From: Candidatus Latescibacterota bacterium | GTDB taxonomy: Bacteria > Latescibacterota > UBA2968 | Assembly (NCBI GenBank): GCA_965116885.1 | Contig: OZ220741.1 | Span: forward strand, 1,408,001 to 1,472,000 | Direction of reading: 5' to 3' | DNA: 64,000 nucleotides | Shown: positions 1 to 64,000 of the stretch, one piece after another | Layout: every line of letters starts with the position of its first letter | How positions within the stretch are numbered: position 1 is the stretch's first letter | The notes under the pieces: generated by a model | Databases searched by the model: none | Told to the model about the DNA's origin: nothing | The model's input: the letters and a program-made list of their open reading frames with translations, nothing else | Program-made: the position numbers and the translations under genes

Positions 1-1653
1 GCTTATAACCTGAGATGAAATCGCCAGCCAATCGTCCGGGAGGTGTCCGGGTTCAATGCGATCTATAATTTCAGATAGGTATCGCTTATAGAGATGTCCC
101 GTCAGACTGTTACGTATCTTCTGTACATCGCCTTGCAAACGCTGCCGGGTTTCCTCTTCGTGAGAGGGTAGTGCAGTTGTGGTGTATATCATCAGGCTGC
201 GCTTGACGATTTCGTCGGGAAATGATTGGGGTTCCGCATTCATTGCGAGTATGAAGCACGGATATTCGGAAACTGGGGGCTGTAATTCCTCTTTGATCAT
301 ATCCTTGCCGTACTGATTGAAGGCGCGTTGTCCAATATCGTCAAACACAACGGGAAAGCGTTTGTACGACGCCTGCAATCCGCGAAGCCGGGATGCGGTG
401 AAACTCCGCTTTTCCACTGTGTTGGTACAACTGAACATGGATGTCATGAGCGTATCAATCAGGCTGGTTTTGCCGCAGTTGGACTTTCCAAAGACGATGC
501 CAAAGAAAGGAAAGCGGACCACATCGCTGTCTTGTACCAGGGCAAGTGATCGCATGTCGCACATGAAGGGGGAGAAATACAGCCACGCCATCAAGGTGAA
601 GTAATCCCGTTGCAGCCGTTTTACATCTCCCTCAAAGGAGGCGTAGTTCTCGAAGTATTCCAGGAGCAGACGCGCATCTGTTTTTACCGAATCGCTATCC
701 CATTCCAGTGGGAATATCTCGCCCGATAGGGTGGTCTGGCGCGTGGTTCTGTCGATATGGAAGTTGCGCGTATCGACTTCTTCGGCAGACTTGACGAGGA
801 CCACGCGATTGATCTGGCGTTTGATGTTCTGGGTGATGCGTTGCTTGCCATTGCGTATGGGAGGCATGACCGATGATAGCGCGGGACCAAGCGAGGCAAG
901 GACCTTCTCTACGCGCTCTACCTGGACTGGAAAGGAGGTTTCGACTTCATCCAGTGCAGGAGGCTCGATTATGAGTGTGGTCGGTCCATTGTTCATAGAT
1001 GGGGCTTCCTGAATTTCTATTTCTGATCGCGTTATTTTCTCATCGGGTAGCTCGATTTCGTCTGATGCGGAGTCTCGGATGGTGTTGAACATATTGTTGT
1101 AGTGTTCATAGGCTTTCTCATCATTGTCGAACATGACCAGCGTCTCTGGTTGGTCGCCAGAAAATGCCCGTTCCGAGAGGTTGGCGGATCCGATGATTAC
1201 TCGCTTTCGGCCATCCGAATTGGATAGCAGGTAGAGCTTTGCGTGGGCTATGGACTTTCTCAAGACTCTGAAGTGGGCTTGTCCCGCATGTACTTTTTCG
1301 AGAATTTGTATGTGCCGTTCGTCTTTGAGGCCCATGATTGCGGCGCGGGTACTGCCGACCACTGTTTTCTGAAATGCGAGAACGTCTTTCATGTCGCGGA
1401 TAATGCCTTCATAGCCGAATACGCATTCGAAGGTCTTGAACGCGTATTTATCGAGCATTCTAATGATGGCATCCACGCTTACTGAATAGGTCAACACTCG
1501 CAGGCTGTCGAATCCATCGAATACGTCCCAGTCGAATTTCTTTTCTGAGTTGAATTTCGCGCTGACCACACGAAGGCCACTTCTGTCATCTATTCCAAGT
1601 GACGTCTGACTCTCGCTGGCACCGCCGAATAGCATGTTTTGCTGTGTATCCAT
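1..1653 (-). CDS. Phospholipase D-superfamily nuclease (NgoFVII-like restriction endonuclease); 3' end runs off the window edge
   Basis: Not in ORF track. Manual translation from ATG 1653 (GGAGA SD): MDTQQNMLF...HAKLYLLSNSDGRKRVIIGSANLSERAFSGDQPE, an HxK...GSxNxS PLD-nuclease motif; frame reaches position 1. Confidence 0.75.
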   Translation of the reverse strand, partial: MDTQQNMLFGGASESQTSLGIDDRSGLRVVSAKFNSEKKFDWDVFDGFDSLRVLTYSVSVDAIIRMLDKYAFKTFECVFGYEGIIRDMKDVLAFQKTVVGSTRAAIMGLKDERHIQILEKVHAGQAHFRVLRKSIAHAKLYLLSNSDGRKRVIIGSANLSERAFSGDQPETLVMFDNDEKAYEHYNNMFNTIRDSASDEIELPDEKITRSEIEIQEAPSMNNGPTTLIIEPPALDEVETSFPVQVERVEKVLASLGPALSSVMPPIRNGKQRITQNIKRQINRVVLVKSAEEVDTRNFHIDRTTRQTTLSGEIFPLEWDSDSVKTDARLLLEYFENYASFEGDVKRLQRDYFTLMAWLYFSPFMCDMRSLALVQDSDVVRFPFFGIVFGKSNCGKTSLIDTLMTSMFSCTNTVEKRSFTASRLRGLQASYKRFPVVFDDIGQRAFNQYGKDMIKEELQPPVSEYPCFILAMNAEPQSFPDEIVKRSLMIYTTTALPSHEEETRQRLQGDVQKIRNSLTGHLYKRYLSEIIDRIEPGHLPDDWLAISSQVIS

Positions 1654-1737
1654 TTTTCCAATTCTCCGTTGAAGCACGCATCACTTTTGCGATGTGCCTG
1701 CACATCAGGCTGTCAGCATCATGAAAATACCCCGTAC

Positions 1738-3213
1738 TCAATGCGTCCTATCTTTAATTCCGCACATAAATTTTTTAATTTCTCCGCTTTTCAAGCGTGC
1801 AAAATACGAATCCATTTCACGCTTGACGATAGGTGCCAGAAAATACAGCCCCAAAATATTCGGCACACAAATCAAAAACACCAGCGCGTCGGAAATATCC
1901 AGCAGGGGTCCTAATTGCACCATGCATCCCAAAACAACACAGAGGCAAAAAATGATTTTGTACGCGTTTTGCCTGTGTGCGCTTTCACCAAACAAATAGG
2001 TCCAACCCTTTAATCCATAATAGGACCAGGAAATCATCGTGGAAAAGGCGAATAGCACAGCGGCAAAAGCCAGCGGAATGGGAAACCACGAAAATTGTCG
2101 CTCAAAGGCCACAGACGTCATGGCCACGCCTGTTGCGCCGCCAGCAAAATCGGGTGCAACAACCTGCGTTGTGGCAATGACCAGAGCGGTGATGGTACAA
2201 ATGACAATGGTATCAATAAAAGGCTCCAACAACGACACAATCCCTTCTGTGATGGGCTCGTTTGTCTTGACAGACGAGTGGGCGATGGCAGCCGATCCAA
2301 TGCCGGCTTCATTGGAGAACACCGCGCGTTGGAAGCCAATAATCATCGTTCCTACCACGCCGCCGGCGACACCTTCGCCGGTGAATGCACCCCCAAAGAT
2401 GTTGCCGATGGCGACGGGCAGTGCCGATGCGTTGAGCAGAATCGTGATAAGAGAAAAAAAGCAGTAAAGGACTGCCATAGAAGGGACGACTTTTTCTGTA
2501 ACCCTGGCGATAGACTTAATCCCTCCGATAATCACGGCAAAGACCACTGCACCCAAAATAATACCGACCAGCCAGCCCAATCCGTCCAGCATTCCGCCGG
2601 TCATGTGGTTGAGTTGCACATACGCCTGATTGGATTGAAACATGTTGCCTATGCCCAGTGCGCCTATTGAAATCCCCATTGCGTAAAAGCCGCCGATCAG
2701 TTTGCCAAAGCTGTCCATGCCGCGGGCTGAAAATCCTTTTCTGAGGTAGTACATCGGGCCGCCCGACACCGAATGGTCCGGGTTTTCATTACGGTATTTG
2801 ACGCCCAGCGTGCATTCAATGAACTTCGTGGACATGCCCAAGAAGCCCGCCACAATTAGCCAAAATGTCGCTCCTGGTCCGCCAACGGTTACCGCCACTG
2901 CGACGCCACCGATGTTGCCGATGCCGACAGTTCCCGCCACTGCTGTGGCCAGTGCCTGAAGGTGCGAGACTTCGCCTTTGCTGTTGGGGTCGGTGTAATC
3001 GCCACGCACCAGTTGGATAGCATGCTTGAAGCCGCGGATACCAATGAAGCCGGTGTAAAAAGTAAAAAATACTGCGCCAGCGACAAGCCACAATACTACC
3101 AATGGCAATTCCGCGTCGGCCACGGAAATTTTAAAAAAAACAAATTGACCGATCACCTCCGCAATTGGCGCAGTGGCATTGTTAATGGTCTCGTCAATTT
3201 CTAATGCCTTCAT
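1738..3213 (-). CDS. Sodium:alanine/glycine symporter family (AgcS/AlsT)
   Basis: ALATAVAGTVGIGNIGGVA, GGPGATFW, GGPMYY, FSNEAGIGSA, LLEPFIDT motifs; start (ATG 3213 or GTG 3225) lies inside a duplicated PLD fragment. Confidence 0.92.
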   Translation of the reverse strand: MKALEIDETINNATAPIAEVIGQFVFFKISVADAELPLVVLWLVAGAVFFTFYTGFIGIRGFKHAIQLVRGDYTDPNSKGEVSHLQALATAVAGTVGIGNIGGVAVAVTVGGPGATFWLIVAGFLGMSTKFIECTLGVKYRNENPDHSVSGGPMYYLRKGFSARGMDSFGKLIGGFYAMGISIGALGIGNMFQSNQAYVQLNHMTGGMLDGLGWLVGIILGAVVFAVIIGGIKSIARVTEKVVPSMAVLYCFFSLITILLNASALPVAIGNIFGGAFTGEGVAGGVVGTMIIGFQRAVFSNEAGIGSAAIAHSSVKTNEPITEGIVSLLEPFIDTIVICTITALVIATTQVVAPDFAGGATGVAMTSVAFERQFSWFPIPLAFAAVLFAFSTMISWSYYGLKGWTYLFGESAHRQNAYKIIFCLCVVLGCMVQLGPLLDISDALVFLICVPNILGLYFLAPIVKREMDSYFARLKSGEIKKFMCGIKDRTH

Positions 3214-3300
3214 AGCCGAATACACATTCGAAGGTCGTGAAAGCGTATTTATTGAGCATTCTAACGATAGTATATACGCTTACTGAATAGGTCAACACTC
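3202..3300. repeat. 99-bp direct duplicate of PLD-gene segment 1401-1499
   Basis: Manual ungapped alignment, about 9 mismatches in 99 bp. Confidence 0.9.
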
Positions 3301-3316
3301 TCCGTTGACAAATGCA

Positions 3317-4780
3317 TCAATTTGCCAATTCAGCCAATCTGTTTTTGCCGTTTTCCGTAATTTGGTACTTCTGCAACCGACTTCCCGGTTTTTCTGGAAT
3401 TGTGTATTTGATCAATCCGTCTTTTCTCAACGCGCGAATCACCTTGTTGAGCTGTCCCGACACGGCTTTTTGACCCAGACCGGTTGAGATGGACGATTTC
3501 GATAGGGGAGCTTGTACAAGAAGTGACAAAACTCTCTGTTCAAGGCTTGCTTGGTGTGACTCTGGCTGTGACTCTGGCTGTGACTCTGGCTTAGCCTTGA
3601 TTTGCTCTGGAATTGTCGGGTATCTATAGGGTACTTGTTCGGTGACATGTGGGGTTATCTGTCCACCATGTTCAACCTGTCGCTTGAATGTCGTGACTAC
3701 CCAATTATCCGAGACCTCAATCACGGGTTCTTCTACCCCGTAGTCACGACATTCCTGTCGGATGCGTCGTATGCCGCTACCGATCTGCTCTACCATTCCC
3801 ATGCGATGGAACATTCCGAATAGAAGTGGATTTCGCGGTAAGCTTCTGATTCCCAAATCTTCTTCTCGCATTCCCGCTGGCAACCCGCCCGGTGTGACAA
3901 TTTCCAGCCGATCATAGAATATGTGTACCTGCACTTTAGCGGTGGATCGATAGTCTCGATGCGCGATGGCGTTGACCATTGCTTCGCGGAGAGCGTCTTC
4001 TGGTAGTTCGAGCCGTTCGTCCCGTCCGTGAGCATGGGGAATGAAGGCTGTGTTCAGCTTTGCCTGCATGTAGGCTATACAGTCGTCGTAGATGGCGCAG
4101 ATATCGCCTGTGAAGTTCTTGAGGTCGATGATATGCGTATTGGTCGTGCCGCGAAGAACCGCGCAGGTCACGCCCGCTGTCAATGTGTAGCGTGTGATAT
4201 CTTCCGCCAATAGCCACGCGCCAGCATGGGTCATGATTCCATTCTCAAGCAAGTGCAGGTTTTCCAATGCCACGATTGGGTCCATTCCGTCGGGAATATG
4301 CGCCCGCTTGGCGAACCGTGCCCATGCTTCCGGCGTCAGGTCTTTATCTATTTTGAAGTTATGGCATGGTGTTTTGTCGAATCGAATGAGTCCTTCCTTG
4401 AAAAAGAATTCACGGATTTCATCGCGTGACATTTGCTGCGAACTCGCGCCTTCGCGGATGTAATACTTGCCGCCAAAGGAGTAAGGCTTGCCGTGTTGCT
4501 CTGGTATTGTGATGCAGAGCACGTCATTGACAGATTCTGTTTCCACTGCTATGGGCGGATCCGCTGATCGCGCGATGGACTGGACCTGCGACTTCAGCTT
4601 GTTGTGGTTCGCAATACCAACGATTTCGCCGTCGTCTGTTACGCCGATCAGTATGACGCCGCCGGTCGCGTTCGCAAAGGCACAGATTTCTCGACCCAGG
4701 TTGGAAGATATGGAGCGCTTGAACTCTGTGGTAAAACCTTCGCCAAGGGCGGTTATGTTAGAGAGTATTTTTTCGTTCAT
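3317..4780 (-). CDS. AlbA_2/Schlafen-domain + RecG-C/HATPase-like + C-terminal HTH protein
   Basis: EGFTTEFK, ICAFANATGGVILIGV, ALREAMVNAIAHRDY, EQIGSGI; start set at MNEKIL because the longer ORF overlaps the SIR2 gene. Confidence 0.85.
   Translation of the reverse strand: MNEKILSNITALGEGFTTEFKRSISSNLGREICAFANATGGVILIGVTDDGEIVGIANHNKLKSQVQSIARSADPPIAVETESVNDVLCITIPEQHGKPYSFGGKYYIREGASSQQMSRDEIREFFFKEGLIRFDKTPCHNFKIDKDLTPEAWARFAKRAHIPDGMDPIVALENLHLLENGIMTHAGAWLLAEDITRYTLTAGVTCAVLRGTTNTHIIDLKNFTGDICAIYDDCIAYMQAKLNTAFIPHAHGRDERLELPEDALREAMVNAIAHRDYRSTAKVQVHIFYDRLEIVTPGGLPAGMREEDLGIRSLPRNPLLFGMFHRMGMVEQIGSGIRRIRQECRDYGVEEPVIEVSDNWVVTTFKRQVEHGGQITPHVTEQVPYRYPTIPEQIKAKPESQPESQPESHQASLEQRVLSLLVQAPLSKSSISTGLGQKAVSGQLNKVIRALRKDGLIKYTIPEKPGSRLQKYQITENGKNRLAELAN
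3555..3590. repeat. 3 x 12-bp in-frame tandem repeat (PESQ units)
   Basis: TGTGACTCTGGC x3. Confidence 0.9.
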
Positions 4781-4811
4781 ATTTGGGAAATCTGATTTCA
4801 CACCTTTCTGT

Positions 4812-6440
4812 TCACACTTCGGATATTTGCCTGGCAAATTCAGCCACTTGATCATATTCCGGGTGTTGCACAATTTGTTTGACTGTTTCCAGCAAGCCCT
4901 CAAGAGGCCATCCTGGTAATCGAATCCCATCCTGCAACAGGCTCTCAATCTTACTCTTGCTTTCGGGATAATCTGAATAAAAACAGGCATAACGGTAAAA
5001 CCATAATTCCAACTCAAGATTCTTGTTATATGCCTGAATATGCTGAAAGGCTTTATTGATAAAAGTTTTTGCTTGCTCAAAATATCCTTGTTGCAACAAA
5101 AACAGAGCGTAATTGCCGTTGATATCCGCATCATCAGGATCTAACTCAAGGGCTTTCTGGTGATATTCCTTAGCCTGTGTGTAATCTCTTTCTCTTGTAA
5201 GAAGCAGGGCATAATTGCCGTTGATGATTGCATCATCAGGATCTAACTTAAGGGCTTTCTGATAATATTTCTTAGCCTGTGTGTAATCTCTTTCAATATC
5301 CATAAGAAACAGGGCGTAATCATTCATTAGTTCAGGACTGTCAGGACATTTCTCTAGCCCTTCTGTATAAAAAGACACTTTCTTTTTTGGGTCAGTTTCT
5401 ATGCTCGCTTGAAATCCATAAAACCACCAATTAGGGCCTTCGGGCTTTTCGCGTTTGATTATTTTCTCCAACGCATTGGGTAACAAATCTGATCCGTCTT
5501 TGATCTTATTGTAAACCCCTTGCATCTGCTTTCTATATTCCTTCACTCGCTCTTCGGCGATTTGCTCAATTTTTTCATCTAACAAACCTATTCCAATTTT
5601 TTCACCGAGCAATACCATTAATTCATCAAAATCCGTGATAGGTAAAAAACAGCCTTGTTTATCAATAACTAATTCTTCGATTTTACCTTTTGGATGTTCT
5701 GTCCCAGTAAAACACCAATATATACCCCTATCTGGATCCAAAGCTTCTTTTAACACATCCATAAAACCGCCATCGTTCCCGCCATAGCCAATCACAATCG
5801 GGATATAAGATTGGAAAATATCCTGTAAACCACGTTTCAGCTTTTTATCAATATCCTTTATTTCATCCGCTGTGTTTTGTGGCGACAAAAAGACATCGTG
5901 GTGAACCTTGATAACCATTGGTCGTTGTAGCTGGATTTTGATAAAATCGGCTAAATCCGCATGTCCGATTACTAACGGCTTTTTTGCTGTGTAAATGAAA
6001 AGCGCATCTTCGGTCAAGCTGTCAAAATTGGTCGTGATCACAATGTCGTGATCTCCCTTTGCCAGGATCTCTGCGAGGAATGAATAACCACAGCTTGGTT
6101 CTGCGTCCTCCATAATTTTCTCAAAAAAATCATAGCCTCCCTGATGATCTACCTCAAAGCGTTTGGCAAAAATTTGGGGATAAAAACTGGCGAGATCATC
6201 TTTGTCAATGCTCTCTTCTCTAAGCCATGATTCAAATTGATCTTTGTCCAGGTCTTCTTCAATCTCCGGCAGCCATTGAGATGCTAATTCTGCGCCAGTG
6301 GGAATGCCAGAGTTTTTGGATGCCCCGGCTCCTAAAATAAAGCAAAACTTTCGATTCCGTTGTTCTTCGAAATAGCGAAGGAATTGTTTTAATGTAATCT
6401 TTCTCGGCTTTGGTTTATCATTTTGCTGGTTCTGTTTCAT
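4812..6440 (-). CDS. SIR2-family (NADase-like) protein with C-terminal TPR repeats
   Basis: FILGAGASKNSGIP, ITTNFD, KVHHD, VIGYGG; TPRs YTQAKKYYQKALKLDPDDAIINGNYA with a 102-bp DNA tandem at about 5110-5300. Confidence 0.85.
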   Translation of the reverse strand: MKQNQQNDKPKPRKITLKQFLRYFEEQRNRKFCFILGAGASKNSGIPTGAELASQWLPEIEEDLDKDQFESWLREESIDKDDLASFYPQIFAKRFEVDHQGGYDFFEKIMEDAEPSCGYSFLAEILAKGDHDIVITTNFDSLTEDALFIYTAKKPLVIGHADLADFIKIQLQRPMVIKVHHDVFLSPQNTADEIKDIDKKLKRGLQDIFQSYIPIVIGYGGNDGGFMDVLKEALDPDRGIYWCFTGTEHPKGKIEELVIDKQGCFLPITDFDELMVLLGEKIGIGLLDEKIEQIAEERVKEYRKQMQGVYNKIKDGSDLLPNALEKIIKREKPEGPNWWFYGFQASIETDPKKKVSFYTEGLEKCPDSPELMNDYALFLMDIERDYTQAKKYYQKALKLDPDDAIINGNYALLLTRERDYTQAKEYHQKALELDPDDADINGNYALFLLQQGYFEQAKTFINKAFQHIQAYNKNLELELWFYRYACFYSDYPESKSKIESLLQDGIRLPGWPLEGLLETVKQIVQHPEYDQVAEFARQISEV

Positions 6441-6441
6441 A

Positions 6442-6594
6442 CTAAAAATTCTCCACTCTCCAACCGAACTTGCTGGTCATGCGGATGTAAAACTCGCGCT
6501 CCAGATCATCTTCACACTGCTCCAGGATAATCAGATTATGCGACCAATCTATTTCTCGCACCAGTGGTGCGAGTTTTTCAGAAGTCTTGCTCAT
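6442..6594 (-). pseudogene. YhcG/DUF1016 nuclease N-terminal fragment (50 aa)
   Basis: Manual translation MSKTSEKLAPLVREIDWSHNLIILEQCEDDLEREFYIRMTSKFGWRVENF; resembles the L.PLV.EI.WSHN...EREFY...GW segment of DUF1016 proteins. Confidence 0.7.
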
Positions 6595-7372
6595 GTCTCA
6601 ATTCCTCAAAGTTCCTCTTAATTGATGTCGCCAACTTCATCGCCTCGGGAATAATCTCCAGCATGAATGCAATGAATGGCGTGCTTTCGCCTTCTGACGA
6701 ACTCTGTCTGATGGCTTTGTAGTAGTCGCTTTGTCTGGCATGGACCAGACTTTCTACGGGGATGTGGGCGAACAGGGGTTTCCAGCGGGTCAGTATCAGG
6801 GTCTGCCAGAGGCGTCCCATTCGTCCGTTGCCATCTTCAAAGGGGTGAATGAACTCAAATTCGTAGTGAAAGACCGAACTGGCGATTAGCGGGTGCTCAT
6901 CGGTGCTGCCCAACCATGCCAGCAAGTTTGCCATGAGTTGCGGCACGCGTCCGGGAGGCGGGCCGATGTGATGGACTTCGCCGCCGCCCATAACGCCAAT
7001 GTCTTTGCGGCGATATTGTCCGGGCGCATCTAATAGACCGATCATCAGGATTTCGTGAGCACGCAACAGGTCGGCTTCGCTGGCGGGGTTCCACTGCTGG
7101 TATTGATCGTAGGCTTTGATGGCGTTGCGGGCTTCCTGTATGTCTCTGAGTGGCGCTATGACTGGCTCGCCGTCGAGTATTGTGGAGACCTGTTCTTCGC
7201 TGAGGATATTGCCTTCAATGGCGAGGGATCCGCGGATCGTGAGGATGCGGTTGATGCGTCGCAGGCGCAAGTCCTGCGAGATGCCCGTCGCGCGGCCAAT
7301 CGCTTCACCGATTTCTTCAATGCGAAAGAGAATGTCCGGCGTGATTGTGTATGGTGGTTTTTCGATTTTCAT
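6578..7372 (-). CDS. Fic family protein (C-terminus probably chimeric)
   Basis: HPFEDGNGRMGR Fic motif; SLAIEGN inhibitory motif. Confidence 0.92.
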   Translation of the reverse strand: MKIEKPPYTITPDILFRIEEIGEAIGRATGISQDLRLRRINRILTIRGSLAIEGNILSEEQVSTILDGEPVIAPLRDIQEARNAIKAYDQYQQWNPASEADLLRAHEILMIGLLDAPGQYRRKDIGVMGGGEVHHIGPPPGRVPQLMANLLAWLGSTDEHPLIASSVFHYEFEFIHPFEDGNGRMGRLWQTLILTRWKPLFAHIPVESLVHARQSDYYKAIRQSSSEGESTPFIAFMLEIIPEAMKLATSIKRNFEELRHEQDF

Positions 7373-7389
7373 TGTTTATCTATCAATTA

Positions 7390-7422
7390 CTGGATCGCGG
7401 CTAAAACCCTGCCGCGATGACG
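7390..7422. repeat. REP-like palindrome
   Basis: CTGG-ATCGCGGC-TAAAACCCT-GCCGCGAT-GACG hairpin. Confidence 0.5.
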
Positions 7423-7516
7423 GTGGTCCTTACTCAAGGCACTCGATATTGCATGCATCTTAAAGGATTTAATGTACGGAATCATGCGAAATCGCGCCAC
7501 CCTTCATATTGCGAAC

Positions 7517-7543
7517 GGGCGGGCACAGGGGCACCGCCCCTAC
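7517..7543. repeat. REP-like element (CCCCTAC family)
   Basis: GGGCGGGCACAGGGGCACCGCCCCTAC; related copies at 14531 and 29837. Confidence 0.7.
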
Positions 7544-7654
7544 AGGAAATGGTTCGACATTTATATAAAGTAAAAAAATATTGCGTTTCGTGTTGGCAAT
7601 CGCGTATGTTGGAGGCGAGATCGCGTAATTTTACGAGGAGCAAAGGAGCGTTTT

Positions 7655-8551
7655 ATGGAATGGAATTTTGAACAGGTGGCGGGTCCGTTTGGTTTTACCG
7701 AGGGTCCGGTGTGGGTAGGCGATGCGCTGTTGTTTACCGATATGCCGGGAGATCGCGCGATGCGCTACGATCACAGGTCGGGTGTTTGCGATGTGTGGCG
7801 CACGGGTACGAACCGGGCAAATGGTCTGACTACTGATGCACAGGGTCGGGTCTATGGCGCGGAGGGTACGTTTGATCCGGGTGGTGACAGATTTGTGGAT
7901 GGTCCCGGGCGTCGCATTGCGCGCTATGAAAGCGACGGCTCGACGACGGTGATTTCCGACAATTTTGAGGGCAACCGTTTTAACAGTCCCAATGATCTCG
8001 TGGTGGATGCAAAGGGCCGGGTTTGGTTTACAGATCCGAGGTATGGCGATGATAAGTCATGTATGGATATCGGTCACGAGTCGGTGTATCGGGCTGATCC
8101 CCAGGACGATGGTTCGTACACGACTGTGCGGGTGACTTTTGATACGACAAAGCCCAATGGTCTAATTGTTACGCCCGATATGAAGACCCTGTATGTGGCG
8201 CAGAGCGATTATCTTCCCGAGACTGCTCGGGAATTGCGCGCGTATCCGATTGCGGAAGATGGGTCGCTGGGTGCTTGTGAGGTGTTGCACGATTTTGGTG
8301 CCCATCGGGGTATAGACGGTATGAGGCTGGATGCGGATCTGAATATTGTCGCGAGTGCGGGTTGGCCGGATAGCGGGCCCGGTCCGATGATCTACGTTTT
8401 TGCGCTCGACGGACAGGTGCTCGAAGCACATCCTTTTCCGATCAATCCGACCAATTGCGCCTTTGGCGATGAAGATTTGCAGTCGCTCTATGTCACGGCT
8501 ATAGATGGGTATTTGTACCGCGCGCGTACGCATCGAAAGGGATTGGGATAG
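7655..8551 (+). CDS. SMP-30/gluconolactonase/LRE family protein
   Basis: FTEGPVW, FNSPNDL, FTDP, PNGL, IDGM, PTNCAFG; AAGGAG SD. Confidence 0.92.
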   Translation: MEWNFEQVAGPFGFTEGPVWVGDALLFTDMPGDRAMRYDHRSGVCDVWRTGTNRANGLTTDAQGRVYGAEGTFDPGGDRFVDGPGRRIARYESDGSTTVISDNFEGNRFNSPNDLVVDAKGRVWFTDPRYGDDKSCMDIGHESVYRADPQDDGSYTTVRVTFDTTKPNGLIVTPDMKTLYVAQSDYLPETARELRAYPIAEDGSLGACEVLHDFGAHRGIDGMRLDADLNIVASAGWPDSGPGPMIYVFALDGQVLEAHPFPINPTNCAFGDEDLQSLYVTAIDGYLYRARTHRKGLG

Positions 8552-8552
8552 G

Positions 8553-9518
8553 CTAGTACCACTTTGATTTATCTACGACATTGGTCAGTTCTTCACCCGC
8601 GAGGAAGCGTCGCGCGTTGTCGATGAGTATTTCGTAGCGTCGCGCGTTTATGTTGCCAGCGTCTCTGACGGCAATGTGGGGGGTCATTAGCACGTTGGGC
8701 AAGCCCCACAGTTTGTGGTCGGATGGCAGTGGCTCTTGTTCGAATACGTCGAGTCCGGCACCGGCTATTGTGCCGGATTCGATGGCGTTGGCGAGGTCGT
8801 CTATTTTGCACACTTTGCCGCGGCCGATGTTGATGAAGTACGCTGAGGGTTTCATCAGGGTGAAACGTCGCGCGTCGAACATGCCTTCGGTTTCGGGTGT
8901 GTGTGGGACAGTTGTGATGACGAAGTCCGCGAGTGGCAGAAGTGCGTCAATTTCGTCCGGAGTGTGGAATTCGACGTAGGGCAGTTCGTATTCGGGGCGG
9001 GGTTCGATGCCGATGACGGTCATTCCCAGTTCGTTGCACAGGCGCGCTGTCTCGTGTCCGATGCCGCCGACGCCGTTGATGAGTGCTGTTGCGCCAGCGA
9101 GGTCTATGTACGGCGATTTGCGCGCGTTTTTGTCCCATTCTCTGCGCCGCTGTGCGTCCATATACCACGGTAGCCCGCGCGCCAGTGCGAGCAGGAACAT
9201 CAGGATGTGGTGGGATATGTGGTCGAAGTATATGCCGCGGGGATTTGTGATGGTTAGCGGGTGTTGAGTCAGTTCTTTGTAGTAGTATCCGAAGAAGGGA
9301 CCTGCGTCTGGATTGTGTAGCCAGGCGAGTTTTTTGGCTACGGCGAGCGCGTCGGGTGGTATCCAGCCCAATGCGGCGTCGGCATCGCGTATTGCCTCTA
9401 TGGCTTCCGCGTCGGTTTCGGGCGATAGGACGTGGTATTCGGGGAGTTCGTCTGACAGGCGGGTGGCGAATGCGCGCTTGAGGTCGTCCTGCGGCGGCAT
9501 GAATACAAATTTTGGCAT
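8553..9518 (-). CDS. D-2-hydroxyacid dehydrogenase, NAD-binding
   Basis: GVGGIG, FINIGRG, AGLDVFEQEPL, TPHIA; start at MPKFVF. Confidence 0.92.
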   Translation of the reverse strand: MPKFVFMPPQDDLKRAFATRLSDELPEYHVLSPETDAEAIEAIRDADAALGWIPPDALAVAKKLAWLHNPDAGPFFGYYYKELTQHPLTITNPRGIYFDHISHHILMFLLALARGLPWYMDAQRRREWDKNARKSPYIDLAGATALINGVGGIGHETARLCNELGMTVIGIEPRPEYELPYVEFHTPDEIDALLPLADFVITTVPHTPETEGMFDARRFTLMKPSAYFINIGRGKVCKIDDLANAIESGTIAGAGLDVFEQEPLPSDHKLWGLPNVLMTPHIAVRDAGNINARRYEILIDNARRFLAGEELTNVVDKSKWY

Positions 9519-9519
9519 T

Positions 9520-10185
9520 TTAATTCTCCAATCTTCCAGCCCATTTGATACATCCCGTGATGTGCGCGTGGAACCAGTCTTCGTGCCATAGGGCATCGGG
9601 GTGTCCCAGGGCGGTGTACATGACGCGGCCTTTGCCGTATTCGTGGCACCAGCCCATGGCGTAGTCGTTATCTTCGCGGTTGCCTTTTTCCAGATCTACG
9701 GTATCGTTGTCGATCCGCATTAAGACATGGGTCTTGTTGCGGTCGTAATTTTTGAATGTGTAGATTTCATCTGTTACCCGAAAATAGTCGCCCAGCATTT
9801 TTGTCGCGGGGTGATTGGTGTCTTCGACAATGATCCCCACTTCCTGGTGCCAGGGGTGGCCGTTGAACCATCCGCCGAGCATTTCGCCGTATTCGGGCCA
9901 GTCATAGCAGGTGTCGGTTGCGTTGTGTATGCCAAGAAATGATTTGCCGTTGCGGACAAAGTCCAGGATCGCGGTTTTTTGTTCATCGGTAAAGGGCAGG
10001 TTGCCGGTTGTCGCAAATGCGAGGATGTCAAATTTTTCCAAATTCTCAGCGGAGATGCGGTCCAACCGATGCGTGGTTAAAACCCGCCATCCATTTTCTT
10101 TTCCGATGGCTTTCAGAGCTACTTCTGCGTCGGGCAAATAGCTGTGTTCAAATCCCGCTGAATGCCGCAGGAATAAGATGTTCAT
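9520..10185 (-). CDS. ThuA domain protein (class I GATase-like fold)
   Basis: SAGFEHS, GIHNATDT, GGWFNGHPW, DEIY, GRVMYTALGH. Confidence 0.88.
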   Translation of the reverse strand: MNILFLRHSAGFEHSYLPDAEVALKAIGKENGWRVLTTHRLDRISAENLEKFDILAFATTGNLPFTDEQKTAILDFVRNGKSFLGIHNATDTCYDWPEYGEMLGGWFNGHPWHQEVGIIVEDTNHPATKMLGDYFRVTDEIYTFKNYDRNKTHVLMRIDNDTVDLEKGNREDNDYAMGWCHEYGKGRVMYTALGHPDALWHEDWFHAHITGCIKWAGRLEN

Positions 10186-10200
10186 GTTTTTCCTTTCTGT

Positions 10201-10959
10201 TTAATAGAGACTCAACAGTCCCTCGGCGCCGGGGACCCGGCGTTTTTCGTATTCTTCAGATATCCACCGCGCATTTGACGGTAAGCCCGGATTGCGATAG
10301 GCATATACCACACACCACCGCGTATCACTGTGCGGCTGTCGCGGGTTTACGCCGTGAGCGGCAAATGTCCACATGGCGATTACGGTTCCAGATGGCATAG
10401 TGGGCGCGTGTATCTGGAGAGGTTCACCCGTCATGGGGTGGGTTTTTTCGCTGAGCCACTGTTCTTGTAATGCTTTGTCTGAGTCAATACGCCCGATTTT
10501 TTCGCGAAATAGGTGGCTGCCTGGTACGACTTTTAACCCGCCGTCGTCGGGTTCAAATCCGTTGACGTAAAAGAAGATGCGAACAAATCCCAGGCTGGGG
10601 TCTTCTTCTCCATATCCATGTGTGTGCCAGTTTATTCCGCGGTTGCCTCCGGGGCGGTTCAGGCTGACGCAGTGATCGTATCGAATATTTTCGCCCAGAA
10701 TATCTCGCGCCAGTCTGAGCATTTGGGGATGTCCGATCAGACTTTCGAGATACCAGTCAAATTCAGCGGCGAACCGATTGGGTTCATGGCCTTCTTTTGC
10801 CTGTGGTCTGAGTGATTCGATATAGGACAGGGATTCTGTCAACTTTTTCTGTGCGTCGTCTTTCAGCAGTCCCGGAAAGGCGATATGTCCGTCGTGGTCC
10901 ATTTCTCGGCGTTCGGATTCGCCGAATGTAAAGTCGTGAAAAATGGGTTTCCATTCCAT
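10201..10959 (-). CDS. Phytanoyl-CoA dioxygenase (PhyH)-like Fe(II)/2OG dioxygenase
   Basis: WHTH, GGLKVVPGSHL, AHG..R pattern. Confidence 0.75.
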   Translation of the reverse strand: MEWKPIFHDFTFGESERREMDHDGHIAFPGLLKDDAQKKLTESLSYIESLRPQAKEGHEPNRFAAEFDWYLESLIGHPQMLRLARDILGENIRYDHCVSLNRPGGNRGINWHTHGYGEEDPSLGFVRIFFYVNGFEPDDGGLKVVPGSHLFREKIGRIDSDKALQEQWLSEKTHPMTGEPLQIHAPTMPSGTVIAMWTFAAHGVNPRQPHSDTRWCVVYAYRNPGLPSNARWISEEYEKRRVPGAEGLLSLY

Positions 10960-10974
10960 AATCCGGTCCTCATA

Positions 10975-11820
10975 CTATGCTATGGCTTCTTCGCCCAGGT
11001 GTTCAGATAGCCATCCGCGCAAGGGTACGTCTTCGTCAGTTGGAGAGGTGAATCCATATCCGCCGGTTGGCGCGTTGCCAAATAGTTGTTTGCGGATGGG
11101 ATCCAATCGGTCCCACCAGTGATCCATTGTTACGTCATCGCGGGGACGGAACCAGCGATAGCTATATCCGTAAAAGAGTGCCCGACGCGCTTCTGTCCAG
11201 TAATTTGCGCTTACTGAGTGCCAGAGTCTGCGGTCAAAGAACACGGCTGTTCCCGGCTTGACCAGTACGGGTATTGCATCTTTGGGTTCAGATGTGCGGT
11301 CGCCATTGGGAAAGTCGTAGTCGTTGGTCAGGTGACTGCCCGGTATAATGTAAAAGTTGCCCCGGCCATTTTCGCTGCAGTCTGTTAAAAAGTAGGCTAC
11401 TTTGATTGAAATGCGGGGTCGGGGGTCTGTTTCTAATTCCTGATTGAGCAGGGCACTGTCCTGATGCCAGCGCAGATTCTTTCCACCCGTTCCGTTTGAT
11501 ACCGGGGGGGTGACGTTGAGGTGGGAGTGGTAGATTTGCAAGTTCCAGCTCAGAATATCCCACACTTTTGCAATGGTCCTGGGCCAATCTACCAGTTCGA
11601 CAAATTCCCAGTCGAGGCCGATAAAGTCTCTGACACTCAAGCGTCCGAGTTTATCTATGCCTTGTTTGGGACGCATTTCGGCATCTATGCGATCGATCAC
11701 GGCGCACAGACGCGCGACGTGGTCGGGGTCGAGAGCATTTTCGACAATCAGATACCCATCGCGGTCAAACTGCAATCGCTCTTCTTCTGTCAGGCTATGC
11801 GATAGACATGAAACATCCAT
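10975..11820 (-). CDS. PhyH family dioxygenase
   Basis: FDRDGYL, WHQD, IPGSHL, FDRRLWHS; start MDVSCL with AAGGAG SD. Confidence 0.88.
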   Translation of the reverse strand: MDVSCLSHSLTEEERLQFDRDGYLIVENALDPDHVARLCAVIDRIDAEMRPKQGIDKLGRLSVRDFIGLDWEFVELVDWPRTIAKVWDILSWNLQIYHSHLNVTPPVSNGTGGKNLRWHQDSALLNQELETDPRPRISIKVAYFLTDCSENGRGNFYIIPGSHLTNDYDFPNGDRTSEPKDAIPVLVKPGTAVFFDRRLWHSVSANYWTEARRALFYGYSYRWFRPRDDVTMDHWWDRLDPIRKQLFGNAPTGGYGFTSPTDEDVPLRGWLSEHLGEEAIA

Positions 11821-11842
11821 GGCTGTCTCCTTTCCGTTTGTT

Positions 11843-13234
11843 CTAAAATGCTTCCCAAAATTTTTTCCCCCATTCGCTTTTCGCATCGTCCCAGTCGTCG
11901 CGCCATTGAAACAGGGTTTCTCGCAGGTCAGCTACTTTGCCAGCGTGTGCTTTGTCGTCTGCGAGATTGTGCAGTTCCAGTGGGTCGTTTTTTAGGTCGA
12001 ATAGCTGCGTTGTGCGATGTCCATTTACGGCGTATTCGATGAGCTTAAATCGATTGTCTTTTACCATGCGCTGCCACTCGCGATATGCAGAGAATAGGGT
12101 GTCGCGCACCTGTTCTTCGCCATTGTTGAGTGCGGATACCAGACTGGTGCCTTCCACGGAGTCCGGTGTGCTGGTGTCGATTAAGTCGCACAGGGTTGGG
12201 AATATATCGTGTAAATACACATAGGCGGATCGTTTTTCACCCGCGGGTACGCCCGGCCCAGAAAATATCAGGGGTACGCGTACGCTGTGTTCGTACATGT
12301 TCTGTTTGCCGAAAAGTCCGTGTTGTCCCACGGCGAGACCATTGTCCCCGGCAAAGACGACGATGGTGTTATCCGCCATTCCGCACGCGCTTATTGTGTC
12401 GAGTACGCGCCCCATTTGCGCGTCTAAATGGGTGATCATGGCGTAGTATTCGGCGATGTGTTGCCGCACTTTGTAGGGGTCGCGGGGAAAATCTTCGAGG
12501 ACTTCATCGCGGACTTTCAGGTCGCCATTGTCAAATGGATGTCCGCCCATAAAGTTCTCGGGAAGTGGGATGTCTTCGGGGTCGTACATATCGAGATATT
12601 TTTGTGGCATTGTGCGCGGGTCGTGAGGCGCCATGAATGAGATGTACATAAAGAATGGGTTGTCGGAGTCGTATTTTTCCAGCCAGTCAATTGCGCCTTC
12701 GGCAAATAATTCGCTGGAGTGTTTGCCCGCGGTTACGTGGTCGCCTTTTCGGATTTTTAAGGCGTTTGATTGGTTGGGGGTCGGGCACTGCAGGAGTACG
12801 GAGTCGTATTTGCCGGTGGGGTCATGATTAAATGCGGGCACATTCCAGTGGTCGTCCATGCCGCCGAAAAAGATCTCTGCGCCGTCTGAAAAGCTGCGTG
12901 CAAAAGACGCGGGGCCATTGTGCCATTTGCCCGTACCCCATGTGCGGTAGCCGTTATCTTGCAGATGTTCGCCCAGCATTACGTGGTCGTTGGGAATGCC
13001 CTGGCCCGCGCCGTCGAGGTGGAAGAGTGTGCGTCCCGTGTGCAACATGGCGCGACTGGGCATGCATATTGCGCCCGATGTTCCGCCGGGTATGTGCGCG
13101 TGTGTAAATGTCGTGCCTTCTGCCACGAGGCGATCCAGTACGGGTGTTTGCACATCTGTATTGCCCAGCGCGCGAATGGTGTCAAATCGCTGGTCGTCGG
13201 TGAAAAAGAAGAGGATGTTGGGTTTTTTGCTCAT
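11843..13234 (-). CDS. Cys-type (formylglycine) sulfatase
   Basis: PNILFFFTDDQR, CMPSRAMLHTG (CxPSR), GKWH, GDNG, GKQNMYE. Confidence 0.95.
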   Translation of the reverse strand: MSKKPNILFFFTDDQRFDTIRALGNTDVQTPVLDRLVAEGTTFTHAHIPGGTSGAICMPSRAMLHTGRTLFHLDGAGQGIPNDHVMLGEHLQDNGYRTWGTGKWHNGPASFARSFSDGAEIFFGGMDDHWNVPAFNHDPTGKYDSVLLQCPTPNQSNALKIRKGDHVTAGKHSSELFAEGAIDWLEKYDSDNPFFMYISFMAPHDPRTMPQKYLDMYDPEDIPLPENFMGGHPFDNGDLKVRDEVLEDFPRDPYKVRQHIAEYYAMITHLDAQMGRVLDTISACGMADNTIVVFAGDNGLAVGQHGLFGKQNMYEHSVRVPLIFSGPGVPAGEKRSAYVYLHDIFPTLCDLIDTSTPDSVEGTSLVSALNNGEEQVRDTLFSAYREWQRMVKDNRFKLIEYAVNGHRTTQLFDLKNDPLELHNLADDKAHAGKVADLRETLFQWRDDWDDAKSEWGKKFWEAF

Positions 13235-13408
13235 ATTTTTCTCCTTAAAAGGCGGTGAGAGGGTTCCAAACGATCAATAAACTTTGCTCTTGCTGTAAAG
13301 TCAAGCCCGTAAAGAACTACTCTATAGCAGGTGTTCCTTTCTGCTTTCTATCCGTTTCATCCAATGCTATATTGGGACAAATAACGACCCCTTTTCAGGA
13401 GTGTGGCC

Positions 13409-14512
13409 ATGAAAACGGTTTTTTGTGCATTTATTATTTCGTGTATCACATTAACGGGCAGTTTGTTTGCCCAACAATTCAACAGAAAGGAACCGAGTAT
13501 GAAGTATCACATGTACGTCGCTGTATCTAAAGACAAGAAGCTCTTGCGCTATGATATGGACCCCGATACCGGCGACCTCACGCTTATTGAAGAACTTCCC
13601 GCCAAAGGCGGTATTGGTCCGCTTTGTACCGATCCGCAACAAAAATATCTCTACGCGGCTTTGCGCCAGTCCAAAGAGATCGTTACTTACAAAATTGATT
13701 CCGAAACGGGCGCGCTTGAGCATGTTGCCACTGCGCCTTTTGATGGTGGCTCTTGTTATATCAGTACGGATAAAACCGGGCGGTATCTTTTTTCTGCGTA
13801 TTACGGCGAGGGCGCGGTCGCTATCAATGCGATTGACAAAGATGGGGCTGTGCTTGCGCCACATCGCCAGTGGATTCCCACGGATGAACACGCGCATTGT
13901 TTTTTCCCCGATCCCTCCAATCGTTTTTTGTTTGTGCCGCATACGATGCCGGTCAATGCTATTTATCAATTCACTTTTGATGAAACCACAGGTGAGTTGG
14001 CGCCTAATGAGGTAGTGAAAGTCGATGCGGTTTATGGCGAGGGTCCGCGGCATTACGAGTTTCACCTGGCTTTAGATGTGGTTTATGTTGCGAATGAAAA
14101 TGGGTCCAGTGTTACGGTGTATGATTTTAACCCGGATAACGGAACGCTTGCACCCCGCCAAACTCTTTCAACGCTGCCAGAGGGGTTTACAGAGCGCAAT
14201 ACCTGTGCCCAAATCCACATACATCCTTCGGGCAAGTTTCTGTATATATCCAATCGCGGGCACAATAGTATCGCGGGCTTCGCTGTGCAGGATGATGGTT
14301 CTCTCACGTCACTGGGGCAAACGCCTACAGAACCCATCCCCCGTCCATTCAATCTCGATCCCGAAGGCAATTTCCTCTTCGCAGCGGGTCAACAGTCAGA
14401 CAAGATGGCCGGGTATCGCATCGATACGGAGACGGGCGGTCTCACGCCGCTCAAGGTTTATGATGTGGGCGAACAGCCGATGTGGATTATGATTCTCAAA
14501 TTGGGGAAATAA
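13409..14512 (+). CDS. Lactonase family (6-phosphogluconolactonase-like beta-propeller)
   Basis: HAHC, GPRH, CAQIH, SNRGHNSIA, PRPF motifs; alternative start 13499. Confidence 0.9.
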   Translation: MKTVFCAFIISCITLTGSLFAQQFNRKEPSMKYHMYVAVSKDKKLLRYDMDPDTGDLTLIEELPAKGGIGPLCTDPQQKYLYAALRQSKEIVTYKIDSETGALEHVATAPFDGGSCYISTDKTGRYLFSAYYGEGAVAINAIDKDGAVLAPHRQWIPTDEHAHCFFPDPSNRFLFVPHTMPVNAIYQFTFDETTGELAPNEVVKVDAVYGEGPRHYEFHLALDVVYVANENGSSVTVYDFNPDNGTLAPRQTLSTLPEGFTERNTCAQIHIHPSGKFLYISNRGHNSIAGFAVQDDGSLTSLGQTPTEPIPRPFNLDPEGNFLFAAGQQSDKMAGYRIDTETGGLTPLKVYDVGEQPMWIMILKLGK

Positions 14513-14530
14513 AAGGGGCGAGAAGCGAGC

Positions 14531-14587
14531 GGGACAGCACAGGGCCGTCCCCTACGGTGGTGTTAGGGCGCCCCCCTGTGGTTGCCC
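14531..14587. repeat. REPIN-like doublet
   Basis: GGGACAGCACAGGGCCGTCCCCTAC followed by an inverted TAGGGCGCCCCCCTGTGGTTGCCC unit. Confidence 0.65.
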
Positions 14588-14600
14588 GGTTGAGGCTGTT

Positions 14601-15983
14601 ATGGAATCGAAATCCTTCGACAAAATTCTCATTGTTGACGATGACCGCGATGTTCTGGTGGCGGCGCAACTCTTGCTTAAGCAGTATGCCGAACGCGTTG
14701 ATACCGAAGCCAATCCCAATCGCATTCCCGGTTTGTTGCAAACTGATACTTATGATGTGATTTTGCTCGATATGAATTTTGAACAGGACGCCACGTCGGG
14801 CAAAGAGGGGTTTCACTGGCTGAGTCGCATTCTGGAGATTGATTCTTCGGCGGTGGTGATTCTCATTACGGCTTATGGTGGCGTTGAGACTGCTGTGCAA
14901 GCTATCAAAGAGGGTGCGACGGATTTTGTGCTCAAGCCGTGGCAAAATGAAAAGTTGCTCGCGACCCTTTCTTCTGCTGTGCGGTTGCGACGGTCGCGGC
15001 TCGAGGTCAATCAGTTGCGCGCCGAACAAGAACAGCTTCGCGCCGATCTCGACGGTCAATTTCCCGATATGGTGGGTACATCGCGTGCCATGAGCGAGGT
15101 CTTTGATACCATTCAAAAAGTGGGTGCTACCGATGCTAATGTGCTCATTTTGGGCGAGAATGGAACGGGGAAAGATGCTGTTGCCCGCGCCCTGCACCGT
15201 CGATCCCGGCGTGCTGCAGAGGCGTTTATCCGCGTTGACCTCGGTGCTGTTTCAGAAAGCCTTTTTGAAAGCGAACTCTTTGGGCACAAAAAAGGTGCTT
15301 TTACAGATGCGAGAGAAGACCGCGCAGGGCGTTTTGAGATCGCGTCGGGAGGCACACTTTTTTTAGATGAAATTGGCAATCTCTCACTGCCGCTTCAGGC
15401 AAAGCTGCTCACAGCACTTGAAAATCGCACGGTGATTCGCCTGGGTACCAACCGACCGATCGATATTGATGTGCGTTTGATCTGCGCGACCAATATGCCC
15501 ATTCACGATATGGTGGCCCGCAATGATTTTCGGCAGGATCTTCTGTATCGCATCAATACTGTTGAACTCCATCTGCCGCCTCTGCGCGATCGCCTTGACG
15601 ATATTCCCCTGCTGGTTGAGGTGTTTCTCGAGACGTACGGTCAGAAGTACAATAAACCGGGTATTGCCATTCAGTCAGCAGCACTTGAGCATCTGAAAAA
15701 TTACACATGGCCGGGTAATATCCGCGAGTTGCAGCACGCGATTGAACGGGCTGTGATTATGAATGAAAATGGTATTCTTAAACCGCTGGACTTTCCGCTC
15801 AGCGTTTCCGAACCCGCCGCAGGTGACGATATTCATTTTGACGACTTCAATCTCGAATACGTGGAGAAAACCGTTATTCGCAAAGCGATTGAAAAACACC
15901 GCGGCAATATCAGTCACGCAGCGCGTGAACTCGGTCTTACGCGTAGCGCGCTTTATCGCAGGCTCGAAAAGCATGGCTTATAA
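14601..15983 (+). CDS. Sigma54-dependent response regulator (NtrC family)
   Basis: REC domain; GENGTGK, ESELFGH..GAFTDA, LFLDEIG, WPGNIREL; Fis-type HTH. Confidence 0.95.
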   Translation: MESKSFDKILIVDDDRDVLVAAQLLLKQYAERVDTEANPNRIPGLLQTDTYDVILLDMNFEQDATSGKEGFHWLSRILEIDSSAVVILITAYGGVETAVQAIKEGATDFVLKPWQNEKLLATLSSAVRLRRSRLEVNQLRAEQEQLRADLDGQFPDMVGTSRAMSEVFDTIQKVGATDANVLILGENGTGKDAVARALHRRSRRAAEAFIRVDLGAVSESLFESELFGHKKGAFTDAREDRAGRFEIASGGTLFLDEIGNLSLPLQAKLLTALENRTVIRLGTNRPIDIDVRLICATNMPIHDMVARNDFRQDLLYRINTVELHLPPLRDRLDDIPLLVEVFLETYGQKYNKPGIAIQSAALEHLKNYTWPGNIRELQHAIERAVIMNENGILKPLDFPLSVSEPAAGDDIHFDDFNLEYVEKTVIRKAIEKHRGNISHAARELGLTRSALYRRLEKHGL

Positions 15984-17316
15984 ACACTTTCGCCTGATAT
16001 GTATTTTGCGCGTGGCCCTTCTGTGCGTTACCACCTGTCTTTTCTTTTATTGTCTTTTTTTTAGTACATACTACGCCACGCTTGCTATTATTGGTGCGTG
16101 TGTGCTCTATCAGACCTGGGCACTTATACAATATGTGGAGCGCACGCAGCGCGATCTCACGCGATTTTTGCAGGCGATTCGCTATGAGGATTTTACCCAA
16201 TCTTTTACGGGTGCCGGGTTGGGGTCGGCGTATAACAATCTCAAGGATGCGTTTAACGAGGTGCTCGAGGCTTTTCGCAAGACGCGCGCAGAGAGAGAAG
16301 AGAATTTTCAGTATCTCCAGACCGTTGTCCAGCATGTGGGCATTGGTCTGATTTGCTATACGCCCGATGGTCGTATTGAATTGATGAATACGGCGGCGCA
16401 GCGTTTGCTTCGCAAGCCCCATATGCGCGATGTGCGCGAATTGGAGACGGTTAGTAAGGCGTTTTCAGAGGCGCTGCTCAAACTCCGTTCGGGCGATAAG
16501 ACGTTGGTCAAAATTCAGGACGAGGACGAATTGCTCCAGATTATCGTCTATGCGACCGAACTGCGGATGCGGGGCGAGTCTTTTATTCTGGCGTCTATTC
16601 AGAATATCCAGAGCGAACTTGAAGAGCAGGAGATGGAGGCATGGCAAAAGCTGATTCGGGTGTTGACCCACGAGATCATGAATTCTATCACGCCCATTTC
16701 TTCTCTGGCTTCCACAGTGCGCGATCTTTTGCCAGATTCTGAGCGGGCTTCCTCGCTTGATCCCGATACGCTGCCCGATGTTCACACGGCTCTGGAAACG
16801 ATTCAGTCGCGCAGCGAAGGGCTGCTCCATTTTGTCGAGGCGTATCGCCAGCTTACGAATATATCGCGTCCCGATTTTCAAATTTTTCAGGTTTCTGAGC
16901 TTTTTGCTCGCGTTGTGTTTCTGATGCAGGGTGAGTGCGATAAGAGTGGCATTGCTCTTCATACGGCGATTGATCCCAAGACGCTTGAGCTTACCGCCGA
17001 TCCCGATCTCATCGAGCAGGTGTTGATCAATTTGATGCGAAATGCCGTGCAAGCTCTTGCAGGTCGTTCCAATGCCCGCATGGATCTCTCGGCACAACTC
17101 GATGGACGAGGCCGGGTTGTCATCCGCGTGCAGGACAATGGGCCAGGTATTTTGGAAGATGTGCAGGAGCGGATTTTTATTCCGTTTTTTACGACCAAAC
17201 GCGATGGGTCGGGTATTGGTCTCGCGCTTTCCAGACAGATCATGCGCGTTCATCGCGGTACGATAAGTGTTCAGTCCAAGCCGGAAGAAGAGACTGTTTT
17301 TACACTGAGGTTTTGA
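15973..17316 (+). CDS. Membrane sensor histidine kinase (NtrY-like, PAS)
   Basis: Two N-terminal TM helices, HEIMNS H-box, NLMRNA, DNGPG, FFTTK, GSGIGL; start MAYKHF overlaps regulator stop. Confidence 0.92.
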   Translation: MAYKHFRLICILRVALLCVTTCLFFYCLFFSTYYATLAIIGACVLYQTWALIQYVERTQRDLTRFLQAIRYEDFTQSFTGAGLGSAYNNLKDAFNEVLEAFRKTRAEREENFQYLQTVVQHVGIGLICYTPDGRIELMNTAAQRLLRKPHMRDVRELETVSKAFSEALLKLRSGDKTLVKIQDEDELLQIIVYATELRMRGESFILASIQNIQSELEEQEMEAWQKLIRVLTHEIMNSITPISSLASTVRDLLPDSERASSLDPDTLPDVHTALETIQSRSEGLLHFVEAYRQLTNISRPDFQIFQVSELFARVVFLMQGECDKSGIALHTAIDPKTLELTADPDLIEQVLINLMRNAVQALAGRSNARMDLSAQLDGRGRVVIRVQDNGPGILEDVQERIFIPFFTTKRDGSGIGLALSRQIMRVHRGTISVQSKPEEETVFTLRF

Positions 17317-17321
17317 TTTTT

Positions 17322-19694
17322 ATGATCATTCACGCTCAACCGCGCATTGCGCCGTCTCCGATTGATAATAAGCGCGTTGACCGCAATCCCCCGCCTTTGC
17401 TCTGGCCCGCTGAGAGGGGCGAGGATGTGCGATACGCGGTTCGTTTGTCTCGAGATTCCGGTTTCCCAGAATGCAGTACTATCGCAGAAGAGGGTTTTCC
17501 CTGGGCGATGTTCAATCCGCATCGAGAACTTGCGCCTGGGGTATGGTTTTGGCAATACGGTACGTCAGTAGATGGTGGTCCCTATCGCTGGTCTGATAGG
17601 TATGATTTTGAGATTGCTGGTTCGGTGCGGTGCATGGAGACGCCGTCAGCTACGGATGTGATCGCGGCTTGTCCGAAGGCGCATCCCCGCCTCTGGACAT
17701 TGCCAGGTGGAGTGGGAGACTTCAATGGTCATAGCAAGCGGTTCACGTCGCGTGCGGATCAGTTTCTCGATGCGCCGCTGAAAGACGACGCGATGCCGCC
17801 GGATAAAGGGGAAGACGCGTATCAGGTTTTCAAGTTTCACAGGTGGGGTAGTAAAGCGCTTGCGGGTAGCATGGCTTCGGCGGTGCAGTGGCTTATTCCG
17901 GCTTATTTGCTTTCGGGTGAGGAGTGTTATGCCCGAGAGGCGATACGCCGCGGGCTTCATGTTGCGAGTTGGGATGCAGATGGGTACACCAATCCCGTTA
18001 TTAGCGATTTTGCCGATGGGTCTTGTATGCGGGTTATGGCGGGTGTTTACGATTCTTGTTTTGATCTGCTTACGGAATCCCAGCGAGAATGTCTTCGCGC
18101 GGCAATGGTTGTGCGGGCAGAGCGATTTTTTGGGGAGGAGACGAATAAGATCGAGACGCTGGTTTTTCGCAGCCATTTCTGGCAACATCTGCTTATCGAA
18201 TTTTCCGAGGTTGCTTTTGCGCTTTTGCACGCGTATCCCGATGCGGCACAATGGGTGCGCTTTGTGTACGAGCTGTGGATTGCCCGCTTTCCCCTTATGG
18301 GAGGTGCAGATGGAGGCTGGGCAAATGGCAATTCTTATTTTGGGACGAATGTCGAAACGCTGCTGGTTCTCCCTTCGCGTATTGGAGAACTCAGCGGTGT
18401 GGATCTTTTTCAGGATGCATGGTATAAAAATAGTGCCAGTTTTTTGCTCTATACATGGCCGCCCCATTCGCGGTCGGATGGCTTTGGCGATGGTACGGAA
18501 CTCAAGGCGCGTCCGACGGGTAATCATCTCGATTTTGTAGAGGATATGGCTGTCCGGTTTGACGATCCACATGCTGCGTGGTATGTGGAGCAGTGGCGGG
18601 AAGAGGCAGAAGAGGAGAGCGATCCGTTGCTTATCTGGCATAAGCTCAAAGATCAAAAGGCAAGACCGCGCCCGCGTTCGCCCAGATCATTGCCGCAGGG
18701 CAGGTGTTTTGCCGATGTTGGTATTGTGTCGCTGCATACGGATCTCGCAAATACCCGACGAGATCTCATGGTGGGTATGCGGTCCAGTCCCTATGGCTCG
18801 CTTCTCCATTCTCACGAGTGTCAGAATGGGTTCAATATTTTTTATGGGGGGGAGCCTCTTTTCAGGAATTCGGGGTATTATACGTCTGCGGGTGACGATC
18901 ATTCAAAGCAATGGTACAGAGCTACGCGGGGACACAATTCGGTTCTCATAGATGGCAAGGGCCAGCCCCGGGGTGCTGAGAGCTATGGTGTAATCGCCCG
19001 GTTTCTCGATGGCAAACACATGGCTTACGCGCTCGGCGATGCGTCCCATGCGTATGGGGATGCGGGTCTCAGGCGTTTTCGCCGGCATCTGGTGCTTTTG
19101 AGGCCGGATGTTCTGGTGGTTTACGACGATCTGGAAGCCGATCACGACGCTTGCTGGCAATGGCTTGTACACGGGGATCGGGAAATTACTGCTGATGTTT
19201 GCCATCAGCGGTTACATACTCAAACCCGTACTGCGCGCGGTCAGGTGAATATTTTTGGGTCTCAAAAATCGCATATTGATATCGATACGGTTTTTGATCC
19301 GCCCGCGGTCAACTGGGGGGGTAATAAGACTTTTCTGGGGGAAAATATGGCGGTTTTTCCCGATCAGTGGCACGTTACAGTCTCGCCCGAGAGGGCGTGC
19401 AATATTATGCGTTTTCTCGCTGTTTTTCAGGTGCGTGACCGGGAAGATGACGCGCGGTTTCAAGACCCTGTTCAGAGAGATGGGTGGATTTGTTTGGGCG
19501 ATTGGATTATTCGGGGGGAGTTAAATCCCGATCGTGGTCCCGCGCTTGAGATTCGCCACGAGGATAAGGATATTGCCCTTGGTGTGGATGTCACGGTAGA
19601 TCGAAAACAGCAGAGCGCGTCCGATGCGACGGTGCTTGTTGAACCATCAGGTGTTCAGAGGGCGACGGATACGTTGCCCCAGGCGGCGAGGTGA
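17322..19694 (+). CDS. DUF4962 + heparinase II/III-like polysaccharide lyase
   Basis: HPRL, SHFWQ, DGGWANG.SY, SSPYGS..HSH..QN.F, TRGHNSVLIDGKGQ. Confidence 0.82.
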   Translation: MIIHAQPRIAPSPIDNKRVDRNPPPLLWPAERGEDVRYAVRLSRDSGFPECSTIAEEGFPWAMFNPHRELAPGVWFWQYGTSVDGGPYRWSDRYDFEIAGSVRCMETPSATDVIAACPKAHPRLWTLPGGVGDFNGHSKRFTSRADQFLDAPLKDDAMPPDKGEDAYQVFKFHRWGSKALAGSMASAVQWLIPAYLLSGEECYAREAIRRGLHVASWDADGYTNPVISDFADGSCMRVMAGVYDSCFDLLTESQRECLRAAMVVRAERFFGEETNKIETLVFRSHFWQHLLIEFSEVAFALLHAYPDAAQWVRFVYELWIARFPLMGGADGGWANGNSYFGTNVETLLVLPSRIGELSGVDLFQDAWYKNSASFLLYTWPPHSRSDGFGDGTELKARPTGNHLDFVEDMAVRFDDPHAAWYVEQWREEAEEESDPLLIWHKLKDQKARPRPRSPRSLPQGRCFADVGIVSLHTDLANTRRDLMVGMRSSPYGSLLHSHECQNGFNIFYGGEPLFRNSGYYTSAGDDHSKQWYRATRGHNSVLIDGKGQPRGAESYGVIARFLDGKHMAYALGDASHAYGDAGLRRFRRHLVLLRPDVLVVYDDLEADHDACWQWLVHGDREITADVCHQRLHTQTRTARGQVNIFGSQKSHIDIDTVFDPPAVNWGGNKTFLGENMAVFPDQWHVTVSPERACNIMRFLAVFQVRDREDDARFQDPVQRDGWICLGDWIIRGELNPDRGPALEIRHEDKDIALGVDVTVDRKQQSASDATVLVEPSGVQRATDTLPQAAR

Positions 19695-19722
19695 ACCACA
19701 GGAGAAGAATGTGGGAGTAATC

Positions 19723-21024
19723 ATGAAACCAAATATACTCTTTATACACGTCGATCAAATGCACGCCGATGCTATCTCTGCGCTCGGCTGCGAATACGTA
19801 CACACACCTGCTATTGACGAACTCGTGCGCGAGGGCTATACCTTTACCAATGCCTACTGCGCCATGCCCCAGTGCTGTCCGTCGCGGGCTTGTTGGTACA
19901 CGGGGCGCATGTCCAAAGAACACGGCGTTGTCGTCAATTCCTATCCCATGGATCCCAATATTCCAGACCTGGGCCAGTGGCTGCGCCGCGAAGACTATGA
20001 GTGTGTGTACACGGGCAAATGGCACGTTACGGGACGCGATTTACACGCGAGTTTTGATGTGTTGCAACCCCAGCACGGCATGGGCGAACTCAACGACGGC
20101 AATGTCGCCCGATCAGCCGTCGCCTATCTGAAAAATCGCACATCTGATAAACCCTTCTTTTTAAGCGTTGGATTCCTCAACCCGCACGATTGCTGCTTTC
20201 CCGCGATGTCCCACGGCGGTCCGGGCAAATACGCTTTTGCATCGAAAATTGAGGGCGACCTCCCACCTCTTCCGGGCAATTTCGACGACGAATACGCCCG
20301 GCGCGGGCGGCCCAGTACTCGCCATTGGTCGCGCCGCGATTGGCAGTATTACATCTATCAGTATTACCGCATGGTTGAGATGGTTGATGCCGAAGTCGAT
20401 CGCGTTATGCATGCGCTTCGCGCATCGCCTTATGCTGGCAATACCCTCGTCATCTTTGCATCTGACCACGGCGATGGCCTCGGCTTTCACAGCAATACCA
20501 GCAAGGGTTTTCTCGAGGAAGAAGCGTTTCGCGTGCCCACCATTGCGTGGTGGCCCGGGCGTATTCCCGAAGGTGTGCGGGATGCCGAGCATCTCATCTC
20601 CGGCGTCGATATTCCCGCCACGATATGCGACTATGCCGGCGCGCCGCCCTTGCCCAAAACCACTATTGCGCGTTCATTACGTCCCATTTTTGAACGGCGC
20701 GATGTCCCGTGGCGCACCTATGTCATCGGTGAGACTTCTATTGGTCGGCTATCGGTTGCCGTGCGCGATGTGCGCTACAAAAGCATTATTGAACGGGATA
20801 ATACGCGTCTCTACGATCTTCAAAACGATCCGCTGGAGACGCGAGACCTCGCCGATGAAGCGCGTTGTAAAGATATTGTCGCACGCCATCGGGCACATTT
20901 TCGCGAGTACATATCCCAAATTGAAATGTATCCCGAGCCAGAAGTCGATCTCGACAGCCTGAAGCGCGGCAATGTCTATCGCGACTATATCGACTGGTAT
21001 CTTTCCGTTCTCAACGAGGCCTGA
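19723..21024 (+). CDS. Cys-type sulfatase
   Basis: PNILFIHVDQ, CCPSRACWYTG, GKWH, SDHGD. Confidence 0.93.
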   Translation: MKPNILFIHVDQMHADAISALGCEYVHTPAIDELVREGYTFTNAYCAMPQCCPSRACWYTGRMSKEHGVVVNSYPMDPNIPDLGQWLRREDYECVYTGKWHVTGRDLHASFDVLQPQHGMGELNDGNVARSAVAYLKNRTSDKPFFLSVGFLNPHDCCFPAMSHGGPGKYAFASKIEGDLPPLPGNFDDEYARRGRPSTRHWSRRDWQYYIYQYYRMVEMVDAEVDRVMHALRASPYAGNTLVIFASDHGDGLGFHSNTSKGFLEEEAFRVPTIAWWPGRIPEGVRDAEHLISGVDIPATICDYAGAPPLPKTTIARSLRPIFERRDVPWRTYVIGETSIGRLSVAVRDVRYKSIIERDNTRLYDLQNDPLETRDLADEARCKDIVARHRAHFREYISQIEMYPEPEVDLDSLKRGNVYRDYIDWYLSVLNEA

Positions 21025-21028
21025 TCCC

Positions 21029-21733
21029 ATGGCAATTGACACTATTGGCCCCTATGCCGTTCAACCCATTCGCGATTTTCTCTCGGGTTTCACGCCGGTG
21101 CAGAAGTCTGTCGTGGATGCCGATTGCGCCACGCTTACTTACGACATCCTCAACTGGTCTTTCGCGCCCGCGCAACCGCCGCCTTGTCCCAACAGCGTGT
21201 ATGGCTCGGTGACTATTGGGCGCGAACAGGGCGGGGCGTATCGCATCCGCCAGCAAACCCACATTGGCGGCGAACCGACTATTTTTGAGGCGGATGTGAT
21301 TTGCAACCCCGACGATACCCTCAAATCCTGGATGCTGTACACTTATCGCGCCGATGCCGAGGGGGAGCCGATTCCGATTTCTGAACTGCGCGAGAGCTGG
21401 GAAAATAACAAGGGTCATATCCAGTCGCGAGATGGCGCATACAAATACCGCGCAACGCGTCCGGTCTTCAGCCATTGGACACTCCCTCACATTTTGCTAT
21501 GTGGAAGGTACGCCTTGCCAATGGCGTTTGATCTGATTCAAGACCTGTCTCTTTTGCGCCCCAATCACAGGCTCGTTGCCGATGGATCTGTTGAACTCTC
21601 TATCGGTTCTTATACAACTTGTGTTCAATCTGGGGAAGGTATCTTGCCCGTCCACTATTTGCTGGATGAAGATCGCCGACCACAACTCATTACTTTCGGC
21701 CTCATTGCCTGGGCACTCACCGATATTTCATGA
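21029..21733 (+). CDS. Hypothetical protein
   Basis: ORF fills the gap between sulfatase and coaD with tight spacing; no motif recognised. Confidence 0.6.
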
Positions 21734-21741
21734 GGAAAACG

Positions 21742-22233
21742 ATGAAAAAAGCCGTTTATGCCGCCAGCTTTGATCCGGTTACTCACGGCCATTTGTGGGT
21801 TATTCAGGAGGCTGCGGAGCTTTTCGATCAGCTCGTTGTCGCGATTGGGATCAATCCGGATAAGGACTATACGTTTTCACTGGAGGAACGGCTCGATCTG
21901 CTTTGTGAGACTACGTCGCAGTTCGATAATGTCGTTGTCGCCAGTTACGAAAATCAGTTTCTGGTCAATTACGCACGCGGTATTGGCGCAGGTTATATTG
22001 TGCGGGGTATTCGCACGCAGAGCGACTATGAGTTTGAGCGCAGGATGCGGTATATCAATAGCGATCTGGATGATACGATTACGACTATCTTTTTAATGCC
22101 CCCGCGAGAGATTGCCGAGATCAGTTCCAGTTTTATCAAAGGTCTGGTGGGTCCCGATGGCTGGCAAGATGTTGTGAAGCGCTATGTTCCGGAACCTGTT
22201 TTTGAGAAATTTGTCGAGTATTTTGAAGGGTGA
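21742..22233 (+). CDS. coaD: Pantetheine-phosphate adenylyltransferase
   Basis: [20 protein letters not shown]...[12 protein letters not shown]; alternative start 21730. Confidence 0.95.
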
Positions 22234-22235
22234 TC

Positions 22236-22263
22236 CGCAGATGGACGCAGATGGACGCAGATG
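22236..22263. repeat. Short 10-bp tandem repeat between convergent genes
   Basis: CGCAGATGGA x about 2.8. Confidence 0.7.
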
Positions 22264-22286
22264 ATTCTATGGTCATGGGATACGTC

Positions 22287-24689
22287 TCAGTTTACACTGA
22301 ACACATCAACCATTGGCTTGCGCGGGCGTTTCATGAGGGCGGTTTCCAGGACTTGATCCATGTGCGATGCAAATACCAGACGTATGTCTTTGCGTGCTGT
22401 GTCGGGTATTTCATGTGCGTCTTTGCGGTTCTCTTCGGGTAAGATTACTGTTTTTACACCTGCGCGGTGTGCTGATAGGACTTTATCGCGCACGCCGCCG
22501 ATGGGCAGTACTTTGCCGCGCAGTGTAATTTCGCCTGTCATTGCCACGTCTTTTCGGATGGGCCGATTGGTAAATACCGATGCGAGCACGATCGCCATGG
22601 TAATGCCTGCCGAGGGACCGTCTTTGGGTACGGCACCTGCGGGTACGTGGACGTGTACATCTCTTTTTTCGTTAAACTGCGCGTTTAGCCCCAGTTCATG
22701 CCAGCGCGATCGCACGTATGTCAGGGCTGCATGCGCAGATTCCTTCATTACATCCCCAACCTGTCCGGTCAGATTTAACTCGCCTTTACCGGGTACGACT
22801 GTTGCTTCGACAAAGAGGACATCACCACCGGTAGATGTTACGGCGAGGCCAGCGGCGACGCCCACCTCGTGATCTTCTTCGGCTACTTCGTGGCGGAATT
22901 TTTGCGGTCCCAGATATTCGACGATGTTTTTTTGATGGATGTGTACGCGCCGCTTGCGGCCCTGGGCAAATTTGCGGGCTACTTTGCGCGCCACGGTTGC
23001 AATTTCGCGCTCCAGATTTCGCACCCCGGCCTCGCGGGTGTAGTGCTGGATTATTTCTTGCAGGGCGGCTTTGTCGAAGGATGCCTTTTGGGGGGTCAAT
23101 CCGTGTTCTGGAATCTGGCGTTTGACCAGGTACCGACGCGCGATCTCCAGCTTTTCGGCTTCGGTGTATCCCGAGACTTCCAGTACTTCCATCCGGTCCA
23201 TCAGAGCGGGTGGAATTGTGTGGAGTGAGTTGGCAGTGGCGAGGAATAAGACTTCTGAGAGGTCAAAGGCGACGTCGAGGTAGTGATCTACAAAGGTGTT
23301 ATTTTGCGCCGGGTCCAGGACTTCCAGCAGTGCTGCGGAGGGGTCGCCGCGAAAATCCGCGCCGAGTTTGTCGATTTCATCCAGCATGAATACGGGGTTT
23401 TTTGTGCCGGCGCGTCGCAGTCCCTGTATGATGCGTCCGGGCAATGCGCCGATGTAGGTGCGGCGATGTCCTCGAATTTCTGATTCGTCGCGGATGCCGC
23501 CCAATGACATTCTGACAAATTCGCGGCCGAGTGCGCGTGCCACGGATTTGCCCAGTGATGTTTTGCCCGTGCCCGGCGGTCCGACGAGCAACAAAATAGG
23601 CCCGCGCATGTCGTCTTTTAAGTGGCGCACGGATAGGTATTCCAGAATGCGCTCTTTGGGTTTTTCCAATCCATAGTGGTCTGCGTTCAAGACGCGCTCG
23701 GCTTCTTTGATGTCCAGTTGATCGCTTGTCTTTTTGTTCCAGGGGAGTTCGACGAGCCAGTCCAGATAGGTGCGCGATACGGTGTATTCGGCAGAGGCTT
23801 CGGGCATGCGCGCCATGCGTTTTAGTTCGCGCTCGGCTTCTGTTTTTGCTTCTTCGGACATGCCGGCGGCTTCGATCTTTTCGCGCAGTTCTTCGATTTC
23901 GGCGCCGATATCCTCTCCTTCGCCCAGTTCATCTTGAATTGCCCGCAGTTGCTGGCGCAAAAAGTATTCTTTTTGTGCGTCTTCCATGGTTCCCGCGGCT
24001 TCCGAACTGATTTTTTCCCGCAGTTCCAGAATTTCAACTTCGCGATTTAAGCATTGATTGATGGCTTCCAGTCGTCGGTACAGATTGCGCTCGGTTAGTA
24101 TTTTTTGTTGCTCTTCAAAATCCACATTGAGTTGTGAGGCGATGAAGTCTGCCTTGTGGGATATTTCTGAGAGGGCGTCTAAGGCTTCCCCGACTTCTCG
24201 GGGTACATTGGGGGCGAGTGCCACGGCTTTTTTGAACTGGCCGAATATGTTGCGTGCGAGGGCTTCCAATTCGGTGTTGTGTTCTATGTCTGATGCTATT
24301 TTCTCGACTTGTGCTATGGGATGAGGTTGCGATTGCAATACATCTATGAGTGATAGTCGCGCCATGCCCTGTACGAGCACTTGCATGCGGCCGTCGGGCA
24401 TTTCCGCGGATCGCGCGATGTAGATTGCAGTACCTACGGGATATAGGGACTCCCGGCGGATGTCTTCCTCGGCGTCGCTTTCTTCCAGTTCTCCAAAGAT
24501 GGCGATTACCTTGTGCCCGGCGTCTATTGCCGCTTGCGCGGCTTTTACCGCGCGTTCGTCTTCCAATAATAAGGGGGCAGCCATGAGGGGATAAATCACT
24601 ACTTCTGATGTCACCAGCATGGGTAATTCAGATGGGATGCTATACGCTTCGATTGCGTTTACGCTTGTGAGGGGGTTGTCGTTTGACAT
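22287..24689 (-). CDS. lon: ATP-dependent Lon protease
   Basis: DHYGLEKPKERI, GPPGTGKTS, RRTYIGALPG, DEIDK, PKDGPSAG; start MSNDNP with AAGGAG SD. Confidence 0.97.
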   Translation of the reverse strand: MSNDNPLTSVNAIEAYSIPSELPMLVTSEVVIYPLMAAPLLLEDERAVKAAQAAIDAGHKVIAIFGELEESDAEEDIRRESLYPVGTAIYIARSAEMPDGRMQVLVQGMARLSLIDVLQSQPHPIAQVEKIASDIEHNTELEALARNIFGQFKKAVALAPNVPREVGEALDALSEISHKADFIASQLNVDFEEQQKILTERNLYRRLEAINQCLNREVEILELREKISSEAAGTMEDAQKEYFLRQQLRAIQDELGEGEDIGAEIEELREKIEAAGMSEEAKTEAERELKRMARMPEASAEYTVSRTYLDWLVELPWNKKTSDQLDIKEAERVLNADHYGLEKPKERILEYLSVRHLKDDMRGPILLLVGPPGTGKTSLGKSVARALGREFVRMSLGGIRDESEIRGHRRTYIGALPGRIIQGLRRAGTKNPVFMLDEIDKLGADFRGDPSAALLEVLDPAQNNTFVDHYLDVAFDLSEVLFLATANSLHTIPPALMDRMEVLEVSGYTEAEKLEIARRYLVKRQIPEHGLTPQKASFDKAALQEIIQHYTREAGVRNLEREIATVARKVARKFAQGRKRRVHIHQKNIVEYLGPQKFRHEVAEEDHEVGVAAGLAVTSTGGDVLFVEATVVPGKGELNLTGQVGDVMKESAHAALTYVRSRWHELGLNAQFNEKRDVHVHVPAGAVPKDGPSAGITMAIVLASVFTNRPIRKDVAMTGEITLRGKVLPIGGVRDKVLSAHRAGVKTVILPEENRKDAHEIPDTARKDIRLVFASHMDQVLETALMKRPRKPMVDVFSVN

Positions 24690-24737
24690 GATCAGATGCT
24701 CCTTGGAATGATGGTATATCAACTTTACCATTTTTTA

Positions 24738-24753
24738 AGCAATATCCGTGCCT
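24738..24753 (-). promoter_or_regulatory. Sigma54 -24/-12 promoter of lon
   Basis: Minus strand AGGCACGGATATTGCT, GG-N10-GC spacing, about 50 bp upstream of start. Confidence 0.7.
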
Positions 24754-24961
24754 GAATACACAAATTCGGCTAATTACTTTATTTACAAATAGATACTAAT
24801 TTTGTTCCAATATTTTAATTCGATGATTGCCGATTTTACTATCCGATTTCAGTCATAATGGCAGTTGTGTCACGCTCACCTGATGTCATTTCGCGCTGGA
24901 AACGCATTGCGGGTTTCGGTATATTGGAGAGGTTAAACAAAGGGGCTGGGGGCTAACCACT

Positions 24962-26116
24962 ATGTCTTCTACATACCATACACTCATCATCGGTGCGGGG
25001 ATTAATGGCCTGTGTACATGCTATCATCTCTTGCGGCAGGGGGTACGCGATGTTGGGCTGATTGAGCAATTTGAACTCGGTCATGGCCGGGGCAGTTCGC
25101 ACGGGGATTCGCGCATTACCCGCAGTGCGTATGTGAATGCAGATTATGTGCGTCTTATGCAAATTGCACACGGCGAGTCGTGGCCCCAGCTCGAGCGCGA
25201 TGCAGAGGTTCAGCTCATCTATCCCACGCCCGGCTGTTTTTTTGGTCCAGCAGATGGGAAATACACGAGCTATGCCAGGGCTGTGACAGAGGTTGGTGTG
25301 GATGTGGAACCTCTTACTCCGGAAGAGGGGCGGAAACGCTTTCCGGTTTTTCGCTTTGAAAATGCCGCTGGCGTTCTGTACGACCGCACGGCCGGGCTTG
25401 TGGCTGCCGCGCAGGCTGTTGAGTCTCTTATTGATCTGATCCGCAGACAGGATGGGGAGATCCGGGAAAATACGGCTGTGCAGGGCGTTGATATTACACG
25501 GGATCCCATTCGCGTGGAGACTTCTGCGGGGGATTTTGAAACGGAACGCCTGATTGTGACGGCTGGTCCCTGGGTATCTCGTTTGCTTCCGGTTCTCACA
25601 CAGCGCGTTGCGGTGGCGCGCCAGACGGTTGGGTTTTTCCAGCTTGAGGGATCGCGGGAAGAATTTCAACCCGGGGCTTTTCCGGTTTGGGGCTATCTCC
25701 TGCGCCAGGGCGATATAAGTTATTACGGTCTTCCGCAATTTGGTCGCGAGGGGATCAAGCTGGCCAAACATATTGTCAGTGGGGTTGACGACGATCCCGA
25801 CGATGTGCCCACGCAGATGCCTGAGGACGCGATTGAGGATCTTCGCGTATTTATTAAAGCGCAATTTGTTCCGCCGGTTGAGCGGTTTCTCGATTGGGAG
25901 ACGTGTCTTTATACCAATACGGGTACTGAGGACTTTATTCTGGATGTTCATCCGGATAATCCCAATGTGGTTATCGGGGCGGGTTTTTCAGGGCACGGTT
26001 TTAAGTTCGGGCCGCTCACGGGTCGCATTTTGTCTGAACTGAGTCTCAATGGCAAGACGTCTATACCCGAATTTGAGGCGGCGAGGGATATGTTCGAGGT
26101 TCCACGTAATGTTTGA
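24962..26116 (+). CDS. solA: N-methyl-L-tryptophan/monomeric sarcosine oxidase family FAD oxidoreductase
   Basis: GAGING, GSSHGDSRITR, TCLYT, GFSGHGFKF. Confidence 0.85.
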   Translation: MSSTYHTLIIGAGINGLCTCYHLLRQGVRDVGLIEQFELGHGRGSSHGDSRITRSAYVNADYVRLMQIAHGESWPQLERDAEVQLIYPTPGCFFGPADGKYTSYARAVTEVGVDVEPLTPEEGRKRFPVFRFENAAGVLYDRTAGLVAAAQAVESLIDLIRRQDGEIRENTAVQGVDITRDPIRVETSAGDFETERLIVTAGPWVSRLLPVLTQRVAVARQTVGFFQLEGSREEFQPGAFPVWGYLLRQGDISYYGLPQFGREGIKLAKHIVSGVDDDPDDVPTQMPEDAIEDLRVFIKAQFVPPVERFLDWETCLYTNTGTEDFILDVHPDNPNVVIGAGFSGHGFKFGPLTGRILSELSLNGKTSIPEFEAARDMFEVPRNV

Positions 26117-27551
26117 GCTTGTTATTCACCGACGCGCAGCGCTATTTTCCATCGCGCTTCTGACCGTCCTGCTCTCCGCGCCTTCACCCGGATATGACCG
26201 TGATCGCTGGGAAAATTTTACCAGCATGAATTACGTCACGTCTATAGCGGAAAGCCCGACGGTCATTTTTGTGGCGACGACCGGGGGCATTCGCCGCTAT
26301 GACCGGTTTGCCAAGACCTGGCTGGCTCCGCTGACAACCCGCGATGGCTTGCCCGATAACAGGGTACAGCGCATTGCTTATGATAGCGATACAGGTGACC
26401 TGTGGTTTGAAACGCCTTCAGGTGTGGGCCGCTGGCTCACTGGTGTACAGAGCGTCATGCCGGGGGGCAGGCCTCCTGCATATCTCCACAATCCGCGATC
26501 AGTTCCCCAAATTCCATCGGTTTTTCCGCCCTTTGGGTATTATCTCGATGATCGCCAGGTTATAGGTCCCCGGCGCAACTATGCGATTACAGATGTGTTG
26601 ATTGACTCCTGGCGCCATCTCTGGATCGCCACATGGGGGCTGGGTGTGGGACAAGCCGAACTCATAGATGGTCAACTTTCATTCCTCACTTATGGTCCGC
26701 TGGAAGAAAATGTTACGGCTATTGCACGCGATGGCGATGTTTTGTGGATTGGAGGCGCAGATACCTATCGCGCACCTGCGCGAGGTATTACCCGATATCG
26801 TCTTGATACAAATACGTGGGAATATTTTGAAGCCAACCGCATCATCGGTCTGGATGATCCCCAGATTGTTACGATATTACCCGGTGGTGACAATGTATGG
26901 TTTGGCACCCACAATGGCTTGATGCGGTATTATAGGCGCACGGGACAATGGTTTACTTATCGCGAAACCCGCCGCTGGGGACAGGTGCAGGCACTGGCAC
27001 GCGACGATAATATCCTCTGGATCGGCTCGGACCGCGGTTTGGCAATGCTGGATATCAAAGCCGATTCGCTCGACTATGTGCAGGGTAGTGAGTACGCGAT
27101 TATTCACGCTATGGTTGCAGGTCCCAATTATATATGGGCAGGTACTGAAAGCGGTCTTTTTCAATGTGCCCGAGGGGATCGCACCTGGCGACCTGTGGCC
27201 CATAATATTGCCAAACGCCGGGTACGCGCGCTGGCTATGCACAACAATGATCTATGGCTTGCTACAGAAGCCCCATCTGCAGCCGTGCGATACCGCCCGG
27301 GAGATAATATCTGGCGCGAATATCCCCTCACTGAGATAGGCGGGAGAGATCGCGTCTCGATTGAGGCCGATAGCAGTGAGGTGTGGGTTGCCACGGGCGC
27401 AGGGGCTTTTCTTTTAGATGTGCCGCGCCACCTGTGGACGCATTACACGATGTACGATGGTCTCGCACACACGCGGGTACAGGTGGTTCTTCGAGATGGC
27501 GGATATGTCTGGTTTGGCACTGCTGAGGGGCTGAGTCGTTTTCGGAGGTGA
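26109..27551 (+). CDS. Secreted beta-propeller protein (two-component regulator propeller-like repeats)
   Basis: Signal-like N-terminus; repeated W.GT..GL and DGL...V motifs. Confidence 0.7.
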   Translation: MFELVIHRRAALFSIALLTVLLSAPSPGYDRDRWENFTSMNYVTSIAESPTVIFVATTGGIRRYDRFAKTWLAPLTTRDGLPDNRVQRIAYDSDTGDLWFETPSGVGRWLTGVQSVMPGGRPPAYLHNPRSVPQIPSVFPPFGYYLDDRQVIGPRRNYAITDVLIDSWRHLWIATWGLGVGQAELIDGQLSFLTYGPLEENVTAIARDGDVLWIGGADTYRAPARGITRYRLDTNTWEYFEANRIIGLDDPQIVTILPGGDNVWFGTHNGLMRYYRRTGQWFTYRETRRWGQVQALARDDNILWIGSDRGLAMLDIKADSLDYVQGSEYAIIHAMVAGPNYIWAGTESGLFQCARGDRTWRPVAHNIAKRRVRALAMHNNDLWLATEAPSAAVRYRPGDNIWREYPLTEIGGRDRVSIEADSSEVWVATGAGAFLLDVPRHLWTHYTMYDGLAHTRVQVVLRDGGYVWFGTAEGLSRFRR

Positions 27552-27788
27552 CTTGCGGCGCACAATTTATAAGCTACGTAACTATATTACAATGCATAAC
27601 ATTAGAGTAACTTTCACATGGAAAAAAATGCGTGACATACGACCTTAAATTTGTTACTTTTGACTCTCGCGGTATCCATATAAATCCACACATTAGTAGA
27701 TTGGCAAGTCTAATGAACCTTCCGTTGGATCATACCATCATTTTCATTTTCTCTGCCAAAAATACACACCGTTGAATAGATTTGTTCG

Positions 27789-27834
27789 GCGGCTGTTCAT
27801 ACGCACATGGCGTCTTGAGTAGCCGCTTTTCTTT
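27789..27834 (+). terminator. Intrinsic terminator-like hairpin just upstream of the BMC gene
   Basis: GCGGCTGTTCA...TGAGTAGCCGC followed by TTTTCTTT. Confidence 0.5.
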
Positions 27835-27852
27835 GTTTGGAAATAAGCATTT

Positions 27853-28308
27853 ATGAAACCTGCTCTTGGACTCATTGAAACGCTGGGTTTTGTCGGCGTT
27901 ACCGAAGCGGCCGATGCAGCAACTAAAGCAGCGGCCGTTGAGTTGTCTGCTGTTGAACAAATAGATGGTGGTATTATTTCGATTCGCGTTTTAGGCGATG
28001 TCGGTGCGGTGCAGGCTGCGGTTGAAGCTGGTGTGCAGGCTGCGCAACAGGTGGGCACTCTGGTGGCACATCACGTGATCCCGAATCCACACGAGGACCT
28101 CGTCGATGTTTTTGGATTAATGGAAAAAACGGATGAAATAGACGAAACGAACGAAGCAGATCTCGAAAGTTTGCCCGTACATCGCCTGCGCCAGATTGCT
28201 CGTGAAACGCCGGGCATTGCGATTCAAGGGCGGGAAATTTCCCGCGCAAATCGAGCGCAATTGCTATCCGAACTTCGCAGGGCAAACAGAAATCAAACCG
28301 ACGCGTAA
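27853..28308 (+). CDS. Bacterial microcompartment shell hexamer (BMC-H) with C-terminal helical extension
   Basis: ALGLIET.G...EAADAATKAA, GDVGAVQAAVEAG, HVIPNPH; acidic linker plus L.VHRLRQIAR tail. Confidence 0.92.
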   Translation: MKPALGLIETLGFVGVTEAADAATKAAAVELSAVEQIDGGIISIRVLGDVGAVQAAVEAGVQAAQQVGTLVAHHVIPNPHEDLVDVFGLMEKTDEIDETNEADLESLPVHRLRQIARETPGIAIQGREISRANRAQLLSELRRANRNQTDA

Positions 28309-28324
28309 TGCTGGAGCAAACACA

Positions 28325-28642
28325 ATGAACACCGAAACTCTTTGGGAGAGAATCAAGCAAGGTCTTCGCGATGGCGCGGCTACAGCAGCGGAAAAAGCCG
28401 AGTATTTGGGCAAACTCGGTCGCGCACGTCTCGATATTGCGCGCACCCGCCACGCCATTCACGATGCATTTACTGAACTTGGCGGACAAATATACGAGGA
28501 ACTCAAAGATCACGAAGCCGCCATTGAGGCACAAACCGAGGCGGTTCAAGATCACATCGCGACTATTGGCAAGCTCGAAGAGCAATTGCAAAATCAAGAA
28601 GCGCAATTCAAAGTATTACAAGAGTCAGACAGAGAAGCGTAG
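28325..28642 (+). CDS. Hypothetical coiled-coil protein
   Basis: GGAG SD; MNTETLWERIKQG...ELGGQIY, helical composition. Confidence 0.7.
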   Translation: MNTETLWERIKQGLRDGAATAAEKAEYLGKLGRARLDIARTRHAIHDAFTELGGQIYEELKDHEAAIEAQTEAVQDHIATIGKLEEQLQNQEAQFKVLQESDREA

Positions 28643-28843
28643 AAACTTCTTCTGGCCCCACCAGAAGTTAGAAGCCCGTTGCCGTGTCGAGAAAGGGATG
28701 GGATTTGACACTGGCAATCGGGTAAAAATAGGAGGTATTCATGTAAGATTCTCCCTTTGTTGTTCTAAGACCTTTGTCCTTTATCCTTGCAGGAGTTATC
28801 TACCTGCGCAAATCCCCTGTGCAAAGAAGGAGAGGTTGACGAA

Positions 28844-29701
28844 GTGCCAAGACTATCTAAAAGACCTTATGCTCGTGAAGACGAATCACTGGATCAGTAT
28901 TTGCAGGAAATTGGCGAAGTTGCGTTGCTTACAGCAGATCAGGAAGTCGTGCTGGCCAAACGAATAAAAAAGGGCGATCAAGGCGCCCTGGAAGAATTGA
29001 CCACAGCCAACCTGAGATTTGTGGTAAGCGTCGCTAAACAATACCAGAATCAGGGCCTTTCGATGGGCGACCTGATCAACGAAGGGAATCTTGGACTCAT
29101 CAAAGCCGCCCAGCGTTTTGATGAAACTAAGGGTTTCAAATTTATTTCTTATGCCGTGTGGTGGATCCGACAGGCGATTTTACAGGCTCTTGCCGAGCAG
29201 TCTCGCATTGTTCGCTTGCCGCTGAATCGGGTTGGTGCGCTCCACAAAATCGGCAAGGCATCGAGCGGTCTCGAACAGGAGTATGGTCGCGAACCCAGCC
29301 CGGGTGAAATTGCCGATGAACTCGGCATGAATGATTTTGAAGTGCGCGATACGCTCAAAATTTCGAGCCGGCATCTCTCACTGGATGCGCCATTTAAAGA
29401 TGGCGAAGACAACAATTTGCTCGATGTGCTTGAAGACGGTATGCAACCCCCACCCGACGATCCTCTTCTCGATGACGCACTCAGACGAGAAATAGAAAAA
29501 GCCCTCGCTACCCTTACCCCCCGTGAAGCCGAAGTCATTACACTTTATTTTGGCATCAATCGCGAACAGCCACTTACCCTCGAGGAGATTGGCGAACGTT
29601 TTGGATTGACGCGAGAGCGCGTGCGTCAGATTAAAGAGAAAGCACTTCGGCGATTGCGCCATACCTCGCGCAGCCGTCCGCTGAAATCTTATTTGCATTA
29701 A
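28844..29701 (+). CDS. rpoD: RNA polymerase sigma-70 factor, RpoD/SigA family, lacking region 1.1
   Basis: [65 protein letters not shown] start after AAGGAGAGG. Confidence 0.9.
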
Positions 29702-29717
29702 TACGGACCGCTATTCC

Positions 29718-29762
29718 AATAGGCCACAAACGGGTTCGCCCGATGTGGCCTATTATTTTTTT
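29718..29762 (+). terminator. Rho-independent terminator of rpoD
   Basis: AATAGGCCACA..CGGG-TTCG-CCCG.TGTGGCCTATT plus T-run. Confidence 0.8.
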
Positions 29763-29797
29763 GCTTAGAACTTTTGGTTTGTTTGTGTGTATAGTTT

Positions 29798-29862
29798 GTA
29801 GGAGCAACCCTCTGTGGTCGCCCGCTGCTGTCGTTCGGGACGGCACAGGGGCCGTCCCCTAC
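29798..29862. repeat. REPIN-like doublet
   Basis: GTAGGAGCAACCCTCTGTGGTCGCCC ... GGGACGGCACAGGGGCCGTCCCCTAC. Confidence 0.7.
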
Positions 29863-29932
29863 TTGACTGTTTCTTCCATAACCCATACATTTGTCCGTCT
29901 AAAATTTTTCAACTCAACCCGGAGGACCACAC

Positions 29933-30583
29933 ATGTCTAATCGGCGTTTTATCTACGTGTTCCTTGTTCTGTTTTTACTTTCTAAACCCGCGTCTGTTTT
30001 TGCTCAGGATGAAGCAATGCCAGAACCCGCCATGATAGGCGGTAGCGGGGTGACATCCTGGATTTTGAAGGGCAATAAAATTTACTATCTCAAGTGGGAT
30101 AGGGAATTTGAACAGGCGCAGATTTACGGTCCCCAGGAAATCGGTGGTGAGGATATCAAAGAAGTTCTGCTGATGCAGAGTACGGGGGATTTTGCGTGGA
30201 TACTGCGGGGTGACGATGTCTATTTTGTCGCTGCAAAACGCGAAGGTACGTTTGTGAGACTGGAAGTGGAGCGGCCTGAAGAACTCCCGGATTCAGAAGG
30301 ATCGGAACCGGTTATGATGGCTGGTGGCGGGAGCAGAGCCTGGGTTTTGAAGGGCTATAGTCTCTTTTATCTCAAATGGGATCCCTCGTATGGAAATGTG
30401 CAGATTTATGGACCCGAAGACCTGCCTCCCAATGACTATGGTCCCTCCGAACCCGTTCTTATGCACGGTACAGGTAGCTCGGTATGGATCTTGCGAGGCA
30501 ATGACGTTTTTTATGTTACGGCCAGAGTTGATGGTACATTTGTCGATATTGAAATTGAGCGTCCCGAAGACCTTCCAGAGTAA
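29933..30583 (+). CDS. Secreted protein with four internal repeats
   Basis: GGAGG SD, signal peptide; W[IV]L[KR]G...[YF] repeated four times. Confidence 0.8.
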   Translation: MSNRRFIYVFLVLFLLSKPASVFAQDEAMPEPAMIGGSGVTSWILKGNKIYYLKWDREFEQAQIYGPQEIGGEDIKEVLLMQSTGDFAWILRGDDVYFVAAKREGTFVRLEVERPEELPDSEGSEPVMMAGGGSRAWVLKGYSLFYLKWDPSYGNVQIYGPEDLPPNDYGPSEPVLMHGTGSSVWILRGNDVFYVTARVDGTFVDIEIERPEDLPE

Positions 30584-30610
30584 TAACCTATACTTGCGAG
30601 TAGAAACCTT

Positions 30611-32980
30611 ATGAACGAATTTGGACAGCGCAACAAGATCGTCGCTGGTCTGGTATTTTTTTTCACGACTATTATCTATCTCTCAACACTGGCACCTACT
30701 GTTGCATTTTGGGACTGCGGCGAGTTTATCACTACCGCTTATACTCTGGGCATTCCCCATCCCCCCGGCGCGCCATTCTATACTTTGCTGGGGCGTATTT
30801 TTTCCATGTTGCCATTTGGGGAAATCGCTTTTCGCGTGAATCTCCTGTCGGCCGCTGCTGGTATTGCCACAGTCGTTTTTATCTATTTGTGTACTGTCCG
30901 TTTGCTCTGCACATGGCTCGACCGCGAGAATACCGTCCACCAAATCGCTATTTTGGTCGGTGGTGTGGTTGCTTCCCTCAGTACGGCCTTTTCTTTTTCT
31001 TTTTGGAATAATGCCATCGAAGCCGAAGTTTATGGCCTGTCGATGTGTATTACCATGCTGGCGGTGTGGGTGGCTCTGCGCTGGGATGACGCGCACAAAG
31101 ACCACAATAGCGATCGCCTCTTGCTCTTTATTGCCTATCTTTTTGGACTCGGCGCGGGCGTACATCTTCAGTGTTTGCTCACCATTCCCGGTATTCTCAT
31201 TCTGCTTTTTACCGATTTGATGGAAGATCGGCCGCTCAAGCATCAGGTGCTCGTGGTCGTAGGGCTTACTCTCTACCCCTTTTTGTCTATTGTTTTTCCC
31301 ATTGGGGTCGCTGCACTCCTGACGGGTGCTGTTGTCATTGGGTTGCTCATTTTGAGACCTGAATGGCGCACTCCCCAATTCTGGCTTTTGGGCGTTATCA
31401 TCGGTGCGCTGGGTTTTTCCACGTATTTCGCCCTTTTTATTCGGTCGGGTCTCAATCCCATGATTGATATGAACGATCCCGAGACCTGGGAAAATTTCAA
31501 AGCATTTATGGGGCGTCAGCAATACGGAATCCACCTTGTTTTTCCACGCCGCGCCGAACCCTGGGCTTTTCAGTTTAATATTTTTATCAAATATTTTCTT
31601 CAGCAATTTCCGTTTTTCGATGGTATTTCCGCATATTTCCGCCGCGCCGTAGATGTTTATATGGGTCGATATGAGATTATTCACTTTTCTCTGATTACAC
31701 TCGCGCTCGGCATCGGCGGTGCTGTGTATCACCTGCGTAAGGATTGGAAACGCTTTGCTTCCCTTTTTGCCATGTTTGCCCTGATGGGCGTGGGTCTCGT
31801 GCTCTATCTCAATATGCCCGATCCAGAACCCCGCGAGCGCGAATATATTTTTGTGGGGGCTTATACATTTTTCGGTATCTGGATGGGCATTGGTGCCGCA
31901 GGTCTTATCGCTGAGGTGAAAAACAAGTCGCTGGCGGTTCTCGTGGCGGCTCTCATGCTGCTGGTGCCATCGGGTATTCTGGTGAAAAATTATCACGTAC
32001 ATGATCGCACAGGCGATTTTGTGCCTTATGATTATGCCTATAATATTATGGCTACCTGTGACGAAAACGCCATTTTGTTTACAAATGGGGATAACGATAC
32101 GTATCCCCTGTGGTTCTTGCAGGGCGTTGAGGGTGTGCGAAACGATATTCAAATTGTCAATCTCAGTCTGATCAAGACGTCGTGGTACATTAAACAACTG
32201 AAGCGGTACGGTATTGAAGTCGGTCTTGAAGATGATGAGATTGAAGGATTGCTCGGGGCTTATCCCTGGGACTACGACAGGGGCATAGAAGTGGCAGGTC
32301 TTAAACTCGAGGCGGGGGATCTTCCCATAATGGAGTATCCCACGGGTAGAGGCAGAGAGACGGTGTCCGTTTTGGAACCCCATACTTTAATGATATGGCG
32401 CATTGTGAAATACAACTGGGAAAAGCGGCCCATTTATTTTGCCGTGACCGTGCCCGATATCAATATGGCGGGTTTGAAGCCCTATTTGTCTATGGAGGGG
32501 ATGGCGTATAAACTGGTCAAGTCCCGTGGATACGAGCAGTTTGAGGAGGAGAAGATCAAACGCAATTTGCTCGAGGTTTATCGGTACACAGGTGTTGCGG
32601 ATAGTACGGTTCACAAAGACCCGGTTGCTCGCCGTCTGCTCGGCAATTATTTGATTCTCTTTGATGGGCTTGTCCGCGCGTACATTCGGCAGGGTATGCA
32701 CAGAGAGGCTTATGAGGTTCTCATGGAAGTCGAAAAACGCGTGCCCCCCTACGCGCTCGATTTCCCGGAGACCTGGCAACTCGTTGGTGCACACTATCGC
32801 GATATAGCCCTTTATTTTTACGAATCGGGTGATGTGACTCGCGCTGTTTCTGCGCTTGAAAACCTGCTCCGCCTCGGTCCGCCAATAGAAAATCCCGAAG
32901 ATATACACGCGATTATAGAACAATGGAAACGGGGGGCGACATCGAGGGATGTAGATAGTGTGGGATCTCTTGAGCGGTGA
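30611..32980 (+). CDS. DUF2723 / TMEM260-like GT-C membrane glycosyltransferase
   Basis: WDCGEFI...LGIPHPPGAP, EAEVY, PREREY, FTNGDNDTYPLW; many TM segments. Confidence 0.88.
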   Translation: MNEFGQRNKIVAGLVFFFTTIIYLSTLAPTVAFWDCGEFITTAYTLGIPHPPGAPFYTLLGRIFSMLPFGEIAFRVNLLSAAAGIATVVFIYLCTVRLLCTWLDRENTVHQIAILVGGVVASLSTAFSFSFWNNAIEAEVYGLSMCITMLAVWVALRWDDAHKDHNSDRLLLFIAYLFGLGAGVHLQCLLTIPGILILLFTDLMEDRPLKHQVLVVVGLTLYPFLSIVFPIGVAALLTGAVVIGLLILRPEWRTPQFWLLGVIIGALGFSTYFALFIRSGLNPMIDMNDPETWENFKAFMGRQQYGIHLVFPRRAEPWAFQFNIFIKYFLQQFPFFDGISAYFRRAVDVYMGRYEIIHFSLITLALGIGGAVYHLRKDWKRFASLFAMFALMGVGLVLYLNMPDPEPREREYIFVGAYTFFGIWMGIGAAGLIAEVKNKSLAVLVAALMLLVPSGILVKNYHVHDRTGDFVPYDYAYNIMATCDENAILFTNGDNDTYPLWFLQGVEGVRNDIQIVNLSLIKTSWYIKQLKRYGIEVGLEDDEIEGLLGAYPWDYDRGIEVAGLKLEAGDLPIMEYPTGRGRETVSVLEPHTLMIWRIVKYNWEKRPIYFAVTVPDINMAGLKPYLSMEGMAYKLVKSRGYEQFEEEKIKRNLLEVYRYTGVADSTVHKDPVARRLLGNYLILFDGLVRAYIRQGMHREAYEVLMEVEKRVPPYALDFPETWQLVGAHYRDIALYFYESGDVTRAVSALENLLRLGPPIENPEDIHAIIEQWKRGATSRDVDSVGSLER

Positions 32981-32987
32981 TCCGCTT

Positions 32988-33674
32988 TCAATACTCCCAC
33001 TGCTCATATACTCTTTTGGCCGGAATTTTGTTTTTCCACTGGCGCATGAGTATATAGCCTACGACAAATCCGGCGATGTGGGCGAACCAGGCCACGTCGC
33101 TTGTGCCGCTGGCACTTGAGGCATTGAGCAACTGAATGACAAACCATCCACCGAGTACGATCAAGGCTGGTACGCGAAGGATAAAATAAAATACGAGTAC
33201 CAATATTCGCGTGCCGGGAAATGCCGCCAGATAGCCTCCCAATATTCCCGCTATCGCACCGCTGGCACCCACCATTGGTATGGTGGATTCCGGTTCGGAA
33301 ATCACATGTGATAGTGTTGCGATCACTCCGCAAAACAAATAGAAGAACAAGAATCGCGCATGCCCCAGTGCGGCTTCTATATTGTTCCCAAAGATCCACA
33401 GATACAGCATGTTGCCGCCCAGATGTAATATGCCGCCGTGCATAAACATCGACGATAATAGCGTGAGATATATCGGGATGGGCGTGGGGGAAATTGCGTC
33501 AATGCCGTGCATTATTTCAAAGGGGATTGTCCCATATCGCGCGTTGAGTACATGAAATCCAATGTCGCCCAATAACCACCCGTACACAAAGATGCCCACG
33601 TTGGTCAGCAAAATGCCGATCATCAATACGGGGACACGACCGGAAGGCGTTTCGTCTTTGAGGGGGATCATCAT
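32988..33674 (-). CDS. Rhomboid intramembrane serine protease
   Basis: SMFMHGG..HL.GNM, GASGAI, AWFAHIAG. Confidence 0.93.
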   Translation of the reverse strand: MMIPLKDETPSGRVPVLMIGILLTNVGIFVYGWLLGDIGFHVLNARYGTIPFEIMHGIDAISPTPIPIYLTLLSSMFMHGGILHLGGNMLYLWIFGNNIEAALGHARFLFFYLFCGVIATLSHVISEPESTIPMVGASGAIAGILGGYLAAFPGTRILVLVFYFILRVPALIVLGGWFVIQLLNASSASGTSDVAWFAHIAGFVVGYILMRQWKNKIPAKRVYEQWEY

Positions 33675-33676
33675 GG

Positions 33677-35689
33677 CTATTTGATCCTGAATGTGGTGGT
33701 GCGCCGCGATTCATTGCCACAGATGTCGCGTACGATGACTTCCAGTTTATGCGCTCCGGGAGTCAGGGGTTTTCGCGGTTTGGCAAAGATGCGATTTTCT
33801 TCCGGGTCGTATTCCACAATGAGCGCTTTGCCGTCGATGCGCATGATCATATCTTTCTCTCGCCAAATACCCGAAGATGTATCCCATACAGAAGCTGCAA
33901 CTCTGGGTTGGCGCTGTGCGATTACTGTGCCGTTAGCAGGGGTTATGCTGGCAATTCTGGGGGGTACAGTGTCGGCGAGCAATGCAAATACACCAAAGTT
34001 TCGCACGTTTCCCGTTATAGTACTCTGCTTTGAATTGTGTTCCTTATCGACAAAGGTCCAGCTATTTCTTCCGTTCCATTTATAGATGCCGAGTTTGTCT
34101 ATATTGGGATGATCAGGAGGGTAGATAAACGCGATTTCTGCCCCTTTGAATGCCACATCCCCGGGCGTGATCCGAAACGCGGTTCCCACCATGCGTTTGT
34201 CCTTTATCTGGCTTTCGGACACGATGCGTCCAAATAGGGTTTCGTAAACGCCTTCTTTCTCAAATCGCACCCGCACCAATCCGTTATCCGAGCGCATTTC
34301 TCCACCGTCTTGTGTGACGGTTTGCTGGATGATTTGCAGTTTCTGTGTTTGTCCGTTTGTTTCAATTTGTACGTCTATGTCGTCGGTGTGCTTTTCGTCA
34401 AATGGAATGACAACCTGATATGTTTGCGAACCGGTCTGTTGAACTGCGAGGGATCGTGTCCATTGTTTGGAAAGTTGTGCTCGCGCGGTTGGCGTTTCTG
34501 ACAGGGTCTGATTGGCTGTGATGTAGATAACCGCGAAGGTGGGGAAATACGATGTTTTGCAGGTTATGTGTTGTGATGAGTTTTTGGAGGAGACAGACGC
34601 TCGAAATAATCTATCCGCGTTCTGCACCCGCAGAAATACGACTGCTGTTGCGCGATTTCCCTTTACGTCCTCGGCAATGACCTGCAGGCGATGTACGCCC
34701 GGCGAGAGTTCCTGCCCTGCACCGTCGGTTTTTATCCCCGCGAATAATACGCCTGATCCCACTTTGTGATCGCCGTAGAAAGGCAGGCGATTGCCCGGTT
34801 TGAGATACAGGCTGTGAAATCGCCCCAGGCCGCGACGGCTCATATAAAAGTCATAGGCGAGTTCTCCGTGGCGCGTTACGTCGTATCCAAACAGACCACA
34901 GGTTTTTTGAAATATCTCTTCGCCATTTATCAGGAGTCGTATGCGATAAGGGGCCAATCGATTTGTTAGCCGAGAGTCATCTGCGCGGTCAAATACTTTC
35001 AAGCCCACACCAATGCGACCCCAGACTGCTATGGTATCGGGATGTGTGAAGACTTTTTTTCTTGTACGATAGGCAAGGCGGTATGACACTGGTTTGTGTC
35101 CGCCTTTGACCCGTGCATCTGCGTTTAAGGGTACAAGGCCGATTGCCTGTATGGTTGGGGGCAGTGTGTCTTTGATATCAAATCCATGGAGCAGGGGATT
35201 TATGGGGCGATGTTTCGCGTCGCGCAATTCGAAATGCAGATGCGGTACGCCAATGCCCGTGCTGCCCGAATATCCCACTATTTCTCCGCGCTTGACGGGG
35301 ATTTGGTCGGGGCGAAAATACAGATTTACGCTGTATGTCCCGCGGCGGTCTTGCTCTTGCTGGACGTATTTTTCAATGAGTTTGGAAAATCCCGACAAGT
35401 GCGCCCAGAGCGCGAATAGCCCATTGTCGAGTTGAACATATACCACCCTGCCGTATCCCCAGGGCGATGTGCGGACCCGCCAGACGTATCCATCGGCAAT
35501 CGCTGTTATGGGATATCCTTCTTTGCCATAGGTTTTCAAGTCGATTGCCGCGTGCAATCGTCCACCCCGATATTCGCCAAAGGTCGATGTCAACGCCGGG
35601 GGGGCATCCATGGGCCAGTGATAATTTTCTGTGTGTGCAGTTGTGAGAAGGGATAGGATAATACAACTTATGGCAGATAGACGGAGCAT
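33677..35689 (-). CDS. M23 family metallopeptidase
   Basis: FGEYR...HAAIDL, AHL, GSTG...PHLHFE; signal-like start MLRLSAI. Confidence 0.85.
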   Translation of the reverse strand: MLRLSAISCIILSLLTTAHTENYHWPMDAPPALTSTFGEYRGGRLHAAIDLKTYGKEGYPITAIADGYVWRVRTSPWGYGRVVYVQLDNGLFALWAHLSGFSKLIEKYVQQEQDRRGTYSVNLYFRPDQIPVKRGEIVGYSGSTGIGVPHLHFELRDAKHRPINPLLHGFDIKDTLPPTIQAIGLVPLNADARVKGGHKPVSYRLAYRTRKKVFTHPDTIAVWGRIGVGLKVFDRADDSRLTNRLAPYRIRLLINGEEIFQKTCGLFGYDVTRHGELAYDFYMSRRGLGRFHSLYLKPGNRLPFYGDHKVGSGVLFAGIKTDGAGQELSPGVHRLQVIAEDVKGNRATAVVFLRVQNADRLFRASVSSKNSSQHITCKTSYFPTFAVIYITANQTLSETPTARAQLSKQWTRSLAVQQTGSQTYQVVIPFDEKHTDDIDVQIETNGQTQKLQIIQQTVTQDGGEMRSDNGLVRVRFEKEGVYETLFGRIVSESQIKDKRMVGTAFRITPGDVAFKGAEIAFIYPPDHPNIDKLGIYKWNGRNSWTFVDKEHNSKQSTITGNVRNFGVFALLADTVPPRIASITPANGTVIAQRQPRVAASVWDTSSGIWREKDMIMRIDGKALIVEYDPEENRIFAKPRKPLTPGAHKLEVIVRDICGNESRRTTTFRIK

Positions 35690-35862
35690 ATAAAAAAGCA
35701 GTAAGGGGTAAGAGGTAAGATGTGAGTACATCGCTCAGTATATGACTTTTGCTCATCTTCGTCAAGAAGCTGAATGGGTCTGTATTTATGGAAAAAAACC
35801 TTGCCAGTACAAAGTCCAACAAGTAGATTACAAAATTGGTGTGGCTGGGCGGCATCCTGCAT

Positions 35863-35892
35863 AATCCTGTAAATCCTGTAAATCCTGATCCT
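35863..35892. repeat. Short 9-bp tandem repeat
   Basis: AATCCTGTA x about 3 in the divergent intergenic region. Confidence 0.65.
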
Positions 35893-35911
35893 ATCTGAAG
35901 GAGAAGTCCCA

Positions 35912-37735
35912 ATGCTCGCTCAAATGCGTAGTGCTACTTTTATCAAGGCTATGATGATTATTGTTGCGGTTGCTTTTGTCGGCCTTATGGTGTTTGAATG
36001 GGGTGCTGATTTTAGCAGTCGGGGTTTTGCCGCTGTTGGTGATAATGTCGGTTCTGTGAATGGTCAGGACATTTCTGTGAAGCAGTTTGAAGCCGAAATC
36101 CAAAATGACCTTCAACAGGCCAGGGCGCGTGGCAATCAAGATCCCGATGTGAGCCAGATTATCTCTCAGACCTGGGAGCGCGTGGTTACGCAAACCCTGT
36201 TCGGGCAACAAATTGCGAAGTACGGCATTGCCGTTACCGATGCTGAGGTCGATCATATCAATCGCACGCAGCCCGCCGAGTGGATACAACAACAAGAATT
36301 TTTCCATACTAATGGCACTTTTGATCCCGCTAAATATAACCAATTTCTCGACGATCCCAGCACGTACAGCGACCCTCGAATGAAGCAATTTGTTCTGTTT
36401 GCCGAAGAGAATGCGCGAAATCAGTTGCTTTCCCAAAAGCTCGAAACGCTCATTGTAGGTTCGGTGAAAGTCTCCGATGCGGAGATTGAGAAAGCGTATA
36501 TTGAACAGAACGAAAAAGTGCGCGTGTCTTATATTGGGTTCGATGCCAACGCCATTCCCGATTCGCTCGCGCTGGTCGCCGATACTGAGATTCAAACTTA
36601 TTACGAAGGCCATCGGGACGAATATCAGGAAGATGCCGCCGTGCGCGTCGCTTTTGTTTCTTTGCCGAAAACAGCGACCGCACGCGATGAAGCCGAAGCC
36701 AAAGCCGAGATTGATCGGGTTTTCTCCGAAGCCAAAGCCGGTGATGATTTTGCCGAACTCGCCAGAGCGTATTCCGATGGGCCAAGTGGCCCGCGCGGTG
36801 GCGATCTCGGTTTCTTTGGAAGGGGGCGCATGGTCAAGCCTTTTGAAGATGCGGCTTTCGCGCTCAATGCGGGGGAAATATCCGATCCCGTTAAAACTCA
36901 GTTTGGCTGGCATGTTATTAAGGTGGAGGAGACGAGAGGCGCAGCGGATAGTCTCGAGGTTCACGCGCGGCATATCCTCATTGAGGTGCGCCCCGGGCGC
37001 GATACGCTCGACAGTTTGCGCGTGCTTGCCGAAGAGTTTGCAGAAATAGCCGAGGATGTCGGGTTTGACTCGGCTGTCAACCAGAGGGATTTGCGGAGTC
37101 AGGACTCGGAGTTTATTACCGCTGGTAGCTTTTTCCCACTGCTGGGCAATAGCACGTCGGGGCTGGTGAACAAATTTTTGCGCGGTTCTCCTGGCGATGT
37201 TTCCAGTGTTTATGAAAATGACCAGGGCATCCACGTTTTTGCTTTGCGAGAGATTCGCGAGGCGGGTCCCCAGCCTCTGGATGAGGTTAAACCGCAGATT
37301 GAGGCGAGTCTGAAAACGAAAAAGAAGGTCGAGGTTGCAGCCGGTCGGCTGACCGAGGTGATGGGGCAGATCAAGACGGGTAAATCACTCGAAGAGACAG
37401 CCGAGTTTTTCAATCTCACGGTTCAGACGCCGGAGTCTTTTGCGCGCACGGGCTTTGTTCCCAGTGTGGGCAGTCGCAACGCTTTTGTGGGCGCGGCATT
37501 TCGTTTGTCAACGGGTCAGACGAGTGAGATCGTCAAAACTGACCGCGGGGCTTATATTTTGCGCGTGGAGGAAAGACAATCTGTTGATGAAACGGGTTTA
37601 GAATCGGCAAAAGGGACGTTGTTGCAGCAGGTGCTTTCACAAAAGCGCCAGGAGGTTTTCACTGTCTGGTTTGCCGATTTGCGAGAGAATGCCGATATTG
37701 TCGATTATCGTCACTTCTTCTACTCCGATTATTAG
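35912..37735 (+). CDS. PpiD/SurA-like parvulin peptidyl-prolyl isomerase
   Basis: N-terminal anchor, SurA-N domain, [12 protein letters not shown]...GGDLG.F..G.MV..FE, FGWHVIK. Confidence 0.9.
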
Positions 37736-37747
37736 AGGACCGGACAC

Positions 37748-39475
37748 GTGATTCGCCTTGCCCTATCGCAAATTAATGTCACCGTTGGTGATCTTGCGGG
37801 CAACCGTGAAAAAATTCTCGACCATATTCACAGGGCGCGCGATTTTGGGGCGCATATTGTCGTTTTTCCCGAACTCGCGATCCCGGGCTATCCGCCCGAG
37901 GATTTGCTTTTTAAGCCTCGGTTTATCCAATCCAACCTCGATGTGTTGAATGAACTCGTTCGGGCGACGCAGGGTGTTGCTGCGGTTTTCGGATTTGTGG
38001 ATCGTCACGACGATATCTACAATGCCGCAGCGATTGCTTGCGACGGGCGCTTGATCGATGTTTATCACAAGACCTATTTGCCCAATTACGGCGTCTTTGA
38101 CGAAGACCGCTATTTCCAATCTGGGAAGACCGCAGGGGTGTATCGTCTCAATGGTATCACTTTTGGGGTTACGATCTGCGAAGATATCTGGTATCCCGGC
38201 GGTCCCGCTCGGGAGCAAGCACTTGCTGGCGATGCCGAGGTGCTCATCAATATTTCTTCCTCCCCTTTCCACGATGGCAAAGAGTTGTTGCGCGAGCAGA
38301 TGATTGCTACGCGCGCGACGGATAACAGTGCAGTTCTGGCTTTTTGCAATCTCGTCGGTGGGCAGGATGAGTTGATTTTTGATGGGGGCAGCCTGATTGT
38401 CGATCAAGAAGGGCGTGTTATTGCGCGGTCTCCCCGGTTTGAGGAAGACCTGCTGGTGGCGGATGTTGATGTTGAAGCTGTTTTTCGCAACCGCCTGCAC
38501 GATTCACGCCGGCGCAAGGAAAAACGCGATGTTTCTTCTCCCGTCGCCGTTGATCTGCCGGATCTGAAACCCAAAGCTGTCTGTCTTTCTCCGTCTGAGA
38601 GACCGGATTTTCCGCGTCCTGATGAGCGTCTCAAGAATATTTACGATGCGCTTGTTCTGGGTACGCGCGATTATGTTTTGAAGAATGGGTTTGAGAAGGT
38701 TTTTATCGGGTTGTCCGGCGGGATTGACTCGGCGCTTGTCACGGCTGTTGCCTATGATGCGCTGGGGAGAGAGAATGTGGTGTGTGTGACGATGCCCACT
38801 CAATTTTCTTCAGAGGGCACGTTTAACGATGCCTTGCAGATGGCGGGCAATCTCGATATTCGCATTCTGACGTTGCCGATTCAAACGTTGTTCGACCAGT
38901 ATCTCGGTCTTCTTGCCGATGAGTTTGGCGATTTGCCTTCTGATACGGCAGAGGAGAATATTCAGCCGCGCATTCGGGGTACTTTGCTGATGGCGCTTGC
39001 CAATAAGTTCCGCGCGCTGGTGCTGGCGCCGGGGAATAAGAGCGAGTTGAGCATGGGGTATGCGACGCTTTACGGCGATATGGCGGGTGGGTTTGCGGTT
39101 ATTAAAGATATTTACAAAACCGTTGTCTATGATCTGGCGCATTATCGCAATAGCCTGTCGGATCATCCCGTTATTCCCGTTTCGATTATTGAGCGACCGC
39201 CTACGGCGGAGTTGCGCGATAACCAGAAAGATACGGATAGTTTGCCACCTTATTCTGTGCTTGATCCCATTCTCAAAGCGTATGTGGAGGACGATACCAG
39301 TTTGCAAGATATTATTGCGCTGGGCTATGACGAGGAACTCGTTACGCGGGTTATCCGCACGGTGGATATCAACGAGTACAAACGCCGCCAGGCGCCTCCG
39401 GGTATCAAGATTACGCCCCGCGCATTCGGTCGCGATAGGCGCTTGCCGATTACGAATCGGTGTCGGGAGTATTAG
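37748..39475 (+). CDS. nadE: Glutamine-dependent NAD+ synthetase
   Basis: Nitrilase domain (FPEL, ICEDIW) plus GLSGGIDS, GNKSE..GYATLYGD, PPTAEL, NEYKR. Confidence 0.96.
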   Translation: MIRLALSQINVTVGDLAGNREKILDHIHRARDFGAHIVVFPELAIPGYPPEDLLFKPRFIQSNLDVLNELVRATQGVAAVFGFVDRHDDIYNAAAIACDGRLIDVYHKTYLPNYGVFDEDRYFQSGKTAGVYRLNGITFGVTICEDIWYPGGPAREQALAGDAEVLINISSSPFHDGKELLREQMIATRATDNSAVLAFCNLVGGQDELIFDGGSLIVDQEGRVIARSPRFEEDLLVADVDVEAVFRNRLHDSRRRKEKRDVSSPVAVDLPDLKPKAVCLSPSERPDFPRPDERLKNIYDALVLGTRDYVLKNGFEKVFIGLSGGIDSALVTAVAYDALGRENVVCVTMPTQFSSEGTFNDALQMAGNLDIRILTLPIQTLFDQYLGLLADEFGDLPSDTAEENIQPRIRGTLLMALANKFRALVLAPGNKSELSMGYATLYGDMAGGFAVIKDIYKTVVYDLAHYRNSLSDHPVIPVSIIERPPTAELRDNQKDTDSLPPYSVLDPILKAYVEDDTSLQDIIALGYDEELVTRVIRTVDINEYKRRQAPPGIKITPRAFGRDRRLPITNRCREY

Positions 39476-39487
39476 GTGGAGGATGCT

Positions 39488-39988
39488 ATGAGATCCCGTG
39501 TGATTTTAGCAACACTATGTTTCTTTTGGGTGATGTCGCATACGTCATCCATCCGAGCAGAAGAATCATGGAAAAAAGTAGAGGTGGGGCCAGATAAGGG
39601 GAGCTATAAGGGGAAGTTGTGGGGTTTGGACGCGCTTGCCAGGTTTAAAAATGATCAAAAGTTTGTCACATTTACTGTTAATCAGCAATATTCCTCTGTG
39701 AAAGCCGCTGTCGAGACCTGTAGGCGAGTGGGTGGCCTGGCTGAGGGCGTCATGAGCGAGTACGGTTCCTTTGACATTGTTCGCGAGATTAATCAACGCG
39801 CAGTGATTAATATTTTTCCCGGTCTCGTTGAGATCAACCAACAAGCCCACCGACAGGTGATATTTTCAGCCCCTTGTAATATATCAATCAAAAATAAAGA
39901 CAATCCCAAAATCCGCACTGATCTTAGCGTCGAAGACAAAAGCACCACGTTCAGGATGCAACTTATATTGCCAATAAAGACTCAGTAG
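39488..39988 (+). CDS. Hypothetical secreted protein
   Basis: GGAGG SD, signal peptide MRSRVILATL...IRA. Confidence 0.6.
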   Translation: MRSRVILATLCFFWVMSHTSSIRAEESWKKVEVGPDKGSYKGKLWGLDALARFKNDQKFVTFTVNQQYSSVKAAVETCRRVGGLAEGVMSEYGSFDIVREINQRAVINIFPGLVEINQQAHRQVIFSAPCNISIKNKDNPKIRTDLSVEDKSTTFRMQLILPIKTQ

Positions 39989-40041
39989 TTGCAAAAGGGT
40001 GTCAACGAGCCGTATTAAATTATGCCCCGCGCAGCACATTT

Positions 40042-41364
40042 CTACCCCTCGAAGTCACTGACAAAGATTAAAAAGTCTGGGAACGCAACCTGACCATCGC
40101 CATCCAAATCAGCCTCAGCGACGTAGCCGGGAAATATGTCTCTTGTGCCGAAGGCATTAGCGAAAAATAAGAAATCGGTAAAATCGACATTGCCATCGCT
40201 ATTGAAATCAGAGCGTTTCCTGTGGCGTATCACCAGTATCGCTTGCATTTCAGTCTCGGAGATAGGCGTACCAAAAATGGAGATGATATCGCCTGTCATC
40301 AAGTCTGAAAAAGGGATCACAAAATTGAGAAAGTCATCGAAGTTACCAGACAGAAATACCGGGACAATATCCTGAATAGACTTCTGGATGTTGACAATGA
40401 GAGCCTGTGACGCATCCACAGTCATATTTGAGCGACGATAAGGAAACTGGACAGAAAACGAATGGCTTTCAGCATCGACGCTATCAATGCGGACTTCTGA
40501 GAAATCAATGGCTTCTGGCTCTGGCTCTCCCTCCAACATGATTTGCAAACCCGTTACGCTTTGACCATCGACAACCTGAACGAGTGCTGTGGAATCAACG
40601 CCGCCTGTCAGGGCGTTTAGCCCTCTCAAAATGCCCACATCTTCCCTGTTTCCCTCTGCGTCAACCACTTCTTGAAACGCAAGTATCGCATAAGCCCCAT
40701 CAGGCACATGCTTCAACCTGAATTCAAATTGTTCATTGAACCACGCAACGCGAACAATGGCAAGCTGGAACAGGTCAAAATCCTGTTCACTTTCCAGAGC
40801 TTTCAAATATCGTTCAGAGTCAAGCAAGGTAATCCCACCATCTCCCATTGGAAGCGGCACGACACCTTCTGGCAAAATAGCCTTACCAGAAACTTCGGCA
40901 TCTGACAATTCTTCTGTGCCCCAAAAATACTGCTGTGTCTCATCAACGGGATCTAAATCGTTGGGACTGATAAGCATCTGATAGGTCGCACCTGCGGACA
41001 GGTCAACCATCCCTGTCAATGTCATGCGGTCTTCGCTGACCGCCACACCTGGCCCTTGCGTGGCATTGTAAAGCGATATGGCAAATTCAAAAGGATATGA
41101 GTGAATCTGCAAACCTGCAATCCTGTACCTGAATTTTTCCTCCTCCTCCTCACGCGTTATGGGCGTGTTATATGTAATCTCAAACTTCTGCATGCCACTC
41201 GGCACGGGTGGATTCTTCACATCTTCCTGGAGTGTCACGCCACCTATCACAAATGAAGTCACAGCTGGCTCAATCTCCTGCCCCCATATAGGGCTTCCCA
41301 TCACACCAGTAGTCAGTGCTACTACGAGGATCAGGCGAATATATGTTGACATGACAGATTTCAT
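40042..41364 (-). CDS. Secreted protein with C-terminal paired EF-hand/dockerin-like motif
   Basis: Signal peptide; DFNSDGNVDFTDF...F and DLDGDGQVAFPDF...F. Confidence 0.78.
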   Translation of the reverse strand: MKSVMSTYIRLILVVALTTGVMGSPIWGQEIEPAVTSFVIGGVTLQEDVKNPPVPSGMQKFEITYNTPITREEEEEKFRYRIAGLQIHSYPFEFAISLYNATQGPGVAVSEDRMTLTGMVDLSAGATYQMLISPNDLDPVDETQQYFWGTEELSDAEVSGKAILPEGVVPLPMGDGGITLLDSERYLKALESEQDFDLFQLAIVRVAWFNEQFEFRLKHVPDGAYAILAFQEVVDAEGNREDVGILRGLNALTGGVDSTALVQVVDGQSVTGLQIMLEGEPEPEAIDFSEVRIDSVDAESHSFSVQFPYRRSNMTVDASQALIVNIQKSIQDIVPVFLSGNFDDFLNFVIPFSDLMTGDIISIFGTPISETEMQAILVIRHRKRSDFNSDGNVDFTDFLFFANAFGTRDIFPGYVAEADLDGDGQVAFPDFLIFVSDFEG

Positions 41365-41365
41365 T

Positions 41366-42013
41366 TTATCCTCCCGTTCTTCGCCCATAAGGAAAACCGA
41401 GGCCGACACAGGCAGAGATCGCTCGGTTTTTGATACTGGTTTCAGCATTGAAGTTAGGATCATAGAGAGCGGTTTTGTTGATGGATCGAATGCCCTCGGT
41501 GTATAGCAATTCTGCTTTGATTATCATCGCTTCAGAAAATGTCATTTGCGTGCCAAGTCCTACAATGATACCAAAGTCTGTGGTCTTGAACTCGAAGCGG
41601 TCTCTCCAGTGTCTTCTCGCTAACTGTTCGCCCTCGCTCCTAACTTTGAATGCTACTGATGGCCCTGCGAGTATAAATAAAGAAGGTGCATGATAGGGGG
41701 AGATAAGTGTGATATTGACTAGCCCAGAAAACTCAATATAGTCAACTTCTATGATGAAATCGTATAAGAAGTCATGGGCACCTTTTTGCACATAGTCACC
41801 ATTGAGTTGAAAGCCAAATCTGCCCCGTACTGGAAAAGTCCCGGAAAGACCCAGCTTGAGGGTGGCGCGTGCATTTACTGGATGCCTATCCATTATCTCT
41901 CCGCTCAGGGTTGCCAGATTCAGGCCCTCCCTAATAGAGAGTGTCGGTTGCCCAAGCATTGAGGCGGGATAGGACAGGACTGCAAATATCAGAATACCCA
42001 TAAAGTATCTCAT
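41366..42013 (-). CDS. Outer-membrane beta-barrel (PorT/OMP_b-brl-like) protein
   Basis: Signal peptide; GLNLATL, YVQKG, LAGPSV, DFGIIVGLG, KNRAIS..VGLGF. Confidence 0.75.
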   Translation of the reverse strand: MRYFMGILIFAVLSYPASMLGQPTLSIREGLNLATLSGEIMDRHPVNARATLKLGLSGTFPVRGRFGFQLNGDYVQKGAHDFLYDFIIEVDYIEFSGLVNITLISPYHAPSLFILAGPSVAFKVRSEGEQLARRHWRDRFEFKTTDFGIIVGLGTQMTFSEAMIIKAELLYTEGIRSINKTALYDPNFNAETSIKNRAISACVGLGFPYGRRTGG

Positions 42014-42051
42014 ATCTCCCCCCTGTACATTCAGTTCCGAAAAAACGTTTA

Positions 42052-42186
42052 GATGCTGTTGCCGAATTGGTATTGGTGGGAAGGGAGTCTGCGATTACAA
42101 AAAAGGCTATTTGTGGCCTGAATGCAGGCTCTGTAAGCCCTATGTTTAGTTGCATCGAGACAGATTCGAAATTCGGCAACAGCATC
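42052..42186. mobile_element. 135-bp MITE / internally deleted IS
   Basis: Perfect 17-bp terminal inverted repeats GATGCTGTTGCCGAATT (42052-42068) and AATTCGGCAACAGCATC (42170-42186); flanks GTTTA/GTTTT may be a target duplication. Confidence 0.7.
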
Positions 42187-42215
42187 GTTTTGGCGGAGAG
42201 TTTAGGGCTTGTTTT

Positions 42216-42383
42216 TCAAGCCTGTGATTGTACTGATCGCTGCTTTATCTCTCTATTTTGTTGGTTTATTCTACTCATCATCGTGCGCAAGGCCTCGGAT
42301 CGAACTTTATCGCCCCAGATAGCATAGAGTAAGGCGAGATGAGCCAAATGATCGCGTTTTGTTATCTGTGTCTGAACATTCAT
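42216..42383 (-). CDS. Small protein (55 aa), paralogue of 61106-61294
   Basis: Manual translation MNVQTQITKRDHLAHLALLYAIWGDKVRSEALRTMMSRINQQNREIKQRSVQSQA; GAGGTG SD. Confidence 0.7.
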   Translation of the reverse strand: MNVQTQITKRDHLAHLALLYAIWGDKVRSEALRTMMSRINQQNREIKQRSVQSQA

Positions 42384-42434
42384 AAGTCACCTCAGTAAAA
42401 TCTGATTGTTATTATTCTCTCGCACATTCTATAA

Positions 42435-42450
42435 AGCAAGATGCGTGCCA
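42435..42450 (-). promoter_or_regulatory. Sigma54 promoter (copy A)
   Basis: TGGCACGCATCTTGCT, matching consensus TGGCACG-N4-TTGCW. Confidence 0.9.
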
Positions 42451-42557
42451 TAAATTTGTTGAAATAAAAAAAAGCACTTAAAAATGCTCAAGTGCTTGAA
42501 AAACAAAAAGATAAAATGTTTATGTTTTAAATTCTATAAGTTGTCGCTTTCTGTGAA

Positions 42558-42608
42558 GTGTATAATTTTTTATACGATTGAAAAAGAAACCACGAAAAAA
42601 TTATATAC
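42558..42608. promoter_or_regulatory. Candidate upstream activator sites (copy A)
   Basis: Palindrome GTATAA-TTTT-TTATAC (42560-42575); inverted 13/14 copy at 42595-42608. Confidence 0.55.
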
Positions 42609-42631
42609 CTCACAAGGTCACGTCCAATTTG

Positions 42632-43987
42632 CTAACGCATCTTTAGACGCTCCATCTTTTTTATTAACCCATCGCGGGTCAACCCCAATTCTTTAGCCGC
42701 ATGCGTGATATTGCCTGCGTGTTTCTTGAGCACATCCTGGATTATATGTTTTTCAAACACTGCGACTCTCGCTTTTAAATGGCCTTTAGTCTGTGTCTCT
42801 ATCCCCAGGCTACCCCCAATAGGCTTTGGGAACAAATCAGGCGTAATTTCACGACCTTCTTCTGACAGGGCAACGGCTCGCTCCATCACATGCATCAATT
42901 CCCGCACATTGCCTGGCCAGGTATATTCGCACAATACATCCATCGCCTCGGTGGAAATCCCTTGAACCACTTTTTCAGAGGTCTCGGCAAAGTCGTTCAA
43001 AAAGTGATGGGCAAGAAGTTGAATATCTCCATGCCGATCCCTGAGAGGTGGCAGGTGAATCTCAAAGGTGTTAAGTCGATAAAATAAATCTTCTCGAAAC
43101 CTGCCTGCTTCAATCAATGCCTCGATATTCTGATTGGTCGCTGAGATGAGACGGATGTTGATCTCTATCTCCTTATTGCTTCCCAGCCTGCGAATTTTGT
43201 GATCTTCCAAAACCCGCAAGAACTTCACTTGAAGGGGCATGGGCAATTCCCCGATTTCATCGAGAAAAAATGTCCCACCCTTCGCGTGTTCGATTAACCC
43301 GACGCGGTTCTGTTTCGCATCTGTGAATGCCCCCTTTGTATGGCCAAATATCTCACTTTCAATTAGAGGCTCTGGCAAGCCCCCGCAGTTGAGCGGCACA
43401 AACGGCTTATGGCTGCGCTTGCTATTTGCATGAATACACTGGGCCACCAGTTCTTTTCCTGTTCCGCTCTCCCCTGTGATCAGGACATTGGCAGGTGTAT
43501 TACTGATTTTTCGCATCAAATCAAATACCTGAGAGATTGCCTCACTATTCCCGATGATGTTTTCGTACCGAAACCGCGTATCCAGCATTTCCTTTAAAGC
43601 TATGTTCTCCTCCCTCACATGTCGCAGTTTCAATGCCCGTTCTATTACGATTAAAAATGCATCTGGATCAAATGGTTTCCGAACAAAGTCGAACGCGCCT
43701 GCTCTGATCGCTTTCACTGCACTCTCAATGGTTCCATATCCGGTAAAGACGATTACAACAGCCTCTTGATCGCGTGCCATAATGCTTTCAAGTACAGCCA
43801 TCCCGTCCATTCCGGGCATTTTTAAATCCACTATGACCAGATCGGGGTTTTCAGTCTCGAATAACGCGAGACCCGCCTCACCCGAATCTGTCACGACAAC
43901 AGCGTACCCTGCTGTCTCCAGAAACTTCTGGCAACCGCGCAACATATCCGGTTCGTCATCTATTACGAGGATCTTATCTTTTTGCAT
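42632..43987 (-). CDS. Sigma54-dependent response regulator (copy A)
   Basis: REC (DLKMP), GESGTGKE, GAFTDA, FLDEIG, WPGNVREL, HTH. Confidence 0.95.
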   Translation of the reverse strand: MQKDKILVIDDEPDMLRGCQKFLETAGYAVVVTDSGEAGLALFETENPDLVIVDLKMPGMDGMAVLESIMARDQEAVVIVFTGYGTIESAVKAIRAGAFDFVRKPFDPDAFLIVIERALKLRHVREENIALKEMLDTRFRYENIIGNSEAISQVFDLMRKISNTPANVLITGESGTGKELVAQCIHANSKRSHKPFVPLNCGGLPEPLIESEIFGHTKGAFTDAKQNRVGLIEHAKGGTFFLDEIGELPMPLQVKFLRVLEDHKIRRLGSNKEIEINIRLISATNQNIEALIEAGRFREDLFYRLNTFEIHLPPLRDRHGDIQLLAHHFLNDFAETSEKVVQGISTEAMDVLCEYTWPGNVRELMHVMERAVALSEEGREITPDLFPKPIGGSLGIETQTKGHLKARVAVFEKHIIQDVLKKHAGNITHAAKELGLTRDGLIKKMERLKMR

Positions 43988-43992
43988 ATCTC

Positions 43993-45144
43993 TTACTCTG
44001 TTATGGGAAGATAAATCTGGAACTCACTGCCTTTGTCCGGTTGACTCCTCACTTCAATTCGGCCTCCATGCTCTTGAATTAAACCATAACTGACCGAAAG
44101 ACCCAGGCCGGTTCCTTCCCCCACTTCTTTGGTTGTAAAAAAAGGATCAAATAGATGGCTGAGATGTTCTTCCTCAATGCCTGTGCCTGTATCTCTTATC
44201 CGGACCACCACCCAATCTCGATCTGTTTGGTCTGTCTCCAGTGTCGTTGATACGGTCAGAACACCGCCATCGGGCATCGCTTCAATCGCATTGTTAAACA
44301 GATTCAACAACACCTGCTCAATGCGTATGGGATCCAAAAACACTTTGGGCAAACTGTCTGCCAATTCGGCTTGATACACAATGTCCTGATTTTGCAGCGT
44401 ATTTTCAACCAGTCTCGAGGCAGTATGCACGGTCTGGTTGACATTGATCCAGTCAGGGCTGAAAGATCCCTGCCTGGAAAAAGCCTGTAGCCCCGATATG
44501 ATCTGCCCGATCTTATTGTTCTGGCGTTGAATGACCCTTAGTGTCTCGATCAGGTCTTCTGGCAATTTTTGACTTTCGATATTTTGCATCACATTGGCGA
44601 TATGGAGTTTGATAATGCTCACGGGGTTGTTCACCTCATGTGCAATCCCGCTAATCAATCTACCCACGGCTGCGAGTTTGGTTGATTGTACCAATTGCTC
44701 CTCCAAAAGTATGCGCTCTGTCATGTCGCGGATAATGCCAGCAAATAATCGCTTGTCTTTTAAGGGTACCTCACTGACAGCCAGATCCATTGGAAATTCA
44801 GTTCCATCTTTACGCAGGCCGTTCACTTGACGTCCTGCTCCGATAATTTTGGGCACGCCGGTTTTGAGATATCTACCGATATAGCCATCGTGTTCACTCT
44901 GGTAAGGCTCGGGCATCAGCATGTTGACCTTGTTTCCGATAACTTCCTCAGCCCGGTAGCCGAATATCTTCTCGGCAGCGGAATTGAATGTTTGTACAAT
45001 CCCCTGAGTGTCAATCGTAATAATCGCGTCAACAGTCGTTTCCAGGATCGCCTTGTAATGGCTTGCCGCCTCCTCAAGTGCTGTGAGCCTACCTGCCGTC
45101 GCACTGGCAGGGATTTGGTCTCTGTGCTCGCTTTGCGTGTTCAT
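43993..45144 (-). CDS. Soluble PAS histidine kinase with FixL-like heme-PAS domain
   Basis: LMPEPYQSEHDGYIGRYL.TG..KIIG.GR PAS; AHEVNNP, NLFNNA, DTGTG, FFTTK, GTGLGL; start MNTQSE. Confidence 0.92.
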   Translation of the reverse strand: MNTQSEHRDQIPASATAGRLTALEEAASHYKAILETTVDAIITIDTQGIVQTFNSAAEKIFGYRAEEVIGNKVNMLMPEPYQSEHDGYIGRYLKTGVPKIIGAGRQVNGLRKDGTEFPMDLAVSEVPLKDKRLFAGIIRDMTERILLEEQLVQSTKLAAVGRLISGIAHEVNNPVSIIKLHIANVMQNIESQKLPEDLIETLRVIQRQNNKIGQIISGLQAFSRQGSFSPDWINVNQTVHTASRLVENTLQNQDIVYQAELADSLPKVFLDPIRIEQVLLNLFNNAIEAMPDGGVLTVSTTLETDQTDRDWVVVRIRDTGTGIEEEHLSHLFDPFFTTKEVGEGTGLGLSVSYGLIQEHGGRIEVRSQPDKGSEFQIYLPITE

Positions 45145-45249
45145 CGTACCACCTCGAGATTCTGGTCTCATCAGGACGGCTATATTTTGTCTTGAATTGT
45201 GGGGCATTACATGATATGCTTATTTTGCGGAAGAAAAAATAAAAATAAA

Positions 45250-45283
45250 AGGCATACTTCACCCGTCAAAGCAAAGTATGCCT
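45250..45283. promoter_or_regulatory. Conserved inverted repeat (candidate operator), copy A
   Basis: AGGCATACTT-N14-AAGTATGCCT; identical arms at 63493-63526. Confidence 0.6.
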
Positions 45284-45391
45284 CCGACCATATCACCAAC
45301 CCATAAGCGAGTTGGCTTGATAAATAATTTCTATTCTTCGATGCTCGTTGTCGAAATTTTTTTTATACAATTCACACAGTTGAGGGACGCG

Positions 45392-45526
45392 ATGGTGAAT
45401 GAGGTCGTGACCATCAGGGTCTCCACACACCTTAAACAACATTGCGGCACACTTGTAATGATGATGACCAGGCATTTTAATAAAAAAAGAGCGGGTCCTT
45501 TTTGGCTCGCTCTTTTCAATACTTAA
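45392..45526 (+). pseudogene. 5' stub of the XRE-HTH/pentapeptide gene
   Basis: MVNEVVTIRVSTHLKQ matches MVNEVVATRISKHLKQ at 63636; homology ends at about 45440. Confidence 0.7.
45482..45516 (-). terminator. Rho-independent terminator closing the RiPP operon
   Basis: Minus strand AAAAGAGCGAGCC-loop-GACCCGCTC-TTTTTTT. Confidence 0.75.
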
Positions 45527-45596
45527 CGCAGAACTAAAGATGCTTGAGATGTTATCAGTGAGGTCCTAACAGGAAGGCCCACAGAGATCTCCAATG

Positions 45597-46943
45597 CTAT
45601 AATTTAAAGACGTGATCTTTCTTTCCCGATACAACCTGCGTGGCATTGCGCGTATCGACAATATAGCGCGCGTGCTTTACTATCCATTCATAATCCCAAT
45701 CGCTGTGATGGGTCACAATCACCACACAATGGGCTTCTGTTATATTTTTTTTATTCAAAGAGGTACTCTTCAAGTCCAAACTTTCTGTCTGCAAGTGATC
45801 TACAAACGGATCGCAATACGAGACTTTCGCCCCTTTCTCCTGAAGCATTTCTATAATATCCAATGCCGGCGACTCGCGAATATCGCGTACATCGGGTTTG
45901 TACGTCACGCCCAATATCAGGATGTTCGCGCTCTTCAAACACCGCTCGTATTCGTTGAGTGCGTCGGTGATTTTTTCGACCACATAGCCCGGCATGCTGC
46001 GCGTCACTTCGCTGGCCAATTCGATAAAGCGCGCATTGTAATTTAAGGTCTTGAGCTTCCAGGCCAGAAAGTGAGGATCAACTGGAATACAATGCCCGCC
46101 CAACCCAGGACCGGGATAAAACGGCATAAACCCAAACGGCTTGGTCGCTGCGGCATCGATTACTTCCCAAACATCCACCCTTAGCCGGTCACACATCAGG
46201 GCCACTTCATTGACGAGGCCGATATTTACACTGCGAAAAGTATTTTCGAGCAACTTGGTCATTTCAGCAGCCTGGGTCGATGAGACCGGTACGACTTCGC
46301 CGATCAATTGTCGGTAAAAATGCGTGCCTATTTCTGTGCAAGACGGGGTAATACCCCCCACGACTTTGGGCGTATTGGTGATGGTATAAACTTTATTGCC
46401 CGGATCGACGCGCTCTGGAGAAAATACCAGAAAAAAATCTCGACCAACTTTCAAGCCACTTTCTTCGAGCAGGGGCAATACCAGTTCATGGGTCGTACCT
46501 GGATACGTCGTGCTCTCCAAAATCACCAGTTGTCCGCAGCGCAGTCGGTCTTTGATTGCATCACATGCTTGTACAATAAATGAGACATCCGGATCGCGTG
46601 CTTTATTCAAGGGTGTGGGCACACATACCACGACCACATCGGCTTCATTGAGCACATTGAATTCTTGTGTTGCTGTCAGTTTTCCCACAGCTTTAAGACT
46701 TGTCACCTCAAATTCCGATACACCCTGCACATCGGACTTTCCCGATTCTACTATCTTTACTTTGCGGGCGGATGTATCGATTCCCGTGGTGGAAAATCCC
46801 GCCTTACCTAATGCCACAGATAAAGGCAATCCCACATACCCCAATCCCATCACTGCCACCTGTGCCTCGTGTGACGCGATCTTCTCCTCCAGAATCTGTC
46901 TGGAATCGACGCTTCCCCAGGGTAATCTTTCTGTCAGGGCCAT
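45597..46943 (-). CDS. UDP-N-acetylhexosamine 6-dehydrogenase (WecC/WbpA family)
   Basis: GLGYVGLP, CVPTP, LESTTYPG, SPERVDPG, KLLENTFR, GPGLGGHCIPVDP. Confidence 0.93.
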   Translation of the reverse strand: MALTERLPWGSVDSRQILEEKIASHEAQVAVMGLGYVGLPLSVALGKAGFSTTGIDTSARKVKIVESGKSDVQGVSEFEVTSLKAVGKLTATQEFNVLNEADVVVVCVPTPLNKARDPDVSFIVQACDAIKDRLRCGQLVILESTTYPGTTHELVLPLLEESGLKVGRDFFLVFSPERVDPGNKVYTITNTPKVVGGITPSCTEIGTHFYRQLIGEVVPVSSTQAAEMTKLLENTFRSVNIGLVNEVALMCDRLRVDVWEVIDAAATKPFGFMPFYPGPGLGGHCIPVDPHFLAWKLKTLNYNARFIELASEVTRSMPGYVVEKITDALNEYERCLKSANILILGVTYKPDVRDIRESPALDIIEMLQEKGAKVSYCDPFVDHLQTESLDLKSTSLNKKNITEAHCVVIVTHHSDWDYEWIVKHARYIVDTRNATQVVSGKKDHVFKL

Positions 46944-46988
46944 TGTGTCATCCTCTCAGAATAAATCTATTTGATTTTCAGGACAGGA

Positions 46989-48095
46989 TTAACTTTTTAA
47001 TTCAGCAACGATTCGCTCTGCGGCATTGCCATCCCACAACTCAGGTAAGCGACCAGATTTATAGTGCCCATTCAAAACAGATTCAGCCTTTGCGACAATG
47101 CGTTCGGGACAAACGCCCACCAGTGTGTTCGTCCCAATATCTATAGTCTCTGGTCGTTCTGTATTCTCTCTAAGCGTCAAACACGACACACCCAAAGCCG
47201 TCGTCTCTTCTTGCAATCCCCCTGAATCTGTCATCACAAATTTTGCATTCTTCTGAAGTTTCAAAGAATCGAGATAGCCCACCGGATCCATAAGTTTGAT
47301 ATGGTCCATCATCTCAAGCTTTTGCAAAAAACCGAATCCGGACAGGCGATTGCGGGTTCTCGGATGCAAAGGCCACGCGATGGGACATTTGAGGGCTTGC
47401 AACGCGGATGCAATACCAGCCAACGTATCTGAACAATCGACATTTGAGGCGCGATGGAGGGTTAGAAAAACGTATTCTCGAATCGATAAACCGTGTATGT
47501 CCAGAATGCGGGATTCATCGGCTTTGGGGGATAGCAACATCAGAGAATCTATCATCACATTGCCCACAAAATGAATGCGGCTCTCTTCTATGCCTTCGCG
47601 CCTCAGATTTTCACATGCCTGCATTGAAGGTGCAAACAGAAGATCGGATATAGCATCCACCACAATTCGATTGATCTCTTCGGGCATTGACCGATCCCAA
47701 CTTCGCAACCCCGCCTCTATGTGTCCAACGGGAATTTGCAATTTCGCGGCATCCATCGCACAGGCTAAAGTGGAATTTACGTCACCGACGACAAGCACCC
47801 AATCTGGTTTTTCCGACAATAAAACCTCCTCAAAGCCCATCATGATCTGCGCTGTCTGGTGCGCGTGACTGCCCGACCCCACATTCAATTCATAATGCGG
47901 TCTGGGTAGATTTAAGTCTCGAAAGAAAATATCGGACATCAGATCATCGTAGTGTTGTCCCGTATGGACCAGAATCGGCTCAAACCAATCGGGTGTCTCG
48001 GTCAGTTGATTCCACAGCGGGGCAACTTTCATAAAATTGGGTCGCGCACCTGCAACAAGGATAATTTTCACCTGTGTTCTCCTCAATGGTGTCAT
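46989..48095 (-). CDS. wecB: UDP-GlcNAc 2-epimerase (non-hydrolysing)
   Basis: GARPNFMK, HTGQHY, GDVNST, HIEAGLRS, MPEEINR, TDSGGLQEE, TERPE. Confidence 0.95.
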   Translation of the reverse strand: MTPLRRTQVKIILVAGARPNFMKVAPLWNQLTETPDWFEPILVHTGQHYDDLMSDIFFRDLNLPRPHYELNVGSGSHAHQTAQIMMGFEEVLLSEKPDWVLVVGDVNSTLACAMDAAKLQIPVGHIEAGLRSWDRSMPEEINRIVVDAISDLLFAPSMQACENLRREGIEESRIHFVGNVMIDSLMLLSPKADESRILDIHGLSIREYVFLTLHRASNVDCSDTLAGIASALQALKCPIAWPLHPRTRNRLSGFGFLQKLEMMDHIKLMDPVGYLDSLKLQKNAKFVMTDSGGLQEETTALGVSCLTLRENTERPETIDIGTNTLVGVCPERIVAKAESVLNGHYKSGRLPELWDGNAAERIVAELKS

Positions 48096-49282
48096 TTATT
48101 TAACACACGATTATAGATGTCAAGCCACTGTGCTGTTTCTTGAGTTGGAGAAAATTGGTTTTCCACTTTATGTTTTGCGGTCTTCCCAAGCCTTTTTCTC
48201 AGTTCTGTATCCTCAAGTAATAGTTGCAATTTTTGGGATAACATATTGGCGTCACCAGAGGCAACAAGAAGGCAATCCCTATTATCTTCAACTATATCAA
48301 GAATACCACCAACTTGAGAGGCCACAATGGGCAGTTCGCAGGCCATCGCCTCCAAGAGTGCATTTGGTGAACCTTCATGAAGCGAAGGGAAGGCAAAAAT
48401 ATCCATCTCCCTCATCCACGCCATCACTTCTCGATGTGGAATATAACCCGTAAATACAATGTGCCTTTTTATCCCCAGATCACTGATCTGCTGCAACATA
48501 TCTCTTTTATAGGATTCTTGTGCAAACTGACCTACAACGAGCAAATAAGAATCGGGATAAACTTTAACAATCTCTCCAAATGCCTGTAAGAGAATGTGAA
48601 ACCCCTTTATAGGCCGCAAAAATCCAGCAGTTCCAATGACTGTGCCACCTTGTGATTTCATCCGTAAAAAGGTTTCAGTAAGTACTTGCAGTCTATTATT
48701 ATGCTCTCCTGTTATTTCTGGCAGTGCGCGTACATCAAATATTGACACATCAAAAACATTGGGGATGACCTTTCCTGCTTTGATGCTTACCGTTCGACGC
48801 ATTTTTTGCATGAGTTCAGATGATACTGACGTTACATAATCGGCCCGTTCTAATACCCACCTTAGATTTGCTAAGTGTTGGATGCTATAGCGCAAGACTT
48901 CCCAATCGCTACCTCGAACACTGGCGATGAAAGGTCGCTCAATTTCAGCAGCCACGACTGCACCTAAAAAGCCAGGAGGCATAAGAAAAGCTGCATGAAC
49001 CAGGTCAAAACGCTGTTTCTGATGGAGTTTTACAATGTAGTTACCAAGCACCTGTAAACCATGCGGATCAGCATGATAATCTGATAATATTGAAAAAGTC
49101 CGATGTACTGTCACCCCATCTTCTACGACAGGTGAAATTTTATCTCTTAATTGATGGGGACCCGGCGCAATAATATGGATATTGACATCCCTTTTTGCCA
49201 GATTCTGGGCAATCCGATAAATTGCACTTCCCACTCCTCCTGGGTATGGTGGATATTGGTAGGTAACCAAGCAGATGTTCAT
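48092..49282 (-). CDS. GT4 glycosyltransferase
   Basis: PYPGGVG, KGF, PSLHEGSPNALLEAMA (E-x7-E). Confidence 0.92.
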   Translation of the reverse strand: MNICLVTYQYPPYPGGVGSAIYRIAQNLAKRDVNIHIIAPGPHQLRDKISPVVEDGVTVHRTFSILSDYHADPHGLQVLGNYIVKLHQKQRFDLVHAAFLMPPGFLGAVVAAEIERPFIASVRGSDWEVLRYSIQHLANLRWVLERADYVTSVSSELMQKMRRTVSIKAGKVIPNVFDVSIFDVRALPEITGEHNNRLQVLTETFLRMKSQGGTVIGTAGFLRPIKGFHILLQAFGEIVKVYPDSYLLVVGQFAQESYKRDMLQQISDLGIKRHIVFTGYIPHREVMAWMREMDIFAFPSLHEGSPNALLEAMACELPIVASQVGGILDIVEDNRDCLLVASGDANMLSQKLQLLLEDTELRKRLGKTAKHKVENQFSPTQETAQWLDIYNRVLNK

Positions 49283-49292
49283 GCTTACCTCC

Positions 49293-50600
49293 TCAGTGTA
49301 TGCCTGGTGTTCTTGGCTTTCGTATCACCAGCAGGCCCCATCGCACTATTGTCTTAGTTGATCTCATCAGCCTTTTCATCATTCGATATATAGCAAAACT
49401 TAACATCAAGATGAGTAGAGAAGGAAAAAAGAACCTTGACAGGGCACTCCCAATATTTTTCCAATCTCCAGCGGCAAAGCCGCTTATTATCTCGCTAAAA
49501 GTCTTATATACAAGACCGGGATAGTTTGAAATCAAATCGGGAAAGAGAAAAAAAATCTTGTAAAAGAACAAGACGAAGAAGCTGGCACTGACAATTCCAT
49601 ACACGCAGAGAAACGATTTTATCTTCCCACTGATGCGTAAAAAAATAGGTTCAGCAATCTCTCTCTCTCTTAAAATGAAACGCTTGACAAAGTATTTCAG
49701 AATTTCTAAAGATCTTTTTCTGAGATTTGGCACGCCTGCTATATCTGAAAAAAGCCAATACCCATCAAATCGGAAAATTGGATTCAAGTTAAACAGTGCT
49801 GACCCGTAGTTAAAAAGAATCAAAAATAAAAACACGCTACTTGCTGTCGTCAGATACAGTATGAAGAGTATAGGAATAAAAATAAGCTGAAAATATATAC
49901 CTCCGAAATCCACCATCGCACGTTGCATTCTCGGTAGCCTCCAGGCATCCGTTACATTAGAATAAAGAACGGGAAAGCGCAGATACAATCCTATCCCAAT
50001 CTCTCCGGGTGACGCGCCATAATAAGCACAAGCTGAAGCATGACCTAACTCGTGGAAAATCCCTAAAACACCAAAAATTATCAGCGTTAGAATCGTATCT
50101 TGAAACGAAATATCATAAATAGTAAAGTCTATGACTTGGAGTTGAAAAAAATAGAAATACCCAAAAAAGACAAAAGAGAAAAAAATAAAAGAGATCAAAA
50201 TTTTTGGATAAAAAAGAGTCTTGAGAATATTACTAACGGCATGAACCGCATTCGCCCGCATAAAAGGGTATTGAAAATAAAAATACGAATTGCTTGTTTG
50301 AGCATCTACATCTGAGGTTGTATTTTCAAGGATTCCGTAGGGTTTTAGAAATGAATGGATAATTGCAGCAATGTCTTTGGCAGAGTATGTCTTATTCCTG
50401 ATAGAAGAGTATGCGCTTGCAATTTCAGACAGCGTTTTTTTGCCGTCTATCAACTCGATGATTTGATAGACACCCTCGCTTATTTCAAACCGTTTCGTGC
50501 CTATGCACAAAACATAACTTTCCTCTACTAAAGCGGTATCGAATTTATACATAGAGATTTTCGGAACCAACTTAATCGGATCTGGTAGGGATTCTTGCAT
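49293..50600 (-). CDS. M50-type membrane zinc peptidase with N-terminal PqqD/RRE-like domain
   Basis: HELGH, NLNPIFRFDGY, TM helices; N-terminal IIELIDGKKTLSEIA typical of PqqD-like RREs. Confidence 0.82.
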   Translation of the reverse strand: MQESLPDPIKLVPKISMYKFDTALVEESYVLCIGTKRFEISEGVYQIIELIDGKKTLSEIASAYSSIRNKTYSAKDIAAIIHSFLKPYGILENTTSDVDAQTSNSYFYFQYPFMRANAVHAVSNILKTLFYPKILISFIFFSFVFFGYFYFFQLQVIDFTIYDISFQDTILTLIIFGVLGIFHELGHASACAYYGASPGEIGIGLYLRFPVLYSNVTDAWRLPRMQRAMVDFGGIYFQLIFIPILFILYLTTASSVFLFLILFNYGSALFNLNPIFRFDGYWLFSDIAGVPNLRKRSLEILKYFVKRFILREREIAEPIFLRISGKIKSFLCVYGIVSASFFVLFFYKIFFLFPDLISNYPGLVYKTFSEIISGFAAGDWKNIGSALSRFFFPSLLILMLSFAIYRMMKRLMRSTKTIVRWGLLVIRKPRTPGIH

Positions 50601-50750
50601 GGTGTATTCCTGTCTTGACTCTAAGAGACTATTTTAAAAATCCTTCCGGGAGCGCAGGCGTCACGCTGTTTTCACCCATCGCCTATTTGGTCCCAAATGG
50701 ACATGAGAATGCTTTGTCTATGCAAGTCTCTGAGGGTTTTAAAATAGCTT

Positions 50751-51752
50751 CTAAGGGTTTTCGGTTTCCATTACAAGTTTACTCACTCGATCAATTTCTT
50801 GCTCCTTATGTTTTTGCAGATTGCGGAGCAAAACGGACATTTCAGATATGCTATGGTCAATCGCAATCTCCCAGTCCGTGCAGGGTACCTGATGAACATA
50901 AGACAATGCCTGTCTATAGCAATCTATTGCATGATCGAGAATTTCTTCTGCCAGCCCTGTAAAGTAAATCATACGCGCAAGTTCTTCCAGGGTAACGGAT
51001 TCTAATTTTTCGTGAAGCTCCTTTCTGTCAATGATTTGAGACAAAAGGTACGAATATCTGCCAGCGATAAAGTCATCTCTCCAATTTTTAAGATCATTAT
51101 GAAATTGTAAGCCCGTAAAAAAGGCATCTAAGGATTTTTCAAGAAGACGGATCAATTCCGGTGAGTCAGACAAACAGGCTAAAGCAGTTGTCACCATCTG
51201 GATTGTGGCGGCTTTACCAGAGGCAATATCAAACGCCTCATCCAATGAATAAAATGTGGGATTATTCCATTTTGTTCTTTCTTGTAGTGTTGCAGCAATG
51301 GCGCGACGCTGATACTTTTTGGCAAAGGCCCAAAAATCCGAACCTGGGGGGAATAAGTCATTGAGAAGACCAAACGCATGATCTCTCAAAAGAGAAGCAA
51401 AAAAATAGGCATCTACTTTGAGAGTCTCCCGCTCATCAAAAACATCATCCATATACGATGTGTAGATGTATAATGACCGATTGACAAAATACAATTTCTG
51501 CTGTGTGTCTTCGTCCAGGACAAATACCTCCGAGAACTGCGATGTAAAGGAAGTATGTACATCAGTGGATAGAAATACGGGATATTGTTTTAGGGCAGCC
51601 TCCAGATCATATTCTTCACATATCTGAGACATAAATTGATAAAATTCGACTTCGGATTTTTTGATTGAGATATCATCTTGAAGACCAAAGTTCAGTGAAG
51701 CAATTTCATCCTCAATAGAGGCAAAGGGGTCTGATGGCAAATGTGTATTCAT
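50751..51752 (-). CDS. Class I isoprenoid-synthase-fold protein (candidate ComQ-like peptide prenyltransferase)
   Basis: DDVFD (DDxxD), SGKAA, GLQFHNDLKNWRDD second metal motif. Confidence 0.7.
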   Translation of the reverse strand: MNTHLPSDPFASIEDEIASLNFGLQDDISIKKSEVEFYQFMSQICEEYDLEAALKQYPVFLSTDVHTSFTSQFSEVFVLDEDTQQKLYFVNRSLYIYTSYMDDVFDERETLKVDAYFFASLLRDHAFGLLNDLFPPGSDFWAFAKKYQRRAIAATLQERTKWNNPTFYSLDEAFDIASGKAATIQMVTTALACLSDSPELIRLLEKSLDAFFTGLQFHNDLKNWRDDFIAGRYSYLLSQIIDRKELHEKLESVTLEELARMIYFTGLAEEILDHAIDCYRQALSYVHQVPCTDWEIAIDHSISEMSVLLRNLQKHKEQEIDRVSKLVMETENP

Positions 51753-51809
51753 GTCAAGGTCCTTTTTGAAAACTTTAAAAAGAGATAGGTTTCTGAATCA
51801 ATTCATAAA

Positions 51810-54440
51810 CTACTGCAGGGATATTGAATCACCATTGACAGGCGCGTGACTATGCTGACGTGTCTCCTTGAGGAGTGTATTATTCCCCAAAAGATTGGTG
51901 CAGCCCGAAAGGCTATCAATAAATGAAAGCGTCTGTTCTGTACCATTTAGGTTAAGCTCGTGGGTAAGAGATTTTTGATGGGATAAATGCTGCATAATAC
52001 TGTCTGCGACGCTATCAGGCGTCAGGTCAACCGGATCAATTTTCTTTACCAGTCCCAAATCGGACAGCCTACTTGCTCTGATATCTTGATCTTCAGAGAG
52101 TAAACTCGGTACAAGGAGTGCTGGAGTACTGGTTTCCAGAATATTGACACAAGTATTGTAACCCGCCCGGCTGATTACAAGATTGGCTGCCTGCATCCAT
52201 TGAAGAAAATCAGGTGTATATCGCCTTATATAGAACGGGCCCATTTCACACATTCGTTCCAAAGTCTCGTATTGGTCATCATTGATAAACGGGCCAGGAA
52301 ATATGACCATTTTCCAACCATCCATCTTTCCCTGTTTATGCAGCAATTTCCAGGCTTTGATACAAGGCACAATAAGCTCGTAACCGTCAACACCACCACC
52401 TGCGCTAACCATCACAAAGTTCTCTATGTTCTCATCTGGTTTTCTACATATCCCGTCATGCGGCTTTTCAGAGACATATCCAGTATATACAATCGGTATG
52501 ACAATATCTTCTATCCAGGGGAAATATTCTTTTAGTTGGGTCACGCTCGGATCTCCATGAACAAGCAAGGCATCAAAGTAAGCATTTAATGTCGGACAAA
52601 CTTCCTCATAGTATCTTTTAGCTTTATATAGGTCCTGGTCTTGAGGGGTCAGGAGGTCAGGTCTTTCTACATTAATACTCGAATGAGGCTTAAAAATATC
52701 AGCCGTTCTCGCCCGTAGCGGAATATCGCGCAAAGAGCAGATGATATGAATATCCGGAATTTTTGATTTAACCATTCCCAACAGGTATTGTAATTCTGGG
52801 CGTAGCTTCCATCGACCAAAGGGAAAATGTTCAATCATAATTACATCTGGCTGGATGTCTGTAACCGTCTCTGTCAATTTAATTAGCCTTTTCTCGAAAG
52901 TCTCCCGGATACCTTGATCCTCGTCTTCAGAGGCTAATCCCTCCGGCGTAAGTGAAATAGGCATTAATTGGATTAAATTAATGGATCCCTGCATTTTGAA
53001 ATCGGGAATTGGGCGTCCCCCATTCACAAAGTGAACGTCGTAATTTTGGGATAGTTCACGAGCGATTTGAAGGTTGCGAAAGTGATGGCCCATGCCAACG
53101 AGATGCTGGCTATACAGGATGATACGCTTCCTGCGGGATCTTGATAGTGGCTTGGATGCCCGATGTCGTTTTCCCTGGGTCGCGTGCTTGTATATGGGTT
53201 CATAATTTGCCACTACTTGCTGCCAATCTTTGTGTTCCGAAATCCACTGTCGTGCCCGATGCCCAAGTTCCGCTCTAAGTTGTGTATCTTCAATTAAAGC
53301 CGAGCATTTCTGCGCGAGATTCTCTGGATCATCAGCATTACATATACGCCCCGTCGTGCCGTCATCTATAATTTCCCGAAGCGCAGCCACATCGCTGACA
53401 ATGACGGCTTTTCCCATTGCCATGGCTTCATACGGCTTAATAGGGGTCACCAATTCCGTTACGCGGCTTCGTACTCTGGGTATGACAAAAATATCAATCA
53501 AGGCATAATAGTCGAAAACATCTTCGTGTGGTACCTGTCCTGTAAAGTGTACAACCGAGTCTAAACCCAATTCTGTTGCAAGCCGCTGAAGTGGTTCTAC
53601 CTCATCTCCACCACCAACAATGAGAATTTTAATCTGAGGATGACGAGATAGGAGCATTTTTCCTGCTTTGAGAAGCCAACGAAGACCTTCAAGTTTTCTG
53701 ATTGAACCAATATGTCCGATGGTTACGCTATCGGAACCAAGCCCTAATCGCTCTGCCAAATGGGTTGGGTACGGTCTCGGTGTAAATTTCGATGTATCTA
53801 CACCATTGGGAACAATGAAAATTTTGTCTTCAGGAATCCCTTCTCGGATAAACTCCTCTTTCATTGTTTCAGCCAATGTGACGACCTGATCGGCTCGTTT
53901 CATGGCCTCTACAAACAAAAAGTGTCGGTGCTGATATGCTTTTGAAGAAGTATCAAGGGTTCCTGCAACCACGCCCGTTTCATGCCATAATCCGCGCACT
54001 TCATAGATCACAGGTAGGTTGTATTTGTGTCCGACTTTAGCTGATATTAATGCATTCTGGGCAGGAGAAGCAACATGGATCACCTCGGGTTTGTGAACTT
54101 CGACAACACGAGAAATATGATTCTGAAACTGCCGTTGCAATCCCTCACGATGTAATGCAGCAGAATATCGTGTCTGACGAAAACCAAGGTCATGGAAATG
54201 TTGATCAAGCAATGCCTGGGTCATGTCGTTCAAGTACAATACCCCATCCAGATACTCCTCTTCAACAAGAAATTTACTGTCTATAAGATGAGTGTCTTTG
54301 AAGCGGGTTGCTACAATAGGTTCAAGCCCTATTCTACTCTGGGTATCAAAGATATATTTGCTTCTGATTGTGTAACCCGCCTGTCGAGATCGCAGAGAAT
54401 AATCCAAAACATGTAGGACCTTCATAACTAAACCTTTCAT
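51810..54440 (-). CDS. Fused double glycosyltransferase (GT4 + GT28-C-like)
   Basis: N-half GYTIRS, YEVRGLW, VTPIKPYEAMA; C-half YSQHLVGMGH, EHFPFGR, SAGGG, SRAGYNT, EDQDIRA. Confidence 0.88.
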   Translation of the reverse strand: MKGLVMKVLHVLDYSLRSRQAGYTIRSKYIFDTQSRIGLEPIVATRFKDTHLIDSKFLVEEEYLDGVLYLNDMTQALLDQHFHDLGFRQTRYSAALHREGLQRQFQNHISRVVEVHKPEVIHVASPAQNALISAKVGHKYNLPVIYEVRGLWHETGVVAGTLDTSSKAYQHRHFLFVEAMKRADQVVTLAETMKEEFIREGIPEDKIFIVPNGVDTSKFTPRPYPTHLAERLGLGSDSVTIGHIGSIRKLEGLRWLLKAGKMLLSRHPQIKILIVGGGDEVEPLQRLATELGLDSVVHFTGQVPHEDVFDYYALIDIFVIPRVRSRVTELVTPIKPYEAMAMGKAVIVSDVAALREIIDDGTTGRICNADDPENLAQKCSALIEDTQLRAELGHRARQWISEHKDWQQVVANYEPIYKHATQGKRHRASKPLSRSRRKRIILYSQHLVGMGHHFRNLQIARELSQNYDVHFVNGGRPIPDFKMQGSINLIQLMPISLTPEGLASEDEDQGIRETFEKRLIKLTETVTDIQPDVIMIEHFPFGRWKLRPELQYLLGMVKSKIPDIHIICSLRDIPLRARTADIFKPHSSINVERPDLLTPQDQDLYKAKRYYEEVCPTLNAYFDALLVHGDPSVTQLKEYFPWIEDIVIPIVYTGYVSEKPHDGICRKPDENIENFVMVSAGGGVDGYELIVPCIKAWKLLHKQGKMDGWKMVIFPGPFINDDQYETLERMCEMGPFYIRRYTPDFLQWMQAANLVISRAGYNTCVNILETSTPALLVPSLLSEDQDIRASRLSDLGLVKKIDPVDLTPDSVADSIMQHLSHQKSLTHELNLNGTEQTLSFIDSLSGCTNLLGNNTLLKETRQHSHAPVNGDSISLQ

Positions 54441-54565
54441 AATGAACTCTGAATAAACCGTGAGTGAGGTTTTTTAGGGATGATGTCCCGCTATCATCAC
54501 GATAAGGCCGTCTGCCTTGGTGAAATACAAATTCGGATAGTGCATCGCCTATAGACACCGGAATA

Positions 54566-57500
54566 TTATGGCGCGAAAGGGTGGCGTGGTGTGATTTTAT
54601 CCACAAAACGCCATCGTACCGCATCGGCATACAAGGTCCCCTTTGCGCGGTCAGACAATTCGACTACAGCCTCTACTCCCTCGACAAATTTGTATCGCCC
54701 CAGGTGATTCCAGCCCGCTTTCATAAGATCGCGCTCCATTTCAAGCGTATCGACCTTATCCGCGTGAAAAACAGTAAGTGTAAAGGTCGTACCAATGCCC
54801 TCGCGCCTGGCTATTGCGGGATCGGGAAAATAGAAGCCCACATCAAACTCGCCATCTCTGGGGATTCGCGCGGCCCACACAGCCGGCTGTGCGCCATCGC
54901 CCGGTTTCTTTTGCCGATAATTTTTTGTATACCGCCCATAAGCTGTCGGCAGGCTACGCTCGCGCCAGTTGCCCCCTTCAAGACCGGGACGAGAGTAGCG
55001 CGTCGTTCGCCGAATCGGCATTGAAAATCCCTTGTCGTCATTATCTACAATGATCTCAAAAGGCCCCATATCTGCACGGATTACATCCCCTTCTCCTGTC
55101 ACATCTTTGAGATAGGCCATGGGAGTCCCCCCTGTAACCTGTTCAGGAACGCGCACAGGAGAGATAAGCGGTTGGCGATTGCGTGCAAAAAAGGGTTCGA
55201 CGATCACCCGCAAGGGTTGCTCCCACAGCACCATCGAAACTTCGATTTCCTGACCGCCTTCAATCTCTACGCCCTTTACTGCCTCATCATTTTGACCAAT
55301 GGCCGTGATTTGCACATAGCCCCTGCCGGGTTCGCTATTCTTAATGCGCACAATCAGTTGGTAAACTAGCGTTCCGGAGCCATCGTCTACCTTCAAGGCT
55401 TTTACACTTGTCAATTTATAGCCCGGGATTTCCGTGCTATATATCCAATCTTTAACCAGACGCTGTAATCTCTGGCGATTTTCATCTTCGGTGTAGCCTG
55501 CGGCGGCACGTTCAAAGGTCGAAAAATCGATGTCCTTGTATTTGTAATTCTGGCTAATGTCGGCCAAGAAGGTGCGGAATGTTTCTTCACCCAAAAAGGA
55601 GGCGAACATCCCAAAGAGTGCAGGCCCCTTGGCGTCGAGAGCCTGGCGATAAAGGTCCGCCTCCTGTTCGGGATCTAAATCGGCAAATGACTTGCCCTGC
55701 ATCTCGGCAATCAGCTTGTTCCAAGCTCTCGTTTTTCTTCTGCTTATAAACGCCGCCTCGCGCGCCCTGTCACTGTTGCGTCGTTGGCTTGGGTAAAAAG
55801 CGGCTGTTAGATCGGTTCTCAAGTCATTCTGTAGATACATGGGCAGACCCTTTTTAAGCAGGGCATAATGGTCGCCCACAAACTGCTTGTCATAAGCCCA
55901 GAGTTGAAAAACAGGGCTACGAAACAGTCCATTGGATTTTATTGCCGCGTTTTCTTCAGAAAAAAAAGTTGAAAAAATGGCGCGTATCAAAATATCCTTT
56001 TTAACATTTTTGGGATCTTGATTCGATTGCTTTTGTTTCTTTTGGATAACCACCTGCCGCAAGAGCACATCTTCTTCAATCATCAACACGCCCGGCTGTG
56101 TCAGGCCGCCCTTTTCTTCCCAGCCTTCGTAATACCACTGAATATGGAACGGAACTTCCACCAGTGAAAGGCTCGGATAGGGATATTTCATGCCAGATTC
56201 CTGTTCCATGAGATCCACGATTTGCCCGAGCGCACGCACAATCTCTTTTTTTGCACCTTCAAAAAATTTAATCGGACGCAGATGTGAAGGATGCACGTAA
56301 AGGGCACATTCGATGTCGTGAATGGTGGCGCGATACACGCGATATACACCAGCATTGAGCGATAGGACAGGCACGGGATTTTCAACAACCCATTGGCGGG
56401 TCACTTGTGTGCCGAGGGTATCGGTCTTGCCGATCTGCCCCTGGGTAATGACTTCGAGACCTTTGGGAAATGTGATATGCAAGTTGGCCGTTGAAAAAGA
56501 GACCGGGCGCGCATTTTTATAGCCATAATCAACGCCCGTGACGGGATACCAGCGGCTTCGCGGCGGCAAAAAGATGGACTTGTCGCGAATCCACGCCGTC
56601 AAAGAGCCACTGTACCCCTTATCTTTCCGCAACCTCGGTTTGCCTTTTTCTCGCTTGAGATCAAAACCATCCGTGTTAATATCACCCGCATATGCTAACG
56701 TCAGATCGAGTTTTTGTTCCGATTGCAGGGGGGTAGTGGGCACGACACTAATCACGCTTTCCGTCCGCTCCCATGCTATTGCTCTGCCATCAGCGTGCGT
56801 CAGACTTTGGATTTTGAATCCGGGATTGAGTGAAAGAATCAACGTATCGAGCGGGGATTCGTGAGGATTTCTCAAGCTAATCGTGCCAGAGGTTGTAAGT
56901 AGCTCCTCTCCCAAAAGCGTCAATGCCAGATCGTAATGGGTGATTTCCGCTACGGAAATATGTGCAATCGCTTCCTGCTGCGCGAGCAAGGACTGGCGAT
57001 ACGCTTGCCTATTTCGAGCTTCCGCATCCACATAAAAGTAAAGACCAGCAGCCAATCCAAAACCGGTCAACGCACATCCCCAGCCAAACCACCGCGCAGT
57101 CGCAGAATGTGCAAGACGGGGATATCGATCAATCGCAAATCCCAAAAAACTTATGCCGAGCAAAATGTAAAACACGCGTTGCAAACCCACTTGCGTCATA
57201 TTCCCTATGCCCATCAGGTCCGAATAATCCATGTGGGTCGCAAGAGAAATGAAATCGAAGAGGTCGGGATATTGTTTGCCCAGATATAATATCACAGCGA
57301 GCGAATACGCTGTTGCGACCAAGGCAGCCGCTATTGGACGACGCAGCAAGACGCCTAAAAAAAATGTCAGAGAAGACATAAAAACCAAGGCGGGTAGGTT
57401 CAAGAGCACGAGGTATAAAATATAAGGTTTGACTGTCAGTGGATTGCCCGTCATGCTGATCGTTGCTGCCTGAAGGCCCAGAGTCAAAAACAGGATCCCA

Positions 57501-57856
57501 AGGCTAAAAAAGAAAAGCGCGCTAACCGTGCCCAGATACTTACCCGCAACCAGTTCTGCCGTTGAAATAGGACGCCCGGCAACTACTTCATAAATGTGGG
57601 CATTTTCGTCAGCCGCTCTAAAAGACCCCGCCATAAATGGAATGACAAGGGTTTGAAATAAAGTGTATATAAGAAAAAGAAAGTAAGATTCTTTTCCCGG
57701 AGGCATTCCAAATTCAGTATCTATGGCAAGACGAATGCCGTAATAAACGAAAATGCCCAAGGGGAAGATGCCCAAAATGCGAAATTTTGTAGTTCTCAAA
57801 AGCATTTTGCGCTCATAGCGTGCAACACCAAGTATATTGTTGAGAATAGAGAACAT
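54566..57856 (-). CDS. ABC permease fused to degenerate M1-aminopeptidase-like domain and C-terminal beta-sandwich
   Basis: N-terminal TM block (RPISTAELVAGK); LNPG, WYP, YPY..L.LVEVP M1 scaffold without HExxH; GWNHLG...ADAVRW tail; start MFSILN with AGGAG SD. Confidence 0.75.
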   Translation of the reverse strand: MFSILNNILGVARYERKMLLRTTKFRILGIFPLGIFVYYGIRLAIDTEFGMPPGKESYFLFLIYTLFQTLVIPFMAGSFRAADENAHIYEVVAGRPISTAELVAGKYLGTVSALFFFSLGILFLTLGLQAATISMTGNPLTVKPYILYLVLLNLPALVFMSSLTFFLGVLLRRPIAAALVATAYSLAVILYLGKQYPDLFDFISLATHMDYSDLMGIGNMTQVGLQRVFYILLGISFLGFAIDRYPRLAHSATARWFGWGCALTGFGLAAGLYFYVDAEARNRQAYRQSLLAQQEAIAHISVAEITHYDLALTLLGEELLTTSGTISLRNPHESPLDTLILSLNPGFKIQSLTHADGRAIAWERTESVISVVPTTPLQSEQKLDLTLAYAGDINTDGFDLKREKGKPRLRKDKGYSGSLTAWIRDKSIFLPPRSRWYPVTGVDYGYKNARPVSFSTANLHITFPKGLEVITQGQIGKTDTLGTQVTRQWVVENPVPVLSLNAGVYRVYRATIHDIECALYVHPSHLRPIKFFEGAKKEIVRALGQIVDLMEQESGMKYPYPSLSLVEVPFHIQWYYEGWEEKGGLTQPGVLMIEEDVLLRQVVIQKKQKQSNQDPKNVKKDILIRAIFSTFFSEENAAIKSNGLFRSPVFQLWAYDKQFVGDHYALLKKGLPMYLQNDLRTDLTAAFYPSQRRNSDRAREAAFISRRKTRAWNKLIAEMQGKSFADLDPEQEADLYRQALDAKGPALFGMFASFLGEETFRTFLADISQNYKYKDIDFSTFERAAAGYTEDENRQRLQRLVKDWIYSTEIPGYKLTSVKALKVDDGSGTLVYQLIVRIKNSEPGRGYVQITAIGQNDEAVKGVEIEGGQEIEVSMVLWEQPLRVIVEPFFARNRQPLISPVRVPEQVTGGTPMAYLKDVTGEGDVIRADMGPFEIIVDNDDKGFSMPIRRTTRYSRPGLEGGNWRERSLPTAYGRYTKNYRQKKPGDGAQPAVWAARIPRDGEFDVGFYFPDPAIARREGIGTTFTLTVFHADKVDTLEMERDLMKAGWNHLGRYKFVEGVEAVVELSDRAKGTLYADAVRWRFVDKITPRHPFAP

Positions 57857-57933
57857 GGGATTACTCCTGTTTAAGCGATCAGCTTTCAGCCTCTCCCTCC
57901 ACATCTAAAGGCGAGAAGCGAGCCTTGTTTTCT

Positions 57934-58833
57934 TCATCCCGCGATTTCATCAGCGGTGTTGCTGCCCATAAAATAGAGATATGCATCTTCGAGATTGGGT
58001 GCGACCACTTTGGCATCAGCGGGTGGCTCGCCATCGCCCACCATCCGAACACTCAGGCGATCACCTTCAACATTGACCGTCACCACATGAAACACACGCG
58101 ACAGCTTTTCAAAGTGAGGCTCATCAACACGTATTTGCCACGTCTTGCCATCGGCCTTTGAAATGAGGTCTGATGGAGAGCCGCGAAAGATCAGTTGTCC
58201 ACGATTCAAAATCGCGAGATACTTGCAAGTGCTCGAAATATCACCCACAATATGCGTAGAGATCAAAATTACACGATCGCTGCTCAAGCGACCTAAAATG
58301 CCTCGAAACCGGATGCGTTCTTCCGGGTCAAGCCCCACAGTCGGTTCATCGACAATCAGAAAACCTGGATCGGTCAAAATGGCCTGTGCAATGCCAAGAC
58401 GCCGTATCATGCCACCGGAAAACGTACCCGTGCGCCGCTTGCGTGCATCGTACAACCGGACTTCATTCAATGCTTGTTCAACACGCGCCAAACGCTCGCT
58501 CTTATTGTGGATGCCACCCAAAACAGCCATATAATCAAGAAATTCCCAGGCGGTTAGTTGTCGATAGGTGCCAAAATTTTGTGGCAAATATCCAAGGCGT
58601 CGGCGAATTTCTGTGCGGTCTTTTACCAGATCGAACTCATCCATGGTCACGCTGCCACTCGATGAGTCCATTTGGGTCGATAAAATTTTAATCAGTGTTG
58701 TTTTGCCCGCGCCATTGGGTCCCAGTAGGCCAAATGTTCCGTGAGGAATGCTCAAGGTGATATCGTCCAGGGCAGGCGCATCGCCGCGCCGATATGTTTT
58801 TGTCAGGTTTGAGATGCGAATGACCATCAGCAT
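57934..58833 (-). CDS. ABC transporter ATP-binding subunit
   Basis: GPNGAGKT, FSGGM, IVDEPT, STH. Confidence 0.95.
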   Translation of the reverse strand: MLMVIRISNLTKTYRRGDAPALDDITLSIPHGTFGLLGPNGAGKTTLIKILSTQMDSSSGSVTMDEFDLVKDRTEIRRRLGYLPQNFGTYRQLTAWEFLDYMAVLGGIHNKSERLARVEQALNEVRLYDARKRRTGTFSGGMIRRLGIAQAILTDPGFLIVDEPTVGLDPEERIRFRGILGRLSSDRVILISTHIVGDISSTCKYLAILNRGQLIFRGSPSDLISKADGKTWQIRVDEPHFEKLSRVFHVVTVNVEGDRLSVRMVGDGEPPADAKVVAPNLEDAYLYFMGSNTADEIAG

Positions 58834-58872
58834 GCCTCCTGAATATTTTACGCGATCAAAAAAGTATAAGAA

Positions 58873-58921
58873 TGGTCAAGACCACCTATCTTTTGACAAA
58901 CAATATAAGTGGTCTTGACCA
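58873..58921 (-). terminator. Stem-loop downstream of the precursor gene
   Basis: Perfect 13-bp inverted repeat TGGTCAAGACCAC / GTGGTCTTGACCA, extendable with a G-U pair. Confidence 0.65.
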
Positions 58922-59013
58922 GCAAACTAAGCAAAGACCTCTAACAATAACTTCTACGGCTTGCTCCTACAGTCCTCAATACCACAATATTATTACTGCC
59001 GTAGAGCTCGCTA

Positions 59014-59250
59014 TTAGCTGTCGATCGTGCAGTCGTGTTCTCCACAAGAGCCTCCGCCGATGTCTTTTCCACAGTCATGCCACAGACAAAAGCCATCATC
59101 ATCATCCGTGGTGCAGTCATGAGTGATGCACCACATTTCCAACCTTTCTTCAAGCGCATCAACGACCAGATCCTCATAGAGTTCAGGATACGACGCGATG
59201 TGTGCTTTGAGTTCAATCTCTGAAGAGATGTGAGCAGACAAATTAGCCAT
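59014..59250 (-). CDS. Putative RiPP precursor peptide (39-aa leader + 39-aa Cys/His/Asp core)
   Basis: AGGAGG SD 8 nt upstream; directly after the rSAM gene; core WCITHDCTTDDDDG FCLWHDCGKDIGGG SCGEHDCTIDS. Confidence 0.85.
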   Translation of the reverse strand: MANLSAHISSEIELKAHIASYPELYEDLVVDALEERLEMWCITHDCTTDDDDGFCLWHDCGKDIGGGSCGEHDCTIDS

Positions 59251-59345
59251 GATACTACCCTCCTGGTGTTGAAACGTGAACAGATAACATCGGCGTTTCT
59301 ACTACTTATCACACATAATGCCTCCTTTCTCGAGCGTTATACTTA

Positions 59346-61052
59346 CTATAAAGTTTGTTGTTTGTACTCCTCAAATACCTCAGGCACGACCGTATGGAAA
59401 ACCTTGGGATACTCATCGCAATAGGACGTTTTGATATTGCCATCATTTTTTACATAAGCATGTGCAGCACATCCACCGCCACAAAAGAATGCATATTTGC
59501 ACTTACTGCAAGATGGCACATTAGAAATATTCCGATCATACCATTCTGATAAATGTTCATCATTGAATTCAACTTTATCCAAATAATTTCCAACTTTGTA
59601 CCGGTCTACACCCACCAATTCCCAACACGTATAGAGGTCTCCATAAGGATCAAGGATCAACATACCGTTCTGTGCGCCACAGAAGATGGGCCTAAAACTT
59701 AATAGCCCTTTACCATCAAGAGCTCGCTTGAAGGTCTGTCTAATGCCAGCATCTTGGCAAGAAATTTGGTGCATTAAGTCGGGATTTTCTTTTACAAACT
59801 GATAGTATTTGCGAGTAAACTCTCTTCTTGGCATCACCGAAACTTCTCCATTTTCAGAACGTACGGATTCCATTTCAAGCACAATGGGGCTTGTGCCTTT
59901 GCGGTAGTTCGAAAAAATTTCTTCCTCTCGTTCCACATCGATATATTGCTCTTCATCTATGTACACTCCAGGATCAAAAATTTCCTGTTCCTGGGGCTCA
60001 TTGTCCTTGAAAGATATGACAGAGGCAACAGACTCGGAGGGTTCAGAATCTGATGTTGGTGCTTCAATTGAAATAAGAGGTGCCGTCTGACCATAATTGC
60101 CTGGCGTCTTTTTACCAGACATTGTAGCACTACACGACATGCCTTCTTCAATCTGATGTACCAAGGCAGAATAGGCCGAAAATTTCGGATACTCTGTAAA
60201 TCCTCTATCTTTGAACAAATCAAATAATGCAGGTAAAATATCCACATTGTCGTAATCTGTATTGATTCGCATTGAAACTTGCACATCAAGCGACAGAGCA
60301 AGTGCCACATTTTTCATGATCGCACCAAAACTATCTCCTGCACGATAATGTGGACGCTTGCGATTGTGATTTTCTTCTTCGCCATCTAAGGTAATCTGGA
60401 GGCGTCTGATTTTTTGGGGACCTAATAAATCCGTGAAATGATGAAGGTCATAGCCATTTGTAATCGCAGAAAAGATGTAATCGCGTTTCAAACCTTCATC
60501 TACAATATACCGCACGATCGCTTTATTTTTTGCTAACAAAGGTTCTCCCCCATACAGAGTAATGTTCTTGCTATGCATGGCTCTGTTGGGTTGAATTTCG
60601 CACATGGCCTGGTATGCCCGGTCAACCATCTCCTTTGTAAAGACTTGCTTTGACCAGCCCTTGCCATGAGATGAAATGTCATTTTCAAAACAATAAGGAC
60701 AGCGGAAGTTGCAATCGTAGGCCACCAAGAATAAGAAAGATGCAGAGCTTTGGCTTGAGTTGTGGTGGAGAAAATTCGCCATGCTATGCACGTATTCTCG
60801 TTCTTCCACAGGAGAACGACTGGTCAGATAGCCACGCTTCATTAAGGTTTGGATCGTTTCTTTTGAACAAGGCAGTTCATCAAACATATCTTCCGAGAGA
60901 ACAACCTTGCTTTTGATCATCTGAGCGACTTTTTTATTTACTCTATCTATTGCGCCTGTATAGCCATGAACGAGCAAAGTGTAATCTGGATCTTCAGGCA
61001 GCTTGACACAAATCGTATAGGACGATACGCGATATAATTCTGAATTTGCCAT
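59346..61052 (-). CDS. Radical SAM/SPASM peptide maturase
   Basis: CNFRCPYC, YGGEPLL, ITNG, QITLDG; SPASM CGA...DPYGDLYTC...CSKCKYAFFCGGGC...C; N-terminal RRE-like region. Confidence 0.93.
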   Translation of the reverse strand: MANSELYRVSSYTICVKLPEDPDYTLLVHGYTGAIDRVNKKVAQMIKSKVVLSEDMFDELPCSKETIQTLMKRGYLTSRSPVEEREYVHSMANFLHHNSSQSSASFLFLVAYDCNFRCPYCFENDISSHGKGWSKQVFTKEMVDRAYQAMCEIQPNRAMHSKNITLYGGEPLLAKNKAIVRYIVDEGLKRDYIFSAITNGYDLHHFTDLLGPQKIRRLQITLDGEEENHNRKRPHYRAGDSFGAIMKNVALALSLDVQVSMRINTDYDNVDILPALFDLFKDRGFTEYPKFSAYSALVHQIEEGMSCSATMSGKKTPGNYGQTAPLISIEAPTSDSEPSESVASVISFKDNEPQEQEIFDPGVYIDEEQYIDVEREEEIFSNYRKGTSPIVLEMESVRSENGEVSVMPRREFTRKYYQFVKENPDLMHQISCQDAGIRQTFKRALDGKGLLSFRPIFCGAQNGMLILDPYGDLYTCWELVGVDRYKVGNYLDKVEFNDEHLSEWYDRNISNVPSCSKCKYAFFCGGGCAAHAYVKNDGNIKTSYCDEYPKVFHTVVPEVFEEYKQQTL

Positions 61053-61105
61053 AAGAAAACCTCCCTTGGATTGCGTGGGTATTATATTTTTTTATCCATA
61101 TACGC

Positions 61106-61294
61106 TTATTTTGCGAAATAGAGACATATTTCACCAGCCAATAACGATTGTTGTTCTATCTCTCTATTTTGCTGGCTCATTCTACGCATCATCGCGCGCA
61201 AGGCTTCAGATCGAACTTCATCGTTCCAGATAGCATAGAGTAAGGCGAGATGAGCCAAATGATCGCGTTTTGTTATCTGTGTCTGAGCATTCAT
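61106..61294 (-). CDS. Small protein (62 aa), first gene of the RiPP operon
   Basis: GAGGTG SD; paralogue at 42216-42383. Confidence 0.7.
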   Translation of the reverse strand: MNAQTQITKRDHLAHLALLYAIWNDEVRSEALRAMMRRMSQQNREIEQQSLLAGEICLYFAK

Positions 61295-61345
61295 AAGTCA
61301 CCTCAGTAAATTCTGATGTCGTTATTGTCTTTGCACGTTATATAT

Positions 61346-61361
61346 GGCAAGATGCGTGCCA
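61346..61361 (-). promoter_or_regulatory. Sigma54 promoter of the RiPP operon
   Basis: TGGCACGCATCTTGCC. Confidence 0.88.
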
Positions 61362-61383
61362 TAAACTCGTTCGAAATAAAAAA

Positions 61384-61413
61384 AAGCACTTGAATACGCT
61401 CAAGTGCTTGAAA
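61384..61413. promoter_or_regulatory. Inverted repeat / IHF-like site between enhancer and promoter
   Basis: AAGCACTTGA-N6-TCAAGTGCTT; minus strand TTTCAAGCACTTG resembles WATCAA-N4-TTR; related site at about 42472-42500. Confidence 0.55.
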
Positions 61414-61467
61414 AATAAAAAGATAAAACTTTTATGTTTTAAGTGCTATAAGAGCAAAAGGGATTAA

Positions 61468-61509
61468 GTGCAACATTCATGTTACACTTTTGGAACATTC
61501 ATGTGGCAC
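61468..61509. promoter_or_regulatory. Tandem palindromic upstream activator sites (copy B)
   Basis: GTGCAACATTCATGTTACAC and TTGGAACATTCATGTGGCAC, offset by 22 bp, 107-148 bp upstream of the -24 box. Confidence 0.65.
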
Positions 61510-61578
61510 CTGCTGCTGTCGGTTGACCAACCATGACCGCTAAAAAGCGAGAGGCTGGTGGTGGCTGACGGCTGGTCG

Positions 61579-62967
61579 CTATCTGTAAGTGGATACATCT
61601 ATGGTATATTTGGAGATTAACCGTTGCAGCCTGTGGCGATTCATTCCATTCTGTCTGGCTGCACGGGACACATTGCCGTTGTGCGCTTTGAGGAGGCGGT
61701 CAATAAAAGTCCGCTCAAATTTCTCAATCACGGCATCTTTGGCGTCCTGGAAAGGTAAATCGGTCTGCGCGGAAACAATGGTATCTCCGGTCTGAGCGAT
61801 TAAATTTTCAGGTAAATCCTCGATCTGGATCGCATCCGCATCTGATAGGGCCATGGCTCGCTCCATCACATGCATCAGTTCTCGCACATTGCCTGGCCAG
61901 ATATATTCGCACAATACATCCATCGCCTCGGTTGAAATACCTTGAATCGCCTTTTCAGAGGTCTCGGCAAAGTCGTTCAAAAAGTGATGAGCAAGAAGTT
62001 GAATATCTCCATGCCGATCCCTCAGAGGTGGCAGGTGAATCTCAAAGGTGTTAATCCGATAAAACAAGTCCTCTCGAAACCTGCCCTCTCCAATCAATGC
62101 CTCGATATTCTGATTGGTAGCCGAGATGAGACGGATGTCGATTTCTATCTCCTCATTGCTTCCCAGCCTGCGAATTTTGTGATCTTCCAGAACGCGCAAG
62201 AACTTCACCTGAAGGGGCATGGGCAATTCCCCGATTTCATCGAGAAAAAATGTCCCGCCCTTAGCGTGTTCGATTAACCCAACGCGGTTCTGTTTCGCAT
62301 CTGTGAACGCCCCTTTCGCATGACCAAACAGTTCACTTTCAACCAGATGCTCTGGCAGGCCCCCACAGTTGAGCGGAACAAACGGCTTATGGCTGCGCTT
62401 GCTATTTGCGTGAATACACTGAGCCACCAGTTCTTTTCCCGTTCCACTTTCTCCCGTGATCAGGACATTGGCATCTATATCGCTGATTTTTCGTATTAAA
62501 TCAAAGACCTGGGTGATCGCTACACTATTCCCGATGATGTTTTCGAACCGGAATCGCGTATCCAGCATTTGTTTGAGATCTCTGTTCTCCAACCTCACAC
62601 GCCGCAGTTTCAGTGCCCGTTCTATGACGATTAAAAATTCCTCTGGATCAAACAGCTTTTGAAGAAAGTCGAATGCGCCTGCCTTTATGGCTTCAACAGC
62701 ACCTTCGATGGTTCCATATCCCGTAAAGACGATCACAATAGCCTCTTGATCGCGTGCCATAATGCTTTGGAGCACAGCCATCCCGTCCATTCCGGGCATT
62801 TTCAAATCTACAATGACCAGATCGGGATTTTCCGTCTCGAACAACGCGAGACCTGCCTCACCCGACTCTGCTACGACAACAGCGTACCCCGCTGCCTCCA
62901 GAAACTTCTGGCAACCGCGCAACATATCCTGCTCGTCATCTATTACGAGGATTTTCTCTTTGTCCAT
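61579..62967 (-). CDS. Sigma54-dependent response regulator (copy B)
   Basis: REC/AAA+ near-identical to 42632-43987; different C-terminal HTH. Confidence 0.95.
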   Translation of the reverse strand: MDKEKILVIDDEQDMLRGCQKFLEAAGYAVVVAESGEAGLALFETENPDLVIVDLKMPGMDGMAVLQSIMARDQEAIVIVFTGYGTIEGAVEAIKAGAFDFLQKLFDPEEFLIVIERALKLRRVRLENRDLKQMLDTRFRFENIIGNSVAITQVFDLIRKISDIDANVLITGESGTGKELVAQCIHANSKRSHKPFVPLNCGGLPEHLVESELFGHAKGAFTDAKQNRVGLIEHAKGGTFFLDEIGELPMPLQVKFLRVLEDHKIRRLGSNEEIEIDIRLISATNQNIEALIGEGRFREDLFYRINTFEIHLPPLRDRHGDIQLLAHHFLNDFAETSEKAIQGISTEAMDVLCEYIWPGNVRELMHVMERAMALSDADAIQIEDLPENLIAQTGDTIVSAQTDLPFQDAKDAVIEKFERTFIDRLLKAHNGNVSRAARQNGMNRHRLQRLISKYTIDVSTYR

Positions 62968-62972
62968 CTCTC

Positions 62973-63391
62973 TTACTCCGTTACGGGTTGACTGCTTACC
63001 TCAATTCTTTACGCAGGCCGATCACTTGACGTCCTATTCCGATAATTTTGGGCACGCCGGTTTTGAGATATCTACCGATATAGCCATCGTGTTCACTTCG
63101 GTAGGGTTCGAGCATCAGCATTTTGACATTGTTTCCGATCACTTCCTCAGCGCGGTAGCCGAATATCTTCTCGGCAGCAGCATTGAATGTTTGTACAATC
63201 CCCTGAGTGTCAATCGTAATAATCGCGTCAATGGTCGTTTCCAGGATCGCCTTGTAAATGGCTTGTCGTCTCTTCAAGTGCGGTGAGCCTGCCTGCGTCG
63301 CCGCAGAGGCAGGGATTTGGTCTCTGTGTCCATCCCTGCTTACACCCGCAGGTACATGCCTATTAATCTGTGGTTCTCCACGAGCGTTCAT
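62973..63391 (-). pseudogene. Truncated PAS kinase (HisKA and HATPase domains deleted)
   Basis: After GLRK the DNA jumps to the paralogue's 3' end (equivalent of 44061-44808 missing); a second small deletion and compensating frameshifts. Confidence 0.85.
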
Positions 63392-63492
63392 TATCTTACC
63401 TTGAGATTTTGGCCTAATGGACAGGTCCATTTTTGTCTTGAATTGCGGGGCATTACATGATATGCTTGTTTTGAGGAAAAAATAAAAATAGA

Positions 63493-63526
63493 AGGCATAC
63501 TTCACCGTCCAAAGCAAAGTATGCCT
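63493..63526. promoter_or_regulatory. Conserved inverted repeat (candidate operator), copy B
   Basis: AGGCATACTT-N14-AAGTATGCCT. Confidence 0.6.
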
Positions 63527-63635
63527 CCGACCTTATCACCAACCCGTAAGAAAGTTGGCTTAAAAACAATTTGTATTCTTTAATACTCGTTGTCGAGAAT
63601 TTCTTTTCACACAATTCACACAGTTGAGGTACGCG

Positions 63636-64000
63636 ATGGTGAATGAGGTTGTGGCGACCAGGATATCCAAACATCTGAAACAACTCTATAGCAAGAGCAA
63701 AAATGGACAGAATGGCTGGCTGAAATTAGAGGTTATGGAGTCTGAAACAGACGTCAGTCGCCAAACGCTAAGCAGAATCCTTAATGGAAAGGCGAACAGG
63801 CTTTATGACAGAACAGCAATGAATTTAGCCGACTATATTGAAAAGGAAACAGAGGGAGAATTATCTGCTGACTATCTACTCAATGAATCTCAAAAGAATT
63901 ATATTGGAGCAGATTTGACAGGGACGGATTTCTCAGGTGAGGATTTAACGCACTTCAATTTTGCTCAAGCAGATCTTACCGGAGCGAACTTTGAAGGAGC
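63636..64000 (+). CDS. XRE-type HTH + pentapeptide-repeat protein; runs off the window edge
   Basis: Not in ORF track. Manual translation MVNEVV...LEVMESETDVSRQTLSRILNG...ADYLL...GADLTGTDFSGEDLTHFNFAQADLTGANFEG; GAGGT SD. Confidence 0.8.
   Translation, partial: MVNEVVATRISKHLKQLYSKSKNGQNGWLKLEVMESETDVSRQTLSRILNGKANRLYDRTAMNLADYIEKETEGELSADYLLNESQKNYIGADLTGTDFSGEDLTHFNFAQADLTGANFEG

Follow-up and report, generated by a model that had tools for sequence, protein, structure and literature searches.

PapB, the radical SAM (rSAM) maturase of the ranthipeptide freyrasin, is described in PMC10739248 as joining Cys to Asp in CX3D, other spacings being tolerated. The characterised trans-IDS-like peptide prenyltransferases are, in the account of PMC13290415, all Trp-specific, and the ChrPC maturases are presented there as prenyltransferase-cyclases with steromaze chemistry. 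According to the data given in PMC10853753, ComQ is devoid of the second Asp motif, and PalQ D200A/D204A remains active. The cacaoidin cluster, as outlined in bioRxiv 2020.05.20.105809, contains a GT4 glycosyltransferase. No published description of the cluster type reported here, or of a prenylated ranthipeptide, was found in a literature search with most subscription papers and supplements outside its scope.

The window analyzed is a stretch of 64,000 nt of Latescibacterota DNA; coordinates refer to it, and all features described lie on the minus strand. It hosts eleven co-oriented ORFs, separated by intergenic gaps of -4 to 180 nt, in the order proposed by an earlier note on this DNA. The assignments made there of rSAM, ABC ATPase, permease, double glycosyltransferase (GT), M50 peptidase, GT4, WecB and nucleotide-sugar dehydrogenase are borne out by profiles. 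In terms of genes and their order the locus is confirmed as a real gene cluster, predicted to make a ring-stapled small peptide, member of a widespread and apparently unstudied family; the peptide is probably lipid-tagged. Judging from sequence, the core is made of a radical SAM/SPASM maturase, a precursor, an RRE-M50 protease and a trans-IDS-fold protein. We give an even chance to the explanation below taken as a whole, namely a sigma-54-activated RiPP cluster producing a prenylated stapled peptide, with sugar genes as add-ons, a chemistry deduced from the genes, folds, motifs and synteny observed.

The family has been identified in Bacteroidota, Ignavibacteriota, Chloroflexota, Acidobacteriota and Latescibacterota. 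In 76 distant rSAM loci from several phyla, M50 is kept in 49 and an IDS-fold gene is present in 19, 13 of which are of a long, cyclase-fused type. M50 lies beside the rSAM gene in 43/49 distant loci with at least 7 kb downstream. These patterns support the notion that the IDS-fold peptide-prenyltransferase homologue accompanies the precursor from phylum to phylum. All eleven genes are found in the same order in the related locus G020a, and the nine genes compared with those of the window yield dN/dS values of 0.14-0.22.

The consensus sigma-54 promoter claimed upstream of the cluster is present as an exact -24/-12 box at 61347..61361; a search that tolerates one mismatch finds about as many boxes as chance would give (7 vs 5.1 expected). 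The box is part of a duplicated HK-RR-promoter-small ORF unit. An identical copy is found at 42436-42450, within a repeat of 89% identity (61157-61452 vs 42246-42540), and sigma-54-type boxes, searched by a relaxed pattern, occur 76-370 nt upstream of the rSAM gene in 5/5 close loci. The sigma-54 response regulator at 61579..62967 (PF00158 and PF00072), which has a 79% paralogue at 42632-43987, is the probable activator of the cluster; a response regulator is likewise found upstream of the rSAM gene in G020a and G001. The 62-aa ORF at 61106..61294, for which Pfam and NCBIfam searches gave no match, occurs in three genome copies, each behind a sigma-54 box, and a copy of the unit including this ORF and its promoter is found on either side of the cluster. 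In G001 and G018 the box is only 76-81 nt from the rSAM gene, too little space for the ORF. The latter belongs to the repeated regulatory unit and is not RiPP-specific; a role as second precursor or RRE is ruled out. The terminator claimed at 45482 corresponds to an intrinsic terminator-like hairpin followed by a U run at 45482..45516 (folding z -4.6; G020a equivalent z -4.0), which was not picked up by a consensus terminator scan. Both ends and the gene order of the single unit proposed in the earlier note hold, but one continuous transcript is only presumed, and a strong stem-loop following the precursor (58874..58920, z -6.8; G020a equivalent z -3.1) may act as an mRNA stabiliser or a partial terminator.

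The maturase, 568 aa long (59346..61052; PF04055, SPASM TIGR04085 above cut-off), carries CxxxCxxC at 114-121, together with seven SPASM Cys that do not vary across 6 aligned sequences, and an acidic insert, a difference from PapB and CteB. CefB, geopeptide and PapB are its best profiles, but no equivalog cut-off was reached in the profile search (bits vs cut-off: PapB 116/340, CefB 130/600, ScfB 99/425), and no epimerase profile is found among the best 25 of 60 hits. The best PDB hit is 5wgg (E 2e-19). The precursor (59014..59250), which matched no Pfam or NCBIfam entry and gave no CefA hit, includes a conserved acidic leader ending in LEERLEM and a 38-aa core. The core features three Cx4C units, two Trp (W41, W58), no Tyr, a C-terminal Ser, and six Cys each having Asp at +3 or +4; CxxxD units are 4 vs 1.3 expected (p 0.012). 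Relatives, 11 close and dozens distant, adjoin homologous rSAMs, and the acidic LExRLE leader is common to the precursors of the family. In 11 related cores, to be read as kin, Asp at Cys+3 is found 37 times vs 13.7 expected, and Cys at +5 27 times vs 13.0 (0/2000 shuffles); family-wide, CxxxD is not enriched (17 vs 13.4).

Two features of ranthipeptides are thus found at this locus, an rSAM/SPASM maturase adjoining a Cys-rich precursor, and acceptors (Asp, Glu, Thr or Asn) at regular distance from Cys, the latter in cores that are related. The enrichment of CxxD and Cx4C in related cores makes ranthipeptide-like Cys-Asp thioethers likely. We deem it quite probable that the maturase docks on the acidic leader and ties Cys residues of the core to Asp close by, through non-alpha thioethers. 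According to a different and rather improbable view, the enzyme makes another link (alpha-thioether, Cys-to-aromatic, or other), and Cx4C is the true determinant, as suggested for an uncharacterised family with a Cys every fifth residue. This would fit with CefB being the best profile, the weak match to CefA of one relative's precursor (E 0.0016), the enrichment of Cys at +5, and the existence of distant single-Cys cores with a neighbouring aromatic residue. Yet, no enrichment is stronger than that of Asp at +3, the nearest solved relatives are of the CteB type, and no Cys of the window core is without its Asp at +3 or +4, all of which favours Cys-Asp stapling. Since CxxxD is not enriched across the family, and some distant cores have one Cys and little Asp, the chemistry may differ.

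The 333-aa product of 50751..51752 gave no match in Pfam and NCBIfam searches; by predicted fold and motifs it is a stand-alone homologue of trans-IDS-like peptide prenyltransferases. An AF2 model built from an 84-sequence alignment (pLDDT 90.4) can be superimposed on 4lob (Z 22.8, rmsd 2.7 over 274 residues), and the fold, as modelled, is that of trans-IDS (isoprenoid-synthase) proteins. An RRG following the first Asp motif is a mark of chain-elongating IDS; it is missing here, and such a function is ruled out. Of the DDxxD protein with isoprenoid-synthase fold reported earlier, the fold and the first motif (D102/D103/D106) stand, but the second motif reads N219-D220-x-x-N223 (NDxxN), both outer Asp being changed to Asn. 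Positions 219 and 223 are Asp in 147 and 146, respectively, of 149 distant homologues. With the second Asp motif altered, prenylation by the window copy is rated as no more than plausible. The protein retains D102, D106, E158, K180 and Q216; the last, the Trp-binding Gln, precedes the second motif by three residues, as reported for PalQ Q197/D200. The gene has a dN/dS of 0.16-0.18.

The double change could alternatively denote a dead scaffold. The sugar genes would then act on the envelope, and the cluster would yield an acidic Cys/Asp peptide with cross-links as its sole modification, which might serve as a signal or bind metal. We regard this whole reading as unlikely. The replacement of Asp at near-invariant sites arose once, in a clade of 7 (support 100/99), in which 4/7 members have suffered further hits at D102, E158, K180 or Q216; erosion of the active site involves 8/35 cells in the NDxxN clade vs 5/70. 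The two known cores of the clade lack the Tyr-Ile motif associated with intact stand-alone enzymes, and G018 has an rSAM and two precursors, no IDS or M50 gene having been found. By contrast, purifying selection persists in the clade (dN/dS 0.18), the window copy keeps the five residues listed above, and PalQ tolerates the loss of the same two Asp (PMC10853753). We prefer to view the enzyme as a peptide prenyltransferase of the ChrPC/PalQ type without cyclase; that it prenylates one core Trp, either W41 or W58, is a proposal as easily right as wrong.

Many homologues elsewhere are fused to squalene-cyclase-like domains. The core contains Trp in 13/13 loci having the long fused enzyme, and in 9/21 loci without IDS gene. 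Stand-alone enzymes with intact motifs are found with Trp-free, Tyr-Ile cores in 6/8 instances, and Tyr-Ile adjoins the first Cys. In G018, a genome in which no IDS gene was found, the closest core has both Trp replaced, but the second precursor starts with W-C, which speaks the other way. This pairing of enzyme type and core aromatic residue hints at a Tyr-directed prenyltransferase, and at a switch to Trp in the window clade. The presence in the stand-alone clade of Tyr-directed peptide prenyltransferases, so far unreported, is tentatively suggested by these cores, and we lean slightly against it. A bolder scenario, in which the window sub-clade switched to Trp along with the DDxxD-to-NDxxN change and GT4 glycosylates the same core, yielding the first glyco-prenyl ranthipeptide, is a long shot.

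The RRE-M50 intramembrane metalloprotease (49293..50600) has five hydrophobic segments and the HELGH/NPxxxxDG motifs (HELGH at 183, NPIFRFDG at 273), and is weakly similar to PqqD over residues 17-85 (E 0.004). It would cut off the leader at the membrane. Export of the product may fall to the recruited ABC-2 system. The accessory ATPase (57934..58833, PF00005) has an 83% paralogue elsewhere in the genome. The permease (54566..57904), an ABC-2 type fused to a degenerate M1-peptidase-like region and a Golvesin-C domain, is an extra copy of a genus-wide gene, found in 20/20 other genomes of the genus and 28/31 of the family; second copies adjoin the rSAM gene in G000, G020a and G018. The M1-like part has no HExxH, and is ruled out as an active leader peptidase.

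The sugar genes differ in their ties to the core. GT4 (48092..49282) is the sole one co-segregating with it, and only in the genus of the window: the 31 genomes contain it, at a minimum of 80% identity, five times, in four rSAM-IDS-M50 loci and in a truncated relic, and it follows M50 in 4/4 M50 loci of the genus. The accessory double GT (51810..54440) joins a GT4 N-half to a GT28-like C-half; the N-half is found at 70% identity or more only in the rSAM loci G000, G020a and G018, and paralogues of 47-53% at 15 other places. WecB, a non-hydrolysing UDP-GlcNAc 2-epimerase (46989..48095; TIGR00236, 340 vs cut-off 210), and a UDP-HexNAc 6-dehydrogenase-like protein of the Cap5O/WecC type (45597..46943; TIGR03026 above cut-off, WecC equivalog not passed, best PDB hit Cap5O) are accessory as well. 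In the family, wecB is found in 19/31 genomes, ugd in 27/31, with three copies in the window's own genome, and M50 in 3/31.

The earlier note had envisaged a single pathway, in which WecB and the dehydrogenase make the donor sugar and the peptide ends up stapled by thioethers, prenylated and glycosylated with HexNAc(A). The gene order and constraint shared with G020a speak for it, as do the confinement of the GT4 and GT2x-N orthologue clades to rSAM loci or the relic, the tight spacing of M50, GT4 and wecB (a 10-nt gap and a 4-nt overlap), and the GT4 of cacaoidin. None of the five Latescibacterota loci is without a GT, and GTs of a similar kind adjoin other precursor-like genes in the genus; both observations point to some sugar role. 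However, wecB and ugd are found in 2/5 close loci, and they, like the double GT, in 0/76 distant ones, where a single weak, distant GT4 was detected; none of the 40 neighbours examined at 17 distant IDS loci is a GT. Sets of wecB, ugd and GTs occur without this rSAM in G015, at the same chromosomal site, and in G017, in another island. GT4 and wecB are not adjacent in G020a, where insertion-element-like ORFs and a sulfotransferase gene lie between them, and the GT set varies from locus to locus. The full pathway appears improbable to us. The RiPP locus, the cross-linking rSAM, the RRE-M50 and the IDS homologue survive from it, and HexNAcA glycosylation as a core step does not. Lack of synteny of GT and wecB genes with rSAM-precursor pairs, which the note named as refuting its proposal, is found in part, GT4 co-segregating within the genus. 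As core genes wecB and ugd are ruled out, being genus-wide and present without this rSAM. Most sugar genes seem to be passengers specific to the lineage, not genes for core tailoring; wecB, ugd and the double GT would stem from a mobile sugar module of the sigma-54 islands of the genus. In the add-on view that we favour, a role in glycosylating the peptide can reasonably be proposed for GT4 alone, and even there it is doubtful.

The family appears to be modular, rSAM, LExRLE-leader precursor and RRE-M50 being a frame into which prenyltransferase, prenyltransferase-cyclase and GT modules may plug. The way in which enzyme type goes with the aromatic residue of the core can be used to test directly what governs acceptor choice in trans-IDS-like peptide prenyltransferases, and a Tyr-directed enzyme, if real, would be a new lipidation biocatalyst. 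For the uncultivated Latescibacterota, the locus supplies a tangible natural-product pathway, amenable to expression and controlled by sigma-54.

The comparison with B. subtilis yydFGHIJ made earlier is valid for the layout, not for membership. Daptide MpaP and epipeptide YydH share the RRE-like N-terminus and HExxH intramembrane protease with the window, and daptides an acidic ELE-type leader motif (ELExMEAP in the description of bioRxiv 2023.03.08.531785). The window protease, in turn, scores 120 vs a cut-off of 300 (E 9e-35) with the daptide profile and 49 vs 225 with the YydH/LiaK-type profile NF058609, genes for C-terminal Thr decarboxylase, aminotransferase and methyltransferase are missing, and the Cys/Asp core is unlike that of epipeptides; protease scores and missing partners rule out membership in either system. 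PapB/CteB, the daptide RRE-peptidase and ChrPC are closer models. CefA/CefB (NF038108/NF038107) provide the best rSAM profile and the same Cx4C spacing, but the window is far under cut-offs and its peptide has no CefA hit. A GT4 in a RiPP cluster recalls cacaoidin and the rSAM-associated GT4 TIGR04157, a profile that scores only 65-68 vs 400 here. PalQ and ComQ, likened here by described features, agree with the window enzyme in fold, in the first Asp motif, in the Gln ahead of the second one and in lacking RRG; they differ in substrate, which for the window enzyme is a long precursor, cross-linked and still carrying its leader, whose Trp residues are internal. ChrPC plausibly belongs to the same trans-IDS-like domain family, many window homologues being fusions of IDS and squalene-cyclase-like domains beside Trp-containing precursors, though no Chryseobacterium-named protein is found among 35 hits, mostly nameless, of the L026 fused enzyme. 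The window enzyme, set apart from ChrPC by description only, is stand-alone with an NDxxN second motif, and no cyclase family, fused or adjacent, is found among the cluster proteins. Close to the window, too, are the ranthipeptides PapA/PapB (freyrasin) and CteA/CteB (thermocellin), which have the same rSAM/SPASM with seven auxiliary Cys, a Cys/Asp-rich precursor, and the CxxxD found four times in the window core. The window stands apart from PapB by profile score and leader, and from ranthipeptides at large by the CxxD plus Cx4C motif of its family and its RRE-M50 and IDS-fold partners.

Eleven minus-strand ORFs are found in the window from 61294 to 45597, separated by gaps of -4 to 180 nt and arranged in the order stated by the earlier note. 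Profiles identify a radical-SAM (rSAM) protein with SPASM domain, an ABC ATPase, an ABC-2 permease, a GT4/GT28-like fusion (double GT), an M50 peptidase, a GT4 glycosyltransferase, WecB and a nucleotide-sugar dehydrogenase (ugd). The sigma-54 promoter is an exact box at 61347-61361. The pattern allowing one mismatch occurs 7 times in the window vs 5.1 expected, thus at chance level, and the genome, a single 5.56-Mb contig, has 55 exact sites. A sigma-54-type box lies 5' of the rSAM gene in all five Latescibacterota rSAM loci (hereafter close loci: G000, the window's own genome, G020a and G020b, both in one genome, G001 and G018), in differing upstream contexts. The terminator is a hairpin at 45516-45482 (folding z -4.6), retained in G020a; the hairpin 3' of the precursor gene is stronger (z -6.8). 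Compared with G000 (window 45482-45516), G020a (near 9283-9318 of excerpt L006) has the interior of the terminator hairpin in inverted orientation.

The cluster is flanked by two 85-92% identical units, each made of a PAS histidine kinase, a sigma-54 response regulator, a promoter and a small ORF, at window 42246-45440 and 61157-63684. The kinase is truncated in the upstream unit, and the cluster of G020a is flanked alike. The 62-aa small ORF, formerly counted as a cluster member, belongs with the promoter to this duplicated unit, and hence is no RiPP gene. ORFs of this family (~55-62 aa, function unassigned) lie each directly behind a sigma-54 box (window 61106-61294, a second ending near 42231, and contig C1 of G000 near 1090469). 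At the same site, genome G015 hosts a sugar module without the rSAM gene.

The rSAM gene has been identified in 4 of 168 genomes of the phylum, at the five close loci, the M50 gene in 3 of 31, and the gene for the 333-aa isoprenoid-synthase-fold (IDS-like) protein in 3 of 61. The same-genus loci carry the label Ca. Latescibacterota in the GTDB scan. G020a repeats the whole gene order, plus insertion-element-like ORFs and a sulfotransferase gene ahead of wecB. The layout is rSAM-precursor-OMP-like-S41 peptidase-GT1-IDS-M50-GT4 in G001, rSAM-precursor-receptor-like-IDS-M50-methyltransferase-GT4 in G020b, and permease-rSAM-two precursors-Sel1 proteins-GT4-type half in G018, where neither an IDS nor an M50 gene was found. 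The GTDB scan returned 364 rSAM relatives, the best 80 of which (79 loci) were used; without the five close loci, and with two metagenome loci included (a third, lacking the rSAM, was left out), the set of distant loci numbers 76. Among these, drawn from the best 80 of 364, an rSAM ORF was called in 69, M50 in 49 and an IDS-like gene in 19; the 49 loci with at least 7 kb downstream include 43 with M50 and 17 with IDS. The conserved core is therefore formed by rSAM, precursor and M50, often joined by an IDS module.

Two relics of the cassette are seen elsewhere. A 5'-truncated GT4 gene lies with an outer-membrane/S41-peptidase pair in G006 (L100:10743-11486), and a leader-only precursor fragment runs into a Sel1-repeat gene in G016 (L105:1501-1584). 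L023, a 4.4-kb contig labelled Gammaproteobacteria, encodes an rSAM of 82% identity as well as the same leader, and is probably mis-binned. Bacteroidales (L034, L037, L042-L080) host a large sister family that lacks the IDS gene. Its precursors, as many as six at one locus (L034), share the leader, after which come TDPL and a further hydrophobic segment. G000 also has an unrelated second rSAM cassette at three paralogous loci (C1 near 259000, 1925000-1926500 and 83000), two of the three copies being seen behind a giant kinase/activator gene.

The sugar genes behave differently from the core: wecB, ugd and double GT, like the permease, were found in 0 of the 76 distant loci (from the best 80 of 364), and the expected synteny of GT/wecB with homologous rSAM-precursor pairs was not borne out in this set. 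A single weak GT4, 7 kb upstream, was spotted in the same set, and a Pfam scan of 54 neighbours found no glycosyltransferase among those of 17 distant IDS loci (40 proteins, plus strand, at least 180 aa, within 9 kb). Genus-wide, wecB is carried by 19, ugd by 27 and the permease by 28 of 31 genomes. In G015 ugd-wecB-GT-GT4 follow the same response regulator and rSAM is absent; in G017 a 95%-identical ugd is accompanied by wecB, double GT and the other rSAM type, plus an exporter and a precursor-like ORF. The sugar module is mobile, and is not restricted to the peptide of this cluster. The triple-modified product envisaged in the earlier note, stapled, prenylated and glycosylated, is improbable. 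In favor of a sugar role, a GT is present in all five close loci, the GT types of the cluster repeatedly adjoin precursor-like genes in this genus, and a GT4 is encoded in the cluster of the glycosylated lanthipeptide cacaoidin (bioRxiv 2020.05.20.105809). Across 31 genomes, 5 places have a GT4 orthologue of at least 80% identity, namely four rSAM-IDS-M50 loci and one truncated relic, and 16 other places reach 41-49%; the double GT N-half reaches at least 70% in three rSAM loci only, with 15 paralogous places at 47-53%. Given that Cap5O/UDP-ManNAc dehydrogenases are the closest matches to the ugd product, UDP-ManNAcA or UDP-GlcNAcA is a fair guess for the donor. Islands pairing GT28-like/GT4 genes, often with wecB, with a large exporter-like ABC protein and a small precursor-like ORF, which at times has a double-Gly site (G000:C1:4281495-4294296, 2396500-2407700 and 3009900-3016700; L108 in G017) possibly denote a genus-wide glycopeptide export system.

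In the 78-aa precursor the leader, which ends LE[ED]RLEM, is conserved and the core is hypervariable; precursors from different phyla share the same acidic leader. In 11 close cores (82 Cys, 2000 shuffles), Asp at Cys+3 (37 vs 13.7 expected) and Cys at Cys+5 (27 vs 13.0) are enriched, with 0/2000 shuffles each, though these figures overstate the case because the cores are related and repetitive. At Cys+4, Asp is not enriched (17 vs 13.4), whereas Asp/Glu is (26 vs 16.8). In the window core Asp lies at +3 or +4 of all six Cys, and there are 4 CxxxD units where 1.3 would be expected. Seven SPASM Cys are invariant in the rSAM alignment; the best profiles, CefB, geopeptide and PapB, are each far under cut-off, and the best PDB match is 5wgg, which is CteB (PMC10352776). 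PapB joins Cys to Asp in CX3D and also accepts spacers of 0-6 residues (PMC10739248); non-alpha links are what defines a ranthipeptide (PMC11002830). Because of the Asp spacing, the SPASM Cys, the CteB-type match and the tolerance of PapB, Cys-to-Asp ranthionine stapling would be the likeliest chemistry. With one Cys only, some distant cores would also allow a different link. Residues ~305-430 of the rSAM (window 59346-61052) form an acidic, low-complexity insert, largely absent from two distant homologues aligned.

The claim of a DDxxD isoprenoid-synthase fold holds in part. The predicted model (pLDDT 90.4) matches trans-prenyl synthases (Z 22.8, rmsd 2.7, 274 aligned; Ord1 ranks 45 among fold matches), and D102/D103/D106 are in place, but Asn stands in place of both second-motif Asp. 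Of 149 distant homologues, 147 and 146 have Asp at these two positions. Q216 is retained, and RRG after the first motif is absent from the window protein. In a tree of 55 rows the change marks one clade of 7 (support 100/99) that lies within the intact Latescibacterota enzymes; the latter group with the stand-alone enzymes of L011, L027 and L035 (99/97). In favor of activity, dN/dS within the NDxxN clade is 0.18, PalQ, whose Gln197 lies three residues ahead of D200, is still active as D200A/D204A mutant, and ComQ has no second motif (PMC10853753). Against it, active-site cells (D102, E158, G179, K180, Q216) deviate in 8/35 cases in the clade vs 5/70 in 14 intact relatives. On balance, the chances that the protein is catalytically active are predicted to be about even.

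Cores and enzymes appear to covary. Trp is present in a core of 13/13 loci with a long, fused-type enzyme, mostly directly ahead of the first Cys, vs 9/21 loci without IDS gene (Fisher p 6e-4, the loci being kin). These loci, which combine rSAM, precursor and M50 with a long prenyltransferase(-cyclase) and have Trp close to the first Cys of the core (L026, L028, L029, L032, L033, L039, L060, L074, L076, L083, L096, and also L084 and L088) are candidates to encode terpene-cyclised, cross-linked peptides. Stand-alone enzymes with intact motif accompany cores with Tyr in 8/8 loci, 6 of them Trp-free with Tyr-Ile beside the first Cys; without IDS gene, early Tyr-Ile is found in 0/21 loci and Tyr anywhere in 15/21. 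L074, with a fused enzyme, has C-W-I where stand-alone intact loci have C-Y-I, and the cores of the two NDxxN loci start Trp-Cys and are Tyr-free. In G018, where no IDS gene was found, the core nearest to the window's has both Trp replaced, and the other precursor retains the W-C start. The Tyr pattern is the most novel lead, since all characterised enzymes of the trans-IDS-like type target Trp according to a review (PMC13290415); it rests on few independent enzyme-core pairs.

Genes, folds, motifs and synteny are compatible with the following scenario. A sigma-54 activator would switch the cluster on, and the precursor would be produced, with the downstream hairpin probably causing an excess of it. 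The rSAM would staple core Cys to Asp, the IDS-like enzyme could prenylate W41 or W58, and GT4 may attach a sugar. The RRE-M50 peptidase would cut the leader away, like MpaP in daptides (bioRxiv 2023.03.08.531785), and the ABC-2 system would export the product. With its acidic hypervariable core, the product would more likely be a signal or act at surfaces than be a cationic antibiotic.

Each part of the cluster has a known counterpart. A literature search covering main texts found no description of the gene combination or of the leader family. PMC12993501 mentions, giving no detail, that antiSMASH calls ranthipeptide clusters in Latescibacterota of sponges, PMC13647313 just names steromaze, and PMC12715784, dealing with an ABBA-type enzyme, establishes no more than the existence of leader-dependent prenylation after cyclisation. 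Should the chr cluster (Hubrich et al. 2024) resemble L026, the pairing of rSAM and prenyltransferase would already have been published. Profile search retrieved 842 IDS-like relatives; among 28 scanned, 15 of the 18 long ones carry a squalene-cyclase-like domain, the architecture described for ChrPC (PMC13290415). The IDS-like protein of the window is a stand-alone homologue.

Follow-up and report, generated by a model that had tools for sequence, protein, structure and literature searches.

The genomic stretch analyzed here, 64,000 nt of a Candidatus Latescibacterota bacterium (GCA_965116885.1, contig OZ220741.1, positions 1,408,001–1,472,000 of the forward strand; hereafter, the window), raises the question of whether the radical SAM (rSAM) enzyme, small Cys-rich peptide, glycosyltransferases, and isoprenoid-synthase-fold protein encoded in one of its loci serve a single RiPP pathway. 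Twelve co-oriented minus-strand ORFs, with intergenic gaps of −4 to 180 nt, lie between a sigma-54 promoter and a terminator, in the order small ORF, rSAM/SPASM, precursor, ABC ATPase, permease, double glycosyltransferase, 333-aa protein, protease, GT4, WecB, and dehydrogenase. The single co-oriented unit from promoter to terminator given in a preliminary description was thus borne out in gene order and strand, and 11 of the 12 ORFs correspond to the parts listed there. The features are as follows:

61579–62967, minus strand: sigma-54-dependent response regulator with receiver, AAA+ sigma-54 interaction domain, and Fis-type HTH (Pfam)
61489–61466, minus strand: 24-nt near-palindrome, a 10-pair inverted repeat some 115 nt ahead of the −24 element (repeat scan)
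61409–61384, minus strand: terminator-like hairpin of 11 pairs and T-run closing the regulator gene (hairpin scan)
61361–61346, minus strand: sigma-54 promoter TGGCACgcatcTTGC, TGGCAC-N5-TTGC (consensus match)
61106–61294, minus strand: small ORF, 62 aa, GAGGTG ribosome-binding site, first gene past the promoter (ORF call)
59346–61052, minus strand: rSAM/SPASM peptide maturase, 568 aa (Pfam Radical_SAM, NCBIfam SPASM domain)
59014–59250, minus strand: precursor peptide, 78 aa, 6 Cys, AGGAGG ribosome-binding site (ORF call)
58920–58858, minus strand: 12-bp perfect hairpin (58920–58909 with 58885–58874) and T-run (58863–58858) past the precursor gene (sequence, fold)
57934–58833, minus strand: ABC transporter ATPase, DrrA/GldA-like (Pfam ABC_tran 4.3e-30, NCBIfam drrA 190.8 bits)
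54566–57904, minus strand: ABC-2-type permease, 1112 aa, carrying a large fused extracytoplasmic part (Pfam, motif scan)
51810–54440, minus strand: two-domain glycosyltransferase, 876 aa (Pfam/NCBIfam)
50751–51752, minus strand: class-I isoprenoid-synthase-fold protein, 333 aa (predicted structure)
49293–50600, minus strand: M50/site-2-type intramembrane metalloprotease, 435 aa, with N-terminal soluble domain (NCBIfam, motif)
48092–49282, minus strand: GT4 glycosyltransferase, 396 aa, starting 10 nt past the protease gene (Pfam/NCBIfam)
46989–48095, minus strand: WecB, non-hydrolysing UDP-GlcNAc 2-epimerase, with a 4-nt overlap with the GT4 stop (TIGR00236)
45597–46943, minus strand: NDP-sugar dehydrogenase, closest to UDP-ManNAc dehydrogenase (NCBIfam)
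45512–45482, minus strand: terminator-like stem (GAGCG...CGCTC with inner pairs; 45512–45489) and 7-T run onward to 45482, at the end of the unit (read from sequence)

The last of these is missing from the output of the hairpin scan, whose loop limit was 8.

The window was compared with three further Candidatus Latescibacterota loci (L001, L002, and L003), the four coming from at most three genomes, with the metagenome contigs of about 18 other relatives lying outside the comparison. A core of five genes, encoding the rSAM/SPASM enzyme, the precursor, the isoprenoid-synthase-fold protein, the M50 protease, and the GT4 enzyme, was present in all four loci, and its four enzymes exhibited 76–88% identity across them while the flanking genes differed. 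The ABC transporter, the GT4–GT1 fusion, WecB, and the UDP-sugar dehydrogenase are accessory parts, confined to the window and L001, the closest of its relatives; L002 harbors a separate MGT-type GT1 in place of the fusion. Synteny of glycosyltransferase and wecB genes with the rSAM–precursor pair, on which the preliminary description had made its proposal depend, was therefore complete for the GT4 gene, found with the pair in every locus, but extended to wecB and the dehydrogenase gene in only two of the four.

The regulator encoded next to the operon (Sigma54_activat 1.2e-69, Response_reg 4.4e-30 in Pfam) is likely its activator, and the promoter is located directly past the terminator of this gene, the same 15 promoter bases occurring again at 42450–42436 and at position 127 of L001. 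Sigma-54 consensus matches in the window were not above chance (4 against 2.5 expected, with 25 of 100 shuffles reaching 4), so that the promoter call rests on its position, the adjoining activator gene, and its conservation in L001. The regulator is 80% identical to a paralogue at 42632–43987 but differs from it in the C-terminal HTH part. The hairpin closing its gene is kept both in this 42.5-kb cassette and in L001, whereas the near-palindrome is kept in L001 and not in the cassette, and could represent a binding site for the activator. The small ORF, 76% identical in L001 and absent from L002 and L003, has a paralogue (42383–42231, 80% over 51 aa) after the second sigma-54 promoter; its position in the operon stands as previously described, but it forms part of a regulatory cassette that occurs twice and has no specific tie to the peptide pathway.

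The precursor gene is present in one copy per locus, and nine distinct precursors were compared. The window precursor begins with a 39-aa conserved leader, the last residues of which are LEERLEM; the 39-aa core that follows contains 6 Cys, 10 Asp plus Glu, and three C-x-x-H-D-C units, and has CTIDS at its C-terminus. Among the nine precursors, 24 of the 39 leader positions were invariant and no core position was, with nucleotide identities of 0.83–0.90 in the leader versus 0.54–0.65 in the core. The pooled cores are polyanionic, containing 65 Cys, 65 Asp, 1 Lys, and no Arg in 349 residues, and follow a Cys-x-x-Asp-x pentad rhythm: of the 65 Cys, 29 had Asp or Glu at +3 (shuffle mean 13.8), 39 had Asp, Glu, or Asn there (shuffle mean 16.9), and a Cys–Cys gap of five was observed in 21 of 56 (shuffle mean 4.7), values that none of 2000 shuffles reached. 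The terminal residue was Ser or Thr in all nine cores, eight of which end in C-x-x-[DN]-[ST]; the core of L003 is unusual in having 3 Cys and a tail of Gly/Ser/Asp repeats. The conserved leaders and hypervariable Cys-rich cores of these precursors support a genuine RiPP-type cluster, as the preliminary description had held. An addition to that account is the hairpin with T-run past the precursor gene, which is present in all four loci and likely acts as a partial terminator.

Regarding the 333-aa protein, no match was found in Pfam or NCBIfam, and hence no PF00348. Its AF2 model (pLDDT 89.6, pTM 0.88) was best matched by Foldseek to polyprenyl, octaprenyl, and farnesyl diphosphate synthases (TMq 0.58–0.68), with 101 PDB matches at E ≤ 0.001 and trans-prenyl diphosphate synthases on top, in support of the DDxxD isoprenoid-synthase fold proposed earlier. 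The protein carries the motifs D102xxxD106 and Q216xx(N/D)219-D220-xx-(N/D)223-W224-xx-D227, and the metal-binding Asp motifs are retained in 155–164 of its 164 relatives. D220 (161 of 164) and D227 (164 of 164) are both present in the window copy, which has Asn at 219 and 223, where 155–156 of the relatives have Asp. Its clade comprises 21 monophyletic sequences (support 1.0), with only 22 relatives at ≥65% identity in 5.8 billion clusters, and is set apart from remote relatives by a conserved N-terminal extension of some 35–60 residues.

Whether this protein acts on the peptide at all is a matter of inference, and prenylation is the least secured of the proposed modifications. To our knowledge, ComQ is the only known peptide prenyltransferase of polyprenyl-synthase fold, and the locus resembles ComQ/ComX of Bacillus in that the enzyme gene adjoins a ribosomal peptide gene. 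Unlike ComQ/ComX, however, the window protein lacks PF00348, its relatives are terpene-synthase-like fusions, a receptor of the ComP/ComA type is missing, and the adjoining kinase has no membrane segment. Since three of the nine cores are devoid of Trp, the ComQ-style Trp prenylation suggested previously was ruled out as a general reaction. It is also conceivable, if unlikely, that the peptide receives cross-links and sugar without prenylation, in which case the 333-aa protein would be a class-I terpene synthase or prenyl diphosphate synthase producing an isoprenoid of its own (a hybrid RiPP–terpene system) or a non-catalytic scaffold. Lengths above 400 aa were observed in 94 of the 164 relatives, and a squalene-hopene-cyclase-like C-terminal domain was detected in 12 of 30 relatives scanned (a chosen subset), all 12 among the 17 longer than 400 aa, as in bifunctional terpene synthases; such fusions point toward terpene metabolism in this family and away from the modification of peptides. 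The limitation of conserved acceptors to Cys, Asp, and the terminal Ser/Thr, together with N219 and N223, is in line with this possibility. Against it stand the strict synteny of the gene in all four loci, where it lies between those for the precursor and the protease, the clade-specific N-terminal extension, and the retention of D220 and D227, the 219/223/227 spacing still providing three possible metal ligands in what may be an analog of the NSE/DTE triad.

The GT4 enzyme, exhibiting 80–85% identity and synteny across the four loci, has BshA-type enzymes (2jjm, 3mbo, and 5d00) as closest solved relatives, and the best models of the GT4 enzymes are polysaccharide or small-molecule glycosyltransferases such as stp3, BshA, EpsE, and TuaC. 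The 876-aa glycosyltransferase combines a GT4 N-half (residues ~7–420; TIGR04063, 336 bits, below the cut-off of 442) with a GT1/GT28_C/MGT-type C-half (~730–825; MGT 3.3e-9). WecB exceeded its cut-off (340.6 bits against 210), and the dehydrogenase scored above the cut-off for TIGR03026 (433 bits) and below those of the UDP-ManNAc dehydrogenase models (264.7 and 254.9). The ABC-2 membrane part of the permease agrees with its earlier assignment, but the protein is a fusion that also includes Golvesin_C and a weak M1-like stretch lacking HExxH. SunS/ThuS-type glycosyltransferases belong to GT2. The glycosylated RiPPs (glycocins and cacaoidin) likewise carry a glycosyltransferase gene inside the cluster, whereas the window enzymes are of GT4 and GT1 type, not of SunS/ThuS type, and are combined with rSAM chemistry. 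In cacaoidin, a disaccharide on Tyr has been reported (10.1101/2020.05.20.105809). Glycosylation of the window peptide by its GT4 and GT1-type enzymes may be envisaged.

These glycosyltransferases could also belong to an envelope glycan or glycolipid pathway (with WecB and the dehydrogenase) interleaved by chance with an unrelated, plain rSAM RiPP pathway (rSAM enzyme, precursor, ABC transporter, and protease), the 333-aa protein making or handling a polyprenyl carrier. The match of the N-half of the 876-aa enzyme to a PEP-CTERM/XrtA-system glycosyltransferase, the GT4 matches to stp2, EpsE, and TuaC, the classic envelope-sugar character of WecB/WecC-type genes, and a fold closest to long-chain prenyl diphosphate synthases all speak for this arrangement. 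We nevertheless consider it distinctly improbable, as the protease gene sits between the prenyl-fold gene and the GT4 gene, both of which accompany the rSAM–precursor pair in the four loci while all else changes; as no initiating phosphoglycosyl transferase, flippase, polymerase, or chain-length protein was detected by Pfam/NCBIfam among the operon ORFs; and as the prenyl-fold clade occurs too rarely to represent a housekeeping enzyme for a carrier lipid.

The rSAM enzyme exhibits CX3CX2C at residue 114, the full 7-Cys SPASM motif (Cys 458/476/515/518/524/528/545), and an acidic insertion of about 145 aa ahead of the SPASM domain. Its best models were CefB (129.5 bits, against a cut-off of 600), geopeptide (119.6), PapB (115.7), and SCIFF (99.1), and the closest solved structure was CteB (5wgg, E 2.2e-19); all scores fell far below the curated cut-offs, and the reaction is therefore not assigned by homology. 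PapB is reported to join Cys to the Asp beta-carbon in CX3D motifs, with n = 0–6 accepted (PMC9413430). The locus shares with the ranthipeptides (PapA/PapB freyrasin; SCIFF with CteB) an rSAM/SPASM maturase with an N-terminal peptide-binding part and repeated Cys-Xn-Asp motifs in the precursor, and differs from them in a spacing mainly of X2 instead of X3 within a five-residue rhythm, in the acidic insertion, and in rSAM scores three to four times under the family cut-offs. The literature searched yielded no description of ranthipeptides accompanied by genes for GT4, a prenyl-synthase-fold protein, and an M50 protease. The Cys-every-fifth system (CefA NF038108/CefB NF038107) provides the top rSAM model and resembles the locus in the enrichment of five-residue Cys–Cys spacing, but CefA matched only one of the nine precursors (E 0.0016). 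A full-text literature search for "Cys-every-fifth" returned 0 papers, so the Cef family itself appears uncharacterized. Taken with the repeats, these models suggest that the peptide is probably stapled by the rSAM enzyme, by presumed thioether formation.

The 435-aa protease, which carries HELGH at residue 183 along with 5 hydrophobic segments, is the likely leader peptidase. Its best model was NCBIfam daptide_HExxH (120.4 bits over residues 35–358, below the cut-off of 300). In the daptide system, the leader peptidase is described as a site-2 protease with an RRE fused to its N-terminus (10.1101/2023.03.08.531785). DapP/MpaP and the window protein accordingly share a soluble N-terminal domain followed by an HExxH membrane protease, but Pfam/NCBIfam detected nothing in the window homologous to the daptide-forming enzymes (DUF-RRE protein, alcohol dehydrogenase, aminotransferase, and methyltransferase). 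The earlier designation as an RRE–M50 peptidase agrees with this best model, but the RRE matches were weak (PqqD, E 0.0038 over residues 17–85; PqqD structure, E 0.074; a 4-sequence profile, E 0.66), and the N-terminal domain is a possible RRE. The analogy previously drawn with yydFGHIJ of the B. subtilis epipeptide holds for the layout of rSAM enzyme, membrane metalloprotease, and ABC transporter, but not further: the YydH/LiaK model reached 48.9 bits where the cut-off is 225, the best rSAM matches are thioether formers and not an epimerase model, and the ABC transporter is missing from two of the four loci.

The below-cut-off rSAM scores and the weak YydH/LiaK-type and daptide-type protease matches leave some room for rSAM chemistry other than a Cys–Asp thioether (YydG-type epimerization, sactionine alpha-carbon, or C–C), and the C-x-x-H-D-C units and polyanionic cores for a mainly metal-binding peptide. 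Both seem very unlikely: the strongest positional signal links Cys to Asp, Glu, or Asn at +3, which, with the equal numbers of Cys and Asp, fits donor–acceptor pairs; the best models and structure are thioether formers; and His positions are not conserved among the nine cores. Mycofactocin biosynthesis likewise combines a peptidase and a glycosyltransferase with an rSAM/SPASM enzyme. A small cofactor-like product of this kind, bearing sugar and isoprenoid and derived from the conserved C-terminal residues alone, with the remaining peptide as disposable scaffold, would explain why those residues are the only conserved core positions, but is extremely improbable, given the ABC exporter in two loci and a C-x-x-D-x rhythm kept in the variable middle of every core except that of L003, which indicates selection on the middle as product.

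Returning to a cross-linked and tailored peptide, we infer its chemical steps, their order, and the acceptor residues as follows. The leader of the 78-aa precursor would be bound first, whereupon the rSAM/SPASM enzyme would join every Cys to the Asp (or Asn/Glu) at +3, giving a chain of small thioether rings on the Cys-x-x-Asp-x pentads by ranthipeptide-type chemistry as in PapB/CteB. The GT4 and isoprenoid-synthase-fold enzymes, as constant members, would then tailor the peptide, with the invariant C-terminal Ser/Thr region as the likely target gaining sugar and isoprenoid, and the M50 protease would remove the leader at the membrane. In the window, this scheme would be extended by the ABC exporter, the additional GT4–GT1 enzyme, and a UDP-ManNAc(A) supply by WecB and the dehydrogenase.

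The combination of an rSAM-RiPP with a glycosyltransferase and a terpene-synthase-like enzyme was not found described in the literature searched. The product would be a ranthipeptide-like RiPP with new tailoring enzymes, and on balance we lean toward the locus being a sigma-54-controlled operon for an undescribed RiPP family in Candidatus Latescibacterota, whose peptides would be cross-linked and tailored with sugar and isoprenoid as proposed.

We consider it very probable that the product of the operon is a radical SAM (rSAM)-modified RiPP. Between 61361 and 45482 twelve co-oriented minus-strand ORFs are separated by intergenic gaps of -4 to 180 nt, and eleven of them are the parts named in the preliminary description, which had proposed a thioether-stapled, prenylated and glycosylated RiPP system. 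Its calls of rSAM/SPASM, Cys-rich 78-aa peptide, ABC ATPase, double glycosyltransferase (GT), protease, GT4, WecB and dehydrogenase agree with the domain assignments made here. The listed permease turns out to belong to a widespread kind of fusion protein: over 1112 aa it combines an ABC-2 membrane region with Golvesin_C and with an M1-like stretch that lacks HExxH. The small ORF is present as the first gene, where it belongs to a duplicated regulatory cassette.

The 78-aa precursor, for which no Pfam or NCBIfam match was found, occurred as one copy per locus when its leader was used as search query. Nine distinct precursors were aligned, namely those of the window, of the related loci L001 (identical to P0297), L002 and L003, and of the protein-cluster relatives P0292-P0296. 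Across them, 24 of 39 leader positions are invariant, through the leader end LE(E/D)RLEM, and no core position is; between loci, DNA identity is 83-90% in the leader and 54-65% in the core. Such a pairing of conserved leader and variable core is the textbook mark of a RiPP precursor. The cores, of 24-49 residues each, total 349 residues with 65 Cys, 65 Asp, one Lys and no Arg. In comparison with 2000 within-core shuffles, Asp or Glu lies at Cys+3 for 29 of the 65 Cys (shuffle mean 13.8) and Asp, Glu or Asn for 39 (shuffle mean 16.9), values reached by none of the shuffles in either case; Cys+4 is weakly enriched (20/65, reached by 69 of 2000 shuffles), and +2 and +5 are depleted. Consecutive Cys are five residues apart in 21 of 56 gaps (shuffle mean 4.7; 0/2000 shuffles), and this spacing, together with the acidic bias at Cys+3, defines a repeating unit Cys-x-x-Asp-x. 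Every core ends in Ser (six of nine) or Thr (three of nine), within a C-x-x-[DN]-[ST] terminus in eight of nine (CTIDS in the window). Trp-Cys opens six cores and Trp is absent from the other three; the ComQ-style prenylation of peptide Trp cited earlier thus lacks a conserved acceptor, and Trp prenylation as a general reaction is ruled out.

The rSAM enzyme carries CX3CX2C at residue 114 together with all seven Cys of the SPASM motif (C458-X12-G-X4-C476, C515X2C518X5C524X3C528 and C545), scoring 61.7 bits against TIGR04085 SPASM, above its cut-off of 27. Among the 25 of 60 NCBIfam model matches listed, the top scores were those of CefB (129.5 bits), geopeptide maturase (119.6), PapB (115.7), TIGR04463 (109.1) and SCIFF maturase (99.1), all far under the curated cut-offs (600 for CefB, 340 for PapB and 425 for SCIFF), and a YydG-type epimerase model is absent from these 25. 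The closest solved relative is CteB (5wgg, E 2.2e-19). PMC9413430 describes PapB as joining Cys sulfur to the Asp beta-carbon in six CX3D motifs, with n = 0-6 tolerated, and PMC12373016 reports that PapB is able to join Cys to the C-terminal residue as well. The search returned 693 relatives of the rSAM; among the matches listed, sixteen share 81-93% identity, the next 37-58%, and the named ones are mainly Bacteroidota, the family of the rSAM being wider than those of the other cluster genes. For many of these Bacteroidota relatives, 455-500 aa long, the alignment takes in no more than about half of the query. An acidic insertion (residues ~300-445, ~145 residues with 27 Asp+Glu) separates the core from the SPASM domain.

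The 333-aa protein encoded between the two-domain GT and the protease has no Pfam (E <= 0.01) or NCBIfam match, PF00348 sequence membership included; its sister sequence P0143 reaches 23.3 bits against PF00348, under the cut-off of 27, and a close-family profile produced no matches to PDB sequences at E <= 10. An AF2 model from 21 close sequences was unusable (pLDDT 51) and was replaced by one from a 53-sequence alignment (pLDDT 89.6, pTM 0.88). With this model, Foldseek retrieved at least 500 PDB matches, of which 101 have E <= 0.001; at their head stand polyprenyl, octaprenyl, decaprenyl and farnesyl diphosphate synthases (TMq 0.58-0.68, 12-16% identity), which bears out the isoprenoid-synthase fold initially assigned to this DDxxD protein. 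In a language-model atlas the protein matched, at rank 17 with a score of 0.94, a cluster in which 47% of the sequences carry PF00348. Only 22 relatives, at 65-93% identity, were found in a collection of 5.8 billion clusters; a profile search of 1.84 billion representatives extended the family to at least 842 at E <= 0.001 (302 at E <= 1e-10, 21 at E <= 1e-30). Conservation was counted over the 164 of 170 aligned relatives that cover at least 200 profile positions.

Conserved positions of the 333-aa protein (relatives retaining the residue, of 164)
D102: 159/164
D106: 162/164
W141: 164/164
E158: 152/164
Q216: 141/164
D219: 156/164; Asn in 6, the window among them
D220: 161/164
D223: 155/164; Asn in 7, the window among them
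W224: 160/164
D227: 164/164

The D102/D106 motif is the counterpart of the first Asp-rich motif in prenyl synthases. In the second motif three ligand positions are spaced 1-5-9, an arrangement that we take to resemble that of the second metal-binding motif in class-I terpene cyclases. The window's copy has N219 and N223, a change shared with five to six other relatives; in the alignment, the close relatives P0001-P0006 show HNDLKNW (HSDLKNW in P0006) in place of RDDLKDW. Inactivation of the enzyme by these substitutions was considered and not adopted, as D220 and D227 are kept and Asn is able to ligate metal. A tree was built from 164 domains, of which 94 belong to proteins of more than 400 aa. 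It unites the 21 cluster-linked sequences in a single clade (support 1.0) that lies within a mixture of stand-alone and fused forms. The enzyme is a recruit from a terpene-synthase-like family. A Pfam scan of 30 relatives, chosen from 150 listed, detected a squalene-hopene-cyclase-like C-terminal domain in twelve, weak PF00348 in three, Terpene_syn_C_2 in one and GldB_lipo in two. Many of the sequences P0148-P0280 fuse the prenyl-synthase-like domain to a squalene-hopene-cyclase-like/prenyltransferase toroid domain (~650-720 aa), some with an added GldB-like lipoprotein domain; a literature search on bifunctional terpene synthases did not identify this prenyl-synthase/cyclase fusion family. 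The isoprenoid-fold protein could alternatively make a free isoprenoid, or serve as a scaffold, a reading that we hold to be unlikely.

A scan of one genome per species gave three related loci, all in Candidatus Latescibacterota MAGs (L001 and L003 on OZ241986.1, L002 on OZ244028.1), which were compared with the window by tblastn and Pfam scans (n = 4 loci, from at most three genomes). A five-gene core of rSAM, precursor, 333-aa protein, M50 protease and GT4 is present in all four, with identities to the window across L001-L003 of 82-86% for the rSAM, 76-88% for the 333-aa protein, 78-84% for the protease and 80-85% for GT4. The ABC ATPase, permease, GT4-GT1 fusion, WecB and dehydrogenase were confined to the window and L001. 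L002 has instead a 257-aa protein of no family, two S41 peptidases, a stand-alone MGT-type GT1 and a DUF6785/DUF6784 protein, and L003 a DUF5686/CarboxypepD_reg protein, a methyltransferase between protease and GT4, and a NAD-dependent sugar epimerase/dehydratase. In both, the no-family protein (~250 aa) is paired with an S41 peptidase of the C-terminal processing type (L002 6615-8431 and 14266-15492; L003 14435-16225), 66% and 73% identical between the two loci, and neither has an ABC transporter; this pair may act on the conserved precursor C-terminus. None of these accessory genes (S41 peptidase, 250-aa partner, DUF5686, DUF6785) was found when searched for in the window. Equal 'longest contig' values for the rSAM P0023 and precursor P0292 (4411), for P0035 and P0293 (4590), for the 333-aa relative P0016 and precursor P0295 (4994), and for P0006 and P0027 (522650) suggest further co-occurrence of cluster genes on other contigs.

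The preliminary description had reasoned that GT and wecB genes out of synteny with homologous rSAM-precursor pairs would speak against it; GT4 accompanies the pair in four of four loci, and wecB in two of four, so that this objection falls away for GT4 and holds by half for wecB. In L001, the closest related locus, IS fragments (HTH_Tnp_1, rve and ISL3 pieces) and a sulfotransferase gene lie between GT4 and wecB (13786-16496), marking this junction as a break point. One might picture two separate pathways whose genes have come to be interspersed, a rather improbable arrangement: the genes of the two supposed pathways are interleaved, the core is syntenic in 4/4 loci, no initiating transferase, flippase or polymerase occurs among the operon ORFs, and the 333-aa clade is rare.

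The signals flanking and punctuating the operon are as follows.

61579-62967: sigma-54-dependent response-regulator gene (Pfam)
61489-61466: 24-nt near-palindrome, ~115 nt upstream of the sigma-54 promoter
61409-61384: terminator of the response-regulator gene, directly before the sigma-54 promoter
61361-61347, minus strand: sigma-54 -24/-12 promoter element TGGCACgcatcTTGC, start of the unit
58920-58858: 12-bp hairpin and T-run, 3' of the precursor gene
45512-45489: stem at the end of the unit, followed by seven T's down to 45482
42435-42450, minus strand: second sigma-54 promoter TGGCACGCATCTTGCT

Matches to the sigma-54 consensus across the window numbered four against 2.5 expected, no excess over chance; what supports the promoter call is thus its context and the fact that a related genome conserves it. 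The near-palindrome may be the activator's site. The hairpin and T-run after the precursor gene recur in 4/4 loci and fit the excess of precursor transcript that is usual. Rfam and tRNA scans of the window gave no matches. The regulatory cassette is present twice, once on each side of the operon (42231-45475 and 61106-63701), in the order 60-aa His/Cys-rich ORF, PAS histidine kinase, sigma-54 response regulator, terminator, sigma-54 promoter and 62-aa ORF, the last without a Pfam or NCBIfam match. The promoter core is identical in both copies, the DNA from promoter to small ORF aligns closely among both window cassettes and L001, and the two response regulators share 80% identity with a different HTH region. 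The downstream copy (45475-42231) is complete, and its promoter drives genes (40042-42383) for a paralogue of the 62-aa ORF, an outer-membrane beta-barrel protein of 215 aa and a protein of 473 aa that bears dockerin/EF-hand calcium-binding motifs. The upstream kinase (63418-63005) is a remnant comprising the N-terminal part and first half of the PAS domain, aligning to residues 13-134 of its intact paralogue, the kinase HK404, at 67% identity and missing HisKA and the ATPase domain, so the operon's activator may depend on the downstream kinase. The cassette kinase has no membrane segment and hence offers no obvious receptor for an exported peptide. The right-hand 24 kb (40001-64000, including the operon) has a G+C of 0.39-0.49 and negative GC skew; in the left part (1-40000) G+C is 0.44-0.55, mostly >=0.49. 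Upstream of the studied region, 30611-35731 encodes a 789-aa TMEM260-like protein O-mannosyltransferase, a rhomboid protease and an M23 peptidase with an Ig-like domain.

The protease, with five hydrophobic segments, bears its HELGH motif at residue 183; its top model is the daptide intramembrane metalloprotease NF041824 (120.4 bits against a cut-off of 300, residues 35-358). The YydH/LiaK model came second at 48.9 bits against 225, and the parallel drawn earlier with yydFGHIJ did not hold up in this respect. In 10.1101/2023.03.08.531785, the daptide leader peptidase is described as having just this layout, a site-2 protease whose N-terminus is fused to an RRE. Evidence for an RRE at the N-terminus here is weak (PqqD E 0.0038, residues 17-85; PqqD structure E 0.074), and a four-sequence protease profile gave chance-level PDB matches only (PqqD E 0.66), so the RRE was not confirmed by this route. 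The operon's GT domains are, by Pfam, two GT4 and one GT28_C/MGT-type, the two-domain GT consisting of GT4 plus GT28_C/MGT-type. The nearest solved relatives of the separate GT4 are BshA-type enzymes (2jjm, 3mbo, 5d00), which transfer GlcNAc onto the malate hydroxyl, and it weakly matches the model of SdgA, a Ser-Asp-repeat O-glycosyltransferase (E 3.7e-10). From this likeness and the invariant terminal Ser/Thr beside Asp/Asn, O-glycosylation near the peptide C-terminus would be a reasonable guess, though nothing beyond a guess. WecB scores above its model cut-off, and the NDP-sugar dehydrogenase is closest to UDP-ManNAc dehydrogenases.

Taken as a pathway, the enzymes would recognise the precursor leader, the rSAM would make Cys-to-Asp thioether rings along the pentad repeat, GT4 and the isoprenoid-fold enzyme would tailor the peptide, and the M50 protease would take off the leader at the membrane; the window locus would add glycosylation with a ManNAc(A)-type sugar, plus ABC export. 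We lean modestly toward this full sequence of steps. For the ring-forming step, Cys-to-Asp(+3) thioethers appear to be the most economical reading of the donor-acceptor statistics; a different rSAM reaction, or a metal-binding peptide, carries little weight with us, and a small cofactor-like product cut from the precursor C-terminus is scarcely credible.

The nearest defined families are the ranthipeptides, the NCBIfam 'Cys-every-fifth' pair and the daptide protease, and membership fails every curated cut-off. With ranthipeptide systems the operon shares the rSAM core, the SPASM auxiliary-cluster cysteines and Cys-Xn-Asp/Glu donor-acceptor motifs in the precursor cores, whereas the rSAM does not reach the PapB and SCIFF cut-offs. 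The five-residue Cys spacing is common to the CefA/CefB pair and these precursors, yet the rSAM stays under the cut-off of CefB (NF038107), and CefA (NF038108) matches one of nine precursors (E 0.0016), the window precursor giving no match at E <= 10. The phrase 'Cys-every-fifth' had no match in the literature searched, and the pair appears to be uncharacterised. The daptide model is top-scoring for the protease, yet under its cut-off, and no daptide-forming enzymes were found among the operon ORFs by Pfam/NCBIfam. ComQ/ComX shares with the 333-aa protein a polyprenyl-synthase fold with two acidic metal-binding motifs, whereas PF00348 sequence membership is absent in the latter. Glycocin glycosyltransferases are GT2 enzymes, and none of the SunS/ThuS type is among the operon's GT domains. 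The gene combination, put forward at the outset as unrecognised, is indeed not described in the literature searched. We rate the product of the operon as a ranthipeptide-like RiPP whose set of tailoring enzymes is new. A new RiPP class is a tentative possibility, in which polyanionic Cys-x-x-Asp-x peptides would be stapled into a chain of small thioether rings and then be given a sugar by GT4 and an isoprenoid by the enzyme drawn from a terpene-synthase family, the invariant C-terminal Ser/Thr being the probable site. The class-I isoprenoid fold would in that case have a second known peptide-modifying role besides ComQ, and its first with an acceptor other than Trp, in a phylum that is uncultivated.

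The strongly acidic cores, without basic residues, make it unlikely that the products are classical cationic bacteriocins; candidate roles are to bind metals or minerals, to act in signalling or to serve as a glycolipopeptide of the surface. The operon gives the rare 333-aa clade its first functional context and points to a larger family without a Pfam model of its own, squalene-hopene-cyclase-like fusions included. If the proposed steps are real, the Cys-x-x-Asp-x pentad would constitute a five-residue 'ring code' whose number is free to vary between relatives, which would recommend it as a basis for engineered, compact thioether scaffolds. Two enzymes, one with the terpene-synthase fold and one a GT4, would then be dedicated to a ribosomal peptide.

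Follow-up and report, generated by a model that had tools for sequence, protein, structure and literature searches.

The gene at 50751..51752 on the minus strand of the window (the whole 64,000-nucleotide stretch of Latescibacterota DNA analysed here) is a real ORF of 333 aa, and its product is best read as a standalone trans-IDS-fold peptide prenyltransferase that would place a linear prenyl group on Trp40 of a neighbouring precursor peptide, a reading to which we assign a probability of about one half. Trp40 prenylation is favoured because the protein possesses the Asp pair of the first Asp-rich motif (FARM), a Gln at position 216 and an N-D second motif like that of ComQ and StheQ. The gene belongs to a minus-strand run that comprises, in order, the following genes, given here with the residues that figure in the argument:

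59346..61052, minus strand: radical SAM/SPASM peptide maturase; best NCBIfam matches are the CefB, geopeptide and PapB maturases, all below cut-off
59014..59250, minus strand: precursor peptide of 78 aa; from the alignment, an acidic leader ending in ERLEM and a core with 6 Cys, Trp40 and Trp57 but no Tyr
59131..59133, minus strand: Trp40, first residue past the leader motif and proposed acceptor
59080..59082, minus strand: Trp57, second Trp of the core sequence
57934..58833, minus strand: ABC transporter ATPase (Pfam), variable among clusters
54566..57904, minus strand: ABC-2 permease/M1-like large membrane protein (weak Pfam matches), variable among clusters
51810..54440, minus strand: GT4-GT28 glycosyltransferase fusion, a variable tailoring gene found in the window and locus L001 and absent from L002 and L003
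50751..51752, minus strand: candidate peptide prenyltransferase, standalone trans-IDS-fold protein of 333 aa (from fold, homologues and dN/dS)
51435..51449, minus strand: first Asp-rich motif DDVFD, residues 102-106, donor/Mg site by analogy; Asp102 is conserved in 97% and Asp106 in 99% of distant homologues
51213..51215, minus strand: Lys180 of the GK motif, 90% conserved in the family
51072..51107, minus strand: Gln216 and the second motif N219-D220-x-x-N223-W224-x-x-D227, aligned to the family form Q-x-x-DDxxDWxxD
49293..50600, minus strand: RRE-fused M50 intramembrane peptidase (HELGH); matches daptide_HExxH (E 9e-35) and PqqD (E 0.004), both below cut-off
48092..49282, minus strand: GT4 glycosyltransferase conserved in the close clusters, with 80-85% identical orthologues in L001-L003
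46989..48095, minus strand: UDP-GlcNAc 2-epimerase (WecB), sugar supply (TIGR00236 above cut-off)
45597..46943, minus strand: nucleotide-sugar dehydrogenase, sugar supply (TIGR03026 above cut-off)

Searches with the single protein against Pfam, NCBIfam and PDB sequences returned nothing useful and no PF00348 match, and an Atlas search recovered clusters without names plus one with PF00348 on 47% of its members. The isoprenoid-synthase fold proposed in the first-pass annotation of this DNA was nevertheless borne out by structure comparison: the model predicted from a 100-sequence alignment (pLDDT 91.5) has the trans-prenyl diphosphate synthase 3n3d as its top match (Z 22.4, rmsd 2.9, 281 residues aligned; Foldseek probability 1.00), and it also matches the indole prenyltransferase Ord1 (Z 18.8, rmsd 3.8, 268 aligned) and MoeN5 (Z 18.4), with terpene cyclases at Z 14.5 or less. 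As modelled, the enzyme is an all-alpha protein of the trans-IDS fold with two facing acidic motifs. No ComQ structure was among the fold matches, which is compatible with kinship to ComQ; a fold in common by itself shows no function. Both acidic motifs named in the first-pass annotation, DDVFD and NDLKNWRDD, were located in the ORF, at residues 102-106 and 219-227 respectively (the latter at 51072-51098). In 20,000 shuffles of the protein, DDxxD alone was seen in 16.5% and the two motifs together in 0.25%; the real support comes from the fold and the conservation within the family.

The motifs of chain elongation and cyclisation are missing from this enzyme and nearly so from its relatives. 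As the first-pass annotation had it, no RRG follows the first Asp-rich motif: the residues that come next in the window enzyme are ERETLKVDAYFF, with neither RR nor RRG, and RRG is likewise lacking in 141/141 distant homologues (147 of the 149 listed were aligned, and motif counts are over 141 or 146). The GKxxR IPP site is absent from the window enzyme and present in 1/141 homologues, and the NSE/DTE motif occurs in 0/146. Elongation or cyclisation is unlikely because these three motifs are missing. That the protein yields a free isoprenoid, either as a polyprenyl diphosphate synthase of the chain-elongating kind or as a class I terpene cyclase, is very improbable; chain-elongating synthases do provide the top structural matches and 4/68 family members match PF00348 weakly, but sequence identity to these synthases is 10-16% and the genome already has two ordinary synthases elsewhere. 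Its two PF00348 and two PF00494 matches all lie outside the 64-kb window, in which no other polyprenyl synthase or squalene/phytoene synthase was found, in keeping with the earlier remark that no other terpene genes are nearby. SQHop_cyclase_C (PF13243) gave no match in this 98% complete genome. The search for class I terpene synthases, which gave no match in any control genome, was uninformative.

The enzyme has 22 close homologues at 65-93% identity, including three in GTDB records labelled Candidatus Latescibacterota, from the window's own genus, and one with the NCBI label Gemmatimonadetes; a contig from a run with the label sponge metagenome holds a 97%-identical copy (X6). An exhaustive search recovered 596 cluster representatives at E 0.001 or better. 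Among the 149 distant homologues listed, 88 are 480 aa or longer, and a scan of 25 long ones detected a squalene-hopene-cyclase domain in 19, a domain closest to MstE-like monodomain cyclases (E 3e-45). Judged by these sequences, the enzyme belongs to an uncatalogued family in which fusion to an MstE-like terpene cyclase is frequent; beyond the weak PF00348 matches, the alignment members have no NCBIfam or Pfam family in common, and a scan of viral contigs found no relative of the window enzyme. We infer that this is the family of the P domain of ChrPC, because the fused architecture of IDS and cyclase matches. The family form of the first motif is DxxxD, with a double Asp in just 13/141 distant homologues, while the second motif is DDxxDWxxD in 137/146, with Asn at its first position in 0/146; Gln216 is conserved in 86%. 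The residue five positions ahead of the FARM gave no information on chain length, with Tyr97 equally common in fused (22/76) and standalone (13/50) homologues.

The wider collection of loci also displays several architectures of interest in their own right. One set of loci (L020, L021, L022, L037, L039, L048, L057, L077) codes for one or two enzymes of 560-1040 aa with tandem prenyltransferase domains alongside arrays in which as many as 7 Cys-rich precursors differ greatly from one another. A second cyclase-free lineage (L019, L026, L028-L036, L073) combines the enzyme, an M50 peptidase and an unrelated GT4, about 20% identical to that of the window; its cores start with FCDW and its loci lack a radical SAM match, while L030 has a fatty acid desaturase upstream. 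Locus L062 (2035-10825) encodes two standalone enzymes, a separate cyclase, a radical SAM enzyme, two JmjC oxygenases and two Trp-less precursors ending in YYCYGD, making it a candidate for a Tyr-linked cyclised terpene. Nine divergent IDS-fold groups (L070, L074, L078, L079, L081, L083, L085, L087, L089) have DDxxDW without the GK motif, are devoid of all RiPP partner genes tested and probably constitute another subfamily; they remain inside the locus counts given below.

The gene-neighborhoods tie the family to precursor peptides. In all four close loci (the window and L001-L003), the radical SAM enzyme, precursor and prenyltransferase are followed by the RRE-M50 gene, directly downstream of the enzyme, and the orthologous GT4, with the other tailoring genes varying. 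We collected 80 metagenome loci by the pattern DD[LV][KR]DW[RK]xD, which collapse to 55 groups. Among the 32 dereplicated groups of at least 5 kb, 21 code for a peptide with the leader motif (counted with a profile built from these same loci), 18 for an M50 peptidase, 16 for a radical SAM enzyme and 22 for a cyclase; 11/32 have no LEERLE-type leader peptide. Two Hymenobacter plasmids combine the enzyme with an M50 peptidase and short Trp peptides in the absence of a radical SAM gene, and across 53 genomes of the order there are five radical SAM-plus-precursor clusters, four with the enzyme. The first-pass annotation had held that homologues unlinked to precursors would speak against peptide modification; that objection fails because precursors accompany the enzyme across loci and genomes, in 4/4 close loci and 21/32 wider loci.

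These contexts also bear on whether the acceptor might be a small molecule, with the enzyme acting on indole like Ord1 and XiaM or on a glycolipid like MoeN5, as a partner of the glycosyltransferases. The fold shared with Ord1 (Z 18.8) and MoeN5 (Z 18.4) would agree with such a role, as would the GT4 gene that comes after the peptidase in 4/4 close loci and, independently (~20% identity), in another standalone-enzyme lineage, and the co-clustered WecB and nucleotide-sugar dehydrogenase genes. We nonetheless regard it as quite unlikely: the frequent partners of the family are the precursor, peptidase and radical SAM enzyme, a GT4 match is absent from the standalone loci L008-L010 and L012, and the cluster showed no tailoring genes for indoles or terpenes.

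Within the cluster, the radical SAM enzyme is probably a Cys-Asp/Asn thioether cross-linker, as predicted from the core sequences. Such cross-linking fits since Asp or Asn is enriched three residues after the core Cys (57% of 167 positions vs 23% background), in line with the motif logic of PapB. The RRE-M50 peptidase, by analogy, probably removes the leader, as its daptide homologue MpaP is described to do (PMC10036551). A few features of the surroundings deserve mention. The cluster is flanked by two near-duplicate modules of sigma54 response regulator and PAS histidine kinase (42231-45207 and 61106-63517); near 42231-42383 there is an 80% copy of the 62-aa ORF at 61106-61294, and L002 has similar regulators at both sides. 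This pair possibly reflects insertion with duplication, or dedicated regulation. The 1112-aa permease/M1-like/golvesin-domain protein (54566-57904) has a 70% identical paralogue at genome position 4267227-4270577. Elsewhere in the window, a SIR2-like ORF (4812-6440) lies beside a Fic-like ORF (6578-7372), both recognized by eye from their N-terminal sequences and possibly defence genes.

We then consider the acceptor. The invariant elements of the precursor alignment are the leader end ERLEM and the first Cys, and the core would begin at Trp40 because conservation ends there. The first-pass annotation had described a core that starts with Trp and has a second Trp; both are present in the 78-aa precursor, with Trp40 straight after ERLEM and Trp57 as the second, but only 6 of the 23 sister precursors in the window's clade are Trp-first, another 6 having internal Trp alone and 11 none. 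Trp as a conserved feature of the clade's precursors is therefore not supported. In the wider family, peptides are found in 27/55 groups (one of these, L043, is cut by the contig end), and at least one peptide has Trp in 22 of the 27 (21 by script plus L053, whose Trp-bearing second peptide had been filtered out), often 1-4 residues past the leader.

With so many sister peptides free of Trp, the enzyme may have another target or be in decay. Under the first alternative most sister clusters would use Tyr as acceptor, and the window, with its Tyr-free core, would use His, Cys or the freed N-terminus. Ten of the 11 Trp-less sister precursors carry Tyr; the nearest outgroup precursors (L010, P0206, P0208) start with S/G-C-Y-I-N and lack Trp; Trp and Tyr swap at that core-start slot (P0191 vs P0202); and the wider groups L010, L012, L062 and L068 have no Trp, all with Tyr. 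Among the D-type members of the clade, moreover, the catalytic residues are well preserved, as in the L002 and L003 enzymes, which are paired with Trp-less precursors and retain the family Asp motif, Lys180 and Gln216. We still judge a non-Trp acceptor unlikely for the window enzyme. According to a 2026 review, all characterised trans-IDS-like peptide prenyltransferases target Trp (PMC13290415), and PalQ is described as rejecting other residues (PMC10853753); P0186 has neither Trp nor Tyr, whereas the window core has two Trp. Short contigs may also hide extra precursors, although L002, L003 and L010 have 10 kb on either side.

A related and bolder proposal, which we consider doubtful, is that some Latescibacterota IDS-fold enzymes accept residues other than Trp (Tyr, in D-D-type clusters) and that the window subclade may have switched to an N-terminal Trp via a ComQ-like Asp-to-Asn change. 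If true, these would be the first IDS-fold peptide prenyltransferases with an acceptor other than Trp, and would offer a natural specificity switch within a widespread uncatalogued class of cross-linked, prenylated, glycosylated RiPPs. The core bears Trp for 3/3 N-type enzymes with a linked precursor vs 2/6 D-type ones (p 0.17 among non-independent kin; of the nine pairings, four come from loci including the window and five from equal longest contigs, one of these with adjacent locus tags). A strict pairing of the N-type motif with Trp at +1 was rejected: the core of the N-type P0003 starts with Ser and has an internal Trp, and in the wider family Trp cores accompany most D-type enzymes as well.

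Returning to the enzyme, its second motif has Asn at both 219 and 223, a derived deviation from DDxxD that marks a subclade of 7 (support 0.996 in FastTree, 89 in UFBoot). Parallels come from characterised enzymes. ComQ depends on the Asp residues at FARM positions one and five and on the N-D of its pseudo-SARM (PMC5331326), its FARM being conserved and its SARM variable (PMC13731918). The active-site residues of StheQ are D85/D89, K174, which touches the diphosphate, Q212, N215, D216 and D219; activity falls by 98% in N215D and 83% in D219A, with Q212A losing 6% (bioRxiv 10.64898/2026.08.29.745113). PalQ D200A/D204A is still active (PMC10853753), while Ord1 Q216A retains 4% and D219A gives no product (PMC12510300). 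The window enzyme has Asn at both positions aligned to Ord1 D219 and StheQ D219. By sequence it has the residues that ComQ-type enzymes require, apparently by convergence, since the Asn arose within a DDxxD family.

The enzyme gene is under purifying selection, with a whole-gene dN/dS of 0.17-0.22 among four copies vs 0.15-0.25 for its neighbours. Nevertheless, the aligned sequences show what we read as relaxed constraint on the active-site residues of the window subclade. Ten family-conserved polar sites have undergone 8 changes in the N-type subclade (one of them restoring the Lys of the family; the mean over all sites is 0.53 per site) and 4 in the rest of the clade (two of them the Asn changes; all-site mean 1.70 per site). 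Extra substitutions at conserved sites occur in 5/7 N-type vs 2/14 other members (Fisher p 0.017, with non-independent kin), those of the N-type being D102R, E158K twice, K180N, Q216K twice and N219S. Clade-wide, there are the substitutions K185Q and P70T, the Lys at 185 (83% in the family) being Gln in 20/21 members.

These changes raise the second alternative, that the two Asp-to-Asn changes of the window subclade disabled catalysis, leaving a protein that either persists as a scaffold for leader binding or is in slow decay. Besides the excess change at polar sites and K185Q and P70T, the loss of the gene along with the peptidase in the complete sister genome G052 would accord with it. The window and L001 copies, on the other hand, have no extra active-site substitutions, and both go with Trp at +1; the N-D arrangement is the active configuration in ComQ and StheQ, and StheQ Q212A retains 94% activity (PMC5331326; bioRxiv 10.64898/2026.08.29.745113). 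Further, the whole-gene dN/dS is the same as for the neighbours, and some of the substitutions may be assembly errors in metagenomic proteins. We hold a relaxed copy to be unlikely.

The G052 cluster, the fifth of those in the order, has the radical SAM gene and two precursors but no match to the enzyme. One precursor is 70% identical to that of the window with both Trp lost, and the other keeps Trp at +1. Its GT4 gene is a hybrid: the first 360 residues are 62-90% identical to the window's GT4-GT28 and the end is 68% identical to the downstream GT4. The pattern suggests recombination between the two GT4 genes that removed enzyme and peptidase in one deletion, a reading based on these comparisons, the M50 search of G052 and G042 having been run without a positive control. 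By eye, the G052 cluster (L108; G052:C1:986000-1005999) also has Sel1-like repeat genes, and G042 preserves a cluster remnant (L109 9949-10274) with a truncated precursor leader, an ABC ATPase and a GT4 fragment, without a radical SAM gene. Several points count against Trp40 prenylation: just 6/23 sister precursors are Trp-first and 11 are Trp-less, some of these (L002, L003) beside enzymes with the catalytic residues kept; the N-type subclade has its excess of changes at conserved polar sites; Lys185 is lost in the clade; Asn stands where D219A impairs Ord1 and StheQ, though PalQ D200A/D204A is active; the enzyme is lacking in G052; and 11/32 wider loci are without a leader-motif peptide.

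The analysis establishes the fold, motifs, family, gene linkage and purifying selection. With Trp40 prenylation as the preferred reading, we infer the scheme that follows: catalysis itself, which residue accepts the prenyl group, how long the donor is, where the leader is cut, in what sequence the steps occur and what the other enzymes do. Mg bound at Asp102/Asp106 would activate an allylic diphosphate supplied by the ordinary prenyl synthases of the cell, and the Gln216/Asn219/Asp220 site would position the precursor indole, most likely that of Trp40. The prenyl tail would stay linear because there is no cyclase. The radical SAM enzyme would cross-link Cys to Asp, the glycosyltransferases might optionally add a sugar, and the RRE-M50 peptidase would take off the leader to give a cross-linked (glyco)lipopeptide. 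On this reading, an uncultured Latescibacterota lineage associated with sponges would produce a cross-linked glyco-lipopeptide.

The class of chemistry itself has been known since 2023-2024, and a simple Trp prenyltransferase without a cyclase would be a modest extension of what was reported then. What is new is a cyclase-free lineage with glycosyltransferases, the convergent ComQ-like motif and the many Trp-less precursors beside enzymes with catalytic residues kept. Literature searches on the leader motif and on the combination of Tyr, IDS and radical SAM found no description of this cluster type; the Hubrich papers and their supplements may already list it. There is demand for peptide prenyltransferases as tools for site-selective lipidation, and the clade offers close enzyme-precursor pairs (enzymes 65-93% identical) that differ in the second motif and the core Trp, which suits them to direct tests of acceptor specificity or of loss of catalysis.

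Among known systems, the chain-elongating synthases (PF00348) differ from the window enzyme in the RR(G) loop, GKxxR and PF00348 match that it lacks, and class I terpene cyclases in that NDLKNWRDD is without the S/T and E of NSE/DTE. Ord1/XiaM and MoeN5 are alike in fold, and the acceptor site of Ord1 has a Gln and an Asp one helical turn apart; they differ in having small-molecule acceptors and no precursor peptide, and are only ~11-14% identical to the window enzyme. The ranthipeptide maturases PapB and CefB and the daptide RRE-peptidase MpaP are the best profile matches of the neighbouring radical SAM enzyme and peptidase, and the Cys-x2/x3-Asp repeats of the core are a further likeness; all these matches are far below curated cut-offs and the cross-link chemistry is predicted. 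Ranthipeptide and RRE clusters have been reported by antiSMASH for sponge Latescibacterota, with prenylation unmentioned in the available part of that report (PMC12993501). Leader-dependent prenylation, for its part, has a precedent in another fold (PMC12715784).

The ChrPC-type prenyltransferase-cyclase RiPP maturases, reportedly described by Hubrich et al. in 2024 (doi 10.1016/j.chempr.2024.07.026), share with most distant homologues an N-terminal IDS fold, a class II MstE-like cyclase and a RiPP context, and the Gln before the second motif is found in the window enzyme too. In contrast to them, the window enzyme has no cyclase, either fused to its 333 aa or found in the genome (PF13243), has N-D-x-x-N in place of the family DDxxD with half of the sister precursors lacking Trp, and is paired with the radical SAM/SPASM enzyme, RRE-M50 peptidase and glycosyltransferases. 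The review PMC13290415 places the P domain of the fused ChrPC together with ComQ and PalQ among the trans-IDS-like Trp prenyltransferases, with a conserved Gln before the second motif, and the window enzyme agrees with these in Gln216, Asp102 and Asp106 (86%, 97% and 99% in the family). PalQ of Paenibacillus alvei is likewise a standalone trans-IDS-like peptide prenyltransferase with DxxxD pairs and a Gln (Gln197), and can geranylate an N-terminal Trp (PMC13290415); unlike the proposed activity, its own target is a C-terminal Trp in an NHLP precursor, and its cluster of three genes has neither a radical SAM enzyme nor an M50 peptidase.

As for ComQ (IPR033965) and StheQ, their target Trp lies elsewhere: ComX-type Trp sits 3-4 residues from the C-terminus, while the window precursor has Trp at 40 and 57 of 78, the target being at the start of a Cys-rich core behind an acidic RiPP leader. 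No ComP/ComA-type pair was identified beside the window cluster, the flanking regulators being sigma54-type. Of the ComQ-type assignment in the first-pass annotation, the N-D second motif with its upstream Gln stands, but the closest kin are by architecture ChrPC-type and not ComQ. The enzyme would nevertheless resemble ComQ in its workings, a resemblance short of identity with it, and shares with ComQ and StheQ the all-alpha IDS fold, the first and fifth FARM Asp, the N-D pseudo-SARM, the upstream Gln and a short adjoining Trp peptide.

Follow-up and report, generated by a model that had tools for sequence, protein, structure and literature searches.

The chemistry established for two radical SAM (rSAM) enzymes, PapB and NxxcB, forms the background to the locus described here. 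According to two reports, PapB, the enzyme of the freyrasin system, makes thioethers between Cys sulfur and the side chains of Asp or Glu (PMC9413430, PMC12373016). The first of these has PapB acting on C-X3-D/E and accepting C-Xn-D with n from 0 to 6 (PMC9413430), and thus agrees with an earlier note on this DNA, which had named PapB as a precedent for thioethers at CX3D motifs. NxxcB makes a beta-thioether at Asn in an i/i+3 ring and tolerates Asp, Gln or Ala as the acceptor (PMC9389541). Two further systems, SCIFF/CteB (thermocellin) and CefA/CefB, enter the comparison through their enzymes.

The locus lies in a window of 64,000 nucleotides (the whole stretch of DNA that was analysed) from a Candidatus Latescibacterota bacterium (GCA_965116885.1 OZ220741.1:1408001-1472000). 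Its genes, from that of an NtrC-type activator through that of an HExxH protease, are all on the minus strand. We suspect, from the sequences and by analogy with the systems above, that they encode a ranthipeptide-like family of RiPPs, in which Cys at position i would be joined to residue i+3 in thioether rings, with leader removal, ABC export and sigma-54 control. We give this reading a probability of about 0.55.

The precursor peptide gene (59014..59250, minus strand) begins with ATG and has 78 codons plus a stop. Its start lies 95 nt downstream of the gene for an rSAM/SPASM maturase on the same strand, and a strong Shine-Dalgarno sequence, AGGAGG (59259..59264, minus strand), can be read 8 nt 5' of the ATG. 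Residues 1-39 (codons 59134-59250) form an acidic leader that ends ...DALEERLEM. The core of 39 residues (codons 59017-59133) has Cys at core positions 2/7, 16/21 and 30/35, within three units, CITHDCTTD, CLWHDCGKD and CGEHDCTID, that are joined by two D/G-rich linkers. It contains 6 Cys, 9 Asp, 3 His, 2 Trp and 6 Gly, with one W-H-D triplet, three C-X3-D sites and three CxxD sites. Translation of the ORF confirms the leader end, Cys positions, units, residue counts and linkers given in the earlier note, and the precursor, with its leader ending LEERLEM, lies directly downstream of the maturase gene. A tblastn search with the leader found no second precursor copy within the window.

When genomes were scanned with the maturase, five loci were recovered (L001-L005). 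L002, L003 and L004 come from Latescibacterota MAGs, L003 and L004 from one genome, and L001 from a bin labelled Gammaproteobacteria. L005 is decayed: what is left of its maturase gene is a fragment, joined in frame to the 3' portion of the ABC ATPase gene and followed by IS3-like transposase ORFs, and no precursor peptide was found there. In each of the four full-length related loci, the maturase is followed by a peptide that shares the leader of the window precursor. Over 36-39 leader codons these four loci differ from the window by 8-9 synonymous and 6-10 non-synonymous changes, and 21 leader columns are invariant in alignment A1. Among the window, L002, L003 and L004, identity is 81-86% between the enzymes and 74-85% between the leaders, but only 24-31% between the cores, which hold 3, 6, 10 or 12 Cys. 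At the level of sequence, a conserved enzyme and leader paired with a divergent core is the classic RiPP signature.

Relatives of the peptide are numerous. A protein-collection search yielded six close peptides, and a profile search gave 17 hits, of which P0018 and P0023, repeat proteins of 310 and 405 aa, were dropped as non-precursors. A wider profile gave 67 hits, bringing the family to about 70 peptides, none of which carries a name. In the distant members the leader closes with a shared ...LN.ELYSDLSIEELEERLEM, and the core after it is rich in Cys; many relatives have poly-Asp or poly-Gly tails. With its leader kept in four loci and some 70 homologous peptides, the precursor ORF is a real coding gene. 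The maturase has 693 homologues at E <= 1e-10; among the 120 listed, 16 are 81-93% identical, one is 58% identical and many fall at 40-51%. These last are labelled Elizabethkingia, Saprospiraceae, Balneolaceae, Ferruginibacter, Rikenella, Bacteroides and Butyricimonas, and wherever homologues among the 120 are named, it is only as 'radical SAM protein', 'SPASM domain-containing protein' or similar. Eleven 'longest contig' values are equal between the distant peptide hits and the enzyme hits (e.g., 18937, 360623, 3262 and 7364), which hints that distant peptides and enzymes are co-located. In open-access full text, searches on the leader motif, on Latescibacter RiPPs and on Bacteroidota thioether precursors found no description of the family.

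The exact 14-residue period of the core, which the earlier note had placed first, is real. Exact two-level periods of any kind arose in 75 of 200000 core shuffles, and three C-x4-C pairs in 134 of 200000, so the arrangement of Cys is not an effect of composition. At the DNA level the units are pairwise identical at only 14-16 of 30 bases, so the core is not a recent tandem duplication and its period is kept at the level of the protein. Both the exact period and the CxxHDC unit are, however, peculiar to the window peptide. The earlier note had named conservation of the motif in homologous loci as the point on which its proposal could fall, and CxxHDC was found in no relative; the closest ones have C-x4-C pairs with linkers of 7-8 residues and no His-Asp unit.

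What the family keeps is C-x-x-[D/N], not CxxHDC. In a first set of 9 cores with 65 Cys, the window peptide included, Asp or Asn stands at +3 after Cys 38 times against 13.9 expected, a count reached in 0 of 2000 shuffles. Fourteen cores of further relatives (108 Cys) give 57 against 18.5 expected (0 of 2000), and in a third set (323 Cys) Asn occurs at +3 91 times against 23.8 expected and Asp 82 times against 24.2 (0 of 1000 shuffles for each). The truncated L001 peptide was left out of the first-set counts, and its full form, P0010, was counted among the further relatives. Overall, 268 of 496 Cys have Asp or Asn at +3; the shuffle counts overstate independence, the sequences being related, and the signal is repeated in three separate sets. 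At +4, Asp or Asn is at chance level in the first set (16/65 against 13.4 expected, with 3 of the 16 contributed by the window peptide itself) and is depleted in the 14 further relatives (8/108 against 18.2). The C-x4-C spacing is enriched, with Cys standing at +5 in 22/65 and 24/108 cases. The earlier proposal that each unit of the window core offers one CX2D and one CX3D site therefore holds in part: the three CxxD sites fit the family, but C-X3-D is not the family rule.

The position at +3 also admits residues other than Asp and Asn. Across 74 distinct cores with 496 Cys it is occupied by Asp (149), Asn (119), Leu (35), Tyr (34), Gln (27), His (19), Phe (16) and Lys (8). His exceeds its expectation of 6.6 (0 of 1000 shuffles), and Tyr, Phe, Leu and Gln are enriched as well. 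Gly, Ser, Thr, Pro, Val and Ile, on the other hand, occur at +3 at 0.06-0.25 of expectation, whereas Ile, Thr and Val often stand at +2; Trp falls short of its expectation at +3. Sixteen C-x-x-H sites lie outside the window peptide, one of them in a C-terminal CDIHS, at a place taken by C-x-x-[D/N]-[S/T] in relatives. Only three of the six Cys of the window peptide carry Asp or Asn at +3, and in its three CxxHD sites it is His, not Asp, that holds the conserved position; all six nevertheless have a family-typical +3 residue (Asp three times, His three times). A position that takes many side chains, almost never one that is beta-branched, hydroxyl-bearing or without a beta-carbon, fits hydrogen abstraction at an unbranched beta-CH2. 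Read with the chemistry established for PapB and NxxcB, the +3 rule is what leads us to regard the family as ranthipeptide-like.

The same preference could instead come from turn formation or metal ligation. In the latter case the peptide, modified or not, would chelate a metal through its Cys, His and Asp, with the CxxHDC units as knuckles, and export would supply a metallophore. The window core (6 Cys, 3 His, 9 Asp) would suit such a role, as would the poly-Asp or poly-Gly tails of many relatives, and Asp, Asn and His at +3 are all possible ligands. But the non-ligands Leu, Phe and Tyr are enriched at that position too, His is rare in the family (45 His beside 496 Cys in 3053 core residues) and CxxHDC belongs to the window peptide only. 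A dedicated rSAM maturase, 81-86% identical, also sits beside every full-length copy. We consider this reading very improbable, although the cross-linked product may itself bind metal.

The identity of the +3 residues bears as well on whether the peptides are sactipeptides, in which the enzyme would link Cys sulfur to backbone alpha-carbons, possibly distant ones in a nested hairpin, and the +3 preference would be structural. Gly, Ser, Thr and Ala are frequent sactionine acceptors. In this family all four are under-represented at +3 (ratios 0.07-0.69), the strictly local, periodic i/i+3 signal speaks against long-range hairpin pairing, and the cores show no Cys-free partner half. The Cys-rich cores are typical of sactipeptides, and both the architecture of the maturase and its best PDB match, CteB, deposited under the title of a sactipeptide study, are common to sactisynthases. 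Despite these likenesses, we find a sactipeptide unlikely.

The maturase itself (59346..61052, minus strand; 568 aa) was assigned as a radical SAM/SPASM peptide maturase from NCBIfam and Pfam matches, Cys motifs, an AF2 model and its PDB match. The radical SAM motif CX3CX2C lies at residues 114-121 (Cys 114, 118 and 121), and the SPASM Cys are 458, 476, 515, 518, 524, 528 and 545. None of these ten Cys varies across the aligned sequences (106 of 106 homologues); the alignment took 105 of the 120 homologues listed, with 9 near-duplicates and 6 short sequences dropped. An additional Cys, C432, is kept in 69 of the 106 and replaced by His in 16. The SPASM model TIGR04085 scores 61.7 bits against a cut-off of 27. 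Among the best 25 of 60 NCBIfam matches, however, the scores of the enzyme do not reach the cut-off of any curated family: CefB (129.5 bits, cut-off 600), the geopeptide maturase (119.6, 400), PapB (NF047865; 115.7, 340), TIGR04463 (109.1, 525), FlmE/OhkG (107.3, 500) and the SCIFF maturase TIGR03974 (99.1, 425). Its chemistry is for this reason extrapolated. By enzyme class and probable chemistry the system appears to work like a ranthipeptide or sactipeptide system, and by the curated scores tested it is a member of neither.

The AF2 model of the maturase, built with 106 sequences, has a pLDDT of 85.1 and a pTM of 0.83, with low confidence in parts of an acidic insert (303-364 and 394-404). 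This insert, predicted to be disordered, covers about 100 residues (approximately 303-404), and homologues have between 8 and 123 residues in the corresponding region (reference residues 300-405). Residues 1 to about 100 are modelled with confidence as a domain of strands and helices that looks leader-binding, as in CteB; Pfam gave no PqqD-type match in the enzyme. CteB (5wgg) is the best PDB match by sequence (E 2.2e-19) and also the first Foldseek match of the model (E 3.7e-16, TM 0.72 when target-normalised, 16% structural identity), ahead of TigE, ChlB and anSME, SPASM enzymes with similar folds and unrelated chemistry. ChlB is cited in a paper on triceptides. Judged by sequence scores and the model, the nearest curated and structural relatives of the maturase are mostly Cys-thioether formers (PapB, SCIFF, CteB).

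Such fold matches leave some room for rSAM chemistry of another kind, be it a triceptide-type Trp/His cyclophane, epimerisation or Cys oxidation, with the Cys serving as disulfides or metal ligands. ChlB, TigE and anSME are among the matches, models of cyclophane formers match the maturase weakly (YhhB at 67 bits against 445, HxsB at 50.1 against 370 and FxsB at 46.9 against 370), and the window core has its single W-H-D triplet. The cyclophane models nonetheless score below those of PapB and SCIFF. The composition of the cores also speaks against this chemistry: Cys is the one residue that every core keeps (496 of 3053 residues), and alignment A3 shows no variation at the first Cys; His accounts for just 45 of the 3053 residues, and Trp occurs at +3 less often than expected. 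We consider it quite unlikely that the maturase makes something other than thioethers.

Upstream of the maturase, the locus begins with a gene for an NtrC-type response regulator/sigma-54 activator (61579..62967, minus strand; Sigma54_activat 233.7 bits, Response_reg 104.5 bits), which AtoC and PEP-CTERM-type models match below cut-off. L002 and L004 likewise have such an activator upstream of their maturases. Downstream of the activator gene, the intergenic region holds a sigma-54 (-24/-12) promoter-like site, TGGCACGCATCTTGCC (61346..61361, minus strand), with one mismatch to the consensus, and a terminator-like hairpin (61384-61409, minus strand) lies between the gene and this site. An exact GG-N10-GC core occurs at the same place in L004 (5688-5702) and also in L005; the pattern is not enriched across the window (46 matches against 34.9 expected). 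Between the promoter-like site and the maturase gene there is a conserved ORF of 62 aa (61106..61294, minus strand), found again in L004 (5757-5945) and with a 55-aa paralogue at window positions 42216-42383. We suspect that the maturase and precursor are transcribed from the sigma-54 site under the neighbouring NtrC-type regulator.

A second RNA element follows the precursor gene. A stem-loop with a 16-bp stem (58874..58920, minus strand), with a U-run about 10 nt after it, lies between the precursor and the ABC ATPase gene. Folding of 58834-59016 (minus strand) gave an MFE of -53.2 kcal/mol and a z-score of -2.93, and the hairpin is present in both the MFE and the centroid structures; a simple terminator scan missed it. 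Possibly it acts as a partial terminator that raises the ratio of precursor to enzyme transcript. Rfam gave no match in 49000-64000.

Downstream of the stem-loop, the gene at 57934..58833 (minus strand) encodes an ABC transporter ATP-binding subunit (ABC_tran, 105.6 bits; DrrA-type model 190.8 bits, below cut-off), probably a subunit of an exporter, and L004 has it in the same position. It is followed by the gene for a membrane protein of 1112 aa (54566..57904, minus strand), to which Pfam assigns an ABC-2-type permease, an M1-peptidase-like region and a Golvesin C-terminal domain. Several hydrophobic segments lie between its residues 43 and 258, and L004 has an orthologue (9441-12809). The M1-like domain was considered as a leader peptidase and rejected: a regex search of the region found neither HExxH nor GxMEN, and it is probably no protease.

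A candidate leader peptidase is encoded further on, at 49293..50600 (minus strand), as an intramembrane HExxH metalloprotease (HELGH). It matches the daptide-protease model NF041824 (E 9.4e-35, 120.4 bits against 300) and the YydH/LiaK model NF058609 (48.9 against 225), both below cut-off, and Pfam M50 at 20.9 against 27.2. Copies 79-80% identical are found downstream of the precursor in L003 and L002; HELGH is conserved in the L003 copy, and the L002 copy has HEFGH. The protease travels with a protein of 333 aa (50751..51752, minus strand), which is 79% identical to L002 11668-12672 and 76% to L003 10833-11837. This protein has no Pfam or NCBIfam match, and in the Atlas it returned only hypothetical clusters and a weak polyprenyl-synthase lead. 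The pair is downstream of the precursor in three of the three loci with a long enough flank (the window, L002 and L003); L004 has the window-like ABC arrangement, and its flank stops before the position of the pair. The genes between precursor and pair differ: the window has the ABC system and a glycosyltransferase, L002 has an S41 peptidase among other genes, and L003 has a DUF5686 protein. Because the pair is kept even though the intervening genes differ, we regard the HExxH protease as the best candidate for leader removal. It is 8.4 kb from the precursor, with the glycosyltransferase in between.

Whether this two-domain glycosyltransferase (51810..54440, minus strand; 876 aa, GT4 and GT28-C by Pfam, TIGR04063 336.1 bits against 442) belongs to the cluster is uncertain. 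Were it to modify Cys, Ser or Thr of the core, the product would be a glycosylated peptide. Its gene sits between the exporter and the 333-aa/protease pair in the window, on the same strand and with short gaps, and between cluster-linked genes in L004 too. The same interval in L002 and L003, however, has no glycosyltransferase. The enzyme best matches PEP-CTERM/exopolysaccharide-type GT4 enzymes, and the genes that come after its own, of GT4, WecB-type and sugar-dehydrogenase kinds, are ones typical of polysaccharide synthesis. Glycosylation of the core thus seems highly improbable. The three alternatives that the earlier note had listed, His/Trp cyclophanes, S-glycosylation of the second Cys and metal binding, each have weaker support than thioethers.

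In the ranthipeptide-like scenario that we prefer, the conserved leader of 39 residues would bring the precursor to the adjacent rSAM/SPASM enzyme, which would form a bond from each core Cys sulfur to a carbon in the +3 residue, most likely its side-chain C-beta. The product would be a string of small four-residue rings. For the window peptide six rings are predicted: C7-D10, C21-D24 and C35-D38 from the CxxD sites, and one each from C2, C16 and C30, which may link either to His at +3, the family position, or to Asp at +4, in the manner of freyrasin. In a next step the leader would be cut off after ...RLEM; the intramembrane HExxH protease encoded nearby is a plausible enzyme for this, and the adjacent ABC system could export what results.

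A bolder and rather doubtful extension of this scenario is that the peptides constitute a new RiPP class of Latescibacterota and Bacteroidota. One highly conserved rSAM/SPASM enzyme, guided only by the leader and a rule of 'Cys, unbranched residue at +3', would staple hypervariable cores, in effect a natural combinatorial library, via beta-thioethers to Asp or Asn, and also to His, Tyr, Phe or Leu, with three Cys-His thioethers in the window peptide. We know of no report of a Cys-His thioether. Neither the maturase nor the peptide is in any curated family, and if the i/i+3 rule of the preferred scenario holds, the system would add a new thioether ring size and acceptor range to those of rSAM enzymes. 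It would also represent a leader-guided and sequence-tolerant stapling enzyme, of the type that is sought for peptide engineering (compare PapB). Finally, uncultured Latescibacterota would be seen to diversify such peptides quickly, as in L003 and L004, which belong to one genome and have quite different cores.

It is instructive to set the system beside each of its described relatives. 'Cys-every-fifth' CefA/CefB (NF038108/NF038107) is alike in its enzyme, CefB being the best NCBIfam model for the maturase at 129.5 bits. The CefA model matches weakly in the core of P0001, the closest relative of the window peptide (E 0.0016, 18.3 bits against a cut-off of 30), whereas it fails to match the window peptide at any E <= 10. 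CefA has a continuous array with Cys at every fifth position, whereas the window peptide has C-x4-C pairs split by 8-residue linkers. To our knowledge there is no experimental work on CefB itself, and in the open-access literature we found no published chemistry for it or for OhkG/FlmE. SCIFF/CteB resembles the system most in structure. CteB is the best PDB match by both sequence and fold, and in both enzymes an rSAM core is combined with a SPASM domain that has two auxiliary clusters; the N-terminal domain of the maturase may, as in CteB, be of the leader-binding type. The differences are a TIGR03974 score of 99.1 against 425, a structural identity of 16%, and unrelated precursors, with no SCIFF model match.

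Freyrasin PapA/PapB is similar in having an rSAM/SPASM enzyme, a leader-bearing precursor and several in-line Cys...Asp sites in the core. The PapB model ranks in the top three of the maturase's NCBIfam matches, yet at 115.7 bits it stays below the cut-off of 340. The spacing in PapA/PapB is C-X3-D (+4), against C-x-x-[D/N] (+3) in the window family, where +4 is depleted in 14 relatives. Unlike in freyrasin, Asn is as common as Asp at the presumed acceptor position, His, Tyr, Phe and Leu also occur there, the cores are hypervariable, and the maturase has an acidic, disordered insert of about 100 residues. No NxxcB-named model appears among the best 25 of 60 NCBIfam matches of the maturase, and in the NxxcB report the acceptor lies upstream of the Cys in NxxC and NxxcA has one ring, whereas in the window family the acceptor would lie downstream and each core has 2-12 Cys sites. 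What the two systems would share is an rSAM beta-thioether between a Cys and an Asn three residues apart, which is the ring size and acceptor type that we infer here.

The regulatory module lying 5' of the maturase operon forms a segmental duplication with a second module 19 kb away in the window, and the two copies share 82-89% DNA identity over three segments (61146-61452 versus 42235-42540, 61841-62987 versus 42861-44007, and 63006-63684 versus 44807-45440). The second module comprises a PAS kinase, a response regulator and a sigma-54 promoter; both sigma-54 promoters read identically, TGGCACGCATCTTGC. On the RiPP side the kinase has shrunk to a PAS-only ORF of 173 aa (62996-63517). Directly 3' of the promoter, a small ORF is open in both window modules (61106-61294, minus strand, 62 aa, on the RiPP side; 42216-42383, minus strand, 55 aa, in the paralogous module) and in the related locus L004 (5757-5945, 62 aa); it matches no family.

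The second promoter (42435-42450) lies upstream of an outer-membrane beta-barrel gene and a gene for a dockerin/EF-hand protein (40042-42013, minus strand). Genes for a GT4 glycosyltransferase, a WecB-type epimerase and a nucleotide-sugar dehydrogenase adjoin the intramembrane HExxH protease on its downstream side (45597-49282, minus strand) and are an exopolysaccharide-type set.

The 333-aa partner of this protease (50751-51752, minus strand) belongs to no family. In one Atlas cluster (rank 17, score 0.94) 47% of the members contain polyprenyl_synt, and a DDxxD-like string occurs in the 333-aa protein, a weak lead for an isoprenoid-synthase-like fold. The ABC-2 permease (54566-57904, minus strand) contains a fused M1-peptidase-like region and a Golvesin C-terminal domain. 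Both the HExxH and GxMEN motifs are missing from the M1-peptidase-like region, and the fused part might serve the exporter as a peptide-binding module without catalytic activity.

In the related locus L005 the cluster has decayed (5908-8029): the precursor is absent and only a maturase fragment (residues ~183-232) remains, joined in frame with the 3' portion of the ABC ATPase gene and followed by IS3-like transposase ORFs.

Several members of the precursor family (the L001 precursor, full form P0010; the L003 peptide at 7861-8112; and the relatives P0019, P0155, P0157, P0160 and P0163) have only 2-3 Cys before a long closing tail, which consists of poly-Gly, poly-Asp or (DDGS)n. Shortened forms of such tails may be what the window peptide has as its D/G-rich linkers. 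In the maturase itself (59346-61052) an acidic insert, predicted to be disordered, separates the radical SAM core from the SPASM domain (residues ~303-404). The length of this region varies across 106 homologues from 8 to 123 residues, with the longest versions in Latescibacterota-type enzymes.
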